This document shows, one piece after another, positions 1 through 64,000 of a DNA stretch of 64,000 nucleotides. The position numbers were made by a program, and so were the translations under genes. Origin of the DNA: a virus; the IMG/VR virus record IMGVR_UViG_3300039183_000005, positions 32,001-96,000 of that record. One strand, given 5' to 3'. The notes beneath the pieces are model-generated. The model was given only the letters and a program-made list of their open reading frames with translations, was not told where the DNA came from and searched no databases. Every line of letters starts with the position of its first letter. Positions within the stretch are counted from its first letter, which is position 1.

Positions 1-75
1 GGACAGTTGATTTTGGGTGTTCCAGAGAGTACCAAGTGGTTCCACCCGAAAGATAGTGGAAATTATTTAGTTTAG
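1..75 (+). CDS. 3' end of an upstream gene (partial)
   Basis: Open frame from window edge, GQLILGVPESTKWFHPKDSGNYLV*, followed by RBS AGGAGG for the next gene. Confidence 0.55.
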   Translation, partial: GQLILGVPESTKWFHPKDSGNYLV

Positions 76-87
76 GAGGCATGTGAT

Positions 88-435
88 ATGACAGTTATCG
101 GAGCGACAATACCAGAGTATGATTTTTTTCCTAATGCAGCACCAGCTATTGTTGGGCAATTGCCATCTGGCCAAGTTGTTAATATACAGCTTTGGGAAAA
201 TGGTTCGCCAGTCTCTATTTCTTCTAGTGGTTGTAGTGAGATTGGCAATACTGGTAGATATACCTGGTCTACTAGTGGTATTCCAACATTATCCGCGAGT
301 AGACAACAATTTCATTGGCAAATGTCTGATGGTTCAGATACCGACGATGGTGATTTTATTTTAATTTCTCACGAAAACTATGACGGAGGTATGCCATCCT
401 TAAATGCCAAGGATACATACATAAAAAGAATTTAG
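88..435 (+). CDS. hypothetical virion protein
   Basis: AGGAGG RBS; beta-rich Ser/Gly-rich 115 aa; structural operon context. Confidence 0.6.
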   Translation: MTVIGATIPEYDFFPNAAPAIVGQLPSGQVVNIQLWENGSPVSISSSGCSEIGNTGRYTWSTSGIPTLSASRQQFHWQMSDGSDTDDGDFILISHENYDGGMPSLNAKDTYIKRI

Positions 436-444
436 GGAGACGAT

Positions 445-990
445 ATGGCTTGGAATACTGATCTAGTTTTGATAACCAGAGTTTTGATTAGCGACGTTGC
501 TACACCACAAACTTATGTGGACGAATATATTGAGAGAGTATTAATTACTGCTGGAATTATGGTTGATGCCGATTTTCCGTTTAGCTATGATTATACCTAT
601 GATATAAGCACTCTTACAATTTCTCCCGATCCAGTATTGAGCAGTGATTCTGCATTTATGGCTTTGATACCGCTCAAGGCTGCGTGTATTTTAACGCAAG
701 GTGAATTTAAGCAGGCATTGGGCCAGGGAATCAAAGTACGAGACGGAGATAGTTCTATTGACACAAGCGTAAGCTTTCGGGGTTATCGAGATATTTTAGA
801 AATGGGACCATGTGCCGCGTACGAGAAATTGAAATGGTCACTATTGGCATCTGGGGAAGCTGTGGGCGACGGTGTTGGAAAAGCCGTTCTTGGACCATAT
901 CGGTCACCAGGCAGCAATGCACTAGATACTATTTCGTGGTATTATGATCAATTTGCTATCGAAAGCAATGGCCGCAGAGATCGTATGTAA
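445..990 (+). CDS. putative head-tail adaptor/connector protein
   Basis: Size, N-terminal helical VLITRVLISD...YVDEYIERVL pattern, position first in neck cluster. Confidence 0.5.
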   Translation: MAWNTDLVLITRVLISDVATPQTYVDEYIERVLITAGIMVDADFPFSYDYTYDISTLTISPDPVLSSDSAFMALIPLKAACILTQGEFKQALGQGIKVRDGDSSIDTSVSFRGYRDILEMGPCAAYEKLKWSLLASGEAVGDGVGKAVLGPYRSPGSNALDTISWYYDQFAIESNGRRDRM

Positions 991-1019
991 TAATTTTTAG
1001 TTAATATTTGGAAGTTATT

Positions 1020-1610
1020 ATGACATATGCCAATAATAATATTAGTTTTTTTATCAACGGGTTGGAGCCCCGTCCTACTCTTTCGTGTCCTGCGCTCGAC
1101 ACAACAGCATCTATACAAATCAAGGATTCATTGATTAGAATCTATCAATCCAGAATTGATGCTCTAATTAATCAGCTTGGAAAAAATGTTTACCTAGAAT
1201 TTGATCCAATTCGTGATCCTTGTCCTAACTGTTCCTATGATGTTATTCGTGAACGATCAACCGGAATATATAAAATTGGTGGTCCAACACCATTTGCTCG
1301 TGGACGTAAATGTCCATATTGTAAAGGCCATGGTTTTACAGAAACATCAGTTAATAAATGTATTAAATGTTTGATTAAATGGAACCCCAACGATACTAGC
1401 AACTACGGACTAGCAATCGAACAAAGAAAAGGCGTAGTGCGACTTAAAACATATTTGACAGAGGCAGATGACTTAGCAAGAGCAAAGACTGTTATTGTTA
1501 ATCACGATATTGTCAATCAGATGAAATTGAGGGTGAAACTTATTCAAGGTCCAATTCCAGTTGGATTACGTGAAGATAGATATTGTATTAGTTTTTGGGA
1601 GTTGATATAA
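1020..1610 (+). CDS. putative head-closure protein with CxxC...CxxC zinc finger
   Basis: CPNC and CPYCKGHG motifs; position after adaptor. Confidence 0.45.
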   Translation: MTYANNNISFFINGLEPRPTLSCPALDTTASIQIKDSLIRIYQSRIDALINQLGKNVYLEFDPIRDPCPNCSYDVIRERSTGIYKIGGPTPFARGRKCPYCKGHGFTETSVNKCIKCLIKWNPNDTSNYGLAIEQRKGVVRLKTYLTEADDLARAKTVIVNHDIVNQMKLRVKLIQGPIPVGLREDRYCISFWELI

Positions 1611-2312
1611 TTGGCCAATATTAGATTAAAAATTGAACCAACATCGCAAACTATTATTCAGCTTTCCAAAGGAGTGAAACGAGAAGGTTCAAAAATATGG
1701 GCTGGACGTATATTGTCTCACGCAACTGCAATCAGACAAGATATTGGCAATATGCTTGCAAAAACTTTTAATGGAACATCTGTAGCTAAAGCTATTCGCG
1801 GCCAAGGTGGAGAAGATTTGCCAGCACATTTTGGATTAAACGACAGTACAGCTAATGCTTTGGTTGACGGAATGGCGGAATTGATTCGATCATCAGTGAG
1901 ACTTGTTAGCAAAAGTGCTAACGATAATACTGTATTGGTTCGCGTACAGGCGGTAGAAGATAATTGGAATGATTACTTAAGTCTGCCAGGCGCACAATAT
2001 ATATCTTATCCATCGAATATTACAATTCCAGTTGTTAAATGGCTATTAGTGGACCCTAGTATCGATATTGGTCAAGCTGCATACGATATAGTCTTCAAGG
2101 GGGAAGATCAGAAATTCGATGTAAGAATACAAAATGCATCTCGCAGTGGACGAGCAATCATGGTATCTCTACAGACATTGGGTGGTGGAGGAGGCTATGT
2201 ATTGCCAGCTATTGTGTCTGGACAGGCTGGTAAAAATTTCATTGAAATGACTTTAGGCCAACAGAATGTGGCGATGGAAGCCGCAACTATTTTAATGAAG
2301 AAGGTTGGATAA
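1611..2312 (+). CDS. putative neck/tail-completion protein
   Basis: Gene order only; TTG start immediately after previous stop. Confidence 0.4.
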   Translation: MANIRLKIEPTSQTIIQLSKGVKREGSKIWAGRILSHATAIRQDIGNMLAKTFNGTSVAKAIRGQGGEDLPAHFGLNDSTANALVDGMAELIRSSVRLVSKSANDNTVLVRVQAVEDNWNDYLSLPGAQYISYPSNITIPVVKWLLVDPSIDIGQAAYDIVFKGEDQKFDVRIQNASRSGRAIMVSLQTLGGGGGYVLPAIVSGQAGKNFIEMTLGQQNVAMEAATILMKKVG

Positions 2313-2313
2313 T

Positions 2314-3264
2314 ATGAGAAAATGCTGGACGAAAAAAGAAGATGATATATTGAGAAAATACTATTTCAGTGATGGTGCTAAATATTGTTTTAATTTACTG
2401 GATAGGTCTATTGGTAGTGTTTATGAAAGAGTTAAAAAAATAAATTTGTCTAAAAAAATACCTAAATGGACGGAAGGAGAAATTAGCGATCTTAGAAAAT
2501 ACTATATTGATCATGGATCGGAATATTGCGCTCGATTGCTGAATAAACCTCGGCGATCTATTATTAAAAAAGCTTATCGTCTTAAAATTAAAACAAATAT
2601 TAACAAAGGTTGGAATAGTAATGAAGACGATATTTTATTTAAATATTATGTTCAACATGGAGCTGACTATTGTTCTAATTTATTAAATAAATCCAAAAAT
2701 AATGTTTGTGCAAGGGCTAACAAATTGGGTCTACTTTCCTGTATTACAAATGGTGGATTTCCTAAAAAACAAGTGATAGATAAAATATGTAACAATAAAG
2801 TTATGGCAATATGTAAAAAACATGGTGAAACACCACATTATTTTAGAAACGGCACAATTCAACACTGTATTAAATGTTCATCAATAAAAAATGTAGCTTA
2901 TAAAAAAGCAGAAAGAAAAACACCGTTGGGTTTATATAAAAGTAGATTACGTAATTCCTTAAATAGTGCCTTTACACGTATTTCAAAAATAAACAATACT
3001 AAAAAACACAGAGGATGTTTTAGACATCTATCATATTCACCTAGACAATTATGTAATCACTTAGAAGCAATCAGGGGGCGACAGAATAATAAGTGTCCGA
3101 TGTGTCAACAATCGTATGACTGCGTTAAGATAAGTATAGATCATACCATACCTGTCAAGATAGCCAACACAACGGAAGAAGTATTAGAGTTATTTAATCT
3201 CAGCAACTTATCTTTGTTATGTCTGTCATGCAATAGTTCTAAGGGGGCCAGCATATGTCCTTAA
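2314..3264 (+). CDS. HNH homing endonuclease with three N-terminal Myb/HTH-like repeats
   Basis: Repeats WTKKEDDILRKYY / WTEGEISDLRKYY / WNSNEDDILFKYY; C-terminal CPMC...IDHTIP...NLSLLCLSCNSSK HNH; Lys-rich and more AT-rich than neighbours. Confidence 0.8.
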   Translation: MRKCWTKKEDDILRKYYFSDGAKYCFNLLDRSIGSVYERVKKINLSKKIPKWTEGEISDLRKYYIDHGSEYCARLLNKPRRSIIKKAYRLKIKTNINKGWNSNEDDILFKYYVQHGADYCSNLLNKSKNNVCARANKLGLLSCITNGGFPKKQVIDKICNNKVMAICKKHGETPHYFRNGTIQHCIKCSSIKNVAYKKAERKTPLGLYKSRLRNSLNSAFTRISKINNTKKHRGCFRHLSYSPRQLCNHLEAIRGRQNNKCPMCQQSYDCVKISIDHTIPVKIANTTEEVLELFNLSNLSLLCLSCNSSKGASICP

Positions 3265-4187
3265 CATTCAAAGGTATAGGTGGATACGGCTATTCCGGCT
3301 ATTCTTTAACCGATCAACTTCTGTATAATTTGAAATTTTTTATCGACTGGAATCTATTAAATAATGGTGCCTATAGTATTTACGAATATAATTCAAGCAG
3401 TTGGTACGATGCAGATGAATCTAAACTACACGTTGTCCCCGACGAAAGATATGAACAAGGACGTGTATGGGAAGGTGCAGGACGCGAATGGGCATGGGAA
3501 AGTGGAGTTTCACTGGGTAGCGGTGCGGTTGATCCATTTCGTGTTTCTGGCGTATATATCGACGGAGATTTTTATCCGAAGGATTCTGCTGGCATTTATG
3601 CTCACCATGTGGATTATCTAAATGGTCGTATAATTTTTGATGAGCCAAAGAGCGTCGATGATGACATTCGTGCAGAATATACCCGCAGATCAGTTCATGT
3701 AGGATTTGCCGATGATCAAGATTTTAGAGTCATGATGTTGAATGCTGTTGAAGAATTTCTTACCGACTCTTCTACGTCTGGCACTCCGTCCAGAGAACAT
3801 CAAATTTGGCTTCCAAGTATTTTTATCGAAGTTACCACTGGTGAACAACGCGGTTTACAACTGGGCGGTGGACAAATAAAAACTAGATACGTGACTTTTC
3901 ACATATTTGCAGATAATCCGCAAGATCGCAATTTATTAATGGATTGGCTAGACTATCAAACCAGAACTGTATTTTGGATGGCTGATCTGAATAATATTAC
4001 TTTTCCATTTGATGAATATGGTGACTTGGTATCTGGTGTAACAAATTGGCCAAATATGGTATCTGCTCATCCGTGGAAACGTTTAAGGGTGATCGAAGGG
4101 AATTCAGCGGTACTAAATTCATTAAATTCTCAATTGTTTAGGGCTCGTGTGACGTGGACTGTTGAAATTGATTTTAATTTGATATAA
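3255..4187 (+). CDS. putative tail terminator/completion protein
   Basis: LPSIFIEV...GLQLGGG...FHIFADNPQDRNLLMDWL resembles tail terminator fold; directly upstream of tail tube. Confidence 0.5.
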   Translation: MSLTFKGIGGYGYSGYSLTDQLLYNLKFFIDWNLLNNGAYSIYEYNSSSWYDADESKLHVVPDERYEQGRVWEGAGREWAWESGVSLGSGAVDPFRVSGVYIDGDFYPKDSAGIYAHHVDYLNGRIIFDEPKSVDDDIRAEYTRRSVHVGFADDQDFRVMMLNAVEEFLTDSSTSGTPSREHQIWLPSIFIEVTTGEQRGLQLGGGQIKTRYVTFHIFADNPQDRNLLMDWLDYQTRTVFWMADLNNITFPFDEYGDLVSGVTNWPNMVSAHPWKRLRVIEGNSAVLNSLNSQLFRARVTWTVEIDFNLI

Positions 4188-4202
4188 TTTGAATTGCATA
4201 TT

Positions 4203-4210
4203 GTGTATAA
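4203..4210 (+). promoter_or_regulatory. GTGTATAA putative late promoter
   Basis: Same octamer recurs upstream of several structural genes. Confidence 0.55.
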
Positions 4211-4267
4211 GACAATGGTGGATAGATTTGGATAGATTAGATTTACTGAGAGGTAAGGTGAGTGTAA

Positions 4268-5386
4268 ATGAGTTCTAACAATCGCATATTTTACGCCATA
4301 CAGGCATTGGGTTTTGCGGAGCACGACGTAGTATGTCCAACTGGTTCTGGTGGGTGTGGTGTTGCTGGTTCTGGAACACATCCGTCTGGATTTAGGACAG
4401 CACATGGTGTACAGAGTGTTGGCATGAATACTACATTTAATCTTGAACAAGTTTTCGAACTTGGTCAACTAGAGCTTTACGAAAATGTCGAGGGTATTCC
4501 AGACATCGAATTGACAGCCCAAAAAGTACTAGATGGTTATCCATTGCTGTATCATCTTGCTACGCCAGGTGCAACATCGGCAACGTTGGTCGGACGATCG
4601 AACGAGCGATGTTTTGCTGCTCTGAATATTTATCCGGATACTTTTGATAATGCTTCTGGAACTCCACTGCAATCAGTTGGTCTGTCGGGTATGTATGTTT
4701 CAGCACTTACCTATACTCTGAATGTAGAGGGTAGTTCAACGGAGGATGTTACGCTTGTCGGAAACAACAGAGAATGGGTGGCCAGTGGTCTTACTCACTT
4801 TGCCCCATCTGCATTTGATGGTTCTGATGAACCATTATCTTTGACTGCTTCTGGTGGTGTGGCACAAAGAGAAAACATTCTTATGGGCTCTGGATGTTCT
4901 ATGAGTGACGCTGGTGTTATTTCTGGTGCTAGCGGTAGTATTTGGCCTACGGAAATTGATGGTATTGATGCTAACGGGCACAATTTAGTTTCCGGAGGTG
5001 CTTATAGTGCCCACATTCAAACCGTTACAATTTCAACAGACCTTGGTCGCGAAGAACTATTTGAGCTTGGTCGTCGTGGTCCGTATCACCGTTTCGTATC
5101 ATTTCCAACAGAGGTGACCTGTGTAATTGATACTACATCGTCCGAAGGTGATCTGATTGATGCCCTGGCCGATCCTGTTGGCGGAAGTAACCTCACTGAT
5201 CAAAAGATTTTCATCTGGGTTGAGGAAGGTACGCGGCTCAATCTTGGTGCTAAGAACAAATTGGCATCGGTTAGCTACGGAGGGGGCGACAGCGGTGGCG
5301 GAAATGTTACAGTATCACTTAACTATTCGAATTTCAATTCCTTAAAGGTTACGCATCCACAAGACCCGGCGGGCCTTTCAACCTAA
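4268..5386 (+). CDS. major tail tube protein (putative)
   Basis: Internally duplicated pattern (VQSVGMNTTFNLEQVFELG / IQTVTISTDLGREELFELG) typical of tube proteins; own promoter and terminator; 12 SG dipeptides. Confidence 0.7.
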   Translation: MSSNNRIFYAIQALGFAEHDVVCPTGSGGCGVAGSGTHPSGFRTAHGVQSVGMNTTFNLEQVFELGQLELYENVEGIPDIELTAQKVLDGYPLLYHLATPGATSATLVGRSNERCFAALNIYPDTFDNASGTPLQSVGLSGMYVSALTYTLNVEGSSTEDVTLVGNNREWVASGLTHFAPSAFDGSDEPLSLTASGGVAQRENILMGSGCSMSDAGVISGASGSIWPTEIDGIDANGHNLVSGGAYSAHIQTVTISTDLGREELFELGRRGPYHRFVSFPTEVTCVIDTTSSEGDLIDALADPVGGSNLTDQKIFIWVEEGTRLNLGAKNKLASVSYGGGDSGGGNVTVSLNYSNFNSLKVTHPQDPAGLST

Positions 5387-5415
5387 TCTTTATAAATTGG
5401 CATACGATTAAATAG

Positions 5416-5450
5416 ATCGAGGTGGTTTTCGGACCATCTCGATTTTTTTT
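5416..5450 (+). terminator. intrinsic terminator
   Basis: ATCGAGGTGGT-TTTCGG-ACCATCTCGAT followed by T tract. Confidence 0.85.
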
Positions 5451-5458
5451 ATTTTAAT

Positions 5459-5487
5459 GAAACAAATCTATTTGTTATACGTATAAT
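5459..5487 (+). promoter_or_regulatory. GAAACA-N16-GTATAAT promoter
   Basis: One of four copies of GRAACA-N16-GTATAAT with identical spacing. Confidence 0.65.
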
Positions 5488-5578
5488 AAGATAGCAGCGT
5501 TGTGCTGCTATCGTGAGCCAAGCTCTGTATCGGATGCATCTTTATTGGATTATATAATTCTTCTTCAATCGTGCAGTC

Positions 5579-5809
5579 ATGAATAAGACAATAGAATATT
5601 TTCGTAACAGAATAGAGAGTGAATATAAAGATGTTCTGCTTGGAAGTGGTTCCGTAGGAGGATGTTTTGGGTCCATATTGTGTCACGAATTGCACCACAG
5701 CGAAGAAGGTAATGGATTACATTTCAAGAAATTAGCTAAGAAATGGAATATTTCCGTATCGTTTTTGGGACAAATTATAGCCGATCATTGCGATAGACTG
5801 GATCAATGA
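5579..5809 (+). CDS. hypothetical protein
   Basis: ORF coupled to downstream genes; HTH-like LAKKWNISVSFLGQII. Confidence 0.55.
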   Translation: MNKTIEYFRNRIESEYKDVLLGSGSVGGCFGSILCHELHHSEEGNGLHFKKLAKKWNISVSFLGQIIADHCDRLDQ

Positions 5810-5810
5810 T

Positions 5811-5999
5811 ATGATTTACTTTGTTGTAGCTCAAAAAGAAGAAGATGCAGAATGGGAGCTTTTCGGTCCTTGGGATTATATAGAAGGGGCTGACGAAAAG
5901 ATAGACGAATTGAGTCATAGTCCTATATATTCTCAAGTCGAATTAGCTAGAGTGTTAACGGACGAAGACGGCCGAGAGTGGTTACGGGATGTTGAATGA
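5811..5999 (+). CDS. hypothetical acidic protein
   Basis: ATGA overlap with ligase. Confidence 0.55.
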   Translation: MIYFVVAQKEEDAEWELFGPWDYIEGADEKIDELSHSPIYSQVELARVLTDEDGREWLRDVE

Positions 6000-7876
6000 T
6001 GAAGGTAGATCAACTTGAAAAAGCAAGTGCTGCTTATTACGCTGGCAACCCGATAATGACAGATGCCGAATTTGATGCGGCTGTTGTTGAATTGCGTGAA
6101 AACAATCCAGATCACCCATTTCTCAAACGTATTGGGGCACCTGTCCCCGGTAAAGAGAAGGTAGCTCATAAGATTGCGATGGGAAGTTTAGCTAATGCAA
6201 ACAATAAAGAAGAATTTGAGACATGGATACCAGACGATAATCCGACGATATTTCTTTCCCATAAAATGGATGGTTCTTCACTGGAACTAGTTTATGAGAA
6301 CGGTTCTTTTGTGCAGGCCATTACTCGCGGCAATGGTGAATTGGGAGAAGATGTAACAAAAAATGTAGTCAAATCAGGGAATGTCCCCCTCACTATTGAT
6401 CCAAGCATAGTTTCTGTTAGGTGCGAATGCTTAATTCATGTTGCTGACTGGACTGCTCACTTTGGTGGAGACGCTAATCCACGCAATTCTGCTGCTGGAA
6501 CACTACGTCGTCACGATGGCCACAATGCAAAATATCTTCAATTTTATGCTTTTGATGCTTTGTTCACTACCGATAAGATAGATGATGGAATTTTTGCATT
6601 TTCGAAATCTGAATGCGGTATCCTTACTCTGCTCAAACGATGGTTCTCTACACCATTTTATGCATTAGCAAATGATTTGGAAAGTCTAGTGTCGTGGTGT
6701 CGAGAGGTAGAATACGTTAGAGAAACACATCCGTATGAAATAGATGGAGTTGTAGCAAAAATAGACGATCGCACTAGGTCTCAAAATATGGGTAGTAGAA
6801 ATGGAAGACCAAGGGGCCAGATTGCCATAAAGTTCAAACCCCGTGGTGGAGAAACAATTTTAAATAAGGTGATATGGCAAGTTGGTCATACGGGATCGTT
6901 AACTCCCGTCGGTGAAGTATCTCCCGTGGGTGTTGGTGGAACTATCGTTAAACGTGTTACTCTATGCAATATGGATGAGATTGATAGATTAGACATCGCA
7001 ATTGGAGATACTGTCGAAATTATTAGGGCTGGTGATGTTATTCCTAAATTATCTAAATGTGTCAAAAAAGGTAAGCAAAGATTAATTATTTGTCCTCCGA
7101 AGCAGTGTCCTGAATGTGGAAGCAAGACAGCAAAAGATGGGGCTAGACTTTTTTGCACCAATGATTTGTGTGGGGGTCAATCTTTAGGGCGTGTAATGAC
7201 ATGGATCAAAAAGAGGGATATTCTCAATCTGGGAATTGGTGTTATTAAGGCCGCTAATATAAAATCAATCCGCCACTTATATGAGATGAGTCTTGATGAG
7301 TGGGCGAAGGTTCAGGTTGGAAATGGTGTTTTGGGTGAAAAACGTGCGAAGAAAATACTGGTATCTCTATATCATTCTAAATATGTTTCTTTATCAGAAT
7401 TTTTAGGCTCTATTGGAATCAAAGGCGTGGGACGATCTCTTTGTCGTGATATTTGTAATGGATTGGGGGTACGAACACTAGACAATATATTTGCAATTCG
7501 TCCGGAACACATAGAAAAACTGGAAGGATTTGGACAGATAAGAGCATATGATTTTTGCAATTGGTTACTAGAGTATCGTAAAGATATAATTGAACTTGCT
7601 GGTATTATGAATTTCGAAACCGAGTTTTCTAAAGGTAATCAAGTTTTTGACAATGAGACAATTTGTTTTACTGGTAAGTCACCAAAACCACGTCAAGAAA
7701 TGAGCAAATTAGCGGAAGCTGCTGGTGCCTCTGTTAGTAGTTCGGTTAACAACAATACCACGATTTTGGTAATTGCCGATATAGACAGTACGTCTTCGAA
7801 AGCGGTTAAGGCCCGTAAAATTGGGATAAAGCTGATGTCGCCAGATGAATTTTTGGAACAAGTTGGAGAATTGTAA
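5996..7876 (+). CDS. ligA: NAD-dependent DNA ligase
   Basis: KMDG adenylation motif, AITRGNG..GEDVT, NPRNSAAG, EIDGVVAK, RAGDVIP, C4 zinc finger, HhH, C-terminal BRCT (ICFTG). Confidence 0.97.
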   Translation: MMKVDQLEKASAAYYAGNPIMTDAEFDAAVVELRENNPDHPFLKRIGAPVPGKEKVAHKIAMGSLANANNKEEFETWIPDDNPTIFLSHKMDGSSLELVYENGSFVQAITRGNGELGEDVTKNVVKSGNVPLTIDPSIVSVRCECLIHVADWTAHFGGDANPRNSAAGTLRRHDGHNAKYLQFYAFDALFTTDKIDDGIFAFSKSECGILTLLKRWFSTPFYALANDLESLVSWCREVEYVRETHPYEIDGVVAKIDDRTRSQNMGSRNGRPRGQIAIKFKPRGGETILNKVIWQVGHTGSLTPVGEVSPVGVGGTIVKRVTLCNMDEIDRLDIAIGDTVEIIRAGDVIPKLSKCVKKGKQRLIICPPKQCPECGSKTAKDGARLFCTNDLCGGQSLGRVMTWIKKRDILNLGIGVIKAANIKSIRHLYEMSLDEWAKVQVGNGVLGEKRAKKILVSLYHSKYVSLSEFLGSIGIKGVGRSLCRDICNGLGVRTLDNIFAIRPEHIEKLEGFGQIRAYDFCNWLLEYRKDIIELAGIMNFETEFSKGNQVFDNETICFTGKSPKPRQEMSKLAEAAGASVSSSVNNNTTILVIADIDSTSSKAVKARKIGIKLMSPDEFLEQVGEL

Positions 7877-8271
7877 TGGAGCGATTATTTATTATATTTC
7901 TCACCGTTATGTTTGTTTCTCCGGTTATGGCCGATCGTCCAAAACTGAAAGGCCCAAGTAGTCCAAAATCACAAAAGATAACAAAAATAGACACAAAGCA
8001 TCATTGTGATCATTTTCGCAAACATTATATCAGACACAGAAAGCATACACATCGTTCTCGACAACCAATTGTGATTATAGTCCAACCAAAAATTACATTA
8101 TCAATTGACAAAGAACAAAAACAACAGACCCACGTGGAGTCAAGACATAAGACGATTTATATCGAACAGAAATCTAAAGATACTGTTTATGTTCCAAAAA
8201 CTCGCAATCAAATAATACAAGAATCTAAGAATAAAGTAAAACCACAGGTGTATAATACTAAGGAACGATAG
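7876..8271 (+). CDS. secreted basic His-rich hypothetical protein
   Basis: Signal peptide MERLFIIFLTVMFVSPVMA; HHCDHFRKHYIRHRKHTH. Confidence 0.6.
   Translation: MERLFIIFLTVMFVSPVMADRPKLKGPSSPKSQKITKIDTKHHCDHFRKHYIRHRKHTHRSRQPIVIIVQPKITLSIDKEQKQQTHVESRHKTIYIEQKSKDTVYVPKTRNQIIQESKNKVKPQVYNTKER
8248..8255 (+). promoter_or_regulatory. GTGTATAA putative late promoter
   Basis: Recurrent octamer ~65 nt before 8319 start, followed by a long hairpin. Confidence 0.4.
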
Positions 8272-8318
8272 CGATGAACAGGCGTCGTTCGTTACCTTAG
8301 TTACCGGGGGTCTTTAAA

Positions 8319-8678
8319 ATGACTCCCGCTTTTTTCGTTGAAAATCAAATGGGCAAATGGTGGTATTTAATTCTTCCAATTATCGTATGTCTGATATCAT
8401 GCTGCGATTTATTAGCTACTTTATATTTTGAAAAAACGAATTGCTATTTCCAGGAAGCGAATCCTATAGCAGTATATGTCTGGACGACCTATGGCGATTA
8501 TGGATTGGTAGGATTTAAAATTACCATCACTTTGGTGTCTTGCGTCTGTATGGCAGCAGTACTTCATGGCAAGAATCGATGTTGGCGAATTGTTGTTTCA
8601 ATATTCGGACTTTCAATTTGTATATTTTTGGTTGGCTGGTGGATTTTTTGGGAACAATTGTGTGTATTGAACGTATAA
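8319..8678 (+). CDS. membrane protein, DUF5658-like
   Basis: Three hydrophobic segments; DLLAT...EANPIA...G..FK motif. Confidence 0.65.
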   Translation: MTPAFFVENQMGKWWYLILPIIVCLISCCDLLATLYFEKTNCYFQEANPIAVYVWTTYGDYGLVGFKITITLVSCVCMAAVLHGKNRCWRIVVSIFGLSICIFLVGWWIFWEQLCVLNV

Positions 8679-8679
8679 T
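8651..8679 (+). promoter_or_regulatory. GGAACA-N16-GTATAAT promoter
   Basis: Recurrent bipartite motif with fixed spacing. Confidence 0.65.
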
Positions 8680-8762
8680 AAGATAACGGCACTAGTGCCG
8701 TTCTCAATAGCCGCGCTCTATATGGATACATTCTTAATTGCGTTTTAGGGTGTTTGAAACAA

Positions 8763-8966
8763 ATGGGTATTCACTGTACTAGATGTGATGGAACTGGTTT
8801 TTTGAATATTCATCAGATACCATCTGATATATTTGATAATGGTTATGATGCTATTATAGAATGGATTGATAAACAAGATTCAGATAGCCATGATGTGCAA
8901 GAATGCGATTGTTGTGACGGAAGCGGTGAGCACGGATACGATGAGCGTACATTTGATTGTATGTAA
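8763..8966 (+). CDS. small CxxCxGxG zinc-finger protein
   Basis: CTRCDGTG and CDCCDGSG. Confidence 0.65.
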   Translation: MGIHCTRCDGTGFLNIHQIPSDIFDNGYDAIIEWIDKQDSDSHDVQECDCCDGSGEHGYDERTFDCM

Positions 8967-8968
8967 TA

Positions 8969-9556
8969 ATGAAAATATTAATTGATGAAGATACTACTCA
9001 AACAAGAATAGCCGAAATGGCTTCGGAAATTGATTTCTATTATTATGGTAAGGATTGGTATCGACACATTCAAGAACCAATTATTGTTGTTGGTGTGCTT
9101 ACAGGTGCAATATTTTTTGTGGCCGATTTAGTGAGACAATTATCTATTCGTACCGAATTAGATTTTATTAGGACATCAACATATCCAATTACGGAGCCGA
9201 TTAATGATATTGGCCGAGAAGATATATCCGAGGAAATTACAGTAGGATTAAATTCGGATATTATCGCCGAACCAGTCTCTACAATAAATAATTCTCATGT
9301 ATTAATAATTGATGATATACTAGATTCTGGTTCAACCTATCAAGCAATTAGAGCCTACTTATTTGAGCGTGGTGCAAAAGATATAAGATTGGTTACACTG
9401 TTGAAGAAGCCAGGAAAAGCACCAGACAACATAAAAGCTGATTTTGTAGGTTTTGATATCGAGGATAAATGGGTGGCTGGATATGGCATGGATGACCGAC
9501 GCGGATTAGGGCGTGAGATTCCATATATTTTTGTAGACGAAGGAACTGGAGATTAA
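8969..9556 (+). CDS. hpt: hypoxanthine phosphoribosyltransferase
   Basis: VGVLTGAIFFVADL, PRPP motif VLIIDDILDSG, WVAGYGMD. Confidence 0.9.
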   Translation: MKILIDEDTTQTRIAEMASEIDFYYYGKDWYRHIQEPIIVVGVLTGAIFFVADLVRQLSIRTELDFIRTSTYPITEPINDIGREDISEEITVGLNSDIIAEPVSTINNSHVLIIDDILDSGSTYQAIRAYLFERGAKDIRLVTLLKKPGKAPDNIKADFVGFDIEDKWVAGYGMDDRRGLGREIPYIFVDEGTGD

Positions 9557-9557
9557 T

Positions 9558-9836
9558 GTGGATATTAAACAAGCTAAAAATATACTCAATGATGCAATGA
9601 AATCTATCGATAGATACTGCGCGGATAATCAGGAAATATCAGTTATTAATAAATTGTGTGATGTTATAAAATTTTTACTAGATGAAATCGATTGTATTAA
9701 ATCTCCGACGATGACTGTTTTACATTGCGGAACAGAACAAAAATCAACTGAATTATCTCCAATACTACCTCCATCTCAAATTGATATACCAATGCCACCA
9801 GTGAAACGTAATTATGATGCAAGGGATGCACAATAA
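9558..9836 (+). CDS. hypothetical protein
   Basis: ORF with GGAG RBS, coupled to neighbours. Confidence 0.55.
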   Translation: MDIKQAKNILNDAMKSIDRYCADNQEISVINKLCDVIKFLLDEIDCIKSPTMTVLHCGTEQKSTELSPILPPSQIDIPMPPVKRNYDARDAQ

Positions 9837-10216
9837 TGTCTGATAAATTTGATTTTATAAAAGTACAACCATCCAATGGCGTAATGAAGGATAAAAATGG
9901 AAATATAGTTGCTTTTGTTTGGATATTTAGACCGGATGTTGCTGTTGAAGATCGACACTATTTTAAAATGTCTGATACTGATGATGATTCAAATTTTTTG
10001 TGTATTGAAACTGGCTCAGATAAAATTCCAGTAAATTGTAAAAAAATATTTTCGCCCGACAATAGACCAAATGAGTGGGAATCAGTAGGTGACGAAGAAA
10101 TTCTTAAATGTTTCGAATTTTGTTGTAGTTTGCTGGCTGAAAAATATAAAGACATCGAACTACAGCAGCTTGGTCACCAGATTCTTTTGGATACTTTGTC
10201 CGGAGATAAAAAATAA
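9836..10216 (+). CDS. hypothetical protein
   Basis: TAATG coupling at both ends. Confidence 0.6.
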   Translation: MSDKFDFIKVQPSNGVMKDKNGNIVAFVWIFRPDVAVEDRHYFKMSDTDDDSNFLCIETGSDKIPVNCKKIFSPDNRPNEWESVGDEEILKCFEFCCSLLAEKYKDIELQQLGHQILLDTLSGDKK

Positions 10217-11205
10217 TGCTTCAGACATCAGAACATACATGTGACGTAGTAAAAATTAAACTATTGCCACATCCAAATGCCGATAAATTGAGCTTAGTTA
10301 TGGTCGGCGATTTTCAGTGTATCGTTCGTACTGAGGATTGGAAAGATGGCGATCTTGCCGTGTATGTTCCTCCAGATAATATTGTTCCGGAAACAAAGGA
10401 ATTTGAATTTTTGGGTGGACACCGCAGAATTAAAGCTCGAAAACTTCGGGGTGAATGGTCTGCTGGCCTCTTAGTTCCCGCACCAGAAGGTGCCAAAATT
10501 GGTGATGATTGTATGGAGCGACTTGGCATAATTCATTACGAGCCGAAAGCTAGGGGCGATTTTAGTACTGATGGAGAGAATGTTAAACCACCAAGATCAA
10601 AAGAAACATCTAAAGCTGGTTTATTTACGCCTGTATATGATGTATTAAATTTTCGTAAGTATTCCGATTTGTTTGAAGATGGTGAAGAGGTAATAGTTAC
10701 AGAGAAGCTTCATGGAGCAAATTCTCGCTTTACTTGTGCTGATGGTCAAATATACTGTGGTTCTCGTAGATTTTGGAAAAAAGAAGACTCAAATAATTTA
10801 TGGTGGAAAGCTCTTTCGCAAAATAAAATTCTTGAAACCTGGCTGAGAAATCATCAAAACTATATTCTCTATGGAGAAGTTCTTGGGCAAGTTCAAAATC
10901 TAAAGTATGGAGCTAAAAACGGTGAAATTTTCTTTGCTGCATTTGATATACTAAAGGGTAATAAATGGCTTGATTTTGATGAAGCTTGCGAAATTGGTTA
11001 TATATTGCCGTGGGTACCTTTGGTATATCGTGGGCCATTTGATAAATATAAAATTCTTGCATTTGCAGAAGAGGATAGTTTGTGGCCCTGTGCGCAACAC
11101 TGTCGTGAGGGCGTTGTTGTGAAACCGGTACATGAACGTACTGATCATAGAATTGGAAGAGTACAACTCAAGGTGGTTGGTAATCGATATTTATCTAAAT
11201 CATAG
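10216..11205 (+). CDS. RNA ligase, DRB0094/Rnl-like, with N-terminal OB domain
   Basis: HPNADKL OB motif; TEKLHGAN (motif I), LYGEV, FAAFDI, REGVVVK, QLKVV. Confidence 0.88.
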   Translation: MLQTSEHTCDVVKIKLLPHPNADKLSLVMVGDFQCIVRTEDWKDGDLAVYVPPDNIVPETKEFEFLGGHRRIKARKLRGEWSAGLLVPAPEGAKIGDDCMERLGIIHYEPKARGDFSTDGENVKPPRSKETSKAGLFTPVYDVLNFRKYSDLFEDGEEVIVTEKLHGANSRFTCADGQIYCGSRRFWKKEDSNNLWWKALSQNKILETWLRNHQNYILYGEVLGQVQNLKYGAKNGEIFFAAFDILKGNKWLDFDEACEIGYILPWVPLVYRGPFDKYKILAFAEEDSLWPCAQHCREGVVVKPVHERTDHRIGRVQLKVVGNRYLSKS

Positions 11206-11217
11206 AAGGATATAGAA

Positions 11218-11469
11218 ATGTCTAAAGTAAGAAATTGTCCATATTGTTACGGTACTGGAAAAATTGGTATGATTGGTCGATGCACATATTGTCATGGTAG
11301 AAAAAAGGTATTATCGGATTATGTAAAATGGTATAGCAATAAGGCTTATGCGGTAGCCAAGTTTGAGCGAACAAGGAAAGAGGAAGCTGCAAAACTAATA
11401 GACAAAGATATCAAAAAATGGGAAGAAAAACATCCTAAACCGAGAAAATTTCCCAAAAATACAAAATAA
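11218..11469 (+). CDS. small CxxCxGxG zinc-finger protein
   Basis: CPYCYGTG...CTYCHG. Confidence 0.6.
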   Translation: MSKVRNCPYCYGTGKIGMIGRCTYCHGRKKVLSDYVKWYSNKAYAVAKFERTRKEEAAKLIDKDIKKWEEKHPKPRKFPKNTK

Positions 11470-11545
11470 GAATTTTTGCTAGTTAATTGTACACAATTAC
11501 GAATTGTTGACTATTAATATTTCAATAAAACAGAAAGGATATATT

Positions 11546-11701
11546 ATGCCAGGAAAAGATGGAACTGGTCCTGATGGTCATGGACCTAAAAAGAACAATA
11601 CAGGAGTTCCTACTCCGCGAAGAAGAAGGTCTACTAATCCAGGTGGTGGTCGCAGAAATAGGGGCAAAACTTGTCCGTATAACCCAAATAAGAATACATA
11701 A
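11546..11701 (+). CDS. small basic protein, DUF5320-like
   Basis: MPGKDGTGPDGHGP N-terminus; Arg/Gly-rich. Confidence 0.5.
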   Translation: MPGKDGTGPDGHGPKKNNTGVPTPRRRRSTNPGGGRRNRGKTCPYNPNKNT

Positions 11702-12168
11702 TGATAAAATTTATATCAGGTGACATGTTTGATATTGACGCTGACATTCTCGTCAACACAATCAACTGCGTAGGCGTGATGGGCTGCGGTGTGGCATTGG
11801 CATTTAAGAAAAAATATCCGTATATGTTTAAAAGATATAGATATCTATGTAGGTCTAATCAAATGCATCCTGGAATTCTGTGGAACTATAAAACACCAGA
11901 TGGTAAGCTTATTGTTAATTTTCCCACCAAAGACCACTGGAGAGAACCTTCTAGATATTCGTATATTGAGCACGGACTAGAAGAATTGAGATCATTATTG
12001 AAAGAAGCTGATAAAGACACATCCATTGCATTGCCCGCATTGGGATGTGGACATGGAGGATTGGATTGGGATATTGTTAAGGAAATGATTTCAGAACAAT
12101 TAAGCGATCTAGATAATGTTAATGTTTATGTGTTTCAACCGGGTGACTCAAGAAAACTAGGAGAATAG
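11701..12168 (+). CDS. macrodomain ADP-ribosylhydrolase (DarG/TARG1-like)
   Basis: GDMF...LVNTINCVGVMGCGVALAFK, NFPTKDHW, SIALPALGCGHGGLDW. Confidence 0.9.
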   Translation: MIKFISGDMFDIDADILVNTINCVGVMGCGVALAFKKKYPYMFKRYRYLCRSNQMHPGILWNYKTPDGKLIVNFPTKDHWREPSRYSYIEHGLEELRSLLKEADKDTSIALPALGCGHGGLDWDIVKEMISEQLSDLDNVNVYVFQPGDSRKLGE

Positions 12169-12170
12169 TA

Positions 12171-12443
12171 ATGCCATACATATCACAAGATTCTCGCGCA
12201 GAATACAATGATGAAATCAATAGTTTAGTGGAAAAATTAGAGGCTTGGGATAATGATACATTATCTGGGCATCTTAATTATATTTTTTTCCGTATAGTTG
12301 CCTTATTGGGTAAAAACGAATCATACGCTAGAATGGCAACAGTATCATCTGCTTTATCTGAAGCCCAGGCTGAATTTCGTCGCAGAATTATGGCTCCATA
12401 TGAGGATGAAAAGATTCAACAAAATGGAGATATTCAGTTATAG
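12171..12443 (+). CDS. conserved phage hypothetical protein (DUF6899-like)
   Basis: MPYISQ..R...G.LNY...EFRRRIMAPYEDEKIQQNGDI. Confidence 0.65.
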   Translation: MPYISQDSRAEYNDEINSLVEKLEAWDNDTLSGHLNYIFFRIVALLGKNESYARMATVSSALSEAQAEFRRRIMAPYEDEKIQQNGDIQL

Positions 12444-12493
12444 AACATCATGTTTCGGCTTGAATACTTACATTAATGCATCGGAGAAAAATA

Positions 12494-13900
12494 ATGAGAA
12501 AAAAATTATGCAATGGTTTGTTATTTAGTTTGATGATACTTTTTGCTAGTATTTTTAGTCTACAAAAAACTTTACTAGCATATGAATTACCATCTATTCA
12601 AATTACAGATAATATTGTAAATGATGTAAAACCACAGGTAGATGGTAATATTGTTGTGTGGGAAAGTTACGTTGGACCATATAATACAGAAATTTTTATG
12701 TACAATACCGATACTGGAAATATACATCAAATTACAAATAATACTATTTATGATTTTGATGCTAAAATTAATGGTAATTTTATTGTTTGGACCAGTAGTG
12801 TCAGTCTTGGTGGCTATGACGATGCTGAGATTTTTATATACAATATTGATTTGGGCACAATAACACAATTGACAAATGATAATACTATGGATATTGAACC
12901 AAGTATTGATGCAGATTATTTAATATGGCAAGGACGTGCAGATAATTTGCCTGATGGGCCGTGTGCGTGGAATATTTTTGAATTATCAACTGAGATTTGG
13001 TATGAGCTACCAGCAAATTCATGTTCTTTTCATAATACCGCAAATCTTGAGAATCCATTTTTTGTATTTTTTGTTGACATTCAACCATGGAAATTATATA
13101 ATATTTCAACTGACACCACAATTGATGCATTTTTTGGTTCAAATACGTCCAAAGTAAATAACGGTAGAATAGTTTACAATTCTTCACAATTTCCTCCATC
13201 AAATTATGATCTTTTTATGTTGGATTTGGTTTCTATGAATACGACGCAATTAACCAATACCCAAGAAATCGAACATGATGTTTGTTTGTACGATAATTAC
13301 GTTGTATTCACTAGACAAATTGACCCAGAATTGCCTGAAAAATCAATCTTTATTCTTGATATATCAACTACTACATTGTTTCGTATAATGAATGGGATAG
13401 ATATTGACAACATTGTTATGGATAACAATAAAGTTGCCTGGTTAATGACTGATCCGGCTTACATTCATTGTACCATATTGTGCAATCACAGGACTGAGTG
13501 TATAGCATGTGAGGCGTGTGGTGGCGAATGCCAAGAATGTGATGAATGTTATTTATGTCACGAATTGTGTGATAATTTTGATAAAACCATATTAATACAA
13601 TATGATATAGCTACCCATACCTGGTATAAAATTGATTCTGGTGAATATAACGTAACTGATGTAACGATTAATAACGGCAATACTGTTTGGACAGGATGTG
13701 ATGATATTGATCATGAAATTTTCTTGGTTATTGACTGCCCAGATATTGATGGTGATGGAATTTGTGATATTGACGATAATTGTCCATATACTCCAAACAA
13801 CGACCAAGGAGATATGGACGGAGATGGAATTGGTGATGTTTGTGATCCATGTCCAAAAGTTTTTGGCAATTGTAAACATCCGACAGGCACTATACAATAG
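12494..13900 (+). CDS. secreted beta-propeller protein with Cys-rich insert and thrombospondin type-3 repeats
   Basis: Signal peptide; repeated QITNN...P.I.G..IVW blades; [15 protein letters not shown]...[15 protein letters not shown]. Confidence 0.8.
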
Positions 13901-13954
13901 ATTGATGGCACAATAGCATAATTACTAGTGTCTAATCAGAAAGGAGGTGAAATT

Positions 13955-14128
13955 GTGATTAAGAAAATGATGGCGTGTTTACTGGTGGTTTTTTGTTCGT
14001 TTATCGCTGGATGTCCTGCTGCTGATTTTATAGCTGAAAGATTTGGTTACGTACCAGAACCCGAAGCTAGCTGGGTTGATGATGTTGATGATGTATTAGA
14101 TCAAATTAGTGATTTAATTAATGATTAA
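13955..14128 (+). CDS. small lipoprotein
   Basis: AAGGAGGTGA RBS; lipobox FIAG-C followed by P. Confidence 0.6.
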   Translation: MIKKMMACLLVVFCSFIAGCPAADFIAERFGYVPEPEASWVDDVDDVLDQISDLIND

Positions 14129-14140
14129 TCGCATTCTAAG

Positions 14141-14213
14141 TGCGGGGTGGAGCAGTTGGTAGCTTAACGGCCTCATAAGCCGAAGGTCGCCGGTTCGAGT
14201 CCGGCCCCCGCAA
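14141..14213 (+). tRNA. tRNA-Met(CAT), initiator-like body
   Basis: Cloverleaf TGCGGGG/CCCCGCA acceptor, anticodon loop CTCATAA, GGTTCGAGTCC T-arm; CCA not encoded. Confidence 0.93.
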
Positions 14214-14234
14214 ATTCTTTATGAAAGGAAAAAT

Positions 14235-14576
14235 ATGTTGAAAGTTTACATTGCAGGCCCATATGCCAAAGGTGATGTTGCAGTTAATGTTAAAAATGCC
14301 ATAGATGCTGCTGATAGATTAATTGAAATTCGATGTGTCCCATTTGTACCACATTTATTTCATTTTTGGCACATTTTATCTCCACACGAATATGATGTTT
14401 GGATGAATCTGGATATGGAATGGCTGAGACAGTGCGATGTTGTTCTTAGACTTTCTGGTGATTCAGAAGGTGCTGATAAAGAAGTTCAATTGGCTAAACA
14501 ATTAGGTAAACACGTATATACATCGGTTGAAAGTCTTATAAAAGTAATTTCAGGAGATAATAAATGTTACAAGTAA
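14235..14576 (+). CDS. nucleoside 2-deoxyribosyltransferase-like protein (DUF4406/DUF1937-like)
   Basis: VYIAGPY, PFVPH, QCDVVLRLSGDSEGADKE. Confidence 0.75.
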   Translation: MLKVYIAGPYAKGDVAVNVKNAIDAADRLIEIRCVPFVPHLFHFWHILSPHEYDVWMNLDMEWLRQCDVVLRLSGDSEGADKEVQLAKQLGKHVYTSVESLIKVISGDNKCYK

Positions 14577-14875
14577 CATATGATCTTGATAAAATAAAAG
14601 TCAGATTTGATCACAAATTTTGTGGTCCGCATGAAATAATGGGCTGTACTGGTGTTCATGTTAATGAAAGTCGCAGATGTTCTTTGGCGACAGTATATAT
14701 TAATGATGTATTTGCTGGTAAAGGCATGGCGGTATGCCATCCTACGGATAATTTTTGTCGTTCTATCGGAAGAAAGAAAGCCTTAGCCAATGCGCTTATT
14801 CCATTTAATAAATCATTTCGTAGGGCTATTTGGATAGAATATAATATTAAGTGTGGTTTTAAAATACATAAATAA
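14564..14875 (+). CDS. conserved phage hypothetical protein
   Basis: G.AVCHPTDNFCRSIGRKKAL motif. Confidence 0.6.
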   Translation: MLQVTYDLDKIKVRFDHKFCGPHEIMGCTGVHVNESRRCSLATVYINDVFAGKGMAVCHPTDNFCRSIGRKKALANALIPFNKSFRRAIWIEYNIKCGFKIHK

Positions 14876-14902
14876 TAAAGTTATTCATGATTGGGAAAAT
14901 AT

Positions 14903-15295
14903 ATGAAAATTTTTATTCTAGAAGATAATGAATCGCGTATGATAAAATTCAGACGAGAACTTATTGGACACGAGATAGATCATGCAGAAACAGTTCAAGA
15001 TGGCACTAGTTTGGTAGTGGCCAACAAGTATGATTTGCTTTTTCTCGATCATGATTTGGGTGGAAAAGAAATGGTTGATTCTTTTGTCGAAGATACTGGC
15101 TATAAATTAGCCGAATTCATAGCTTCGTTTACTCCGAATAAAGAAACGCCATGTGTAATACATTCATGCAATCCAGTTGGCGCCGACAATATGACCAAAG
15201 TACTCCCTCACGCCATTAAGATACCATTTCCATCTTTAAATATATCACTAGTTATAAAATATGTGGAAAAATATCAAAAACTACTAGAAAACTGA
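14903..15295 (+). CDS. stand-alone receiver-fold protein (cyclic-phosphate-processing REC-like)
   Basis: ILEDN, LFLDHDLGG, TGY, VIHSCNPVGA. Confidence 0.7.
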   Translation: MKIFILEDNESRMIKFRRELIGHEIDHAETVQDGTSLVVANKYDLLFLDHDLGGKEMVDSFVEDTGYKLAEFIASFTPNKETPCVIHSCNPVGADNMTKVLPHAIKIPFPSLNISLVIKYVEKYQKLLEN

Positions 15296-15308
15296 AGGTG
15301 TATAATTC

Positions 15309-15548
15309 ATGGGTAAAAAAAATAAAAAAGAGAAGCAACGAGAATTAACTAAAATAGAACCAATAAATAAAGATATACTTGATTCAATTGGAAGCCCGAA
15401 CATATGGACTCCTAAAACCGAAGATGCCTGGCTAAAGGAACTTCGCAAGATGTCAACTGGAGAAATCTATCGAAGGTTCCCGCCGCTCAAGAAACCTATG
15501 AATGTTAGAAAAAGAGGCAAGGGGTCTGGTTGGGGTAAAAATGCTTGA
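15309..15548 (+). CDS. small basic hypothetical protein
   Basis: ORF with AAGGTG RBS. Confidence 0.55.
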   Translation: MGKKNKKEKQRELTKIEPINKDILDSIGSPNIWTPKTEDAWLKELRKMSTGEIYRRFPPLKKPMNVRKRGKGSGWGKNA

Positions 15549-15620
15549 TGAAAGAAACGCACCAATGGACGTTTTAGATACTGAGTTAGAATTTTTCAAT
15601 ATTTAGTACGCAGGATATCG

Positions 15621-15959
15621 ATGAGTATTAGGCTCTCTAGAAAACAAAGACGCGGTGGACATATCGCCAGACGGAAAAAGGGCATTACACCATATAAATA
15701 TTATCTTACTAAAAAAGAAATTATTCGCAGAAAGGAGGAAGGTGACGTGACTGACTGGAACGAAGAACTTCAAAGAGCAGCAGAACGCGCTATGGAAGTA
15801 GCAACGGCTGTGATTCGAGAGGATGGCCCTAAGAGTAAACCATATTGCGTTTATTCTGAAAAGACTGGACGAAAATTTGGATGTTATCCTACTAGAAAAG
15901 CTGCGGAAAAAAGATTGGCTCAGATTGAGATGCATAAACATATTAAGAAAAACAAGTGA
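15621..15959 (+). CDS. basic hypothetical protein
   Basis: C-terminal YCVYSEKTGRKFGCYPTRKAAEKRLAQIEMHKH, a motif I recognise from phage proteins. Confidence 0.6.
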   Translation: MSIRLSRKQRRGGHIARRKKGITPYKYYLTKKEIIRRKEEGDVTDWNEELQRAAERAMEVATAVIREDGPKSKPYCVYSEKTGRKFGCYPTRKAAEKRLAQIEMHKHIKKNK

Positions 15960-16007
15960 GTAACCACAAAGAGGATTAGCTTGCTTGCCATGCGTAGGTG
16001 GAGTAAC

Positions 16008-16050
16008 GGTGTCGTCGTTCTAAGGCGACACCAGCTTTTGGTTTTTATTT
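16008..16050 (+). terminator. hairpin/possible terminator
   Basis: GGTGTCGTC-GTTCTAA-GGCGACACC then interrupted T-rich tract. Confidence 0.45.
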
Positions 16051-16065
16051 AAGAGATAAAATTTT

Positions 16066-16305
16066 ATGAACATACAAAATAAAATACAGCTTATTTCCAC
16101 AAATAATGAATTTTTGCAGCGATTTAAGGATACATGGGGAGTTGGTAAAAAAAGAAGTGATCAGGCCCGTAGATTGGTTGATGGTGATATTCATTTACCA
16201 GAAGACAAAGATGCTATTATCGGTATGGCAATAATTGTAAATATACAATTAGCATTAAGTCATTTAGAATCACAAGAACTAGAAGTAAGTATCGGTGACG
16301 AATAA
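16066..16305 (+). CDS. hypothetical protein, paralog of 51112..51357
   Basis: Shared QA(R/K)RL..G.I...DK....MA.....QLAL. Confidence 0.7.
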   Translation: MNIQNKIQLISTNNEFLQRFKDTWGVGKKRSDQARRLVDGDIHLPEDKDAIIGMAIIVNIQLALSHLESQELEVSIGDE

Positions 16306-16528
16306 AACAACAGTAGTAAATATTCGAACACACGAATATGACGCATACATAGGCAGGGAGGGGCATGGCCATGATGGCTATTTTGGTAATCCCTTTTCTG
16401 TCATGCGAGATGGTGGTCAAGAATTTGCCTCACGAGTTGAAGAATTAAGAGGAACTAAACATACAGTTACAGAAGCTCGAAAACGTGGTATTAAAGTTGA
16501 AATTATTGGAGTAAATAATGTTAAATGA
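16295..16528 (+). pseudogene. deleted DUF4326-like gene fused to a YspA/SLOG-like C-terminus
   Basis: VVN...YDAYIGR...FGNPF start but no C.C.P..CHG motif; ends GTKHTVTEARKRGIKV. Confidence 0.5.
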
Positions 16529-16784
16529 AACAGTAGATTTTTTGAATTATATTTTGCAACAAGATAGGGTAGGAGTCAGTAATATTTTTCTTGATTGCTA
16601 TATGCCAGCATCTCAGGAATGGATAGATCATCCAACTATTCAAGTAACAACGGATGATAGGGTTCGTTTGATCGGGATATTAAATGGTTTTGTTCTAGAT
16701 TGTCAGAAAACTGAATGTTTAAGAATGGTTATTGATGATAAAACCGGTTTAATTAATCGCTTTGAACTTGGACCATATAAATAA
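16518..16784 (+). CDS. hypothetical protein
   Basis: GGAG RBS; DHPTIQV...LIGILNG. Confidence 0.6.
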   Translation: MLNETVDFLNYILQQDRVGVSNIFLDCYMPASQEWIDHPTIQVTTDDRVRLIGILNGFVLDCQKTECLRMVIDDKTGLINRFELGPYK

Positions 16785-16806
16785 TATCAGAAGGTGATAA
16801 ATAATA

Positions 16807-17232
16807 ATGCAAGCTTGTTATAGAGGATTACGTAATTACAAATATCAATTAGTTGAAGATTATGAATTAATAATTCCCATTAAAGAAAAATCAATAGTTG
16901 AAAAATTTATTGAACTGAACGAAGCTGGTCGTCTTTTGATTAAAAAAGGATATTGTTGGGATGGCCCAAGTGGACCTACAATTGATACTTTAACTTTCAT
17001 GAGAGGATCACTCGTTCACGACGCCCTTTATCAACTTATAAGGATGGAACGTCTGGATTTGTCGTACCGAGACAAAGCTGATCGAATTATTCGTCAAATA
17101 TGCTTAGAAGATGGAATGAATAGAATTAGAGCATGGTATGTTTATTGGTCGTTAAGGTTTTTTGCTAAAGGGGCTGCTATTCCTGGAACGCAAGAATCAG
17201 ATGTAATTGTTTGTGTTCCCGTAAATAAATAA
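16807..17232 (+). CDS. DUF1353-like protein
   Basis: KGYCWDGPSGP...SLVHDALY...R.KAD. Confidence 0.75.
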   Translation: MQACYRGLRNYKYQLVEDYELIIPIKEKSIVEKFIELNEAGRLLIKKGYCWDGPSGPTIDTLTFMRGSLVHDALYQLIRMERLDLSYRDKADRIIRQICLEDGMNRIRAWYVYWSLRFFAKGAAIPGTQESDVIVCVPVNK

Positions 17233-17245
17233 GCAAGGAATAACT

Positions 17246-17659
17246 ATGGCTCTAATAATTGAAGATATCCGTCGTGAAATTAATCATACAATAAGGATGG
17301 GCTATCATGTTAACAATATAGAAGCCTTTTTAATTCATTGTGATGATGCATATACACTATTAAAAGATGACCATGATTATTGCCAAAAATATGGTTTTCC
17401 ATGCAGTATATTTCATACGGAAAATAATGAAATGAAAATTTGTGGCATTAAAATAATTACTAGTGAATACGTCGAACGAGGAACGATCCACAAAATTTTT
17501 AAGAATAATTTACCATATATTCCTCCGCAATTTCAAACATATTTACCCGAAAATGAGCCAATAAATTTTCCAGAATATTTACGACTTCCAACCATTGTTG
17601 ATAAAAAGAAGAAAAAAAAGAAACATAGCACGACACGAAAGATAGAGTTGGGTGATTAA
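17246..17659 (+). CDS. hypothetical protein
   Basis: AAGGA RBS, 137 aa ORF. Confidence 0.55.
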   Translation: MALIIEDIRREINHTIRMGYHVNNIEAFLIHCDDAYTLLKDDHDYCQKYGFPCSIFHTENNEMKICGIKIITSEYVERGTIHKIFKNNLPYIPPQFQTYLPENEPINFPEYLRLPTIVDKKKKKKKHSTTRKIELGD

Positions 17660-17861
17660 TATGGAATTTGGAGACAATCGATTAAAGCGAATAACTAGGT
17701 TTCTTTACAAATGGTTACTGTGTTCTTGGTTCCACAGACGACACAGATGTTATCCAAGAGTTGATTTGCTAGATGATAACTCGTGGCATTGTAAAAAATG
17801 TCATGAGTGTGGAGAAGTGTTTGATATTATTTTTGATGGACAAAATATGAAGTGGTTTTAA
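17652..17861 (+). CDS. small Cys/His zinc-binding hypothetical protein
   Basis: HCKKCHECGE. Confidence 0.5.
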   Translation: MINMEFGDNRLKRITRFLYKWLLCSWFHRRHRCYPRVDLLDDNSWHCKKCHECGEVFDIIFDGQNMKWF

Positions 17862-17862
17862 A

Positions 17863-17945
17863 GGCCCCGTGGCGGAATGGCATACGCGACAGTTTCAAGA
17901 ACTGTTGTCCGAAAGGGCGTGCTGGTTCGAATCCAGTCGTGGCCA
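17863..17945 (+). tRNA. tRNA-Leu(CAA)
   Basis: Anticodon arm ACAGT-TTCAAGA-ACTGT, long variable arm, GGTTCGAATCC; one acceptor mismatch; CCA not encoded. Confidence 0.92.
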
Positions 17946-18030
17946 TTAAAAAATATGCTGAGTAAACTAGAACTGGAAGAAAAAGTAAATTGCAGTGGGT
18001 GGGTTGAGCAATTTATTGGAGATAAATAGT

Positions 18031-18357
18031 ATGAAAAGTGATTATTGGTTTGATTCCGTAAAATCTTCTCTTTCAGAGGCCGGTATTTTGGCAACACAAA
18101 AACAGATTGAACAAATAGCTGGAGATATGGAGGTAAGTCATGATCAGTACGATATGGCTTTCGGATATGATGTGGCTAGTCAGAATCTTCAGGCCAGTAA
18201 AAACAATGAAATAGTAAAACTTAAGAAAAAACTTAGGGAAGAACAAGAAAAGCAAACATGCAAAGAATGTAATGGGAGAGGGTATGTGAGAGAACAAGGC
18301 CCAGTCCATGGTTCCGAATTTACGTGCTATAAGTGCAAGGGGGCAGGAAGGATATAA
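18031..18357 (+). CDS. hypothetical protein with C-terminal CxxCxGxG zinc finger
   Basis: CKECNGRG...CYKCKGAG. Confidence 0.65.
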   Translation: MKSDYWFDSVKSSLSEAGILATQKQIEQIAGDMEVSHDQYDMAFGYDVASQNLQASKNNEIVKLKKKLREEQEKQTCKECNGRGYVREQGPVHGSEFTCYKCKGAGRI

Positions 18358-18358
18358 C

Positions 18359-18721
18359 ATGGTAAAACATGGTTGTGCGCCGTTTCTGGAGTGTAGCACA
18401 AAAGGTGATCGAAGATTCTCGGCTTTTTGTGCTCGTGTTAATGGGCGTGATGGAAAGAATATCGAAGAAATCTATCAGGCGGCTAAGATTTTCGAAGATG
18501 GATCAACTGGTTTGACGTGGAAAGAGGCTAAGGGGCGAATTCCGATTAACAGCGATGAAGTATCACTGTTATATTCTCAGTTATGGGATGAATATATCGC
18601 CGAAAATCCACATTTATTAAAAATATTAAAAATGGTTAGCGGCATTAGTGATATATTTGGTCAACGTGGTCACGCTTGTCAAGCCACAGAGCTTTGGAGG
18701 ATTAAGTGTAAAATGCAATAA
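18359..18721 (+). CDS. NADAR-like protein (putative)
   Basis: ECSTKGDRRFSAF..., IEEIYQAAK, LW..YI.ENP.LL, CQA resemble NADAR-fold ADP-ribosylhydrolases. Confidence 0.5.
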   Translation: MVKHGCAPFLECSTKGDRRFSAFCARVNGRDGKNIEEIYQAAKIFEDGSTGLTWKEAKGRIPINSDEVSLLYSQLWDEYIAENPHLLKILKMVSGISDIFGQRGHACQATELWRIKCKMQ

Positions 18722-18772
18722 TATATTTTTCCTGTATGTATAAATAGATCATATTATATTAGACTATACATC

Positions 18773-18799
18773 GAGCAATCTTATGATTGCTCATTTTTT
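18773..18799 (+). terminator. intrinsic terminator
   Basis: GAGCAATC-TTAT-GATTGCTC-ATTTTTT. Confidence 0.75.
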
Positions 18800-18809
18800 A
18801 TGCGCATTT

Positions 18810-18817
18810 GTGTATAA
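18810..18817 (+). promoter_or_regulatory. GTGTATAA putative late promoter
   Basis: Intergenic, just after terminator. Confidence 0.6.
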
Positions 18818-18901
18818 TAAATATGTGATGAATCTATTGAGCCTTCGTTTCTATGGTGATTCGGAATCTCAGTAGCCTTATCGTTTTAGGGAGGTAAAAT
18901 T

Positions 18902-19444
18902 ATGACATTAGTAGCTGATACATGGGGAGCAAATCGAAATCCAACTCCAAAATCTTTCAAAATGTACAAGACTCTTACAGCTACGGCTGTATCTGGGTCT
19001 GCCGTGACCGACACAGAAACAATTTTTAATAAAAACTGTCCTTTTCCAGTGAAGGTTGTTGGATTTGAGGTTCAGGCAGTGACATTAACTGCTAGTGATT
19101 TCAGTGGTAGCGGATCGGCCATGACTGTTGCGCTGCAAACCTCTGATGAAGTTGATACATCTCCTGGTGCGCCAACGGCCATAAGCTGGGATACTGCGGT
19201 AACTGTCGATTGTTCTGGCATTGCATCTGATACAGACAAGAGACTATTTGCAGCTCCATCTAATGCTGGTGATCGAGTGGATGTCGGTTTGGATCAGACA
19301 TATGTTGCAGTTCCGAAGGGTGGTTCAATGAGGGCAACCCTATCAGCTCAGGCCAAAGATGCCGTTTCTGTATCTAGTGCTGTAGAATTGCTGGCAATTG
19401 TAGAATGTATACCGACAGAAGCCAACGATCAACTTAGATTTTAG
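18902..19444 (+). CDS. putative virion decoration/structural protein
   Basis: Strong RBS GGGAGGT; Ala/Ser/Thr/Val-rich beta protein; own promoter and terminator. Confidence 0.5.
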   Translation: MTLVADTWGANRNPTPKSFKMYKTLTATAVSGSAVTDTETIFNKNCPFPVKVVGFEVQAVTLTASDFSGSGSAMTVALQTSDEVDTSPGAPTAISWDTAVTVDCSGIASDTDKRLFAAPSNAGDRVDVGLDQTYVAVPKGGSMRATLSAQAKDAVSVSSAVELLAIVECIPTEANDQLRF

Positions 19445-19468
19445 TTAACAATAATTAAAAACACTTCT

Positions 19469-19501
19469 AAGACCGAAAGCGAAAGTTTTCGGTCTTTTTT
19501 T
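19469..19501 (+). terminator. intrinsic terminator
   Basis: AAGACCGAAAGC-GAAA-GTTTTCGGTCTT-TTTTT. Confidence 0.85.
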
Positions 19502-19508
19502 ATCAAAG

Positions 19509-19516
19509 GTGTATAA
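19509..19516 (+). promoter_or_regulatory. GTGTATAA putative late promoter
   Basis: Intergenic, just after terminator, upstream of tail assembly/TMP operon. Confidence 0.6.
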
Positions 19517-19589
19517 GTTATTGGATAGGATAGGGCGTAGGTATGGATAGACAGTGCCACTGTATTTTTTGGGACTGGGAAGGTGTCAA

Positions 19590-20672
19590 ATGGATATAGC
19601 TGAAAAAGAGCGGCTAATTGCAAGAATTAGTTGGAAATATATTCCTGCCACCGTCAGAGTCAATAATGGCGATATTGTTTCATTTCTTCTTCATTCCCCA
19701 ACGCCACAAGAACAATCGCAAGCTGCTATGATTTATTCCACTGAAAAACAACGCGCCACTATTATTGGCTTACCATCTGAATCAGAATTATTGGCAAATA
19801 TGATTAATCTTGACAGATGGAGTCTTCAAAAAGAAGATGAAATAGAAGGATTACAAAAAGATATTCATACAATTCGTAGAGGATTGTTGGATTTAAGGTT
19901 TAATAAAACAAAACTAGAATTCACTCGCTCTCTTTTGCGTCGTGCAGAAAAAGCTCTAATCGAACGACTGACAAACCGCCACGATCTTTTACAAGGAAGC
20001 GCAGAAGCTCATGCGGAAATTGCTCGTCAACGTTATTTAGTGGGTCGTATTGCCGAAACAGAAAATCATAAACAAATATGGCCGATACCAGAAGATTTTG
20101 ATAATTGCGAAGACAACGAACTTATATCACAACTGTGTGAATTTTTTTTTCAAAAATCTCGTATTTCGTCCAAGCTAATAAGAGAACTAGCCCGTTCATC
20201 TCAATGGAGAGCCTATTGGGAAATAGCTAAGAATACTAATGAATTATTTTGTGGTGATGTATTATCGTGGTCAGTCAATCAAAGAGAATTAGCTTATTGG
20301 TCTACTATTTATGATTCAGTATATGGTTCATATGATCGTCCATCAAAGGAAATTATTGAAGACGATGATCTTTTAGATTCTTGGTTTATACGTCAGGGAG
20401 AAAAAATAGAGCATAGAACACAATCTGGACTTATACCGAAATCAAATAAGTCTGGTCGTAATGAAGAATTTATTATGGCAGACGCCGAAGGCGCTAAACA
20501 AGTATATAAAATGAATGATCCTGTTGTTCGTGCTCGTATTAAGGCAAAACAAAAAATGATAGCCAAAAAAGGAATAGTACGTGAGCAAGATATGCCAGAC
20601 AGTCAAAATGAAATGAGACAACAGTTTATGGAAAAACAAAGTAAACATGTTAAGGATATTATGCGAAAATAG
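19590..20672 (+). CDS. hypothetical protein, possible tail assembly chaperone
   Basis: Helical; P..EIIEDDDLLDSW motif; upstream of TMP. Confidence 0.5.
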   Translation: MDIAEKERLIARISWKYIPATVRVNNGDIVSFLLHSPTPQEQSQAAMIYSTEKQRATIIGLPSESELLANMINLDRWSLQKEDEIEGLQKDIHTIRRGLLDLRFNKTKLEFTRSLLRRAEKALIERLTNRHDLLQGSAEAHAEIARQRYLVGRIAETENHKQIWPIPEDFDNCEDNELISQLCEFFFQKSRISSKLIRELARSSQWRAYWEIAKNTNELFCGDVLSWSVNQRELAYWSTIYDSVYGSYDRPSKEIIEDDDLLDSWFIRQGEKIEHRTQSGLIPKSNKSGRNEEFIMADAEGAKQVYKMNDPVVRARIKAKQKMIAKKGIVREQDMPDSQNEMRQQFMEKQSKHVKDIMRK

Positions 20673-20682
20673 GGAGATGAAA

Positions 20683-21051
20683 ATGTCTCGCAAAGAAGAA
20701 GAATTGGCAGAATTACGGCATAGACAAAAAAGGGCTCAACAAGGACGTATTGCTCAAGATTCTAAGAATCGTTTGAAAAAAATAGCAGATAAGAAATTCC
20801 GCACCTGTTTTATTGCTGCGTTGGCTGAATTTGAAAATACATTTGGCCTTGAACTTTGGGGACATAATTTACCAGAAGAAGAATTAACTACAAAGCAAAT
20901 GGCTAACAGGATACGTTGGGAACAAGTTCGTAAGAATATTCTCGATAAAGGAAATACTCAGGCACGTGCCCTGGGGATGGAAATTGATTTACATAAAATA
21001 GAATTTGAAGGATATCATGTCCAATTTGGAGGAATTACAAATGGAGAGTAA
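20683..21051 (+). CDS. hypothetical protein
   Basis: AGGGAG RBS; between chaperone-like genes. Confidence 0.6.
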   Translation: MSRKEEELAELRHRQKRAQQGRIAQDSKNRLKKIADKKFRTCFIAALAEFENTFGLELWGHNLPEEELTTKQMANRIRWEQVRKNILDKGNTQARALGMEIDLHKIEFEGYHVQFGGITNGE

Positions 21052-21946
21052 AAGGACAGTAATCGACACTGTGGACGAAAATAATCAGCCAATTAAGCTA
21101 GCTGTTGTTCGTCCGAACAATAAGGTTAATCAGGAAGCTAATATGGGTTATAATTTACGAATGGCAGAACTTATTCGTAATGGGTCTAAAAATGGGTCGA
21201 ATAGATTACTGCTTCGCGCCGAACTAGAAGATTATTTGGCCGAAATGGGCATTTGGACTATGAAGGATCAGCTTGAAGTAGAGAAATTGGCTTTGGAAAT
21301 TCGCGCCAATGAATTATTGCTAAAAAGGGGTGGCATTAAAATCTCAGAAGGTAGGGCCATGGCACTGCAAATGGCCGAAAAACGACAATTAATTCTTGAG
21401 AAACATGCGAAAAGATTGCAATTTGATTCTGCTACAATAGAATCTCACGCAGAAAATTTTCGCTTTGAATATCTTTTGGTTAAATGTTTGGTACTTGCTG
21501 ATACTGGTAAACAATTTTTAAAGGATCATGATGAATATATTGAAAAACAAGATACAGAAGCGGTAATGGAAGGTGCTCGAATACTTGCCAATATGATTTA
21601 TGGCATTGAAGACAATGTTCAAAAGAAGATGTTTGAAATGAAGTGGCTTAAAGATGCTGGTATGATCAACGATGAAGGACGTTATATTAAATCTGACGGT
21701 ACGATTATTGATAGGGATGGTCGTTTAATTGACAAAAATGGTCGCTATATCAATAAGGATGGTCAATTAATTGATACTTTTGGACGATTTGTTGACGAAC
21801 ATGGTAATTTACTAGTGGATGAATCAAAACCATTTATAGATGATGAAACTGGTAAGGCAGTGATTATCGGAGAAATAGGTAAAAAAAGTAAAACAAAGAA
21901 AATTGCTTCCAAAAGAAAAAGAAAAAAGAAGGTAGCAACAAAATAG
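21041..21946 (+). CDS. hypothetical protein with D/N-x-x-G repeats, possible tail assembly chaperone
   Basis: GGAGG RBS; INDEGRYIKSDGTIIDRDGRLIDKNGRYINKDGQLIDTFGRFVDEHG. Confidence 0.55.
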   Translation: MESKRTVIDTVDENNQPIKLAVVRPNNKVNQEANMGYNLRMAELIRNGSKNGSNRLLLRAELEDYLAEMGIWTMKDQLEVEKLALEIRANELLLKRGGIKISEGRAMALQMAEKRQLILEKHAKRLQFDSATIESHAENFRFEYLLVKCLVLADTGKQFLKDHDEYIEKQDTEAVMEGARILANMIYGIEDNVQKKMFEMKWLKDAGMINDEGRYIKSDGTIIDRDGRLIDKNGRYINKDGQLIDTFGRFVDEHGNLLVDESKPFIDDETGKAVIIGEIGKKSKTKKIASKRKRKKKVATK

Positions 21947-21968
21947 AATGATTGAGGATGTGATGTAA

Positions 21969-24900
21969 GTGGCATTTGTACTTGACGTTAATCTTAGAAT
22001 TCAAGATATCCTTGGTCTGCAAAAGGTTGAGGCTGCTCTTGGCAAATTAACAAGTTCCACACAGGTGGGAGCTGTTGTTGGTGGTGCTGGAGCTACAACA
22101 AGTGCAATTAAAACACAGGCTGCTGCTGCAACTGCCCAGGCTACTGCTGTCAACAAAGTAACAACTGCCACTAATAAAATGAATGTTGCCCAGAATAAAG
22201 CTGCAACAAGTACGCGAAAAGCTACTTCTGGAATGCAACTTAGCGCTAAAGCTTCTGAAAATTTTGGCAATGCTGTGTATCTCGCCGGTCGTCGATATGC
22301 TGCATTTGTAACTGCTACCGCTGCTCCACTAGCAATTGTCGCAGGTTTGGGAAAAGCCACAGCTTCGGTAATCGAATTTGATAGTGCCATACTTAAATTG
22401 CGACAAATTATGGGCCAAACAGATCAGCAAATTAGTAGTACCAGAGACACTATTCTTGATTTAGCCGCCAGCACAGGTACGTCTGCTAGTGAGATTGCTC
22501 GTGTTGGTAAGGTTTTGGCTCAGGCAGGGCAAAGAGGTGATGTGCTTACCGAGTCACTAACAGCTCTTTCTAAAGTTCCATTAACGCCGTCTTTTGAAAC
22601 TATTGATGCTGCTATTGAAGGTACCATCGCCGCTCTAAATCAGTTCAATTCCGAAGGTTTAACTACTACTAGGGTGCTGGATGTTATGACAGCCCTATCT
22701 AATAAATTTGCTGCATCTTCAGAAGATATTGCTAAAGGTATAGCTCGTGGTGGTGCTGCATTTGAAGCTATTGGTGGCACATTTGAGGAATTTGCTTCAG
22801 TATTTACAACTATTCGACAGGCAACGCGAGAAAGCGCCGAAACTGTTGGTACATTTATGAAGACCATTTCTTCTCGTCTGGCTGATCCTAAGATTGTAAA
22901 TTTCCTTGAAGGTAAAGGAATTCGTATTTCCGAAGCCATTGAAGCTGGTAATCCAGTAGAAGCAATAAAGCGAATTGCCGCTGCATTAAGAGAAACTGCA
23001 AGTATTCAGGATAGAATTGAAATAGGTACTAAGCTTGGCGGACGACGCCAGATTTCTCGTTTACTTGCTTTGATTAGTAACATTGATGTGTTAGATGAAA
23101 CTTTAAAAACTGCTGCCACATCAAGCGGAGAATTCGGGAAAATAGCCGAAGAAGGTTTAAAGGGATTGCAGGCACAATTAAATATTATGGTTCAAGAATG
23201 GAATAAATTAATACAATCATTAGCGGCTCCAGTATTTGTTCCATTTATTCAAATGGCTACTCAAGCAGGAAAAGCCTTGGCGTATATGGCCGATTTTGCC
23301 AAACCTATTATTCCAGCCTTAACATATATTGCAGGGTTTACTGCGGCATTCAAGTTATTAGCAGTATCTATTACCAATGCAGGAAAAGCACTTGCATTTA
23401 TGGGAACCGTTGGAAGAACCGTTGGTGGTGGACTTGCTGCTACCGCAACTGCTGCCCAAGGTTTAGCTGCTGGTGGTTTAGCCGGAACTACAGCAAGAGA
23501 ACGGGTTCAAAGACGTTTGGCTGGTGGAGTTGGCCTTTCTGCTGAACAAGCTGCTGCTGCTGGCGCTGCTGGTGGTAGATTCGCTGGTGGAGCGAAAGCT
23601 GCTGTTACTTCACAATTGGGCCAATTAGCTGTAGCTGCCGGTATTGCTTTAGCTGCCAGTAAGTTTTCTGAAGCTGCTGAGAAAGCTGGTAGTTCTGCTG
23701 GTATATTCGCTTCTGAAACAGCAAAAGCTGCCGCTGTTATTGGTATTGCTATCTCTGCTTTGTCTGGCAAAAGTATCACCGGGGCTTTAGCTTCACTCGG
23801 CCCATTCGGTGGTGCTGTTGCTGGAGTTACTTTGGCATTGGGTGCAATGACATATGCTGCCAATAAAGCTGCTGATATCGATATGCAAAAAGTTATTGAT
23901 GAAATGGTTAATAAAATTAAAAACATTAAAACAGATGACCTAGAAATAAAAACACCAGAACAATTACAGCAACAAATTGGCGATCTTGGAACTGATGCTA
24001 TAGAAGGAATTCAAGAAGCTGCAAATAAATGGGAGGATGACTGGTATGACGTTTTTGCCAATATTCCAAATAGATTAAAAAATCTATTTACTGGTCAGGG
24101 TAACTTAACAATTAATGATGCACAAGCTCAAGAAATAATTGAACGTATTGTTGGTGCTAATCCAGAACTACTTAATAAAATTTTGCAATCTGCGGTAGAA
24201 CAATTTGGCGCTGGTGGACTAGAAACAGGTATCGATCAATTATTAGTAGAAGAATTAGGTGGCAATGCTGAAGTCATTGCCCGTGTTCGTCAGGCTATGA
24301 TTAAACAGCTTGGTGGAATGGAAAAAATTGCTACTAATATTGAAAAAATTAAGCTAGACACAGAAGTGAGTAGGCTTGGAAATGCTATTGCTAAAGCGTC
24401 AAAAGATTTTGAAACCCTACATGTTCCATCGCAACTTAGTTTTGAACTTGGAATGTTGAGTGATGCAGTTGGTAATACAGCGAGGGCTATTGAAACTAAT
24501 GTAACATTATTTGACAAATTAAGTCAAGTAATTGGTCAAGATATTGGTGTTTCTAAGCCGGGAACAGAATTTTCTAGGGCGGCAGTTGAAGAACTTGTTC
24601 GTACTGGAGGTATCGGTGACATATTAGATTTGAGCAATTTTGAAGGTTTAGATGAATTTACTACCGACATGGCAAGAGTCGGAGATGCACTAGATGATTT
24701 TATGAAATCTATTGTTAAAAGTAAGGCAAATGCTGATTCATTGCGATCGTTATTGAGTGATCCAAAGGTTGATCCATTTGATATTATGAGTGATTATATC
24801 GATAAATTTATGGATGAATATCCAGATAAAATTCCACCTGAAGCTGAAGCTGCCTTTAAAGCTGCTGCTACTGGTCTCGGACAACAATTAAAAAATATGA

Positions 24901-27011
24901 TTACTGATTCTGCCGGTGTGTTGCCCAGTACAGAAGAAATACAAAAAGCTATGGATTCTGTTCTTGGAAAACAACGTCCATTTTATGACGCAGCTATAGA
25001 TGTTTATCAAACATGGTTAAATGCTCAAATGCAACAATTAAATTTAAAATTATCTGGTGAAGAAATATCTGCACAAGTCGATGTTAGTACCGCAGAACTT
25101 AGTGATACTATTATAACAAGTCTACGAAATGCTTTAAAAAATGTTGGTATTGATCTTCGATTACCATTATTCGAAGAAGGTCTCCAGAATGCTAATGATG
25201 TCATGGTTGATTTAGCTCAAAATGGTGATTTGGTTGGACAAGTTTTATTAAAATATGAAAGTAGTTATCGTAAACATGCTGAATTGCAACGACAAATAGC
25301 TGAAGCTCAGCAAACCGGTGAAGGAGCAAGTATTGGTTTGTTGGAAGCTTCAAATAAGGCATCAATTGAAGTGCTTAATTTACAAGTAGTTTTAAGTCAA
25401 TTGGCTAAAATAGCACAACGGGCTCCACAGGCATTAGCCGCACAGCAAGAAGAACAAAGAAAACTTCCGTATGTTTTTGATGAAAAAGCTGCAACAAAAT
25501 TTACAGAACAACTTGGTAAAAGTAGTGAGAAAATGATTGAGCTTATTAATCGACAACGACAATTGATTGAAGCACAAACTGCAATTGATGTAGCTGAAGT
25601 ATTCAAAAAACCTGCCGATATTTTTGCTGAAGCTCTAAGAGAAAGTGCCACTGCTGTTCGTGCATTTACCTCTGCCCTGACAACCCAAGACTTACAAAGG
25701 GGACTTGGTGTTCCTAGTGCTGGCACAACGCCGGAAGGGCGTGTATACACAGCACGCCAATATGTTCCAGAAGCAAGACTGCCAAAAAAGCAAGTGATGG
25801 ACCAGAAATTTTTGCAATCTGCTTTATTCGGTGGTAATGTGGAGAATGTTATGGAAGCACTACTCCAGGGTGCTGCGACGACAGCCGAAAGTAAAGTTTT
25901 CAGTCAATTACTTCGAGGACAACAAGATGAAGCTGCGTCCAATAAAGTACTTGCTGAAAGTTTTAGAGAATTTAAGGGATTTATTTATGATATTCCAAAG
26001 GCTATTCAAGAAAGTGGACTAGACCCGGCAGAAGTGGCACATGCTGCGGCTAAAGTTTTGAGGGAGCAGGCTACTCAATCTGGAGCAATTGAAGTAGAAC
26101 ACATTGGCGCAATTCAAAGAACCATGGGTGATTTAGCTAATAGTTTAAAAACATTAATCGAACGTCCAGAAGTAGCCAGAGAACCACAGCAAATCATAGA
26201 GCAATTACCTAGCAATATTCAGGATTTATTACGGAATTTAAGTCAACCGACAGGTCGTGCGACAGAATTTGAAACGGCGCCAAGAACATTCGAAGATATT
26301 TCGTCATCGGCGGCAGACATTCAGCGAGCTGCATCTGAAACACATATGGCCTCAGAAGCTACCATACGATCAACTGAAGAAATGCGTACAGCTTCTACCG
26401 ATATACGTACTGGCGGCACTGATTTACTCACTGCTAGTCAAGGTATTAGTGAGGCGATTGGACAACTACAAGCATTTGTTGATATACAGCGAGAAACATT
26501 AACAAGACAACAAGAAGTAGCTGGCGAAAGTACTGATACTGGTAGTAATACTGAAGCAATTATGGCTACAACGGAAGCGATAAATGCTCTTGGTGAACGT
26601 GTTGATTCGGTCGCGAAAGCTGTCGAAATTCAAACCCAACAAGCAGTTGAATTGGCTACTACAGAAACAATGAAACCACTCGAAGTGGAAGGCTTGGTTG
26701 AAAATACCAAGGCATTAGATGCTAGTAGTGATGCAAATTCAAAAACTCGGGAGGAAATGACTACTTTAAGTAAGGGGATGTCTGATATTGCAAATTCAAT
26801 GAAAAATGGTATTGGAATTGACATTGAAACTATGAGCGAAGTCAAGGTTGATGTAGAAAGTATTGGTGCAGCAGCTAAAGAATTTACATCTGAATTTGAA
26901 GAGGTTGCGCATAAGGTCGCCAAGGAAGAAATTCGCATTATGTTGCAACAACTAGCTCGTGAAGCTGGTAATTCCGAAGCCGCATCAACATTTGAAAGTG
27001 CGATAACGTAA
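21969..27011 (+). CDS. tail tape measure protein
   Basis: 1680 aa Ala/Gly-rich helical protein; TP901-type core (SNKFAASSEDIAKGIARGG...ATRESAETVGTFMKTISSRL); hydrophobic mid region. Confidence 0.9.
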   Translation: MAFVLDVNLRIQDILGLQKVEAALGKLTSSTQVGAVVGGAGATTSAIKTQAAAATAQATAVNKVTTATNKMNVAQNKAATSTRKATSGMQLSAKASENFGNAVYLAGRRYAAFVTATAAPLAIVAGLGKATASVIEFDSAILKLRQIMGQTDQQISSTRDTILDLAASTGTSASEIARVGKVLAQAGQRGDVLTESLTALSKVPLTPSFETIDAAIEGTIAALNQFNSEGLTTTRVLDVMTALSNKFAASSEDIAKGIARGGAAFEAIGGTFEEFASVFTTIRQATRESAETVGTFMKTISSRLADPKIVNFLEGKGIRISEAIEAGNPVEAIKRIAAALRETASIQDRIEIGTKLGGRRQISRLLALISNIDVLDETLKTAATSSGEFGKIAEEGLKGLQAQLNIMVQEWNKLIQSLAAPVFVPFIQMATQAGKALAYMADFAKPIIPALTYIAGFTAAFKLLAVSITNAGKALAFMGTVGRTVGGGLAATATAAQGLAAGGLAGTTARERVQRRLAGGVGLSAEQAAAAGAAGGRFAGGAKAAVTSQLGQLAVAAGIALAASKFSEAAEKAGSSAGIFASETAKAAAVIGIAISALSGKSITGALASLGPFGGAVAGVTLALGAMTYAANKAADIDMQKVIDEMVNKIKNIKTDDLEIKTPEQLQQQIGDLGTDAIEGIQEAANKWEDDWYDVFANIPNRLKNLFTGQGNLTINDAQAQEIIERIVGANPELLNKILQSAVEQFGAGGLETGIDQLLVEELGGNAEVIARVRQAMIKQLGGMEKIATNIEKIKLDTEVSRLGNAIAKASKDFETLHVPSQLSFELGMLSDAVGNTARAIETNVTLFDKLSQVIGQDIGVSKPGTEFSRAAVEELVRTGGIGDILDLSNFEGLDEFTTDMARVGDALDDFMKSIVKSKANADSLRSLLSDPKVDPFDIMSDYIDKFMDEYPDKIPPEAEAAFKAAATGLGQQLKNMITDSAGVLPSTEEIQKAMDSVLGKQRPFYDAAIDVYQTWLNAQMQQLNLKLSGEEISAQVDVSTAELSDTIITSLRNALKNVGIDLRLPLFEEGLQNANDVMVDLAQNGDLVGQVLLKYESSYRKHAELQRQIAEAQQTGEGASIGLLEASNKASIEVLNLQVVLSQLAKIAQRAPQALAAQQEEQRKLPYVFDEKAATKFTEQLGKSSEKMIELINRQRQLIEAQTAIDVAEVFKKPADIFAEALRESATAVRAFTSALTTQDLQRGLGVPSAGTTPEGRVYTARQYVPEARLPKKQVMDQKFLQSALFGGNVENVMEALLQGAATTAESKVFSQLLRGQQDEAASNKVLAESFREFKGFIYDIPKAIQESGLDPAEVAHAAAKVLREQATQSGAIEVEHIGAIQRTMGDLANSLKTLIERPEVAREPQQIIEQLPSNIQDLLRNLSQPTGRATEFETAPRTFEDISSSAADIQRAASETHMASEATIRSTEEMRTASTDIRTGGTDLLTASQGISEAIGQLQAFVDIQRETLTRQQEVAGESTDTGSNTEAIMATTEAINALGERVDSVAKAVEIQTQQAVELATTETMKPLEVEGLVENTKALDASSDANSKTREEMTTLSKGMSDIANSMKNGIGIDIETMSEVKVDVESIGAAAKEFTSEFEEVAHKVAKEEIRIMLQQLAREAGNSEAASTFESAIT

Positions 27012-27021
27012 AAGGTAAATT

Positions 27022-30000
27022 ATGGCCCAATGTTATTATACAGAAAATTATCAAACTTGGAGCCCATCCGGTAAGCAAGTATGGGAAGAAAAGGACTTAT
27101 CTCCATGGCTTCCGAGTACTGGAGATATAACAGCAGAAATTGTTATATTAAATAGCAATACGATAGTGGGAGTTTTTTCCGGTGGGATAAGAGCCGCTGG
27201 TTCTTCGTTAGATAGAAAATTTAATATATACAGGGTTCCATTTTATGATGGATACAATCCATTAACATTGCACGTTCAAGTTTCTGGCGGTAAAATTGAG
27301 TGCTATGCCTCAAGTGGTATAGATTTCTGTTTGTTGGGATATTGGACTGGAACTCGATATGTAGAAAAAAATGATGATTTTGCGCCTGCATCTGGTGGTG
27401 CTTGGATCAATACAAATCTTAGTACCTTTGGTGTTCCAAGCGGTGCTATAGCAGAAATTGCTCTTGGAGATGCTAATGGTAATAATAACTTCGGCGTTCG
27501 ATCTGTCGGAAATGATAATCTTCGTTACGTTAAAATGAATGCTGGAGATACCTTGCACGGTAAATATAATTACTGGACATCCCTGGTGCAAACCAGCGGC
27601 AACAATGCGACAATTCAATATTATTCACAAACCTATACGACTGGACGAAAATTATTTGTTTGTGGTTACTGGGATACTCCACCTGGGGATTATACTGATA
27701 TATTTGATAGAGATGCAGCTAATCCAATAAATGATAGTACATGGGACGTTATCGATGTAGCTAATGTACAATCTGGATATGTAGCATCATTCGGCATCAT
27801 GACCGAAGAACCACTTCATAGTCGTGTTTTAGGTATTCGTCAATCTGGAAGCATTATTGATAGAAAAAATAATATACGTTTTTCTACTGCCACAAAAATC
27901 AATATGGTATATTGTTCGCACGTAAATGTTAATCCATACATTGAAGCTTACTCAGAAGATGCTTCTGGAAGTAATGATGATTTTACTTTATTGGGTTATT
28001 GGAACAATTTTTCATCATATTTCGAATCGATAAATGCTAGCGGCAATTTATATATATGCGGACATGATATAGCTCCTGTTTTGAGTGGCAGTAAATTATA
28101 TTACACAAATTTGGTTGAAAAGCAAATTGTCGCATATGATATTGATAATTTTGAAACAGACATTATTGTCGCAAGTGGATTAAATGCCCCATATGGAATA
28201 GTGTCTGACAGCATTAGGGATCATTTATACTGGGTTGATAAAAGTGACGGAACAGTTAATAGATGTACTACAAGTGGAGATAATATCTGTATAATTAGTT
28301 CTGGATTTTCACTTCCGTCACATATAGCTTTCGACTATTTAAATAGCAATTTATATATTGTTGGTAATAGTGATGATTATATATCTAGAATTAATATTGA
28401 TGGCTCAAATAATGTTCTTATTCTTGATAGTTCTGACGGAATTTCAGCTCCTAGTAGAATTCAATTATTGCCATATTCTGGTATAATGTTTTGGACAGAA
28501 ACAGATACCACTAATGGTAAAATCAAAAAAGCTAATTTGGATGGATCAGAAATACAAACTATAGTAAGTGGTTTATATAATCCAATAGGAATAGCGTTAG
28601 ATAAAACTAACAATAAAATTTATTGGACACACACACCAACAACTGGAGACCCATTTAATGGACAAATACAAAGATCAAATTTTGATGGATCAAACATAGA
28701 AACAATTTCTGATGGATTTGGATTTTTACTTGGTCTTGTTATAGATCAATTCTCAGAATTTGCTTATGTTAATATTTATGCCGGTGCTGAAAATGATGTA
28801 ATAGCAAAAGTTAATATGTCCGACGGAACAAAAGAATATATCATCATGGTCGATGGCCATATCAACGGAATGGCTATTTACAATCCGTCTCCAGGAATTA
28901 AAACATTTACACATGGACATGACACCATATTATCTTCTAGTGATTTATTCATATCAGGAAAAGATGATAACTTAAATAATTGCAATCTTTTTATACCTGG
29001 ACACGATATAGTATCAATTTCCAGTGATTTATTTATTGATGGCGAATGTCCATGTAATGATAGTTGCGACCTATTTACATCCGCCATGCATATATGTTCA
29101 AATAATTTGAACCTTTTTGTAAAAACTTGGAATTTTGATGGAAATTGTCACTACACCGAAGATATTCATAGTTGGCATATTGAAAATAGTGGGTCGTGGG
29201 AAGTCCATGATTTAAATTCTCATATTGTTGTGCCATCTGGAGATACTCCCAGCATAGTAGCAGAAATTTTGATTTCTAATATTGGTGATATTCCATGGTC
29301 TGGTGGTGTCCGTACATTAAATTCTTCGCTAGACAGAAAAATAGGTATTTTTCAACAGGATAATATTGAATGGTCTGGTGCCAATTATGGTGCTACGATG
29401 CACGTACAACTTTCTAATGATCATAAGTTAGAATGTTACGCGCAAAACTGTGATGATATTAAATTTATTTTATTAGGATATTGGGTTGGTCCAGAATATG
29501 TCGAATTAGCCGAAAGATTCAATTTTGTTGGTGCTGCTGATTGGGCGCAAAAATCACTAGATACCTATGGAGTTGCTAGTGGTGCTATAGCCGAATTAGT
29601 TGCTGGATGTTATTATTCCTCTGAATATCGCATGGGTGCTAGACAAATAGGTTCTGATATAGACCGATTCATATATGCTGGCCGTGGACAATGGACTGGA
29701 TTGCCAGGAAGTTCACGAGGTTATTGGTCAACGTTCGTTAATACAAGCGGCAATAATGCTGTTATAGAGATCAAATCTGATTTTCCGACTTTAGTTACCG
29801 GCGGTATATATTGGATGGAAAATTTCGTTGCTGGATATTGGTCTAATCCACCTGGTGAATATACTGAACAATATACTATTGATGATGCATCTATAGGAAT
29901 AGATAGTACTTGGACAAATGTTAGTGGAACAGCACCATCAGATTCCGTAGCACAATATTATGTATCTAACAAAAAATTAACAAAACAAACACTTGGTATC

Positions 30001-30170
30001 AGATCATTAGCCAATGAGCTTGATCGTAAATTTAGTCTTCCAAGATCACCAACTAGTAAAACATCAAATTTTAGTTCGCATGTCAATGTATCGTCAGACG
30101 TAAAAGTATATGCTCAATATGGTGCCGACAATAATGAAAATATAAATTTATTAGGTTATTGGAATAATTT
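27022..30170 (+). repeat. duplicated ~335-aa module (about 27022-28020 and 29146-30170)
   Basis: Both copies share C.YTE, SSLDRK, LLGYW, SGAIAE, TSGNNA, PPG.YT, DSTW, LGIR, SHVNV, LLGYWNNF. Confidence 0.85.
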
Positions 30171-33100
30171 TAATTCATGGACACCTCTGACTTCAGATAG
30201 TATATCACTTTTTATGTCTGGGATTCCAGCTTTTATAAATACTAGTGGCGACAAAGGCGGGTTATATCCATCTGGTGTTTCATTATATATCTATGGTATT
30301 CAATCTGATAATATTGATTTGTTTACCAACGGTGCTGATAGCAGTGATGCTTCTGGAAGTTTGTTTATACATGGAATATTTAATTATGCTACTAGCCAAG
30401 AATATTCTTTGTCTTATCCATCTGGTCTTCAATGTTATACTGTCGGTAGTGGCATAATTTCAGAAAGTGGTCAATTTCCACTTGTTATTGACGGATTTAA
30501 TATACCTGAAGTATCCGGTGATCTTTTCATTAACGGTTATGATCTCTCTTCTGTGTCTGGCGATTTATTCATAAAAGCTCCTGAGCCAGCAGCATCTTCA
30601 TTAAGTCTTTTCATCTATAATCCAGTTGATCTAGGACCAGGTTTAATTAGAGAAGCTGATGCTGTATTTTATTTGAGATATTATCATGATGGCCCAGATT
30701 CAGCAGGTGATATACAGGAATTTGTAAATAACCAAACATGGTATATTCCAGAAACCTTATTTCAACACAGTCCGTTTATTGGCGTATCCGGTAAAGTGGT
30801 TGAAAATGTTGGATCATCAGAAATAATTGAACCATTTGCTCCGACTTTCGGAGATGGCACTTATCCGCAATTTAATGATCTTGGCGGACCTAATTATCGT
30901 GAAGCACTAGACACTGACTACCGCACCCCTGGAGGTGGATGGCAGTCCACTAAACTTGGTTATTCTGAAAGCACCAAATATCAACAAAATACTTGTGGCC
31001 CAATTGATGATTATCAATATCCCGGTTCTAGTAGTTTTACTACAGTTTTTTGGATGTCCGGTGCTCATACATCGGGGAATGTTGCTGAAGTAGGTTGGTT
31101 CAGAAAAGATAATGTTGAAGATTTAGATATTGCCCTAGCAGTTCACACTGTTGGTATTCGTATTGAAAGTGAAAGTGGTCTCACTGTCATAACTAATATG
31201 CGTGATGTGCCATATGAACAACCCAGCGGAGGTGGTTTATGGTGGGGCGGTACCACTCACTACGGAACTCCAACTGGAACAGACTGGACATGGCGCAGTG
31301 CAAATGAATACTGGACGTGGACAGAAGAATGGCCAACTGTACATATAGAACATAATCCAATTACTTTTGTAGCCTTACATGCGGATTTTATAGCTAGTGG
31401 TGTCGATGGTGGTCATCCCAATCACATGAAGGTATATCTGAGTCTGGATGGTCAACCATGGACGTATATTGGTTCTGGATTAACCGGTCCACCAGCAAGC
31501 TCTCTATATAGCTACAGTGATCCAAGAAATAGAAAAGCTGAAAATTGTGTTGGCGTTAGACAGCAAGGTATTAATGTCAGTGGCGGAATTATTCCTGCGG
31601 AGATTGGTGGCGTTAAACAGGGTAGTATTATTCTGTCAGAAAATGTTCTGTGGACTGATGCAGATAAATTTACCAACGGTGAATTAAGTGCTTTATACAG
31701 TGTTGTTGATCAATATTATCGGCCACTTAATGAGTATAGACCTACTATCGTTCCGCCGTCAACATATATTAAAAGAACGTTCAGTGATTTTATATATAGT
31801 CCAGCAGATATCAGTGTTGGATATAATCCAGGAGAAATTTGTTCTGGCATATTGGTAACGATTGAAGTTGGCCTTGGAGCCTACGGAGATGCTGCATCAG
31901 CTTATCTTATTGAAGAAAATATCCCATCTGGCGTATATGTCCGTAATATTAGTCGTTCTAGTGGTACATCTGCATATTACAATCAGGGATCGCGTCCTGC
32001 TGGTGGTCAAGCGGCTTTTAATGATCCACAAAGTGGTATAATATTACCTTATGATTTTGATGTCGGTAATATCTATGAATCACAAATTCGCTGGATAAAT
32101 CATGATAATAATCCAGAACCAAATCAACGTCGATCGCCACAACCAATTAAAACATTTACATACGAATTATATCCACAACATTATTCAGCATTGCCATATG
32201 TTGATATATTCGAATTTAATGGTAGCGGTATTTTCTTCGGTGGATCAATTGGCAGTGGAACGTTTGATCTAGAAACTATTAACGATAAGATATTGATTAC
32301 CAGTGGACTGACTGGTGGTATTATACAAAACGGATGTTCCTTGTATGTGTCTGGACCAATCGTATCCAGTGGAACAATCAATTTATATATTCGGACACAA
32401 GAAACATTTACAAGCGCCTACATTGGTACAGCCCAAAAAACACCGACAATCACAGATTTTATCTTTGCAGCAGATGGTGCAGCCGCTATTGAATCCATGC
32501 CAGGAATGGAATATGGTCCACCATTGTATACTAGGGGACCAATTCAGTATACAAATACATGTGATTTTGTTATATTTGGTCCAGAAGCCAACAATGTAGA
32601 TTTCTTTATCCATGGATATGCGCACATTGACACTAGCGGAAACTATCCATCTGGTTTATCGCTGCATATTGGAAATGGCCATGAATCCTCTGTTGCGTCT
32701 GGCAATTTGTTCATTAACGGTCCTGTCCTATCATCGGGCAATATGTATATGCACACTAGAGCTGGTGCCTTTGAACCGCCAATTGACTTGTTGACTATCG
32801 GACATATACTATATTCTGGCGATATAAGTGGATATATTAAGGGGCCTGAATTTATTTGCTCAAGTGGTAATTTTTCATATCCAGGTAATCAGGATGATTT
32901 TATATATCCATATGGTAATCCCAGTCCAACGTTATACATCCTACCACATACGAATGCTAGCGGAACATGTCCGTTATACATTGGTCCGCAGCGATTACGA
33001 GAAAATTGGATTCTATATTTAAAAACAGATAGCAATAGTAAAAATAATACATTAAATTTATTTGTTCATGGTTTTACATCAGTTTCCGGAGTAAATCAGA

Positions 33101-33672
33101 CATTCAATAATGCTTCTTTGTATATTGAAGCTATTGATGCTGATTATCCGTATACTGGAGGCGGGACAGAAAAGTGGACATTATTCCTCGATGCCCAAGA
33201 AGGTAATCCCACTAGTGACGAAGCGTGGTCACTATTTCTTAAGGCCGATTTAACGATACCAGCTAGTTATGATATGTATATTCGTGGCCATGCTTCTGGT
33301 CAGGCTCCAAATGGTATAGAAATTACTGATTTTATTGGTCTTGTATGTAGTGTTAATCCTGACGATCCAAGGCGAATTGGATTTATACCACATAATTCTG
33401 ATAATGATCCATGGACACTATTTTTGAAATGTGTTCCTGGTCATTTTGGCATAACTACACTTTATATGTCTGGTGCAGCTCCCACACTACTTGCTTCGTC
33501 TGGCAATTTATTTGTAGAAGGACTATTTGAACAAGAAACAGCCGCATTACAGCTTTATCTGATGGGAATCTCAGGAATATTTAATAACGGTCCAAGTGGG
33601 CTTTATCTATTTATTGATGCTGGTAGGCAGGTGTATAATACCAGCGGGAACATGTACACACATGGATATTAA
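27022..33672 (+). CDS. giant modular tail fibre/adhesin-like virion protein
   Basis: 2216 aa; two copies of a GYW-repeat module, YWTD-like beta-propeller, SG-x-LFI-x-G spacer repeats; about 65 SG dipeptides. Confidence 0.65.
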   Translation: MAQCYYTENYQTWSPSGKQVWEEKDLSPWLPSTGDITAEIVILNSNTIVGVFSGGIRAAGSSLDRKFNIYRVPFYDGYNPLTLHVQVSGGKIECYASSGIDFCLLGYWTGTRYVEKNDDFAPASGGAWINTNLSTFGVPSGAIAEIALGDANGNNNFGVRSVGNDNLRYVKMNAGDTLHGKYNYWTSLVQTSGNNATIQYYSQTYTTGRKLFVCGYWDTPPGDYTDIFDRDAANPINDSTWDVIDVANVQSGYVASFGIMTEEPLHSRVLGIRQSGSIIDRKNNIRFSTATKINMVYCSHVNVNPYIEAYSEDASGSNDDFTLLGYWNNFSSYFESINASGNLYICGHDIAPVLSGSKLYYTNLVEKQIVAYDIDNFETDIIVASGLNAPYGIVSDSIRDHLYWVDKSDGTVNRCTTSGDNICIISSGFSLPSHIAFDYLNSNLYIVGNSDDYISRINIDGSNNVLILDSSDGISAPSRIQLLPYSGIMFWTETDTTNGKIKKANLDGSEIQTIVSGLYNPIGIALDKTNNKIYWTHTPTTGDPFNGQIQRSNFDGSNIETISDGFGFLLGLVIDQFSEFAYVNIYAGAENDVIAKVNMSDGTKEYIIMVDGHINGMAIYNPSPGIKTFTHGHDTILSSSDLFISGKDDNLNNCNLFIPGHDIVSISSDLFIDGECPCNDSCDLFTSAMHICSNNLNLFVKTWNFDGNCHYTEDIHSWHIENSGSWEVHDLNSHIVVPSGDTPSIVAEILISNIGDIPWSGGVRTLNSSLDRKIGIFQQDNIEWSGANYGATMHVQLSNDHKLECYAQNCDDIKFILLGYWVGPEYVELAERFNFVGAADWAQKSLDTYGVASGAIAELVAGCYYSSEYRMGARQIGSDIDRFIYAGRGQWTGLPGSSRGYWSTFVNTSGNNAVIEIKSDFPTLVTGGIYWMENFVAGYWSNPPGEYTEQYTIDDASIGIDSTWTNVSGTAPSDSVAQYYVSNKKLTKQTLGIRSLANELDRKFSLPRSPTSKTSNFSSHVNVSSDVKVYAQYGADNNENINLLGYWNNFNSWTPLTSDSISLFMSGIPAFINTSGDKGGLYPSGVSLYIYGIQSDNIDLFTNGADSSDASGSLFIHGIFNYATSQEYSLSYPSGLQCYTVGSGIISESGQFPLVIDGFNIPEVSGDLFINGYDLSSVSGDLFIKAPEPAASSLSLFIYNPVDLGPGLIREADAVFYLRYYHDGPDSAGDIQEFVNNQTWYIPETLFQHSPFIGVSGKVVENVGSSEIIEPFAPTFGDGTYPQFNDLGGPNYREALDTDYRTPGGGWQSTKLGYSESTKYQQNTCGPIDDYQYPGSSSFTTVFWMSGAHTSGNVAEVGWFRKDNVEDLDIALAVHTVGIRIESESGLTVITNMRDVPYEQPSGGGLWWGGTTHYGTPTGTDWTWRSANEYWTWTEEWPTVHIEHNPITFVALHADFIASGVDGGHPNHMKVYLSLDGQPWTYIGSGLTGPPASSLYSYSDPRNRKAENCVGVRQQGINVSGGIIPAEIGGVKQGSIILSENVLWTDADKFTNGELSALYSVVDQYYRPLNEYRPTIVPPSTYIKRTFSDFIYSPADISVGYNPGEICSGILVTIEVGLGAYGDAASAYLIEENIPSGVYVRNISRSSGTSAYYNQGSRPAGGQAAFNDPQSGIILPYDFDVGNIYESQIRWINHDNNPEPNQRRSPQPIKTFTYELYPQHYSALPYVDIFEFNGSGIFFGGSIGSGTFDLETINDKILITSGLTGGIIQNGCSLYVSGPIVSSGTINLYIRTQETFTSAYIGTAQKTPTITDFIFAADGAAAIESMPGMEYGPPLYTRGPIQYTNTCDFVIFGPEANNVDFFIHGYAHIDTSGNYPSGLSLHIGNGHESSVASGNLFINGPVLSSGNMYMHTRAGAFEPPIDLLTIGHILYSGDISGYIKGPEFICSSGNFSYPGNQDDFIYPYGNPSPTLYILPHTNASGTCPLYIGPQRLRENWILYLKTDSNSKNNTLNLFVHGFTSVSGVNQTFNNASLYIEAIDADYPYTGGGTEKWTLFLDAQEGNPTSDEAWSLFLKADLTIPASYDMYIRGHASGQAPNGIEITDFIGLVCSVNPDDPRRIGFIPHNSDNDPWTLFLKCVPGHFGITTLYMSGAAPTLLASSGNLFVEGLFEQETAALQLYLMGISGIFNNGPSGLYLFIDAGRQVYNTSGNMYTHGY
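33631..33638 (+). promoter_or_regulatory. GTGTATAA putative late promoter
   Basis: ~45 nt before 33684 start, within end of previous gene. Confidence 0.4.
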
Positions 33673-33683
33673 GAGGAGATAAC

Positions 33684-35426
33684 ATGGCTTCAGTTGTATA
33701 TGATAATAAAGCAATTATTCCGGCACCATTAGTGTCAGTAAATAAAGTTTATCGCGCTGCCGGTGACGGCAGAAAACACGGAGTAGGATATGAAATTTCT
33801 TTAATAGGGACTATTTTACCATTTCGTGGTTCTCCAAGTGGTAATTATACGCTTGGTAATCCATCAGATGCTTTTTGGACTATCGGTGGATATCCGCCAG
33901 ACGAAACTTATATTGGTGGAGACGAACCTTTCGTTCGCCTTGAACGAAAACAAGAAGCTTTACGGTGGCTATTTAGTGAAGACGGTCTACAATTGGAATG
34001 GTATGGTGGTGCAGGTTCTCCTGTCAAATGCCGTCCAAAAATTAAATCAATCATTTTTCCAGAGGGACAATGGGCTGATCGTTGCGAATATCGTATTGAA
34101 TTAGAAGCCGAGTATCTTACCGGAATAATTGACGAAGATAGTTTTGATGGTTCTGGTATAAAAGATGTGTCAGAAGAATGGCAATTTAATGAAGTTCCCG
34201 GATATAGTGGTCAGGTTTATGAAATTAATCATATTGTAAGCGCTAAGGGAGAAATGACTTTTGATGAAGTTACTGGCAATCAGATTAACGCATGGAGTAA
34301 TGCTAAATCTTGGTGTGATTCGCGTATTACGGGTTTGCCAGATACAACATTTGTGCAATATGCTACCAATTTTGCTAATTGGGTAAATGGTGGTTATACT
34401 AAAAGTACCAATATAGCCGAAAATGATGGTAGCTATGCGATAACAGAAACATGGACTATTAGGTCTGCCAGCTTGGGCGAGACAGCAACAACCTATATTG
34501 AAAAATCTTTTACAGTTATTCATAATGCGGATACGGATTCGGTTGATATCAGTTATAACGGTACCATTTATGGTCTTAAAAATCAGGGGCGTACCGGTGG
34601 TGTTTCTGCTATAGCAGCAGCGAAAGCTGCTGTTCCGACAAATTCCGTAGCCAGGACAGCAACAATTTCCGCACTTGGCACATTGCTTGGCGAATATGTT
34701 ATTGCTACATCGCCGACACAGAAAAATGTTACAATAAATAATAAAGATGCTGTTGTAACCTTTAGTTTTAATTGGTCGGCTGGAGATGATGCTGATTATG
34801 GTCAGACCAATGAAGCTGTTATATCATACAACTCTGGAGATGGAGTTTATACCCTCGTTCTTAATGTTGATATTGATGGCAATGGTGATACAGCAGCTCA
34901 ACGTTTAATAAATGCTCGCAATAATATTCCGTCTGATTCTACCGCATTAACACTAGCACAATCATTAGTCGGAGCACAAAAGCCTGTTGGTGTTGTTTTC
35001 TCATCAGAATATACATCTAAATCAAGTGCTATTAATGAAGCTCAGGGTTCTTCTAGAACATCATGGACATGGACAGATAAGGATGACAATAACGTAGAAA
35101 TAGCTGTTGAAATTGCATATCCACAAATTGTTGCTGCTAAAATATCAATTCCTGGCCGTATAGCTGGACCAATTATACAAAGGATTAATACGGCAACAGC
35201 CAAGCAGATTACAGTAACATATCGTTCTGAAGGACATAGCGATAAACCAGATTCGGATATTATAGCTGATACAATGGATGATGCTGGTGGTGTTCCATAT
35301 GGACCTATGATTAGTCCATGGTATCCTGGGTCGTATATTCTTGATAATGATAGAGAAAACTGGAGTCCTACTACTGGAAAATATTCTAGAACTCGTGTTC
35401 ACACTGTTACGGAGAGTGGATCATAA
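33684..35426 (+). CDS. putative tail tip/baseplate protein
   Basis: GAGGAG RBS; beta-rich, downstream of TMP. Confidence 0.5.
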   Translation: MASVVYDNKAIIPAPLVSVNKVYRAAGDGRKHGVGYEISLIGTILPFRGSPSGNYTLGNPSDAFWTIGGYPPDETYIGGDEPFVRLERKQEALRWLFSEDGLQLEWYGGAGSPVKCRPKIKSIIFPEGQWADRCEYRIELEAEYLTGIIDEDSFDGSGIKDVSEEWQFNEVPGYSGQVYEINHIVSAKGEMTFDEVTGNQINAWSNAKSWCDSRITGLPDTTFVQYATNFANWVNGGYTKSTNIAENDGSYAITETWTIRSASLGETATTYIEKSFTVIHNADTDSVDISYNGTIYGLKNQGRTGGVSAIAAAKAAVPTNSVARTATISALGTLLGEYVIATSPTQKNVTINNKDAVVTFSFNWSAGDDADYGQTNEAVISYNSGDGVYTLVLNVDIDGNGDTAAQRLINARNNIPSDSTALTLAQSLVGAQKPVGVVFSSEYTSKSSAINEAQGSSRTSWTWTDKDDNNVEIAVEIAYPQIVAAKISIPGRIAGPIIQRINTATAKQITVTYRSEGHSDKPDSDIIADTMDDAGGVPYGPMISPWYPGSYILDNDRENWSPTTGKYSRTRVHTVTESGS

Positions 35427-37828
35427 TGGCTACCGTTATTTACGATGATACATTTGGTGCTAGATCAACGAAGGTCTTTGGATGTTCATTTAAGAGTATT
35501 ACTGCGCAAATGGGTTTTAATAGTCAGCCAATTGTTTTTACTGTTACGGTTGTAGAAGAAGAAGATCAGGATTTCACGCTCGATCAATATGATGTCCGTT
35601 CTGCCCAATACATATCATTTGGTGAACTGAGTATTCTTGGTATTGTACAAGGGTGGGAGGGTCCATCTGTCGATCCCAATGGTACTGGTGTCTATGCCGT
35701 ACGCTTAACAGATTGTAGAACAGTTTTAGATTCCGCAAATATTGCTAATGTTTATGTTGATGAACCTGAATCAAATGTTGCTTTGATCAATAGCAATATT
35801 GTTTACGTAGGTACAACAGGAAATGCTTCTGAGAATGTTGGGTCAAATCGTGAAGAAAATACTGGTGTATTATTTAGTACAATTATGGAACGAGTAGAAG
35901 CTGCGACACTACATTATGGCGATGATGTATTTGAAGTAGATATGAGTGAATTAGCTACTCTTACAAATTGGAGAGGTGAAGGTGTCAATCAGTACTATAT
36001 CGAAGGTGAAGTACGATCATTAGTATCAACAATTACAGAATTTTGCAATGCAGTTGGTGCTGAATGGTGGGTTGAATCTCGTAGAAAAAGTGTTATAGAT
36101 AATACAGTTGTAATACAAATTAAAGTTATACGTAGGCTTGATGGTATTGGAAATCCATTAGCACTAGAAATGGATAATTTAGTTGCTCTTCATGATGGTC
36201 ATGTGATTCGCAGAAAAGATGGCTATGAAAATCAGGATATTATTACACATAAAGTTATTTGGGGTGGAGTAAAACGTAAATTAAATCAAGTAAGCGATGT
36301 AGAAATTAAACAATTTTGGGGTTTTGATTCTGATGGTCAACCATTAACAACACCATCGTATACCATGCCAGATGAACCACAATCTCGCCGCATTCAAACA
36401 AGCGTTGCAGAGATGGAAAATGTTCTCAATGGAGACCTTGATGACATTATGGATGCAGATCAATTATCATCACTAAAAAGATATATTGATGATTTTTGGG
36501 GAAAAAGATTTTACTATACATTAAACAAAAATACCCTATCTGATTCCGGCAATGATTTACCTAATTATCCAGAGATTATACCTGCTGGATGGTGGGAGGG
36601 TACGACACCACCACATGGGGTACGTCAATTTGATCCTGATATTCTATTAAAAATGACTACAGAAGATGGTCGTTGGGGTCCATTTGTTCGTTTGTCTGAA
36701 CTTTTTCTAACAGGATCAGGAACAGTTGAATATCCCCTTATTCCACATTATATTACTTGGGCGCCAATTATACAAAATTCAAATAATTTAATTACGCGAG
36801 AAAGTGAATCGTATATGAAATGTACTTTAGAGCAATATGGTAGATATGTAATTATGGTTTTACCTACTGCTCTTACTCGTTATTTTGTTAACACAGAAAC
36901 CAACGAGATAGATAGTGATCGCGTAACTCGTCATAGCGCATTGTCATCTGCGTGGATACCTCTTATGGATCGTGGTATTCATTATGGACCATGGAGCAAT
37001 ACGTCTCTTGCTCGCAGTAGAGTTCCATCGCCAGGTGCTTCTGAGGTGTGTGTAGATAGAGATTTAGTTCCATGGACTTTTGGTGTTCGCGGTTTATCTC
37101 ATACTATAGCTATGTCGCAATTAACAGATATGGCAGAACAAAAAATAGATACTTTACCAGGATTGTCTATTATTAACACAGGGCAGCTTGAGGTAGCAGA
37201 TGTTCCAAAAGTTAACATAGGTCAAGCTGTCGGCCTTGGTGGAAGTATTACGGAAATATTTATACGTTTTGATACTAACGGCGTTTTAACTCGTTATGTT
37301 ATGAATTTATACACACGAGAACTTGGTGAGTTTAAACGTAGAAAACAGAGAGAACGCGAAGAGCAACAAGAAGAAGACGAAAAACAATTAGAAGACAAAT
37401 TTCCTGACAATAAAGATGATTTTGAAGAACCACCAGAGCCAGAACCCGCTCCAGAAGCGGAGGAAGCTCCAACCGGTCCAACGCCAGAAGTAATGGATTA
37501 TGTTTATCAAAAACCAGAAGGTGGTTTGGGTGTTATTTCCGTAAAGGAAGGTGGTCCATTTTATTCGGTTAGACGACTTAGCTATGCAGATATTGATCCA
37601 GATACATTTGCGGGTGGTCTTGATATAACAGGTTCATATTTTTTAGCAGAATGGAACAATGTAAGAAATCTTGCTGAGGCTGAAAACAGTCCTGGTCTAT
37701 TACCAGTTGGGACAAGAGTTACAGTTAGTATTTTTTCCGAATACGACGAACACGGCCCATACGTGGCATATATAGAACAAACTCCACAAGTATTTACTCC
37801 ACCAGTGGTCGATGAGGATGGAGGATAA
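35426..37828 (+). CDS. putative tail hub/baseplate protein
   Basis: V.LTDCRTVLD and SLVSTITEFCNAVG hub-like motifs; acidic Pro-rich linker. Confidence 0.5.
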   Translation: MATVIYDDTFGARSTKVFGCSFKSITAQMGFNSQPIVFTVTVVEEEDQDFTLDQYDVRSAQYISFGELSILGIVQGWEGPSVDPNGTGVYAVRLTDCRTVLDSANIANVYVDEPESNVALINSNIVYVGTTGNASENVGSNREENTGVLFSTIMERVEAATLHYGDDVFEVDMSELATLTNWRGEGVNQYYIEGEVRSLVSTITEFCNAVGAEWWVESRRKSVIDNTVVIQIKVIRRLDGIGNPLALEMDNLVALHDGHVIRRKDGYENQDIITHKVIWGGVKRKLNQVSDVEIKQFWGFDSDGQPLTTPSYTMPDEPQSRRIQTSVAEMENVLNGDLDDIMDADQLSSLKRYIDDFWGKRFYYTLNKNTLSDSGNDLPNYPEIIPAGWWEGTTPPHGVRQFDPDILLKMTTEDGRWGPFVRLSELFLTGSGTVEYPLIPHYITWAPIIQNSNNLITRESESYMKCTLEQYGRYVIMVLPTALTRYFVNTETNEIDSDRVTRHSALSSAWIPLMDRGIHYGPWSNTSLARSRVPSPGASEVCVDRDLVPWTFGVRGLSHTIAMSQLTDMAEQKIDTLPGLSIINTGQLEVADVPKVNIGQAVGLGGSITEIFIRFDTNGVLTRYVMNLYTRELGEFKRRKQREREEQQEEDEKQLEDKFPDNKDDFEEPPEPEPAPEAEEAPTGPTPEVMDYVYQKPEGGLGVISVKEGGPFYSVRRLSYADIDPDTFAGGLDITGSYFLAEWNNVRNLAEAENSPGLLPVGTRVTVSIFSEYDEHGPYVAYIEQTPQVFTPPVVDEDGG

Positions 37829-37833
37829 TATAT

Positions 37834-39630
37834 ATGTCGTTAGGTAATTTGCCAGATAATAAATTATTCAGTTTAGCTCTTCACGGTTATAACGCTTATC
37901 AACCAGAATGTGGTATTTTCTGTGGTGGATATCAAGGATTAATTTATCCCAATCCAACGACACTATCTTATCCTGGTTTTGATCCATATCAGTATCTTGA
38001 ATCGATAGCTTCGGAATATACACCAGATGTACAATATACTGGACTTGATATTGGTAATCCAGGTATCGACTATAAAAATCCAGGACACATTTTGGGTTTA
38101 CTGGATACATTTGGCAGAATGTCGTATGGAATTAGTATATTACGAGCGGTTCATAACGGAAATAGCGGTGATGATGGAATTAATCCTATAGTTGCGATAA
38201 ATATTCCAATGATTGGATTAGACGAAAATACAACACTGGGTTTAGACGACATCTATCCATCTATATCGGAAGCACCAGGTGACTGGGTAAATAGTTATTT
38301 GATTCTTGCAAATGGGACAGTTACCCCTGATCCGCGACCTTTCATATCTTTTTCTGCCGGTTCTGGTCATTCACCAATATTAAACCCATTAGACGCAGAA
38401 GCATTTAATAATCTTTTCTTGAATAAAACTATTTTGTCATATTACGGAATGCCTCAATATTTTAGATCAATAATCGAAGCACTATATTCTGCTGCTGAAC
38501 CGTTAGTGAGTAAAGCAGAATTGGATTTTACACTCAATAGTCCTCACATGTTTAATAATTATGCTCATTTAACTAATTTTTTCCCGAATATCAGCTCTTT
38601 AGATAATCACGAATTGCTTCCCGGTGGATTAGCTGTTAACCAATGTAAGGTATTGACTCCATCGGAGGCTCTAAAGATTACTACAGGCTTCGACAACTAT
38701 CATGATGGCGCAGATGGCATGAACGAATATAGGTCATTAACTGAGTTAAATTCTGTTATTAATCTTGTTCCGATACAAATGATAGGCGCCACCTATTGGT
38801 TGGATGATCATACTTCCCGTGTAGTTTATCCACCAGGTGGTGGCATTGTATATGAGGTTGATGAATGGACCGGACGAAGTTTTACAGTTGCTTCATACAT
38901 GATAGTTGATTTAGTTATAAATATTAGTGATATACCCATTGATCTTGACAATCCCGATCCTGGAACAGTTACCATTGAGGGTATTGTAAAGGTAAAACCT
39001 ATTATTACTAATCCAGAGGCTTATCGTTGGAATTTTACACATAGGCCCATTCCAGACCCCGATCCTGGATGGGAATATGATTCGCCATTATCTACGTTAA
39101 TAGATGGTGCCGAAGAATCGATAAATAGACAAGTACACATAGCTATGTCAATGACCAATAAGTATACTTGGGACAGAAGTTGGCTTGGTAGTGATCAAAT
39201 TTCCAGTGGAGAAACTTTCGGAGATCAGATTGAGGACTGGACACTTGGTGGCAATAGTAATATAGGTTTTTCGCCAGCAGATACAACAATACTTGAAGTT
39301 CCGTTTTCAAAAACTTTTACTCTTTGTGCTGGATGTACTAGTGTACGAATGCGTATTTTTTGCCGTAATCAACATAAAATCGGTTATGATGGTGACCTAA
39401 TGGTTCATCCAGATTATTGGGTTCCATATTCCATGCTTTATCCAGACTGGGTTTTATTATTGCCTAATATTGGCGAATATATTACTGTATATCCACGCGG
39501 TACAATATCTACAGGCTGGGAAAATGATCCAACTGCTGTAAAAAATGCAATGGATATGTCAAATATAGAAGTATCATTTACTATGGCTGGCACTAAATTT
39601 GACCCAATTGTTTATGAGGTGTCATTGTAA
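37834..39630 (+). CDS. hypothetical virion protein
   Basis: 598 aa acidic Pro/Tyr-rich ORF in tail operon. Confidence 0.5.
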   Translation: MSLGNLPDNKLFSLALHGYNAYQPECGIFCGGYQGLIYPNPTTLSYPGFDPYQYLESIASEYTPDVQYTGLDIGNPGIDYKNPGHILGLLDTFGRMSYGISILRAVHNGNSGDDGINPIVAINIPMIGLDENTTLGLDDIYPSISEAPGDWVNSYLILANGTVTPDPRPFISFSAGSGHSPILNPLDAEAFNNLFLNKTILSYYGMPQYFRSIIEALYSAAEPLVSKAELDFTLNSPHMFNNYAHLTNFFPNISSLDNHELLPGGLAVNQCKVLTPSEALKITTGFDNYHDGADGMNEYRSLTELNSVINLVPIQMIGATYWLDDHTSRVVYPPGGGIVYEVDEWTGRSFTVASYMIVDLVINISDIPIDLDNPDPGTVTIEGIVKVKPIITNPEAYRWNFTHRPIPDPDPGWEYDSPLSTLIDGAEESINRQVHIAMSMTNKYTWDRSWLGSDQISSGETFGDQIEDWTLGGNSNIGFSPADTTILEVPFSKTFTLCAGCTSVRMRIFCRNQHKIGYDGDLMVHPDYWVPYSMLYPDWVLLLPNIGEYITVYPRGTISTGWENDPTAVKNAMDMSNIEVSFTMAGTKFDPIVYEVSL

Positions 39631-39631
39631 G

Positions 39632-39639
39632 GTGTATAA
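39632..39639 (+). promoter_or_regulatory. GTGTATAA putative late promoter
   Basis: Intergenic before GGGAGGT RBS. Confidence 0.55.
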
Positions 39640-39660
39640 AAAATAGGGAGGTAGAAAATC

Positions 39661-40296
39661 ATGGCTACATTAGCAATATATGCTGGCGAAGACACCTTGG
39701 TCTCCGCGAGTTCTGGTTTGGGATTTTTTGGGGATAATGGTTTTGGAGATGCTATAGAAATAGGTGACTATAATGGCCATACATTCGTAACAAATGCAAG
39801 TGGTACTGTACAAGGATTTGAATGTAACAATAATAAATATGATGGTGCTTCTGGTGTTATTTATGGACAAGAAGGTTCTGGAATGGCTTTAAGGCAATTG
39901 CCAAATGAATTAGCTACCGTAAATGTACGATTCACTCACAATTCGGCAGTATATTGCCAGGAAGCCAGACTGTGGGTATTTGATGGAAGTTTTACGGGGG
40001 CATTAGCAAATAAAGAAACACCAGCAGAAAACCTTATTTTTTATGTCGCCGAGATACGCCATCCAAATAATTTACAAACAATAACCAGTCTTTATTCGGA
40101 TGCATCTTGGTCAAATGTAATCGCATCTGGTTCTAATTATATAGCATTAGTTAATTCTCCAGGTCTAAATGGCATTCGCCAGGGAGGTTTTGAGCAATTA
40201 AGCACTCAACATGATTGGTATGTTGCTATGACATGTACTCCAACACAATTAGGAGATAAATCCTTCGGAATGACATTTGAAATCGAATACCTATAG
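39661..40296 (+). CDS. putative virion protein, paralog of 43892..44533
   Basis: SSGLGFFG, N(V/I)RFT..SAV, HDWYV, terminal EYL shared. Confidence 0.65.
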   Translation: MATLAIYAGEDTLVSASSGLGFFGDNGFGDAIEIGDYNGHTFVTNASGTVQGFECNNNKYDGASGVIYGQEGSGMALRQLPNELATVNVRFTHNSAVYCQEARLWVFDGSFTGALANKETPAENLIFYVAEIRHPNNLQTITSLYSDASWSNVIASGSNYIALVNSPGLNGIRQGGFEQLSTQHDWYVAMTCTPTQLGDKSFGMTFEIEYL

Positions 40297-40307
40297 GAGT
40301 TTAAATT

Positions 40308-43300
40308 ATGCGCATGTATACATTACATTATCCACCAGGTCTCATCCATCGTAGTCAGGTGTGTAGTGATTTAGCTCAAGGTAATATGCCATATAAAATT
40401 GATGGATTTGATAATGGTAATGGTAGAATTGGTCTTAACTTTCTGGGTGCTGATAATGCTCGCATAGTATCTAACAAAGAAATTGCTGATAATTATGATG
40501 TGAAAGGCGGACATGGAGAGTATTGTCTGGAAATAAAATCTGTTGATTTGATTGATTCACCTCAATATGCATTTTATTTACCACTTGGTGGATATGGTGG
40601 TACTATTGATGATATTGATGGTTTCTATCTAAAGTTTGATTTTATGTATACCAATACTAGTTCGGGAATAGTTATACAGTTTAACCGAGCTTATGTTGAC
40701 AATGTTTCAAGAGAATTTTCAATATATTTAGAAAATGGATATTTAACTGTCGCTGGATGCAAACATATCCATCCCAACCCAACAGATTCAGAACCTCCCA
40801 CATACAGACGAGATTCATGGATTTCTAGAGAAGATGGAAAATTAGGAACCATTTATATTGCCCCAGACAAATGGCATGAAATTCAGATGTTCATACAACC
40901 ACGAAAAGGGTGGGACGTAAGTGACGTTGGCCCAACACCAGGACCAATTGGTTACTATGCAGTTAATCCATTTGTTACATTTTTTGAGCGATATGAACAG
41001 GCTCCTGCTGCTATTCCTACCATAGCTAGTTCTGAAGCTTTGGGTAGTAGTGGTCTGTATGGTCTCAGGTTAAATTCATGGCCAGCCGATGGTCAACCAA
41101 TGTATCCTAATACTATGTTGCCAGGACAAGATCAGTCTGCTTGGCCACCAGAAAATTATGCTAGTGGACAATACTTCTATGCAGAAGAATTAGGTATGGT
41201 TTACATATGGGTAAATGGTAAACTTGATATTCAACATACCACTAACATGGTTAATGAAAGAGATGGTGAATATTTCGATAGTCATTTGCGGATATATCCT
41301 GGCTACTCCATAACTGGTAATGATGGTCGTTTCTTTTTCAATAATATTATACTTAATGATTTTCGTGATCCCTCTGGTTCATATCCTTCTAAAATATTTG
41401 ATCCATTATACTCAAACCATTCTGGTTTAGAATGGAATCCTGGATATAAATTAAAATTTACGGCCATTGAACTAGATACTGATTATTGGAGAGATGATTC
41501 TTTTGGTAGCTATTATGGCAGGAAACATAATACTTGGATGCCAGATTATCCCAGAGGTGCTTTGGTCCCAAGTGGAAATCCATATTTTGTTGACGCCCCA
41601 AATCGATTTGGTGCGCCTACAGATCGTATGATTCCACACGGAACTAAATTAACGTGTGTTCAAGTTGCCTTTGATGGTGAAATACAAGACTTTAAGTCAA
41701 ACAAAGGAAATAGTGGATGGCATACAGATTATCCACATCAAAATTATCATTACCAATTAGTACAGCCACAAGATAGTCAGCCCCTATCTAGTGCCAGCGA
41801 TAGACCTAGCTTAGAGGTACAAGCACAGGGCGATGTAGAACTATTTTATTTGAAACGCCCACTTTCTGTGTCTGGCGAACAACCATTGGCTGGTGGTTAT
41901 TTCGGCATGAATGGACCAAAAGATTATGCGCCAATAATTTATCCAGAATTAGGCGATACTGAATTGCCAACTATTTATCGTGTATGGACGTGTATTTGGG
42001 ATCACAATACCAGCCCACATACTCCAAAAGACCAAATGCATCATATGATTCGTGTACCGTCTGGTGTTAGTGGGCATGTTGATTATATATCTGACAATCC
42101 AACTGCTGGTACTAGGCTATGGTCTTCATATCCAAGCGGAAGTGCTGCTTTCACTGATGGCTTTTCAATGGCAGATTGGCCATACAATCCAATTACTGGT
42201 AATCCATGGACGTGGGATGATTTAGAAACACTTCAGATAGGTGCTTCTAGCGTCGTTCATAATATATTAAATAATCAATATCTTATAACTATCTATCTAT
42301 TAATTGAACATGCTAGTCATATTGATCCAAATATTAGTATTCTTGGAGATAATCTTCTGGAAGATAATGTTGCCGATGATATTCCATTTTTTATGCAAAC
42401 GAAAGAAATGTATCGTCCTGGGTGGAGATTATGGGAAGAGGGTATCAATCGTACATATTACAATAAATGGAATATTAGTCCAATATTCCAAATAAAAAGA
42501 ACTGATCGTCAATCAACAGATGGTCAAGCAACTATTATTAATCCTGTATACAGCGGTGTTATAGAATATGATTACAAAATACGATATATCAACGGAGAAA
42601 TTATACAGGGTGAAAATTATCGTCGTTTTGACGAACATTTTAACCAGGTTTGGGTCTATACCATTGATGGAATGACTCCATCAGAAACAATTCAACCTAG
42701 ATTACCGATGAGACAAGAAGTTATTACAGATGCCAGTGGAAATTATTTTTCTTATCTTGGTCATCCTGTTCTAGAATGGAATACTAAGCGATATCCAACG
42801 GATAGCAATTTATCTCCACTGGATTATTTTCCATATATTGTGTACGACTATAATACTATTTATGTAATTCCTTTGTCTGCACATAATATCTCAGATACTA
42901 TCGACCCCAACGATATTTATCGTACATGGACTGATGCAACATCAAGACCAAGTAATAGTGGCAATTGGACTATCAATAAACAACAAAATGTATTTAATTT
43001 TGCTATTAATCGAGATAGTTATTTTCATCCATTTAGCCCATCTGCTGTTGCTAATCATGCATTGACACATCCAAATGAAACTTTAGATTATACATTTCCA
43101 GAATCACGAAGCGGTCACGATTATTATTTTCAGGCGCCAAACTTGCCTTCTGGTTCAGTATCTCAATCCATATTGCTTACAGATAAGCTTGGTATTCCAG
43201 AAGAAGCTATTGATCATGGTTTATATAATTTCCACATGGGATTATATCAGACTACGGCGAATCAAGCCATCAACGATACGGGAGAGGGAAAATTTGATTT

Positions 43301-43802
43301 TTATAGTGGCGATCCAGGAATAGATACTCATATATCTGGATATACATTCGGGCAAGACGCAACAGTAGGGTGGCATCTTAATGAAACATCCGGTTCCTTA
43401 CCGTCTGGAACACGACAAGTTGTATTTACATTTAATGCCATTAGGAATACTGATGATGGCAAAAAATCTCCTGGCGGGACACTTGGTGGTACTTCAAATT
43501 TTGCTTCTTTTGATGAACCATTTTTTGTACTTAATTTAGCTTCTGATGTTGCTACTTATTCACATCATCCAGCGGATGTAAATCAAGATAATAGAATAAA
43601 TAACGTGGAATTAGCTAATTATATTTCTCAATGGCAAAACGGTGCATTATCCATTGGAGAAATGAAAAAATATCTCACAAAGGCTGAAGAAATTTGGCAA
43701 CATGGTCCAACCACTTTATTTAATGAACCATCTGGTGGTCTATATATTGATGCCGATGATGGACCAAATCCAGAAAATTGGGAACCTTCTGGATATGTGT
43801 AA
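40308..43802 (+). CDS. large virion/receptor-binding protein with C-terminal EF-hand/dockerin-like motif
   Basis: 1164 aa; lectin-like N-terminal strands (DKWHEIQM, IWVNGKLD); HPADVNQDNRINNVEL; 22 SG dipeptides. Confidence 0.55.
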   Translation: MRMYTLHYPPGLIHRSQVCSDLAQGNMPYKIDGFDNGNGRIGLNFLGADNARIVSNKEIADNYDVKGGHGEYCLEIKSVDLIDSPQYAFYLPLGGYGGTIDDIDGFYLKFDFMYTNTSSGIVIQFNRAYVDNVSREFSIYLENGYLTVAGCKHIHPNPTDSEPPTYRRDSWISREDGKLGTIYIAPDKWHEIQMFIQPRKGWDVSDVGPTPGPIGYYAVNPFVTFFERYEQAPAAIPTIASSEALGSSGLYGLRLNSWPADGQPMYPNTMLPGQDQSAWPPENYASGQYFYAEELGMVYIWVNGKLDIQHTTNMVNERDGEYFDSHLRIYPGYSITGNDGRFFFNNIILNDFRDPSGSYPSKIFDPLYSNHSGLEWNPGYKLKFTAIELDTDYWRDDSFGSYYGRKHNTWMPDYPRGALVPSGNPYFVDAPNRFGAPTDRMIPHGTKLTCVQVAFDGEIQDFKSNKGNSGWHTDYPHQNYHYQLVQPQDSQPLSSASDRPSLEVQAQGDVELFYLKRPLSVSGEQPLAGGYFGMNGPKDYAPIIYPELGDTELPTIYRVWTCIWDHNTSPHTPKDQMHHMIRVPSGVSGHVDYISDNPTAGTRLWSSYPSGSAAFTDGFSMADWPYNPITGNPWTWDDLETLQIGASSVVHNILNNQYLITIYLLIEHASHIDPNISILGDNLLEDNVADDIPFFMQTKEMYRPGWRLWEEGINRTYYNKWNISPIFQIKRTDRQSTDGQATIINPVYSGVIEYDYKIRYINGEIIQGENYRRFDEHFNQVWVYTIDGMTPSETIQPRLPMRQEVITDASGNYFSYLGHPVLEWNTKRYPTDSNLSPLDYFPYIVYDYNTIYVIPLSAHNISDTIDPNDIYRTWTDATSRPSNSGNWTINKQQNVFNFAINRDSYFHPFSPSAVANHALTHPNETLDYTFPESRSGHDYYFQAPNLPSGSVSQSILLTDKLGIPEEAIDHGLYNFHMGLYQTTANQAINDTGEGKFDFYSGDPGIDTHISGYTFGQDATVGWHLNETSGSLPSGTRQVVFTFNAIRNTDDGKKSPGGTLGGTSNFASFDEPFFVLNLASDVATYSHHPADVNQDNRINNVELANYISQWQNGALSIGEMKKYLTKAEEIWQHGPTTLFNEPSGGLYIDADDGPNPENWEPSGYV

Positions 43803-43842
43803 GAAATTAAGTATCACTTAAATATGATTTTGTGTGATATTG

Positions 43843-43850
43843 GTGTATAA
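43843..43850 (+). promoter_or_regulatory. GTGTATAA putative late promoter
   Basis: Intergenic before AAGGAGGTGA RBS. Confidence 0.6.
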
Positions 43851-43891
43851 TATAGTGATAAAATATATGTTTTAGAAAGGAGGTGAAAGAT

Positions 43892-44533
43892 ATGGCAGCA
43901 GCGATTGATTTCTATGCAGGGCAAGGTGGTGGAACATGGGTAGACCTAAATTCGTCTGGTCTAGGCTTTTTCGGTGCATCATTTGGGACTTCGGTTCAAG
44001 TCGGGGAGTATCAAGATAGTACCTATATTAGCGCGAGTGATGGTAGTGCCCCAGCAGGTCCAGAAGCTACTAACTGCAAGTATGATACCGTGACTTCCGG
44101 TGTAATTATCGATGGTGCTGCGGCAATAGTGCCGTCAGCGGTAGTGATTAACTCCGGTACACTGAATATCCGTTTCACATTTGATTCAGCAGTTAAGACT
44201 CAAAACTGTGAACTTCGCATTTTTGATAGAGTTAGTATTACCAATGGGGCTGAAGGTGTAACGACTCAAGTGCTTCAGGTGTGCAATGGTGGTTCTGGTG
44301 TTAGTTCTAGCGGTACCGCACTCGCACCAGCCAGTCACCCAGGTTGGGTAGCTCCATCTGGTTCTGGTGTTACTGTTCCGCTTCTAAGCAGCGCTGGTAG
44401 TGGTGGTCTAAGTCCATCTGGAACGGATACTCAGGATACACGACACGACTGGTACGTTTGTCTTTCTGCTAGTCCGTTGAGTATTGGGTCTAAAGAGGCG
44501 TTCGGACTCTATGTGCAACTTGAGTATTTGTAA
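43892..44533 (+). CDS. putative abundant virion protein, paralog of 39661..40296
   Basis: Very strong RBS, own promoter and terminator-like hairpin; 9 SG dipeptides. Confidence 0.65.
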   Translation: MAAAIDFYAGQGGGTWVDLNSSGLGFFGASFGTSVQVGEYQDSTYISASDGSAPAGPEATNCKYDTVTSGVIIDGAAAIVPSAVVINSGTLNIRFTFDSAVKTQNCELRIFDRVSITNGAEGVTTQVLQVCNGGSGVSSSGTALAPASHPGWVAPSGSGVTVPLLSSAGSGGLSPSGTDTQDTRHDWYVCLSASPLSIGSKEAFGLYVQLEYL

Positions 44534-44556
44534 ACTATTGTAACATAAGAACTTAT

Positions 44557-44603
44557 GGGAGGATATTGGTTGACCCGACGATCATAGTCCTCCCTTTTCT
44601 TTT
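44557..44603 (+). terminator. terminator-like hairpin
   Basis: GGGAGGA...TCCTCCC-TTTTCTTT with imperfect inner stem. Confidence 0.5.
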
Positions 44604-44656
44604 GGGGATATAATAGGACACGAAGACTAATATATCGATATTTTTGAAAGTATTTT

Positions 44657-44971
44657 ATGTGGCAAAAAGAAATAGGATTGGATGGAGAGGTTTACGATTC
44701 AAAATCGGAAGCTAATGTAGCAGATTGGTTTTTTTTAAATGACATTACATATGAGCCTCACAAACGACTTCCGAAGCCAAGTCGTAGCATTTGTGATTTT
44801 TATTTACCGGATTATGATTTATGGGTTGAATATGATGGTTTGATGGAAGTTCGTTCAGATGACAAACTAAATAGAAAAAGTATATTCTATAAGAAACATG
44901 GCCTGAAATTTTTAATCATTACAAGGAACAATTGGCAGAGAGACTTGTTGGAACGGATAGAATTGGGATAA
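44657..44971 (+). CDS. small PD-(D/E)xK-like endonuclease
   Basis: YDSKSEANVADW...CDFYLPDYDLWVEYDG. Confidence 0.7.
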   Translation: MWQKEIGLDGEVYDSKSEANVADWFFLNDITYEPHKRLPKPSRSICDFYLPDYDLWVEYDGLMEVRSDDKLNRKSIFYKKHGLKFLIITRNNWQRDLLERIELG

Positions 44972-44975
44972 TAAA

Positions 44976-45326
44976 ATGACAAAGAAACAGCAGACCTTAT
45001 ATGCAGTAATTAGTTTGTTGGTAGGTATTTTCGGAGGCGTAATTGGGACAGCATTTTGCATGGGTGCAGAAAAACAACGTATTCAAGATTCTATTATGGC
45101 AACAAATGTCCGTATTACTAATGTGGAAGAAAAACAAAATATTTCTAAGACGAATGCCGAAAAAGAGATAAATCACTATGTAGAAGTAATAGCAGCCAAC
45201 ATGACTCAATTACAAGAAAATATAATCAGATTAAATATCATAGTCGGGAATTTACGAACAGATGTTCAAGTATTAAAGGCGTTAATGGAACGAATGGAAG
45301 ATTATCTGAAAATTATAAAAGATTAA
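44976..45326 (+). CDS. membrane-anchored coiled-coil protein (holin/spanin-like, uncertain)
   Basis: Single N-terminal TM then heptad-like helix. Confidence 0.45.
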   Translation: MTKKQQTLYAVISLLVGIFGGVIGTAFCMGAEKQRIQDSIMATNVRITNVEEKQNISKTNAEKEINHYVEVIAANMTQLQENIIRLNIIVGNLRTDVQVLKALMERMEDYLKIIKD

Positions 45327-45328
45327 TT

Positions 45329-45802
45329 TTAACGCCATTGATATATAATTTCTATAGCATGACGCAATAGTGTACCAAGCACACATGCCTCCCCATTACT
45401 AATAGTATGTTGTACTACCGTTTTCTCTTCTCCCCTTTTGACACTTAAATAGATACGAAGTCTTCCGTGTTCATCTTTTGCAAAATATAACACAGCGTTA
45501 CCATTTTGATTTGAATGGAATAAACCCTTGTGTTTTTTCTTGCTATTATCGAATGGTCCTACTCCATTTTGCAATCCCACCAAAACTGCTAAGAGTTCGC
45601 CAATATCGGAATCTCCCAGTTTAAATCTGATTTTGTTTTCCCATGAAAATTTAGCATTGCCTTTAGTATCTTTCTCGGCCTGATTTGCCATCTCCAAGAA
45701 AACGCAATCTTTCTTTGAGCTTAGAGACCATTGGCTAGCCGCTCCATTTCCATCATTTTTAGCCTTATATAATATAAAATTTTCAGGAAATTCTTTTGCC
45801 AT
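45329..45802 (-). CDS. Whirly/PC4-like ssDNA-binding protein (putative)
   Basis: YKA...GAA, FSWENKIRFKLGDSDIGELL, GLFH resemble Whirly fold. Confidence 0.5.
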   Translation of the reverse strand: MAKEFPENFILYKAKNDGNGAASQWSLSSKKDCVFLEMANQAEKDTKGNAKFSWENKIRFKLGDSDIGELLAVLVGLQNGVGPFDNSKKKHKGLFHSNQNGNAVLYFAKDEHGRLRIYLSVKRGEEKTVVQHTISNGEACVLGTLLRHAIEIIYQWR

Positions 45803-46428
45803 TATTTTTTCCTTTCTACTGGTGTTGTTAAAGACTTTTCTACTGACCACTTACGACGAATACGACCTTTTAGAACATTGATAGGAATTCCGGTTTCTTC
45901 ACTCCATTCGACTAGAAGCTGTGTTCTATTATTATACGTTAAGTAATGATTATCTCTTCTATTCCTTGCTTGTTCTTTTTTTGTTGCCCATCGACAATTT
46001 TCTTTGCAATAATTGCCATTATTATTTATTCGATCAATTGAATGATTTTTAGTTGGACGCTCCCCAATATCATTGAGAAAATTTATAAATTTCGTCCAAT
46101 GCTTACAAACCTTAATGCCTCGACCACCATATAGATAATAATTCCTAGCATTTGGATCATTGCATCGTTGAATCATTGCCTCCCAAGACTGATAAGTTTT
46201 GTTATTTTGACTTCTGCCATGTATTGTGAAACGTTTTGATGCTTCTTTTTTCTGTACACATCCACAACTTTTAGTATGTCCACTTTTAAGATTGGAATTA
46301 AGGACAATTATTTCACTTTTATCTATACAGTTACATCTGCATAACCAACGAGTATGTCCCCATTTATTCTTCCCAACCTGTTTTATTACTTCAAGCCTTC
46401 CAAATTTTTGTCCCACTAGATCAATCAC
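45802..46428 (-). CDS. HNH homing endonuclease
   Basis: DLVGQKFGRL, WLCRCNC, KSCGC, YGGRGIKVC, SIDRINNNGNYCKENCRWAT. Confidence 0.9.
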   Translation of the reverse strand: MIDLVGQKFGRLEVIKQVGKNKWGHTRWLCRCNCIDKSEIIVLNSNLKSGHTKSCGCVQKKEASKRFTIHGRSQNNKTYQSWEAMIQRCNDPNARNYYLYGGRGIKVCKHWTKFINFLNDIGERPTKNHSIDRINNNGNYCKENCRWATKKEQARNRRDNHYLTYNNRTQLLVEWSEETGIPINVLKGRIRRKWSVEKSLTTPVERKK

Positions 46429-47326
46429 TTTTTGAAGTTCCTTCTTTCATCTTCCGCATTTCAGTAGCAGTAGCAAGTGCATCTTCGTACGTTAATGATT
46501 GTAGGTTGACATCACCTGTTTTCTCATTTAGCTTGTAGTCAATTCCAAGTTTATTTAATACTTCTGCAATATCAAAACCATGGCGTTCTGATATCAGCCT
46601 AATCATACTGATTTGACTTGTGTGAATTGGACCGCCCTTTTGAATATCAGATGCCGTTGCTACCGTTTTATTAACTTCCTCGGCAGAAACAGTTTTCTTT
46701 AGACACAGGGCATTTCGAAATACCCGCCCCTTTGCCCGAGTATCCGCCATGGCCACCAAATATGTCGCATAATCTTCTAAACAATTTTCGCTATGTGCAT
46801 CGGCCAATGCTTCAAATCTTTTTTCTCTTCCTTCTGGTGTTAGAAATACGCACCACGCTTTTGCACATGCGCGAAATCTATTTTCTTCGGTTGGAACAGC
46901 ATCGAGATTACATCCTTCCTCTATTATTTCTCCCACCAATTTCCCAGCAACACGCCTAAGTCCTTCTACCCGTGGATTTTGACCGTCCATCTCGTCATCT
47001 AAAAATTTTCCGAGAACATATTGTGTCCATCCAGGATCATTTGGCGTTGGCGGATCAATCTCTTCTGGATTATTGTCGCTATAATGGTCGTTCTCCAAAT
47101 TTAATTCTACTGCCACACCAACATCATCATCTTCTTTTGCTTCAGTAAGCACCTCCAATCCCAGTTCACCCTGTTTATGCGCTTGAAGTTTTTCTAATAA
47201 TGCCGGTCTTTTGAGACTCTTGCCTTGTGCGTCTAGCAGTTGTTCCTCAGTATATCCAGCGCTAAGAAGTGCTTCTTTAAGTTCTAATTTACCCATCCTT
47301 GTCGGTGGTTTCAATTCTGTCTGCAT
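46421..47326 (-). CDS. Rad52/Sak-like single-strand annealing protein (putative)
   Basis: LVAMADTRAKGRVFRNAL...SAEE motif; N-terminal SAP/HeH-like helices. Confidence 0.55.
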   Translation of the reverse strand: MQTELKPPTRMGKLELKEALLSAGYTEEQLLDAQGKSLKRPALLEKLQAHKQGELGLEVLTEAKEDDDVGVAVELNLENDHYSDNNPEEIDPPTPNDPGWTQYVLGKFLDDEMDGQNPRVEGLRRVAGKLVGEIIEEGCNLDAVPTEENRFRACAKAWCVFLTPEGREKRFEALADAHSENCLEDYATYLVAMADTRAKGRVFRNALCLKKTVSAEEVNKTVATASDIQKGGPIHTSQISMIRLISERHGFDIAEVLNKLGIDYKLNEKTGDVNLQSLTYEDALATATEMRKMKEGTSKSD

Positions 47327-47906
47327 TTTTCATCTCCGTTAATACGAATTTCGTAAGTTTTTCTGCGTTACAATCTGATATAACATCATCACATATTTTG
47401 ATTTTAAATTCATTTTCAATTAATTCTTTGTGTGATTCATGTCTAGCAATGATTCTAACTCTCTGGTCGCAAAAAGCAGAAAGTAAATCACTTGATTCGA
47501 TGTGCGGTTTATCAATAAATTCAGGATCAAAAGCATAATGATAAACTAAAGATGCATTACTTGCCAAAGCTTCAATTGTGGTACCAATACTAGTGGTTAT
47601 CAGCGGATAATGATGCCACCTTATCAATTCAGACATACCAAAAATTGGACAAAGAGGTGGTAAACACGGTGGAATAAGATGTTGTGTAAAAATACATATA
47701 TCCAAACCAGCATAAGTGCGACACAATAAATTTATACTGTTAAGTCCCAAATATGTTAAATGTGATACGGCTAAGTGATTAAACACAAAGCCTACGACTG
47801 CTCTATCATCATTCAATTTTAAACCAAATTTTGCCATTTCTTTCGATGCTTGTTTCTTGCGATTAACGGCTTCTTTGTGTTTTGTGTTTTTTTGTTTTTT
47901 AGCCAC
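47289..47906 (-). CDS. hypothetical protein, possibly degenerate GT-B domain
   Basis: Rossmann-like alpha/beta pattern, IIARHESH; glycan cluster context. Confidence 0.4.
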   Translation of the reverse strand: MAKKQKNTKHKEAVNRKKQASKEMAKFGLKLNDDRAVVGFVFNHLAVSHLTYLGLNSINLLCRTYAGLDICIFTQHLIPPCLPPLCPIFGMSELIRWHHYPLITTSIGTTIEALASNASLVYHYAFDPEFIDKPHIESSDLLSAFCDQRVRIIARHESHKELIENEFKIKICDDVISDCNAEKLTKFVLTEMKNADRIETTDKDG

Positions 47907-48669
47907 CTTGGTTGCCCCTACGTTGAGATGTAATTTGTTTTGCCATCATTTCGCATTGAGCAATAGACTGTGATGTGGCTTGGTCTACTTCTGTTACTAT
48001 ATTATGATGTAATGGTGCCGGAATGTGATAAATTAATCCGATTTCAGATATTCTGAGTAGCAATTCATAATCATATCGGAATTGCATTTGTTCATTAAAA
48101 CCACTTTTAAGTTTTGGAAATATTTGCGGTCGCACAAAAAAATTCATATCATATGGAAAATTGGTTAACAATCTTTGCATATCAAATGAACATCTGAAAA
48201 CTCTTTCTTCCCTTCCATCTGGATAGTGATTATCACAATCACTAACAACACAAGCGATAGCCGGTTGCTGGCTACAAACATAAATAGCCTGAGATATTTT
48301 GTCCGGTGTATACCAACTTGTTGGGTCCATAAAACCAAATAGTGTTATACCTTGCCACTTCATTTGTAGAGCAATATTTAATGTATGACCAATTGTGCTA
48401 AGTTGTTTCCTAAAAATTCTTATTGGTACTCCATCTAATTCGCCATCAAATTGTGGTGGTAAACCAGTTTTGTCGTCAATTGTGATTGGTTTGGCATCTA
48501 GCAGTTTACACAATACGTCGTATGTATTATCTGTGCTATCGTTGTCGCCCACAATAATTTGGTCGGCTGGACGGATACTTTTCGTTACCGATCTAATTGC
48601 TCTTTCTATCGTCGTTGCATTATTATGAGTAGCTATGATTATACAAACCTTTTCTTTATCTTTTATCAT
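47899..48669 (-). CDS. glycosyltransferase family 2
   Basis: IIIATHNNATTIERAIRSV, IIVGDNDSTDNT, DYELLLRI. Confidence 0.85.
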   Translation of the reverse strand: MIKDKEKVCIIIATHNNATTIERAIRSVTKSIRPADQIIVGDNDSTDNTYDVLCKLLDAKPITIDDKTGLPPQFDGELDGVPIRIFRKQLSTIGHTLNIALQMKWQGITLFGFMDPTSWYTPDKISQAIYVCSQQPAIACVVSDCDNHYPDGREERVFRCSFDMQRLLTNFPYDMNFFVRPQIFPKLKSGFNEQMQFRYDYELLLRISEIGLIYHIPAPLHHNIVTEVDQATSQSIAQCEMMAKQITSQRRGNQGG

Positions 48670-49430
48670 ACCAGCCATGACTCCGCAAACAACCAGGAAA
48701 GACCCATACCAGTTTCTTCTTCTTCTATCCATAGTCTTTGTGTAAAAGATTCTTTTATTGGAGATTTCATCAATTCTTTGTATGGCATGGTAATGAATAA
48801 TCCATAATTAAGTTCTTGTGGTATAGTAGCTGTTGAACCGATCGCAAACGGAAAAGTCCAGTGAATAACACGACTAGAAACATGTTGAACCTTCCTGGCC
48901 AGTGTATGAAGATTAAATAATGTATTTCCAGCAGAAATTGCCATAAAAAATGGAGACTTAACCTGTTTGGAAACTCTTCGCAAAGTATCTCCACGTTGAT
49001 CAATAGTCTCGTGTTCACTACTGCTATCCACTACTGTTTGGATCGAATGCTTTTTGGCTTGTAAATATTGAAGTGCTAAATTTTTTCTTTCACCAAAACC
49101 AGTAGTATCCATAATAATAACTTTTTTGGCATATGGACGATACCAATTTGGACCCAATGTTTTCTCTAAGTCTCCTGCGGTGTTATGAGCTTCATCAAAA
49201 AATACCAATAAATCAAATCTCAACGCCATTTCGTCGATTACTTTCTCGTGTAATTGAGACATATCGGCAGTATTCTGTTTTTTAGCCCACTTGCGACTTC
49301 TGCACATTCGACAATAACCAGGAGCGAATACACGACCATTCTTAGAAACGCATAATTGTTTTATTGCACAGCCTTTTCCTGTATCGTCACTAACGAAAAA
49401 ACAGCAACCTTCACAACCAGTTGTTATCAT
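48666..49430 (-). CDS. hypothetical protein, Cys-rich N-terminus plus divergent GT-A-like domain
   Basis: CEGC..C..C..CRMC; cluster context. Confidence 0.4.
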   Translation of the reverse strand: MITTGCEGCCFFVSDDTGKGCAIKQLCVSKNGRVFAPGYCRMCRSRKWAKKQNTADMSQLHEKVIDEMALRFDLLVFFDEAHNTAGDLEKTLGPNWYRPYAKKVIIMDTTGFGERKNLALQYLQAKKHSIQTVVDSSSEHETIDQRGDTLRRVSKQVKSPFFMAISAGNTLFNLHTLARKVQHVSSRVIHWTFPFAIGSTATIPQELNYGLFITMPYKELMKSPIKESFTQRLWIEEEETGMGLSWLFAESWLV

Positions 49431-49897
49431 TTTATTGCCTCTACATAAATTGCCACACCTTCGTAACGTTTAAGAGTTATCGTTAATCCGATTTCTTGTA
49501 ATAAATCCACTAATGTCATTGCGTCAATAACGGATATCCTAGAATCAACGCCCTCTTGTGTTCCGAAAATCATTTGTGAATATTCTGATAAATTGAATTG
49601 TCCTTGAGAAAAGGCTTTGGCTATAGCGTAACAATCCGGCACTAGTATTTTAAGTATACCACCTGCGACTAATTTCTGTGACCAATTTGTTAGGGTTCGT
49701 CTAATCGCTTTTATGGGCAAATATTCAAGACAATCTATAGCTAAAATTTCGTTAACAGTTTCATACTCAGTTAACCAATCTAGCGTCTGTATATCTCCTT
49801 GTCGATATATTTCCGGTGGTACCTGACCAGGAGGCAAACGGTCGATATTTATATATCCTGATCTAATGTCGTTGCCGCAGCCCAAGTTTAACTTCAT
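49427..49897 (-). CDS. class I SAM-dependent methyltransferase
   Basis: MKLNLGCG...GYINID, CLEYL, L..GG.LKILVPD. Confidence 0.85.
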   Translation of the reverse strand: MKLNLGCGNDIRSGYINIDRLPPGQVPPEIYRQGDIQTLDWLTEYETVNEILAIDCLEYLPIKAIRRTLTNWSQKLVAGGILKILVPDCYAIAKAFSQGQFNLSEYSQMIFGTQEGVDSRISVIDAMTLVDLLQEIGLTITLKRYEGVAIYVEAIK

Positions 49898-49907
49898 TAT
49901 TTATCTC

Positions 49908-50927
49908 CTATACCCAACGACCTGCTGGACATTTTGCCACTTTCCAAAATACCCTGTTCCACTCATCAAGAAACTTTTGTTGACCGAAATTTTTCAATAT
50001 TGTTTTCCTACCGGCAGCACCAATTTCGCGAGCCATATCTTGATCTGCTATTAATTCTTGAAGTCTTTCTTTCATGGTTATTGGATCATTGGTTATAAAA
50101 CCATTAATACCATCCTCGATAAATTCTGGCATTGCAGTAGTTGCTGTCGTAACAATAGGACATCCCACAGACATAGCTTCTAGTAAGCTGAATGGAGTTG
50201 TCGACCATAAAGTTGTATTCAGAAAAACCGAAGCATGACGATAAAGTTCCCTTAGATGATCAACGTTATCGGCATTTTTTGAAAATCCAGGACTATCTCC
50301 CCATGGATTTGTTGCCAAGCCATTTGTCACTTCCTGATATAGGTCAAATCCGCAAATTCTGTTTCTTTGTGGGTAATTCCACACAGCAGTCATGACTTTA
50401 CCATCGCCACCAATCCATCCATTCCAGTAGTCAGTTTGCATACCGTGCTTTATAACCGTAATATTTGGATCATTTAAATCACGGAACCATGCTCCAACAC
50501 TGAAATCGGCCATGAAAATGTCATGATCGCACGGTAAACTTCCTATTCGTTTTATGGTTTCATCATCCCAATCTGGCCACGGTAAAGTATGTTGAGCACA
50601 TAATAGTGGACAATTAAGTTGCTGTGATAATTGAACCATTATTGGATAATGATCAATTGAATTCTGAGAAAGTACCAAATCAAAGGCGATATCAATTTTT
50701 AGTTGATCGCGGATATCTTGACCTTGCAAGACAAAGAAATTAGGTGGTAATTTTCGTTCGCTAGAATTCCATCGATGGAATTTGGGATGTTGTAAAACAT
50801 AAAAATTATGGCCTGTTTCGGCTAATGTTGCACTGTACCCCTCGTGATTGTTGGCATATAGAATATTTAGGGGACGTTTGGGGTCGCGATTAATACTTCT
50901 CAAAGCTGTGGAAAGCGGTGCGGTCAT
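49908..50927 (-). CDS. glycosyltransferase family 4
   Basis: VFLNTT...PFSLLEAMSVGCPIV...IEDGINGF. Confidence 0.9.
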   Translation of the reverse strand: MTAPLSTALRSINRDPKRPLNILYANNHEGYSATLAETGHNFYVLQHPKFHRWNSSERKLPPNFFVLQGQDIRDQLKIDIAFDLVLSQNSIDHYPIMVQLSQQLNCPLLCAQHTLPWPDWDDETIKRIGSLPCDHDIFMADFSVGAWFRDLNDPNITVIKHGMQTDYWNGWIGGDGKVMTAVWNYPQRNRICGFDLYQEVTNGLATNPWGDSPGFSKNADNVDHLRELYRHASVFLNTTLWSTTPFSLLEAMSVGCPIVTTATTAMPEFIEDGINGFITNDPITMKERLQELIADQDMAREIGAAGRKTILKNFGQQKFLDEWNRVFWKVAKCPAGRWV

Positions 50928-51112
50928 TATTCGTTCTCCCTTGGTCGTCCATGACATATAGCACGATCTGCATTGCATTGAGCACAAACATCACGACCAG
51001 CTTTTGTTTCTGAATAAATTAATGGACCAGCTATTTCTGGTGGAAGTGTACATGTTTCGGGCACATATCCTTGTTGTATCATCAATTTTTTACCTAATTT
51101 TCCCCTAAACAT
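50927..51112 (-). CDS. small Cys-containing hypothetical protein
   Basis: TAATG-coupled; CAQCNADRAIC. Confidence 0.55.
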   Translation of the reverse strand: MFRGKLGKKLMIQQGYVPETCTLPPEIAGPLIYSETKAGRDVCAQCNADRAICHGRPRENE

Positions 51113-51357
51113 TATGATGTTCCTGTAATTTCTTTTAATTCTATATCATTTAAAGCCAATTGTAAATCAATTACCATCGCCATTAAAGATACAATCTCTT
51201 TATCTTTATCTGAATTAATACCACCATGAATCAGTCTTTTGGCTTGATTAGTTTTGACGCCATTAATATGCCAATAATCTCTAAGTGTTTGCAAAGCTTC
51301 ATCTTGAAGTCTAGTCATTCTCACTTTTTTCTCTAATTCTGTCATCATACTCTCCAC
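51112..51357 (-). CDS. hypothetical protein, paralog of 16066..16305
   Basis: Alignable along full length. Confidence 0.7.
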   Translation of the reverse strand: MESMMTELEKKVRMTRLQDEALQTLRDYWHINGVKTNQAKRLIHGGINSDKDKEIVSLMAMVIDLQLALNDIELKEITGTS

Positions 51358-51360
51358 AAA

Positions 51361-52536
51361 TTATATCAAGTATTTTTTGGCTATTTGTCCAACCTTGTCA
51401 TAGCTAAATTCTGCTACACGTTTTTTAGCAGCTTCTCCCTTAATATGCAATTTTCCGTCTTGCCATTCAGAATACGCCTGCTTCATACAATAAATTAAAT
51501 GTTCTATATCTGGATCGTACCAATATTCATCCCCAGTATATAAATCTGGGAACGAATCAGTCATGCCGAAACAGGGCGTCAATTGGCCCCTTATCAGCCA
51601 TCCACAGTTAACCTCTCCGGGATATTTGAACATATGTTTTTTGGGTTCCCAATATCTAAATGCTTGTGGATAAGTAAGTTCTGGAAAATAACCCCAGTTG
51701 CTCAAAATTACCGGATTTCCAAATCCAAGACTATCAAATGCCCCTAATCCAATTGCCTCACCATGGCTGGCCGAAACAAAAACATCACACGCACGATGAA
51801 GCTGATCAAGCTTTTGATCTGGTAGAAAATCCGTGATACACACTACTGGAGGATAATGTGGATGCTTAGCATATATATGTAGTGATTTTTTCACATCTTC
51901 AATTGTTGTTTTTAATATGTTAGTCACTTCGTCTGACGTTTTGCTTGGAATATGTACCTTTAGCACAAGGGCAACATCATCTCTAATACTGAATGCTGAA
52001 TAGAATGCTCTTAAAATTGCTACAACATTTTTCCTACGATTCATTTCTCCAATAGTATAAAATACGCACTTATTTTTGAGTTGTGGTATAGATAATGGTT
52101 CTGGAGCATTATCAAACCTGGCGGTGTCACATGAACATGGAAATATTTTAACGGGTACATTTACATCACTGTCCTTGACAGCTTGCGCATTTTGTATCGA
52201 TGGTACCCATATCTCATCCATAAGATTGCAACAATGGCTCCAGTTTGATCTTTTAAAATTTGTAGTTTCGCAACAAAACAAACCTATATTTCTTACTCCG
52301 AATTTATATTCAAACATATGTGGAAGCACATGCTGTATAACTACATCAACATTATCAGTATCTTTGTTTTCAAGATGTTCTACTTTCCGTGCTAATTCGT
52401 TATTTCTGGATTGAGATAATCTAACAGCACGCGATACAACATTAATATCACCCGCCTCAAGTGCCAACATATTATGTACGGCTTGATTAGAATATCCAGT
52501 ACCGTCGCGAAGTGGTGAAATATAGCATATTTTCAT
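51361..52536 (-). CDS. glycosyltransferase family 4
   Basis: TGYS, RKN, CDVFVSASHGEAIGL. Confidence 0.9.
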   Translation of the reverse strand: MKICYISPLRDGTGYSNQAVHNMLALEAGDINVVSRAVRLSQSRNNELARKVEHLENKDTDNVDVVIQHVLPHMFEYKFGVRNIGLFCCETTNFKRSNWSHCCNLMDEIWVPSIQNAQAVKDSDVNVPVKIFPCSCDTARFDNAPEPLSIPQLKNKCVFYTIGEMNRRKNVVAILRAFYSAFSIRDDVALVLKVHIPSKTSDEVTNILKTTIEDVKKSLHIYAKHPHYPPVVCITDFLPDQKLDQLHRACDVFVSASHGEAIGLGAFDSLGFGNPVILSNWGYFPELTYPQAFRYWEPKKHMFKYPGEVNCGWLIRGQLTPCFGMTDSFPDLYTGDEYWYDPDIEHLIYCMKQAYSEWQDGKLHIKGEAAKKRVAEFSYDKVGQIAKKYLI

Positions 52537-55431
52537 TTAAATCACCGTCACATTTACTTGGTCTAGGACTTCACGCTTTAGTGATGCGAGTCGTTTTTCT
52601 TCCATTATATTCGCTTGGTGAACCATCTCCATAAAATGTTCAACAAATGCTTTTCGATCAAATGGTACACGACGATCACCAACAGTTTTCGATCCGCTAT
52701 TAAGTGATTTTAACCATTCACCGGCAAAATGCGTTTGTAACATATCGGGTCGATTCCAAACTTTACCAATAACCCAGTTTACAAATTCGCTATTGTTCAT
52801 ATTGTTATTTGGCGGAACTAAATTCGGACGATGAATACGAGGTGTCGGACATAACCAAGTAGTTTTCTGATCTTTAATGGGTGTTTCACGTATTACTTGA
52901 CCCCAAATTGCTGCTGTTCTTTCCCACCCACGACGACGCATTGGTTGGTCTTGTCCGTATGTCGGCACTAATTCTTCAGCGTATGCTCTTGTTCGTTTAG
53001 ATTTTTCCCCCCTAACAGTTTCATTTTGTTTAAGAAATTTATCTAATTTATTAGCAAAATCAATATTGCTAGGGAGAGCACGTTTTTGTTCTGTTTCTAT
53101 GATTGCCTCCCAGAAAAAACGTTCTACATCAATTGGGATACTTGTGGGACATTGAAAATAATCTTCCATAGCCGAATATTTTGGTGCAGCGACAGGAACA
53201 CCACAAGCCATTGCTTCCCAAGCTGGCATACCTGCTCCTTCGCAATTGTGCTGTAATCCTTCAAGTGTTACGTAATGATGATCATCCTCTACGTCTATAT
53301 TAACAACTTCACCACTAAAATCACTTTTTTCGCATGATTCAATTTTTACAAAAACAAATCCATCTTTATACAGGGTTTCGTGTGATTTCCGTTGTCCATC
53401 TATTCTTATTTCAAAACGATACATTGGTAATCTATTATCTCGATACGTTATAGAACAATTATAGTACCAACCAATTTTTTCTAATATTGGACCCAATAAT
53501 TTAGCAATATGCAAAGATGTTGTACTATATGTGTTGGTCCATGGTCGCTTTTTATTTTTTTGGGAACCATCTCCAGCTATCAATCCCCTTATAAGTGCTT
53601 CTTGTAATCCAGTGGGCCACAAATGGCATCCATACGGTAATTGCTTTGTATTATCCTTGTGATATAGCAGTGGTCTAAGCTGTTTCGTAAAGTCGACACT
53701 ATTAATATCAACATCCTTAGCATTTCTACCATGTTTAGTACAATCCCTAATACATCTCCGCTTTCCCATTTTATTTGCAATTTTTTGTATTTTTTCTAAA
53801 TTGATATTATCACTACCATGTAGAGTAATACGATTGTTGCCATTGCTAATATTAGCCTTGCCGTCAGCCGCAAATAATCCCAAATAGTACGCCATATCTT
53901 CATCTAAAAATGGTAGATCATAATTTGGTATAATTTCTTCTGTTGGTATGCGATTGACTAATAAATCACCTGGCTGCAATTCATCTGTTCTTTTGTATAT
54001 AAATGTGAGTTCAGGACAAGTAAATTCAGTACCGACCTGCACAGATGGAATATTTTCGAAACCAAACTCATTGGCTATTGGAACAACGATTTGTTGCTCA
54101 ATGCGGTCGGAGATACGATTGTGAAAATTTTGCATTTCTGCACTAACCATATTTTTGTTTTGATGATAATGTTCTCTGTTAACAATACTTTCTATTCCTT
54201 TGGATAGTCCAGTTCTATCTACAACCAGCCATGGATGATTATCCGTTGCCGTAATTGACCACGGTCTTCCCTTAATTTTTACATCGAAACATTTGTCGGA
54301 TGGATTTCTCATAGTCTTATAAACACGATGTAATTTACCATCCTTGCCGACAACCATATTGCCCACTTGAATATCGCCAATCGCTTCCCATCCATCCGAA
54401 GTCATAATGGGTGTGTCAGGATGCAAACAGATAGAATATTGAACGTATAGATCAAACGTTTTCATAATATCTGCTAACACATTACGTGGACATGAATGAT
54501 TTGCATTCGGTGGATGAGCAGCCAATTTTCCACATTTACGACAAACCATCATTTCACCATTGAAAAATGATGGATAGGCAGTTTGACAATTGCTACACAA
54601 ATAAGTCATAATGACCTTATTGCCAATTTTGAAATCGCGAATAGCTTTTCCTATGTCGTATCCGACATCTGGATAGCTAGTGTGAAGATAAAGGAATGTT
54701 CGTTTTGCTAATTCTAAGTGCCCCTTGGTTTTGGATTGATGGAGCCACATCGAAAATGCTTCTATTAAATCATAATACAGCTTGCGCTTTTGGTTTCGCA
54801 TGACCGTACCGACAATTAAAGAATTTGGATCAATTCCCAATCTGGCTTTATGATCCCTTTTATTTTCTGGCGGTTTAAACATTTCAAGATCAACACCAGG
54901 AGATGCTATCGTAACAAGATTTGTTCCTCGTCTGCCAGTTCTCTTTAGTAAATCCATACCATATTCAGAATATGTGAGAACACGATCGCATCGTTTATAT
55001 GTATCTAACCACAATTCTCTTTCGGGTTCTCCATCAATTGTCGGCATCCAAATAAATTTAAAATTATTGCGCAATGGCGAACGTTCAATAAATTCATCCA
55101 TCCACCAATCTCGGATCGAACAAACAATATCAGGCTTGAAATCCAAACATACATCATCAAATTTTGCTTCACCAAACTGATTTGTTGGGCTAGACATATA
55201 TTGCTGCATAGCCGCTTGATTGCTTCGAGCAGGTGCTACTGGATAAAATTTCCACGGAACTTGTTGGCAACGTGGATCATCATCGTGCGCGTAAGACCCC
55301 ATCTCAGCGCATAAAAATTCTCCAGTCGCATGTAATCGGCTAATTACTTCATTTAAATACGTGCTGAAACCAGTAGCAAGAAAACTCGCCTCACCGGTGA
55401 ATAAAACTCTACGCTTGCGATTAGACTCCAT
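52537..55431 (-). CDS. glycosyltransferase family 4 with zinc ribbon and intein
   Basis: TGFS, VMRNQKRK, DLYVQYSI/[intein]/CEGAGMPAWEAMACG; CSNC...CRKC. Confidence 0.9.
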   Translation of the reverse strand: MESNRKRRVLFTGEASFLATGFSTYLNEVISRLHATGEFLCAEMGSYAHDDDPRCQQVPWKFYPVAPARSNQAAMQQYMSSPTNQFGEAKFDDVCLDFKPDIVCSIRDWWMDEFIERSPLRNNFKFIWMPTIDGEPERELWLDTYKRCDRVLTYSEYGMDLLKRTGRRGTNLVTIASPGVDLEMFKPPENKRDHKARLGIDPNSLIVGTVMRNQKRKLYYDLIEAFSMWLHQSKTKGHLELAKRTFLYLHTSYPDVGYDIGKAIRDFKIGNKVIMTYLCSNCQTAYPSFFNGEMMVCRKCGKLAAHPPNANHSCPRNVLADIMKTFDLYVQYSICLHPDTPIMTSDGWEAIGDIQVGNMVVGKDGKLHRVYKTMRNPSDKCFDVKIKGRPWSITATDNHPWLVVDRTGLSKGIESIVNREHYHQNKNMVSAEMQNFHNRISDRIEQQIVVPIANEFGFENIPSVQVGTEFTCPELTFIYKRTDELQPGDLLVNRIPTEEIIPNYDLPFLDEDMAYYLGLFAADGKANISNGNNRITLHGSDNINLEKIQKIANKMGKRRCIRDCTKHGRNAKDVDINSVDFTKQLRPLLYHKDNTKQLPYGCHLWPTGLQEALIRGLIAGDGSQKNKKRPWTNTYSTTSLHIAKLLGPILEKIGWYYNCSITYRDNRLPMYRFEIRIDGQRKSHETLYKDGFVFVKIESCEKSDFSGEVVNIDVEDDHHYVTLEGLQHNCEGAGMPAWEAMACGVPVAAPKYSAMEDYFQCPTSIPIDVERFFWEAIIETEQKRALPSNIDFANKLDKFLKQNETVRGEKSKRTRAYAEELVPTYGQDQPMRRRGWERTAAIWGQVIRETPIKDQKTTWLCPTPRIHRPNLVPPNNNMNNSEFVNWVIGKVWNRPDMLQTHFAGEWLKSLNSGSKTVGDRRVPFDRKAFVEHFMEMVHQANIMEEKRLASLKREVLDQVNVTVI
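53245..54429 (-). mobile_element. intein with LAGLIDADG homing endonuclease (395 aa)
   Basis: N-terminal CLHPDT, block B ATDNHPW, YYLGLFAADG and LIRGLIAGDG, C-terminal VNIDV...QHN/C. Confidence 0.95.
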
Positions 55432-56008
55432 AATCACTCCGCATTAATTTAGGTCGTAAATTTTTAATCCTAGAATACCGTTGATTACGACTAAGTTCCA
55501 AATGTTCTAAATTTTCATCAAATTGTGCCTGTAAAAATTCTTTGTCTTCTGACGTAAGATCATCACATAACAAAAGATCATCAAAGACAAAAAATGGCTC
55601 AGATTCGTACGTAGGTTCTTGAAATAACATATGCCAAGGTTCGGTAAAAATAAGTCGGCGTAAATTAGCTAATTTCTCACTGGTGATATTCAATTCTTGA
55701 CATATCTCCTGTTCTGTCTTGCCTTCAGCCAATAATATTTCCAATTGATGAACTTTCTTTTTGATTCTACGTGGCGCAGATATAGTATACATAGCATCTA
55801 ATGCTGCATTTCTCATTGTATTTGCTATTGCTATAATTGCATATGCCTTTAAATTACGATGTTTTTGTTTCTTGCCACGAATCGTTGCTAATGTTAAATG
55901 CCCTATCTGTATGTAATCTTCTTCATTAGCGCAATTACTGGAATAAATAGCAGCAATTCTTTTTGCTAAGCAAACTATGAATTTATCTAAAGACTGCCAT
56001 CTTCCCAT
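55421..56008 (-). CDS. sigma70-family (FliA/SigB-like) sigma factor, divergent
   Basis: EEDYIQIGHLTL (region 2.2-like), LKAYAIIAIANTMRNA, ISAPRR, EQEICQELNIT (region 3-like), reduced region 4. Confidence 0.65.
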   Translation of the reverse strand: MGRWQSLDKFIVCLAKRIAAIYSSNCANEEDYIQIGHLTLATIRGKKQKHRNLKAYAIIAIANTMRNAALDAMYTISAPRRIKKKVHQLEILLAEGKTEQEICQELNITSEKLANLRRLIFTEPWHMLFQEPTYESEPFFVFDDLLLCDDLTSEDKEFLQAQFDENLEHLELSRNQRYSRIKNLRPKLMRSDYGV

Positions 56009-56021
56009 TAATGTTCATTTC

Positions 56022-56438
56022 TTAAAACGGAATATCATCATTATCGACAGGAGGCGGCGCTGACATAGTATTAGTAGTTGACGATTTTGATTCGCCAGAT
56101 TTCTTCTTTCCATTCTTTTCGCACAATTGAAAATCTCGAATAGTTACGGAATATGCTACTCGCTTCTGACCATCCTTTTCCCATGAATCCTGCTTCATAT
56201 ATCCGCATACATAAATCGGCTGACCCTTCTTAACCAACTCCATCATTTTTTCAGCACGAGTACCCCAAACTTGAGCGCGTAAAAAACATGCCTCCTGTTG
56301 CCATTTTTGATCCCTATCCTGATAACTCCGATTGAATGCCAAATTAACGGTACACACAGATGTCCCATTCTGTCCAACACTTCTTAGTTCTGGGTCTGCC
56401 GTTGCGACACCCACACCAAATACACCTAATTCTGCCAT
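56022..56438 (-). CDS. ssb: single-stranded DNA-binding protein
   Basis: DPELR, LAFNR, WG..AE, KKG..IYV.G, C-terminal DDIPF. Confidence 0.95.
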   Translation of the reverse strand: MAELGVFGVGVATADPELRSVGQNGTSVCTVNLAFNRSYQDRDQKWQQEACFLRAQVWGTRAEKMMELVKKGQPIYVCGYMKQDSWEKDGQKRVAYSVTIRDFQLCEKNGKKKSGESKSSTTNTMSAPPPVDNDDIPF

Positions 56439-56478
56439 TTTATTATCCTTTACACAAGTAGACTGACCAATTCTTCTT

Positions 56479-56507
56479 ATTATACGTTAAAGTCTAATAT
56501 TTGTTTC
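56479..56507 (-). promoter_or_regulatory. GAAACA-N16-GTATAAT promoter for ssb
   Basis: Recurrent bipartite motif in intergenic gap. Confidence 0.65.
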
Positions 56508-56513
56508 ATAAAA

Positions 56514-58361
56514 TTACATTAATTTTTGCATGTCGCGAATTATAAAGCTACCATTTTTTTTCTCTCCGTAGATTAAACATATCAGATCATCCTTACAAAA
56601 TGCTTTTAGTCGCCCAAACGCATCGGGAAATACCACAGCATGATCAATCGAATATGTAGAATCGGATATAGTCAAAAAACACATGGGTTGCCCTGGATTA
56701 CTACCTCTCTTTGTTTTCGTATGTTTTACTCTATCTATAATGGCACAAACCACAATAGATTCGTTATTCGGAGCTTTAGCTATTTCTAAACAAGTATGAG
56801 TTGCTAGACTATCATCCGCATCATCTGCTGGTGAACATGATAAAGCTATTCCTAAGAAATGTTTCTCTGCTGTTGCATTCGCGGCATTACTATCTTCTAT
56901 TGGATTTTCCAGCATAGCCGCTTTCGCTGCTATTATTTTTCGCCTGTTATCGCTTGCGCATGGAGGTTTAACAACATCGTCTCGGTAGCCATTTTCAAGC
57001 ATTAATTCTTCTATTTTTTTCTTAGTCCTACTACCTATTCCGTCTAGCCATGTCTTCTTCTCAGCTAAAGATGTGCATACAAATTTACTATCTCCATCCC
57101 TAATGCCGTCAAATGCCGAATCAGCTTGATCTAAGTAATTAACTGCGGCGGTTACAAGTTCTTTTTTTGTCATTTGGCTCAAAGTTTTTGTTTTACTTCC
57201 TGGCGGTTGGGCCATTTGATTTAAGATTTCTTGTGTTGACATTTCGCCCTGTTTTAATTGCTCAAAAAAATAAATTTTCTCTTTATTTGTTAGGCCCTTA
57301 ATTTCTATTTTTTTACCAGTTGAATCGTGTCCGGTGGTGCCAAGAATAACTTCTAATTCTCGAACCATTTCACTACGACCCATATTATAACAATCGCAAG
57401 CGCCAGCTTTAATTAGTGCTATACCAACATTGCGATGAAAGTCTGGAACTGCTGACAAAAAATTGGCCCAAGTATCTAGAGAGTCCTTTCCTGACGTTTC
57501 TGAGGCCGCTGTGACAATCTTTTGAATAGCAGATGTCCCAACACCCCTAATATGCGCTAGGCCGAAAGCAACGCCATTTTGTGGTTTTGGAGTCATCTGA
57601 AAATGAATGTTTCCACGTCGAATATCAGGTGGAAGAATTTCCACTCCAAATAATCTTGCGTCCTGTACTAATTTATAAATTTCTTCTTTTGGATCACCCT
57701 TGTATTGTGAATAGGTAAGATAGCTGGTGAAAAATTCTTGTGGAAAGTGACATTTAATCCAAGCCGTTTGATAAGCTATAAATGCATAAGATACAGCATG
57801 ACTTTTATTGAATGAATATCGTTGACACTTTTCTATCCATCCAAAAATTTCTTCTGCAATACCACGAGCAATTTTACTATGCTTTTGAGCCCCATTGACA
57901 AATCTATTTTTAAGTTTCGCCATAAGTTCCGGCTTCTTTTTGCCTATGGCTTTTCTTAATTCGTCAGCAACTTCAAGACTAAATCCAGCAATATCTGTAG
58001 CAATTTTGATCGCCTGTTCTTGATAAACGAGACAACCATATGTAGACTCAAGAATCGGCTTTAAGGATTGATGTAGATATACGTGTTTTTTCCTTCCAAA
58101 TTTAATGTCTACATAATCTTGAGTCATCGAACTTTCAAGGGGTCCAGGTCTTAAGAGAGCAGTTAATGCGGCAAGTTCTTCTATATTTTGTGGTTTTACT
58201 TTCTTAGCCCAATCTTGACCTAGATTTTTTTCAAGTTGAAAAACTCCAACGGTATGGCCACCACCAATTAACCGCCATACAGCGGGGCAATCCAGGGGAA
58301 TATCGTTTACACTAAATTTACCTTTCTCGACCTTGCATTTGCAATTTGTAAATTCGATCAT
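56514..58361 (-). CDS. dnaE: DNA polymerase III alpha, C-terminal half only
   Basis: GVFQLE, LLRPGP, TYGCLVYQEQ, LRKAIGKKK, YSFNKSHAVSY, HhH, OB; no PHP domain or catalytic PDIDxD. Confidence 0.92.
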   Translation of the reverse strand: MIEFTNCKCKVEKGKFSVNDIPLDCPAVWRLIGGGHTVGVFQLEKNLGQDWAKKVKPQNIEELAALTALLRPGPLESSMTQDYVDIKFGRKKHVYLHQSLKPILESTYGCLVYQEQAIKIATDIAGFSLEVADELRKAIGKKKPELMAKLKNRFVNGAQKHSKIARGIAEEIFGWIEKCQRYSFNKSHAVSYAFIAYQTAWIKCHFPQEFFTSYLTYSQYKGDPKEEIYKLVQDARLFGVEILPPDIRRGNIHFQMTPKPQNGVAFGLAHIRGVGTSAIQKIVTAASETSGKDSLDTWANFLSAVPDFHRNVGIALIKAGACDCYNMGRSEMVRELEVILGTTGHDSTGKKIEIKGLTNKEKIYFFEQLKQGEMSTQEILNQMAQPPGSKTKTLSQMTKKELVTAAVNYLDQADSAFDGIRDGDSKFVCTSLAEKKTWLDGIGSRTKKKIEELMLENGYRDDVVKPPCASDNRRKIIAAKAAMLENPIEDSNAANATAEKHFLGIALSCSPADDADDSLATHTCLEIAKAPNNESIVVCAIIDRVKHTKTKRGSNPGQPMCFLTISDSTYSIDHAVVFPDAFGRLKAFCKDDLICLIYGEKKNGSFIIRDMQKLM

Positions 58362-58366
58362 ACCAT

Positions 58367-58395
58367 ATTATACCTCTAAATTCACCTGCTGTTCC
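58367..58395 (-). promoter_or_regulatory. GGAACA-N16-GTATAAT promoter for dnaE-C, probably leaderless
   Basis: Only 5 nt separate the -10 box from the ATG; no SD. Confidence 0.6.
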
Positions 58396-58401
58396 ATAAA
58401 G

Positions 58402-59229
58402 TTAAAAATTTTCGTATGCCAGAGCAATAGTCTTTAATATGCCTCCAATCTTTGGCGATAGGACCGATAACTGATAAAACAACGGTGTTTGCACAGCAGC
58501 TAAGATTTCTGGCTTATGAATTCGATAACCTCTGGCACCTTGAAGTCCTTTGATTCCACCACATTCAGCTAAACGAATATGTGTACCGTGATGGTTTGAC
58601 GTTGCGAGAGATGGCCAATATGTATCGGATAGATTGCCTGGTGGTTCTCCAAGGTCAGATTCTATAATTATTCGTAATAGTAGCTGTTCGTTAAAACCCT
58701 GTTCTGGAAAATCTATTGAACCATCTTTAAGCCTTGAACGATATTTATTTATTAGTGGCCTAATAGCTTCGAACCATTCTTTTGGCTTAATCACATGAAT
58801 TCCACCAAGTCGTCTAGGTCCGGCCTGTAGTGGACGAATAAAATTACTATATGGGATTCCCAACTCATTACAATGTGCAAGATGTTGATCCATATATGAT
58901 GGAATCTCTCGGTAAATTGCCATATCAACATCGCCGATGGACATACAATCATACTGATCGAATGATGGTTCATACACGAGCCATCGCAAGCATTTGATTG
59001 TATTAGCATCTGTATGTGTATATTCAGGAAATGCTCGTTCTCGAATTTCGAAATTGCCAGACAGCAAAGTGAGCATTTGGCGAATATTGTCCATCAAGTT
59101 TTCGTCAAGCAAAATTAATTTATGTGCCTTCGGATATGCTCGATTGAGGAAGTATAGGAACCACGGTATATATTTTTGGTATGGTTTATTAGCAACGGTC
59201 ATAAAACACATTCTACTTTCGTCAGCCAT
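58402..59229 (-). CDS. putative GT-A fold glycosyltransferase
   Basis: CLRWL...SIGDVDM DxD motif, FNEQLL. Confidence 0.55.
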   Translation of the reverse strand: MADESRMCFMTVANKPYQKYIPWFLYFLNRAYPKAHKLILLDENLMDNIRQMLTLLSGNFEIRERAFPEYTHTDANTIKCLRWLVYEPSFDQYDCMSIGDVDMAIYREIPSYMDQHLAHCNELGIPYSNFIRPLQAGPRRLGGIHVIKPKEWFEAIRPLINKYRSRLKDGSIDFPEQGFNEQLLLRIIIESDLGEPPGNLSDTYWPSLATSNHHGTHIRLAECGGIKGLQGARGYRIHKPEILAAVQTPLFYQLSVLSPKIGGILKTIALAYENF

Positions 59230-59975
59230 TAAATATTCATTGCCTTTCTAAAAATTTGTCCAATCAAAGTCGAAGAGTTCAACAATTGTTGTTCGGTCAT
59301 ATTAAGTATTGGACTGCGAGTCTGTTTAAACATTTGATGATATAACATAAATCCATATACTTCTTGTGTAGAATACTTATCAAGGCATTCTATCCCGTCA
59401 AATAAATATGCATTCCAGGAGGCAATGGGCATAATCATTTTACAGTCAAGGTGATGATACTTCTGTCCTCTGACGGCATGACGAATTACCGCTGGGCCGA
59501 GACTGCCCCACTGAAAGACATGACCTTCTGGATGAAGCTCCAACATATGATCTATATACGCCGCCGCTTTTGTGATTATCTTTCCCTTTGGTTCAGACAC
59601 CAATAAGCCACTTTCTGGCTCTCCATATTTGAGTGATGGAGATGCTGTTGCTATCAAATCTATCCCATCCCTCAATAGTTCAAACATTGGAAAAAGACTT
59701 TTGAATAGAACCAAGTCGGAATCTAGCCAGATGCCACCATGCTCTGCTAAAAGATGGTATCTTAAATAATTCGATTTATTGTTAATTTGCGCAATTTTGA
59801 AGAAACTATCTGGTATATTTGGTAGGAATTGCTTTACATTTTCTGGGGTAACCAAATAAATATCAAAATCATTCCCACAGTGTTTAGATATTATCTTCCA
59901 GCAAAGCTGGACATATGCCGGAGGTTCTGATTGTCCTGGTGGGTTTTCCCAAAATAGCCATATTGCATTTTGCAT
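59229..59975 (-). CDS. GT32/capsular polysaccharide synthesis-type glycosyltransferase
   Basis: IWLFWE, KSNYLRYHLLAEHGGIWLDSD, LGP. Confidence 0.88.
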   Translation of the reverse strand: MQNAIWLFWENPPGQSEPPAYVQLCWKIISKHCGNDFDIYLVTPENVKQFLPNIPDSFFKIAQINNKSNYLRYHLLAEHGGIWLDSDLVLFKSLFPMFELLRDGIDLIATASPSLKYGEPESGLLVSEPKGKIITKAAAYIDHMLELHPEGHVFQWGSLGPAVIRHAVRGQKYHHLDCKMIMPIASWNAYLFDGIECLDKYSTQEVYGFMLYHQMFKQTRSPILNMTEQQLLNSSTLIGQIFRKAMNI

Positions 59976-59987
59976 TACATATTCCCT

Positions 59988-60563
59988 TTATCTTAATACT
60001 GATGGTAATAACATGTGTCGATAGTCTCCAGCATAAATATGTAGATTGCTAATGCCTTCGGCCTTTAGTCGTTCTCGCAATTCATCTTCTTGATGTTTTG
60101 CTGTAGGAGATTTTCTAACATCGAAATCTATTAACACAGCTTTTACCTTATTGTATTCTCCAGAATCGAGTAGATTCGTGACAATAGAACATTCACTTCC
60201 TTCGCAATTCAATTTCAAAAATACTTCATCTTCTTTTGATATATTATTTCTAAACCACTCTGAAGCTTCAACAAAATAACACAAGTCATCTTTCTTCTGT
60301 GGATTACAGGTTGTTTGGTAATCATCCCAAATCGTTCCACCTTGTGAACCAGAGTTATGCAGTATCATATCGCACGTTTTAGAGAACAGCCCAAAGCCGC
60401 AAACTGTTACTTTCGGATTATTGTCAAATTTTCGGTGCAATATTTTTAGACATACAGGAGATGGTTCAAAAGTAAATATATGATCTATTTTAAATCGTGG
60501 TTGCAACAATAATTCCACTGTTTGCCCTTCGTGCCCTCCGACATCAAGGAATATTCGACTCAT
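59988..60563 (-). CDS. FkbM-family methyltransferase
   Basis: FLDVGGHEG, FEPSP, LKLNCEGSE. Confidence 0.85.
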   Translation of the reverse strand: MSRIFLDVGGHEGQTVELLLQPRFKIDHIFTFEPSPVCLKILHRKFDNNPKVTVCGFGLFSKTCDMILHNSGSQGGTIWDDYQTTCNPQKKDDLCYFVEASEWFRNNISKEDEVFLKLNCEGSECSIVTNLLDSGEYNKVKAVLIDFDVRKSPTAKHQEDELRERLKAEGISNLHIYAGDYRHMLLPSVLR

Positions 60564-61407
60564 GCCATTTCCTCCAATCCGTATAAACAAAACGAGCTAA
60601 AAAAACATCGTCATGTATATGAAATGCAAATTTTAATTTGGGCAATAAGCCCGTGACTTTAAGTTGCTTAAAAGCAAATTCATGATTTGACGGCACACCC
60701 TGCCTAAGAAAAGTTTCTATGTTTTTATATAAGTTACCGAATTTATCCATAATTTCAGAACCACCAAAAAACCAATAATCGGCCAGTGCTTGATAATGTG
60801 GGTTATGTGGGTATCCGATATGGGTATGATGAAGTGTCGGATCATTTTTCTTATTCCATCCGTGGAAAAACCAATCTTCGTGTCTAATGCCTTGTCCGTT
60901 TGGCATCTTCATTACACACCAATTTGATGCATAAAAATTATTTGGATCAAATTGATCGAAATGCACGTCTGTAAGCCAAGCTACATCAAATCGTCCGATC
61001 ATAACCATATCATATTTGAATCCATGCTGTTGTTCATAATTTCGCTTAAGCTTCATGCACTGATAAATACTATACCATCTAGCAATCGTAATCTGCGTTT
61101 TGGAGGTAACGCCATCGGGATAATCCTTATCGACCATACCTCCTTTAATGTTAAATTTTGGATCATGTTCAAACATAGCGTCTTTTGGATTATATGCCTC
61201 TATTAGCGATTGTTTTACTTCGATACTTGGCGTGTGCATAAATACGTCTATATCGTTATGGGCGAACAGATGCTTTTTGTAGTGTTCAAAACCCCTTTCC
61301 CACTCAACGGGCGTTCTCTTTCCTGTCTTGCCATTCCACATTTGGCCACCCACAACCTTTTTGCCGGGGTGTGAAGCCATACCGTTTAAACATAGTGCTA
61401 TTTTCAA
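60544..61407 (-). CDS. putative glycosyltransferase-associated protein
   Basis: MKIALCL.G, DVFMHT, YSI...LKRNYE...YDMVMIGRFD, DYWFFG; a family I associate with viral glycan clusters. Confidence 0.6.
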   Translation of the reverse strand: MKIALCLNGMASHPGKKVVGGQMWNGKTGKRTPVEWERGFEHYKKHLFAHNDIDVFMHTPSIEVKQSLIEAYNPKDAMFEHDPKFNIKGGMVDKDYPDGVTSKTQITIARWYSIYQCMKLKRNYEQQHGFKYDMVMIGRFDVAWLTDVHFDQFDPNNFYASNWCVMKMPNGQGIRHEDWFFHGWNKKNDPTLHHTHIGYPHNPHYQALADYWFFGGSEIMDKFGNLYKNIETFLRQGVPSNHEFAFKQLKVTGLLPKLKFAFHIHDDVFLARFVYTDWRKWHESNIP

Positions 61408-62120
61408 AACAACCTCCTTGCTGTTCCTATTCCATAATCTGGGAATTTTTCATTAATCATTTTGTCATTCACTAATTGTTTGTTGAACAAAGTTTCATCA
61501 ATTGCATCAAATACTGCTTTCGGACCTATGTGAATATTTGTATCACGCATAATAACAGTACCGAATGGTGATAAAAATTCCGTGAAACACCAATCATTGA
61601 TAGTCATTTCTATTGAATGATCACCATCAATCATAAGCAAATCTATTGTTGACATTCCAAGTTTTAACATATATTCCCGTATTCTATGTCTGAATTTGGA
61701 ATCAATAGTTATGGTGTATATGTTTTGGGCTGGATTGTTTATAGCAGAATTATCATTTATGTCGACACCAAGATACACGCAATTACAATGTTTTTCTTCT
61801 AATATGGCTCTGGTTGTTGACAATAATGGTTCTTGATATACATTTATTCCAATTTCCAATATATTTTTAGTTGATGGTAGCACTAAACTTCTTATTAGAT
61901 CGGTATGAACTTTTCTTACAGATGGTCCGTTGTGAACTAGAGGTATATTTGGTTCTATATTCGATTCAATGCACATTGGTAATCCAAAACCCTCCCCAAC
62001 ACGTGTAAACATTCTTTGCTCTTTATCGGAATACTCTGGTTCTATTGTTGGACAATATTTTAGACCATGAATTATAGATGGTTTTCTTTTCCAGTTTCGC
62101 ATCATATCTTTTTCTGACAT
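61404..62120 (-). CDS. class I SAM-dependent methyltransferase (Methyltransf_24-like)
   Basis: ILEIGI, LGVDI, IDLLMIDGDHS. Confidence 0.8.
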   Translation of the reverse strand: MSEKDMMRNWKRKPSIIHGLKYCPTIEPEYSDKEQRMFTRVGEGFGLPMCIESNIEPNIPLVHNGPSVRKVHTDLIRSLVLPSTKNILEIGINVYQEPLLSTTRAILEEKHCNCVYLGVDINDNSAINNPAQNIYTITIDSKFRHRIREYMLKLGMSTIDLLMIDGDHSIEMTINDWCFTEFLSPFGTVIMRDTNIHIGPKAVFDAIDETLFNKQLVNDKMINEKFPDYGIGTARRLF

Positions 62121-62122
62121 TT

Positions 62123-62716
62123 TTACTCCAATACTTTAAATATCTTACGTTCTTCTCCGGATGTAGTCATATCTACAAAAGAAACTACTTCACACTTTCT
62201 ATTGAATTTAGATACCCATTCGTTAAATGCCTTTTCTTCGTGATCATTAAATTCTGGATCATGTTTATAGAACCATTCATCAAAAACAATAATAGTTCCA
62301 TTTACAATGTAATCATTTAAAGTCCACAGTACTTCTTTCGCAGAACTGTAAATGTCTGAGTCAATATGTAATAATGCAATCGGCTGTGCAGTTTTCAAAT
62401 ATTCAGGTAATGTATCGGAAAACCATCCAACATAGAATTTTACACCGTCTATTTGTGGTACCTCGCCATCTGTAGAAAAATATCCAGGTGGCACAACTTC
62501 CTTTCCGTTTTTGTCAATCCATGGTTCTGGCAGACCAGCGAAAGAATCGAATCCAAACACCAGAAACGAATTATCTAGCGTCTGCCTTATGGTGCGAATA
62601 GTATCGCCCCTACAAACACCGAATTCTAAAACGTGTTTATATCGATCGTTTAATAGTGTGAGTCCATATTGCAAGCTAGAATATTTCACGACAAGACCTT
62701 TCTTTATAGATATCAA
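62123..62716 (-). CDS. TylF/MycF-like sugar O-methyltransferase
   Basis: LEFGVCRG, GFDSFAGLPE, GWFSDTL, LLHIDSDIYSS, IVFDE. Confidence 0.88.
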   Translation of the reverse strand: MISIKKGLVVKYSSLQYGLTLLNDRYKHVLEFGVCRGDTIRTIRQTLDNSFLVFGFDSFAGLPEPWIDKNGKEVVPPGYFSTDGEVPQIDGVKFYVGWFSDTLPEYLKTAQPIALLHIDSDIYSSAKEVLWTLNDYIVNGTIIVFDEWFYKHDPEFNDHEEKAFNEWVSKFNRKCEVVSFVDMTTSGEERKIFKVLE

Positions 62717-63344
62717 ATACTTTACTAAAATTAGCTAAAAATTCTTGATCTTCAGTTGAAACATCAAACGGTTTATTATTGGGCGGATGCCAGCCAACTG
62801 TTTTTGTTATTGTAAACGATGATTTTCTTTTCCATCCGAGTCGTTGTTGAACCTTATCAAGAATAACTTCTTGGTCTTTTCGCATTTGTTCATAGGTTAT
62901 GGTCAAATCTGCATACGACAACCAAAACATATTTGTTAACAACCATAATTCTGGTGGCGTTGCGAGTTGGTCCTGTATCCAACTTCTTCTTGGTTGAGAT
63001 ACTATTTTGTCATCAAAATAAATTTTGCAATCACCTGTTATTCTAGGCATTTTTCTATATGGCGTTCTTATAAAATCTGAAAAATTATTTAATTTAATAC
63101 CATTTCGTTCTCTCATTCTAAATACAGACATTAAAACGTGTTGGATATTGCGGCTACAATGAAATATATATGCTCGTCTAAATTTTTCTCGTATCTCGGT
63201 ATCAAATTTATGTCCACCAAACATATCCATATACTTTTTATATGGAGTGACGAAATTGTCAAATATAGTTTTTAGTACCCAATGTGTTCCGCTTCTTGGA
63301 TGTGTAACCAGTCGCAATCTGTCTTTCTTAAATTTTGGCTTCAT
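62676..63344 (-). CDS. PAPS-dependent sulfotransferase
   Basis: 5'-PSB loop THPRSGTHW, 3'-PB-like RN...V.MS, ITYEQM. Confidence 0.75.
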   Translation of the reverse strand: MKPKFKKDRLRLVTHPRSGTHWVLKTIFDNFVTPYKKYMDMFGGHKFDTEIREKFRRAYIFHCSRNIQHVLMSVFRMRERNGIKLNNFSDFIRTPYRKMPRITGDCKIYFDDKIVSQPRRSWIQDQLATPPELWLLTNMFWLSYADLTITYEQMRKDQEVILDKVQQRLGWKRKSSFTITKTVGWHPPNNKPFDVSTEDQEFLANFSKVFDIYKERSCREIF

Positions 63345-63999
63345 TATTAACCTCTAAAAGATTCATTAACATCAATTTTCCCAAATGAAACAACATATCG
63401 GCATATGGCTGGTGATGCAGTACTGCTATATTTAAATAAATCAAAGCAGTTAAAACTTCTACTTTATGAAAATCATAGTGATTTTTTATGAGATATTTAC
63501 GAAACCAGGCTTCGCAATCAATAAGCGTTTGTCGCCTAAGTAGATCAAAATTAACTATATTACCATCTACATTAGCTTTATATAAACCATTGCGTATGAT
63601 ACCATGCGCAACAATTAGACCATGCCGCAATTTGGCCAGATCATAGTATATATCTCCGTAACCTATAAGACCACCAAAATTTTGTCGCCAGTCTAGCAGC
63701 TTAAAATCATTACCAGTATCTATTGTATTTTCAAAATGTAAATCACCGTGAAATCTTACTGGAATACCTTCCGATATCCATTTCCAGTTTACGCTATTGA
63801 GTAATTCTTTTATTGGTGGAACAACAACACTATTAATACATTGTGATGAATCTCTGCGACAAAATCGTTCAAAATATTCCCGTACTCGCCGAAATGTTTT
63901 GTCTTGATAAAATTTACGGTAGATTTCTCTTACTTCGACGGTAAGAAGTTGTCGATCTTCCCATAAACCTTCCAACCATTCTAAAAAGTCTTTAAATCT
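63328..63999 (-). CDS. APH/choline-kinase-like phosphotransferase domain (5' partial)
   Basis: FHGDLHFEN, LLDWRQ, GDIYYDLAKL; frame open to window edge. Confidence 0.8.
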   Translation of the reverse strand, partial: RFKDFLEWLEGLWEDRQLLTVEVREIYRKFYQDKTFRRVREYFERFCRRDSSQCINSVVVPPIKELLNSVNWKWISEGIPVRFHGDLHFENTIDTGNDFKLLDWRQNFGGLIGYGDIYYDLAKLRHGLIVAHGIIRNGLYKANVDGNIVNFDLLRRQTLIDCEAWFRKYLIKNHYDFHKVEVLTALIYLNIAVLHHQPYADMLFHLGKLMLMNLLEVNNEAKI

Positions 64000-64000
64000 A

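Follow-up and report, generated by a model that had tools for sequence, protein, structure and literature searches.

We analysed a window of 64,000 nt (positions 32,001 to 96,000 of IMGVR_UViG_3300039183_000005) from an uncultured 168-kb phage, here called G000, and compared this genome with 11 other whole genomes of its lineage. The window holds a series of tail genes and, on the opposite strand, a group of putative glycan genes (Table 1). For each protein, the expected number of Ser-Gly (SG) dipeptides was computed from 2000 composition-preserving shuffles. An AF2 model of the tail tube protein (pLDDT 74) had as its best Foldseek matches the SH-Ab15497 major tail protein, the T5 tail tube and tip, DT57C and the P74-26 tube (E 3e-8 to 1e-4). 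The 310-aa protein encoded before it had no Pfam or PHROG match. The 2216-aa giant combines a YWTD beta-propeller (Pfam Ldl_recept_b) with short SG[ND]L[FY][IV].G repeats, and repeat segments are common to it and a second giant of 1526 aa, encoded immediately upstream of the window at genome positions 27495-32075 (SG 43, expected 14.9).

Table 1. Tail genes, internal controls and glycan genes in the window, with SG and GS counts and SG expected from shuffles.
Feature	Position	Strand	Observations
115-aa protein listed for SG	88-435		SG 3, GS 2, expected SG 1.6
Conserved 310-aa protein directly upstream of tail tube	3255..4187	+	SG 6, GS 1, expected SG 2.1
Major tail tube protein, 372 aa, T5 pb6/P74-26-like duplicated tube fold	4268..5386	+	SG 12, GS 7, expected SG 5.0
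180-aa protein	18902..19444	+	SG 4, GS 4, expected SG 1.1; excess not directional
Tape measure protein, internal control	21969..27011	+	Pfam PhageMin_Tail 1.6e-19; SG 6, expected 8.8
2216-aa giant fibre-like tail protein	27022..33672	+	SG 66, GS 20, expected SG 22.9
800-aa hub-like protein (hub role suggested by position only)	35426..37828	+	SG 2, expected 4.2
211-aa small tail protein, paralogue of 43883-44533	39661..40296	+	SG 5, GS 3, expected SG 2.0
1164-aa non-repetitive tail protein	40308..43802	+	SG 22, GS 6, expected SG 7.5
216-aa small tail protein	43883..44533	+	SG 9, GS 5, expected SG 4.0
301-aa protein beside GT genes	46421..47326	-	No Pfam match; in all 12 genomes
GT2 glycosyltransferase, accessory	47899..48732	-	Pfam Glycos_transf_2 1.8e-9; G000 subclade, weak homologues in G010 and G012
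GT4 glycosyltransferase, lineage core gene	49908..50987	-	Pfam Glyco_trans_1_4 1.8e-15; in 12/12 genomes
GT4 glycosyltransferase, lineage core gene	51361..52536	-	Pfam Glycos_transf_1 3.7e-8; in 12/12 genomes
Large GT4 glycosyltransferase, core gene	52537..55437	-	Split by Hint + LAGLIDADG intein
GT32-type (Caps_synth/DXD) glycosyltransferase, accessory	59229..59975	-	Pfam 7.2e-12; only in G000, G002, G007
Two methyltransferase genes	61404..62716	-	61404-62120 weak; 62123-62716 TylF-type; homologues in 0/11 other genomes
Sulfotransferase-like protein, accessory	62676..63344	-	Pfam Sulfotransfer_1 E 4e-4, below cut-off; only in G000 and G007

SG occurred at nearly three times the chance level in the tail tube, the giant fibre-like protein and a few small tail proteins. 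All counts made by hand in the preliminary description were reproduced within one, including those of its SG-poor controls, each below expectation (tape measure and hub-like protein, Table 1; ligase 1, expected 3.6; DnaE half 1, expected 2.5). The enrichment it had proposed was borne out by the shuffles for the 2216-aa giant, the 1164-aa protein and the tube (z of 9.9, 5.8 and 3.5, p <= 0.001), was marginal for the 216-, 310- and 211-aa proteins (p of 0.006-0.03), and fell away for the 115-aa protein (p 0.2) and for the 180-aa protein, which carries as many GS as SG. When the seven rich proteins were pooled, Ser preceded Gly 2.83 times as often as expected, the runner-up residue reaching 1.24, and SG outnumbered GS by 163 to 57 (binomial p 5e-13). 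GS, NG, DG and TG were not enriched in the SG-rich proteins, TG being depleted (0.48), and the S-G ratio in the remaining genome, enzymes of the same phage included, was 1.10. Along the giants, SG was raised 2-4x in most 200-aa segments, several reaching only about 1.3-2.7x, among them the part of the 1526-aa protein that corresponds to its YWTD beta-propeller; the short fibre repeat accounts for only 10-12 SG per giant (about one fifth of the giants' SG), and internal domain duplications bring SG along. As had been claimed, the sites are dispersed across unrelated proteins: at least five families share the excess, all of them virion appendage proteins.

In three genomes the tape measure, portal, capsid protein and hub either lacked the excess or showed its reverse. 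Hub orthologues across three genomes held 5 SG for 16.7 expected and 21 GS, the opposite asymmetry, and the major capsid protein holds 0-1 SG. Virion proteins of phage T5 had no comparable excess (S-G 1.24): T5 pb6, which has the same tube fold, carries 3 SG for 2.6 expected, and the equally Ser/Gly-rich fibre pb1 carries 15 for 15.3. Likewise, the T4 long tail fibres gp34-37 together hold 24 SG for 25 expected, so a generic turn preference does not in itself yield such an excess. Within the lineage it is inherited. The tube has more than 3700 homologues, the best 120 of which average 8.6 SG (expected 3.6) and conserve 7-8 of the sites; orthologues of the 310-aa protein carry 3 (G002, expected 2.1), 5 (G005, 3.0) and 8 (G003, 2.1), and those of the 216-aa protein 9 (G002, 3.4) and 7 (G005, 3.0). 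Distant relatives encode giants that are not homologous to these and again have high counts (G005 90, expected 33; G011 72, expected 18.6; G013 84, expected 32; G015 97, expected 37).

Searches against Pfam identified five glycosyltransferases in the window (one GT2, three GT4, one GT32), two methyltransferases (one weak) and one weak sulfotransferase; the figure of about 14 glycan enzymes given earlier was an overcount. Relatives of the GT4 at 49908..50987 were found on at least 80 IMG/VR contigs, and the one at 51361..52536 had a weak PDB sequence match to chlorovirus B736L. The large GT4 is 966 aa long with its intein, against 585 aa in G002, and its nearest Atlas clusters are GT4 clusters of 88-100% viral membership. 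The sulfotransferase-like protein has a HPRSGTHW loop near its N-terminus, which is similar to the PAPS-binding PKSGTTW motif. The three GT4 genes, the 301-aa gene and a gene for GDP-mannose 4,6-dehydratase (GMD) form a core present in 12/12 genomes, among about 28 universal genes in a lineage whose core proteins are 36-42% identical.

These genes bring in a rather unlikely reading, in which serines at SG turns would be acceptors to which sugars are added directly in the cytoplasm, while virion proteins fold or once they have folded. Soluble phage GT4 enzymes would use GDP-6-deoxyhexose supplied through the phage GMD, with no lipid carrier, the enzymes would recognise SG partly by its strand-turn-strand setting, on the model of bacterial autotransporter heptosyltransferases, and strain-specific GT2, GT32, methyl- and sulfotransferases would vary the glycan. 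Such a process is consistent with the directionality of the excess, its specificity for Ser and its confinement to exposed appendage proteins, with its absence from the internal and core proteins and from T5 and T4, and with its return in non-homologous giants; the major capsid protein, with its 0-1 SG, speaks against it. The universal core argues for an acceptor of the phage's own rather than one of a particular host, and the viral GT4 clusters around the large enzyme also favour this reading. In the proteins of the glycan cluster we found no transmembrane segments, and among its genes no flippase, polymerase, oligosaccharyltransferase or lipid-carrier machinery; nor did we find a ThyA-like hydroxymethylase or TGT/DpdA, which would have pointed to DNA glycosylation. 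Cytoplasmic enzymes of the phage are not depleted in SG (1.10), so that recognition would need more than the dipeptide.

Direct glycosylation has precedents. Modification of the TibC type occurs in the cytoplasm, before export. The soluble enzyme TibC adds heptose to many serines of TibA, a folded surface protein with a repetitive beta-helix in whose short loops these serines lie (PMC4358343). The bacterial autotransporter heptosyltransferases TibC and AAH, acting on TibA and AIDA-I, resemble the candidate system in their soluble enzymes and in the strand-loop-strand context of the serines (here a sequence context), but TibC is a GT9-type, iron-containing dodecamer using ADP-heptose, whereas the phage encodes GT4, GT2 and GT32 enzymes and a GDP-mannose dehydratase, with no GT9 match in its genome, and glycosylation is only a candidate activity. 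Virion glycosylation of the Che8 type reportedly modifies the tail tube as well. According to the summary in PMC11256854, glycosyltransferases encoded by mycobacteriophage Che8 glycosylate its capsid protein (Freeman et al. 2023, Cell Host Microbe 31:1216), and phages such as Che8 carry virion-modifying glycosyltransferase genes outside the structural module and form a glycan shield. These mycobacteriophages are unrelated to the present phage, and the target reported in that summary is the capsid protein, whereas the candidates here are the tube, the fibres and small tail proteins.

Comparison of the 12 genomes did not support a tie between SG and the sugar genes. G003 and G012 keep GMD and the three GT4 genes with the rest of the core and have no SG excess (whole-genome O/E of 1.01 and 1.29; SG and expected counts in their largest proteins include 39/37.4, 15/15.7 and 14/14.6), although conserved small proteins of G003 still bear SG by descent. 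In these two genomes the excess is dissociated from the sugar genes, and the suggested co-occurrence of SG enrichment with the glycosyltransferase cluster was not supported. The genomes richest in SG lack the accessory glycosyltransferase, methyltransferase and sulfotransferase genes, the methyltransferases having no homologue in the 11 other genomes and the sulfotransferase recurring only in G007; the methylated or sulfated coat that had been envisaged is not supported. No glycan enzyme tracking the excess was found among the 12 genomes; just two families, a ClpP-like protease and a dCMP deaminase, were shared by every SG-high genome while missing from G003 as well as G012.

The same separation in G003 and G012 would also fit a reading in which the glycosyltransferases act on an acceptor outside the virion, whether polymers of the host envelope, a small molecule or phage DNA, while serines at SG are modified or bound in some other way, for example by being phosphorylated, acylated or recognised by an assembly factor. 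We consider this improbable. It is consistent with the placement of the glycosyltransferase genes, antisense to the structural genes and amid replication genes, with SSB on one side and the DnaE halves on the other, and with the substrates of the nearest GT4 relatives of solved structure (teichoic acid, bacillithiol or lipid-linked sugars). However, we found no enzyme for a different serine modification whose distribution follows that of SG, no hydroxymethylase or DpdA that would serve the sugar modification of DNA, and no membrane-anchored or lipid-carrier enzymes, and universality over such deep divergence is unexpected of host-directed enzymes.

The surroundings of the sites point to local structure. 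Around SG, the share of hydrophobic residues is highest at -3 and from +3 to +5 (0.43-0.47, baseline 0.335), and position -1 is 2.1-3x enriched in P, A and V. Acidic residues show no enrichment near SG (0.084, baseline 0.113), and only 5/163 sites read SGxG. The analogy with animal proteoglycans drawn in the preliminary description accordingly failed: the xylosyltransferase sequon has the dipeptide alone in common with the phage sites, which lie in proteins made in the cytoplasm rather than the Golgi, in a phage with GT2, GT4 and GT32 enzymes and none of GT14, GT7, GT31 or GT43. Across 16 homologues of the 1164-aa protein (49-86% identity), 12 of its 22 SG sites are invariant and about 17 nearly so, and Ser is conserved at 63% in SG against 41% elsewhere. 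Exchange of Ser and Thr is often seen at O-glycosylation sites. Where Gly was kept and Ser replaced in this family, we counted NG 13, DG 13, GG 12 and TG 6; SG thus behaves as a turn position, an explanation by beta-turn preference being one that the preliminary description had named as counting against its proposal, and both the strong conservation and the choice of substitutes weigh against glycosylation. In a low-confidence AF2 model of the 1164-aa protein (pLDDT 48.6), the conserved PSG sites 422, 585 and 1033 lie between paired strands, and in the tube model SG falls at strand ends or within hairpin turns. Type I turn/G1-bulge and Asx/ST-turn motifs (x-P-[D/N/S]-G) likewise place P at -1 and Gly at +1, allow S to be swapped for N, D or G, and sit between two strands.

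The appearance of NG and DG at homologous positions would also fit selection for chemical durability, in which long-lived extracellular particles would favour inert Ser-Gly at turns. Asn-Gly deamidates and Asp-Gly isomerises readily. N-G and D-G are indeed lower in the SG-rich proteins (0.99 and 1.17) than in the rest of the genome (1.17 and 1.26), T5 virion proteins (1.27 and 1.23) and T4 fibres (1.39 and 1.37), but the drop is small beside the 2.8-fold gain of SG, 43 NG and 50 DG are still present in the seven rich proteins, and the SG-lacking hub, tape measure and capsid protein and the deviating G003 and G012 are left unexplained. This makes durability a highly improbable cause.

We tentatively regard a structural turn idiom, rather than a proven sugar-attachment signal, as the most likely basis of the excess. 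[P/A/V]-S-G would form a tight turn or strand edge joining two beta-strands, in which Gly would adopt a backbone conformation tolerated by Gly alone and Ser would act as a small polar capping residue in the place taken by Asn or Asp in other proteins. The motif would be inherited in conserved proteins (the tube and the 310- and 216-aa proteins) and multiplied in fast-evolving giant fibre proteins built of many short strand-turn-strand units, the glycosyltransferase genes being a separate matter. Both the turn geometry at SG and the lack of modification are inferred. In ordinary proteins Asn and Asp rather than Ser dominate the turn position before Gly; here N-G and D-G stay near 1.0-1.2 while S-G reaches 2.8, in the virion appendage proteins of one lineage only. 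This, the spread over at least five unrelated families and the reversed asymmetry of the hub count against the turn idiom, and a purely structural reading describes a lineage- and compartment-specific preference for Ser and does not explain its origin. As for SG as a sequon of phage O-glycosylation, the directional, Ser-specific excess and the soluble glycosyltransferases stand, whereas the proteoglycan analogy, the methyl and sulfate groups and the co-occurrence are not supported; judged from sequence, glycosylation at SG is possible. The Ser-Gly excess itself is real, and this lineage passes it on in its exposed, beta-rich tail and fibre proteins; if direct glycosylation were true, tail and fibres would be coated with glycan.

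The record, of an uncultured phage, spans 168,332 bp at 37% GC, of which the window comprises bases 32001-96000. A tail module on the plus strand is followed, from about 45.3 kb, by a minus-strand block in which replication genes are interleaved with sugar-enzyme genes. The AF2 model of the tube protein showed a duplicated tube-domain fold, matching the tube proteins of T5 (pb6), DT57C, P74-26 and SH-Ab15497 in Foldseek (probability 1.00, E-values of 3e-8 to 1e-4), and from this T5 pb6-like fold we infer a long-tailed siphophage, with a tape measure of 1680 aa. Most tail proteins had no match in PHROG and Pfam. When the tube protein, the 1526-aa giant, a core GT4 glycosyltransferase (GT) and 20 kb of window DNA were searched against 50,697 phage records, cultured or deposited, just two weak partial GT matches resulted, and the phage is therefore without a cultured relative and without an independent lineage bearing the same GT4 in that collection.

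Positions of the features discussed (window coordinates unless marked genome).
Feature	Position	Strand	Remarks
ClpP-like protease	genome 8510-9223	-	
GDP-mannose 4,6-dehydratase (GMD), intein-bearing	genome 14098-16242 (L001:98-2242)		upstream of window, just before terminase
Large terminase, portal, cement-like protein, major capsid protein, 1526-aa giant	upstream of window		1526-aa giant immediately upstream
HNH/homing-endonuclease-like genes with HTH domains	genome 25713-26960; window 2305-3264	; +	within head and tail modules, the former upstream of window
310-aa protein	3255-4187		
Tail tube, 372 aa	4268-5386	+	AF2 model pLDDT 74
Block of ~13 kb of non-structural genes	5996-18721	+	between tail tube and remaining tail genes
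2216-aa giant	27022-33672		
Hub-like protein	35426-37828	+	
211-aa protein	39661-40296		
1164-aa protein	40308-43802		
216-aa protein	43883-44533		
Start of minus-strand block	45329-45850	-	weak Whirly-like (single-stranded DNA binding) match, E 1e-3, below cut-off
301-aa protein	46421-47326		
GT4	49908-50987	-	57.9 bits vs cut-off 27 (GT-B, Glycos_transf_1 clan donor-binding domain)
GT4	51361-52536	-	33.5 bits vs cut-off 26.4
Large GT4, intein-bearing	52537-55437	-	22.8 bits vs cut-off 26.4; orthologues pass
DnaE, two genes	56514-58361; 63328-64000	-; -	latter runs past window end
Cassette between DnaE halves	58402-63344		seven genes of sugar-related or unidentified type
dCMP deaminase	genome 107281-107835	-	
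981-aa virion-region protein of relative G003	G003:C1:110855-113800 (L125)		

The non-structural block between the tail genes includes an NAD-dependent DNA ligase, a phosphoribosyltransferase, an RNA ligase and a thrombospondin type 3 repeat protein. Among the 12 whole genomes of the lineage that we compared (core proteins 36-76% identical to those of this genome), the cassette between the DnaE halves occurred only in this genome and in relatives G002 and G007.

Ser-Gly (SG) and Gly-Ser (GS) dipeptides were compared with the numbers expected from composition, using 2000 composition-preserving shuffles per protein. The preliminary description had counted SG by hand in a set of virion proteins; each count was reproduced with a difference of at most 1, and the shuffles bore out an excess in the 2216-aa giant (66 against 23, z 9.9), the 1164-aa protein (22 against 7.5, z 5.8) and the tube (12 against 5, z 3.5). 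The excess was marginal in the 216-, 310- and 211-aa proteins, not significant in the 115-aa protein and without direction in the 180-aa protein, where GS was equally high. The proteins named as low-SG controls (tape measure, ligase, here confirmed by Pfam, DnaE half and hub) stood as such, and the 1526-aa giant added a further rich protein (43 against 14.9). When the seven rich proteins were pooled, Ser preceded Gly 2.83 times as often as composition predicts, every other residue reached at most 1.24 and TG was depleted (0.48). SG outnumbered GS by 163 to 57 (p 5e-13), with S-G at 1.10 in the rest of the genome. In the giants, SG was spread, at 2-4x across most 200-aa windows.

Three sources of the excess were discarded. 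Local co-enrichment of Ser and Gly was rejected because GS was not enriched, and the fibre repeat SG[ND]L[FY][IV].G could not be the whole source, as it holds just 10-12 SG per giant. A cause at the DNA level was ruled out as well: the serines of SG are drawn from both the TCT and AGT codon families (TCT 42%, AGT 33%) and Gly codons are used as elsewhere, so the excess is not a DNA repeat. As a separate observation on the seven proteins, TCA made up 4% of Ser codons before Gly vs 25% elsewhere, which may mean that an internal AGG(A/T), resembling a Shine-Dalgarno sequence, is avoided.

The SG excess is a trait of the lineage. Among the more than 3700 homologues of the tube, the best 120 had a mean of 8.6 SG against 3.6, with 7-8 conserved sites. 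For the 1164-aa protein, 17 homologues came from the protein database, and in the family as compared (16 homologues at 49-86% identity) each member had 16-26 SG against 7-10; an IMG/VR scan with the same protein gave no locus. Giants of relatives that are not homologous to those of this genome had the same excess, namely 90 against 33 and 56 against 23 in G005, 83 against 37 and 72 against 19 in G011, 84 against 32 in G013, 97 against 37 in G015 and 42 against 12 in G010. No SG enrichment was found in the capsid protein, portal, terminase, hub and tape measure of three genomes (the 2860-aa tape measure of G005 having 30 against 21.0). The hub-like protein and its G002 and G005 orthologues showed, as we spotted post hoc, the reverse asymmetry (SG 5 against 16.7, GS 21), and SG may be avoided there because modification or such a turn is unwanted. 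Gly-Ser also prevailed in the 981-aa protein of G003, a relative without SG excess (GS 94 vs SG 15), which looks like a collagen-like Gly-Ser-X repeat.

The excess is not what any Ser/Gly-rich fibre shows. T5 virion proteins had S-G at 1.24; the T5 L-shaped fibre pb1, with equal Ser and Gly content, had 15 SG against 15.3, and T4 gp34-37 had 24 against 25. The T5 tube pb6, although it shares its fold with the 372-aa tube, had 3 against 2.6, that is, no excess.

Around the SG sites, P, A and V were enriched 2-3x at position -1, and hydrophobic residues peaked at -3 and at +3 to +5, so that SG tends to be flanked on both sides by hydrophobic and probably beta stretches. AF2 secondary structure concurred in the models of the tube and of the 1164-aa protein; the latter, built from 17 sequences, was poor (pLDDT 48.6) and gives a weak hint of secondary structure. 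Within the 1164-aa family, 12 of the 22 SG sites were fully invariant and about 17 nearly so, and Ser was conserved at 63% in SG vs 41% elsewhere. Homologous sites carried SG 214 times, NG 13, DG 13, GG 12 and TG 6, exchanging among S, N, D and G with the Gly retained, as in a beta-turn [S/N/D/G]-Gly; in these alignments Ser gives way to N, D or G rather than T, as at a turn position. That SG arose by avoidance of the chemically labile pairs NG and DG is a minor rival, which we consider improbable.

Sugar genes were annotated with Pfam in 20 of the 21 proteins of the minus-strand cluster, the exception being the partial DnaE half at 63328-63975. The tally of about 14 glycan enzymes in the preliminary description came down to about eight in the window: a GT2, three GT4, a GT32-type enzyme, a TylF methyltransferase and, with weak matches, a second methyltransferase and a sulfotransferase. 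The five GT genes score above or close to the Pfam cut-offs. The candidate sulfotransferase fell below its cut-off (Sulfotransfer_1, 20.3 bits vs 22, E 4e-4) and contains an HPRSGTHW loop, which we take to resemble the PAPS-binding PKSGTTW (5'-PSB) motif. The large GT4 belongs with GT4 clusters that are 88-100% viral, and PDB sequence searches with the three GT4 gave generic donor-domain matches only, uninformative on the acceptor. The large GT4 is also the most conserved GT4 of the lineage, and in this genome an intein of about 380 aa (Hint + LAGLIDADG) splits it, giving 966 aa vs 585 aa (G002) and 562 aa (G005); open frames of 904-967 aa suggest an insertion in several relatives as well. GMD carries a LAGLIDADG-containing insertion (714 aa vs 336-368 aa in relatives), and two sugar-pathway genes of one phage thus bear inteins.

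The cluster proteins had zero transmembrane segments, and the set showed neither a flippase nor a polymerase nor an oligosaccharyltransferase. Any action of these enzymes on protein would take place directly in the cytoplasm. Sugar modification of DNA found no support, as neither ThyA-like hydroxymethylase nor TGT/DpdA genes were found.

GMD, the three GT4 and the 301-aa protein are among about 28 genes common to all 12 genomes; conservation of this GT core equals that of the capsid and tail genes, and its relatives occur on at least 80 IMG/VR contigs. The 12 genomes included no GT-less member to serve as a negative control. The co-occurrence check on SG excess and GT genes, which the preliminary description had offered, gave no support to a link, the core being present also in SG-neutral genomes. 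G003 (221 kb) and G012, on non-sister branches, have the full GT core, yet SG-rich proteins no more than chance predicts (whole-genome observed/expected 1.01 and 1.29), their largest proteins including counts of 39 against 37.4, 15 against 15.7 and 14 against 14.6; in G014 the excess was weak. The GT2, GT32, methyltransferase and sulfotransferase genes were largely limited to the subclade of this genome and were missing from those richest in SG (G005, G011, G013 and G015), which leaves the methylated and sulfated virion coat once proposed without support. In a gene-content screen of the 12 genomes, only the ClpP-like protease and the dCMP deaminase tracked the excess, both occurring in the ten genomes that show an SG excess of any size but in neither G003 nor G012; this correlation is probably a coincidence.

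We tentatively favour, at slightly less than even chances, a structural reading in which the excess reflects a turn, because the substitutions are turn-like, the context is strand-turn-strand, SG is inherited within conserved proteins and the excess dissociates from the GT core. That the SG serines are instead acceptor sites for glycosylation would agree with the specificity for Ser, with an excess restricted to exposed appendage proteins, reversed in the hub and absent from T4 and T5, and with a universal, soluble GT core; since nothing ties the enzymes to SG, we rank this second and think it rather unlikely. The turn and acceptor readings are compatible, as an enzyme could recognise exactly such turns, by analogy with TibC, which recognises them on TibA (PMC4358343).

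The likeness to animal proteoglycans, on which the SG sequon had been modelled, did not hold up: glycosaminoglycan attachment needs an acidic flank and often SGxG, whereas the phage sites had an acidic fraction of 0.084 within 4 residues on either side (0.113 baseline), SGxG in 5 of 163 and GSG in 13 of 163. Neither xylosyltransferase (GT14) nor the linker families GT7, GT31 and GT43 were found, the cluster's Pfam GTs being GT2, GT4 (three) and GT32 only. Phage-encoded virion glycosylation has a precedent in mycobacteriophage Che8, as summarised in PMC11256854; genes for phage-encoded glycosyltransferases are present here too. Autotransporter heptosyltransferases (BAHT) are GT9-like, whereas PF01075 (GT9) had no match at E <= 0.01 in the 168-kb genome. 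Their acceptor serines lie in short loops that join short strands of a beta-rich, repetitive protein, a setting which that of the phage SG sites may resemble, judging by hydrophobic peaks and modelled AF2 secondary structure. A more specific proposal, which we regard as doubtful, is cytoplasmic hyper-glycosylation of the [P/A/V]-S-G turn serines on the tail tube, on the fibres and on small tail proteins by the virus-specific three-GT4 set using phage-made GDP-6-deoxyhexose, in a manner like that of the autotransporter heptosyltransferases but with enzymes unrelated to them.

If this hyper-glycosylation is real, widespread uncultured siphophages of about 170 kb would have a new system of protein glycosylation, sequon-like in kind. 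Modified serines would provide the first glycosylation signal of phage particles that can be read from sequence, and a function for GTs belonging to the core genes of a phage lineage that is very abundant in the environment, bearing on protease resistance of the virion, surface sticking and hiding from receptors. Unmodified serines would still give a clear example of a structural dialect that is specific to one lineage and its beta-rich fibre proteins, with SG useful as a clade marker of exposed tail proteins, and a warning against inferring sequons from composition alone.
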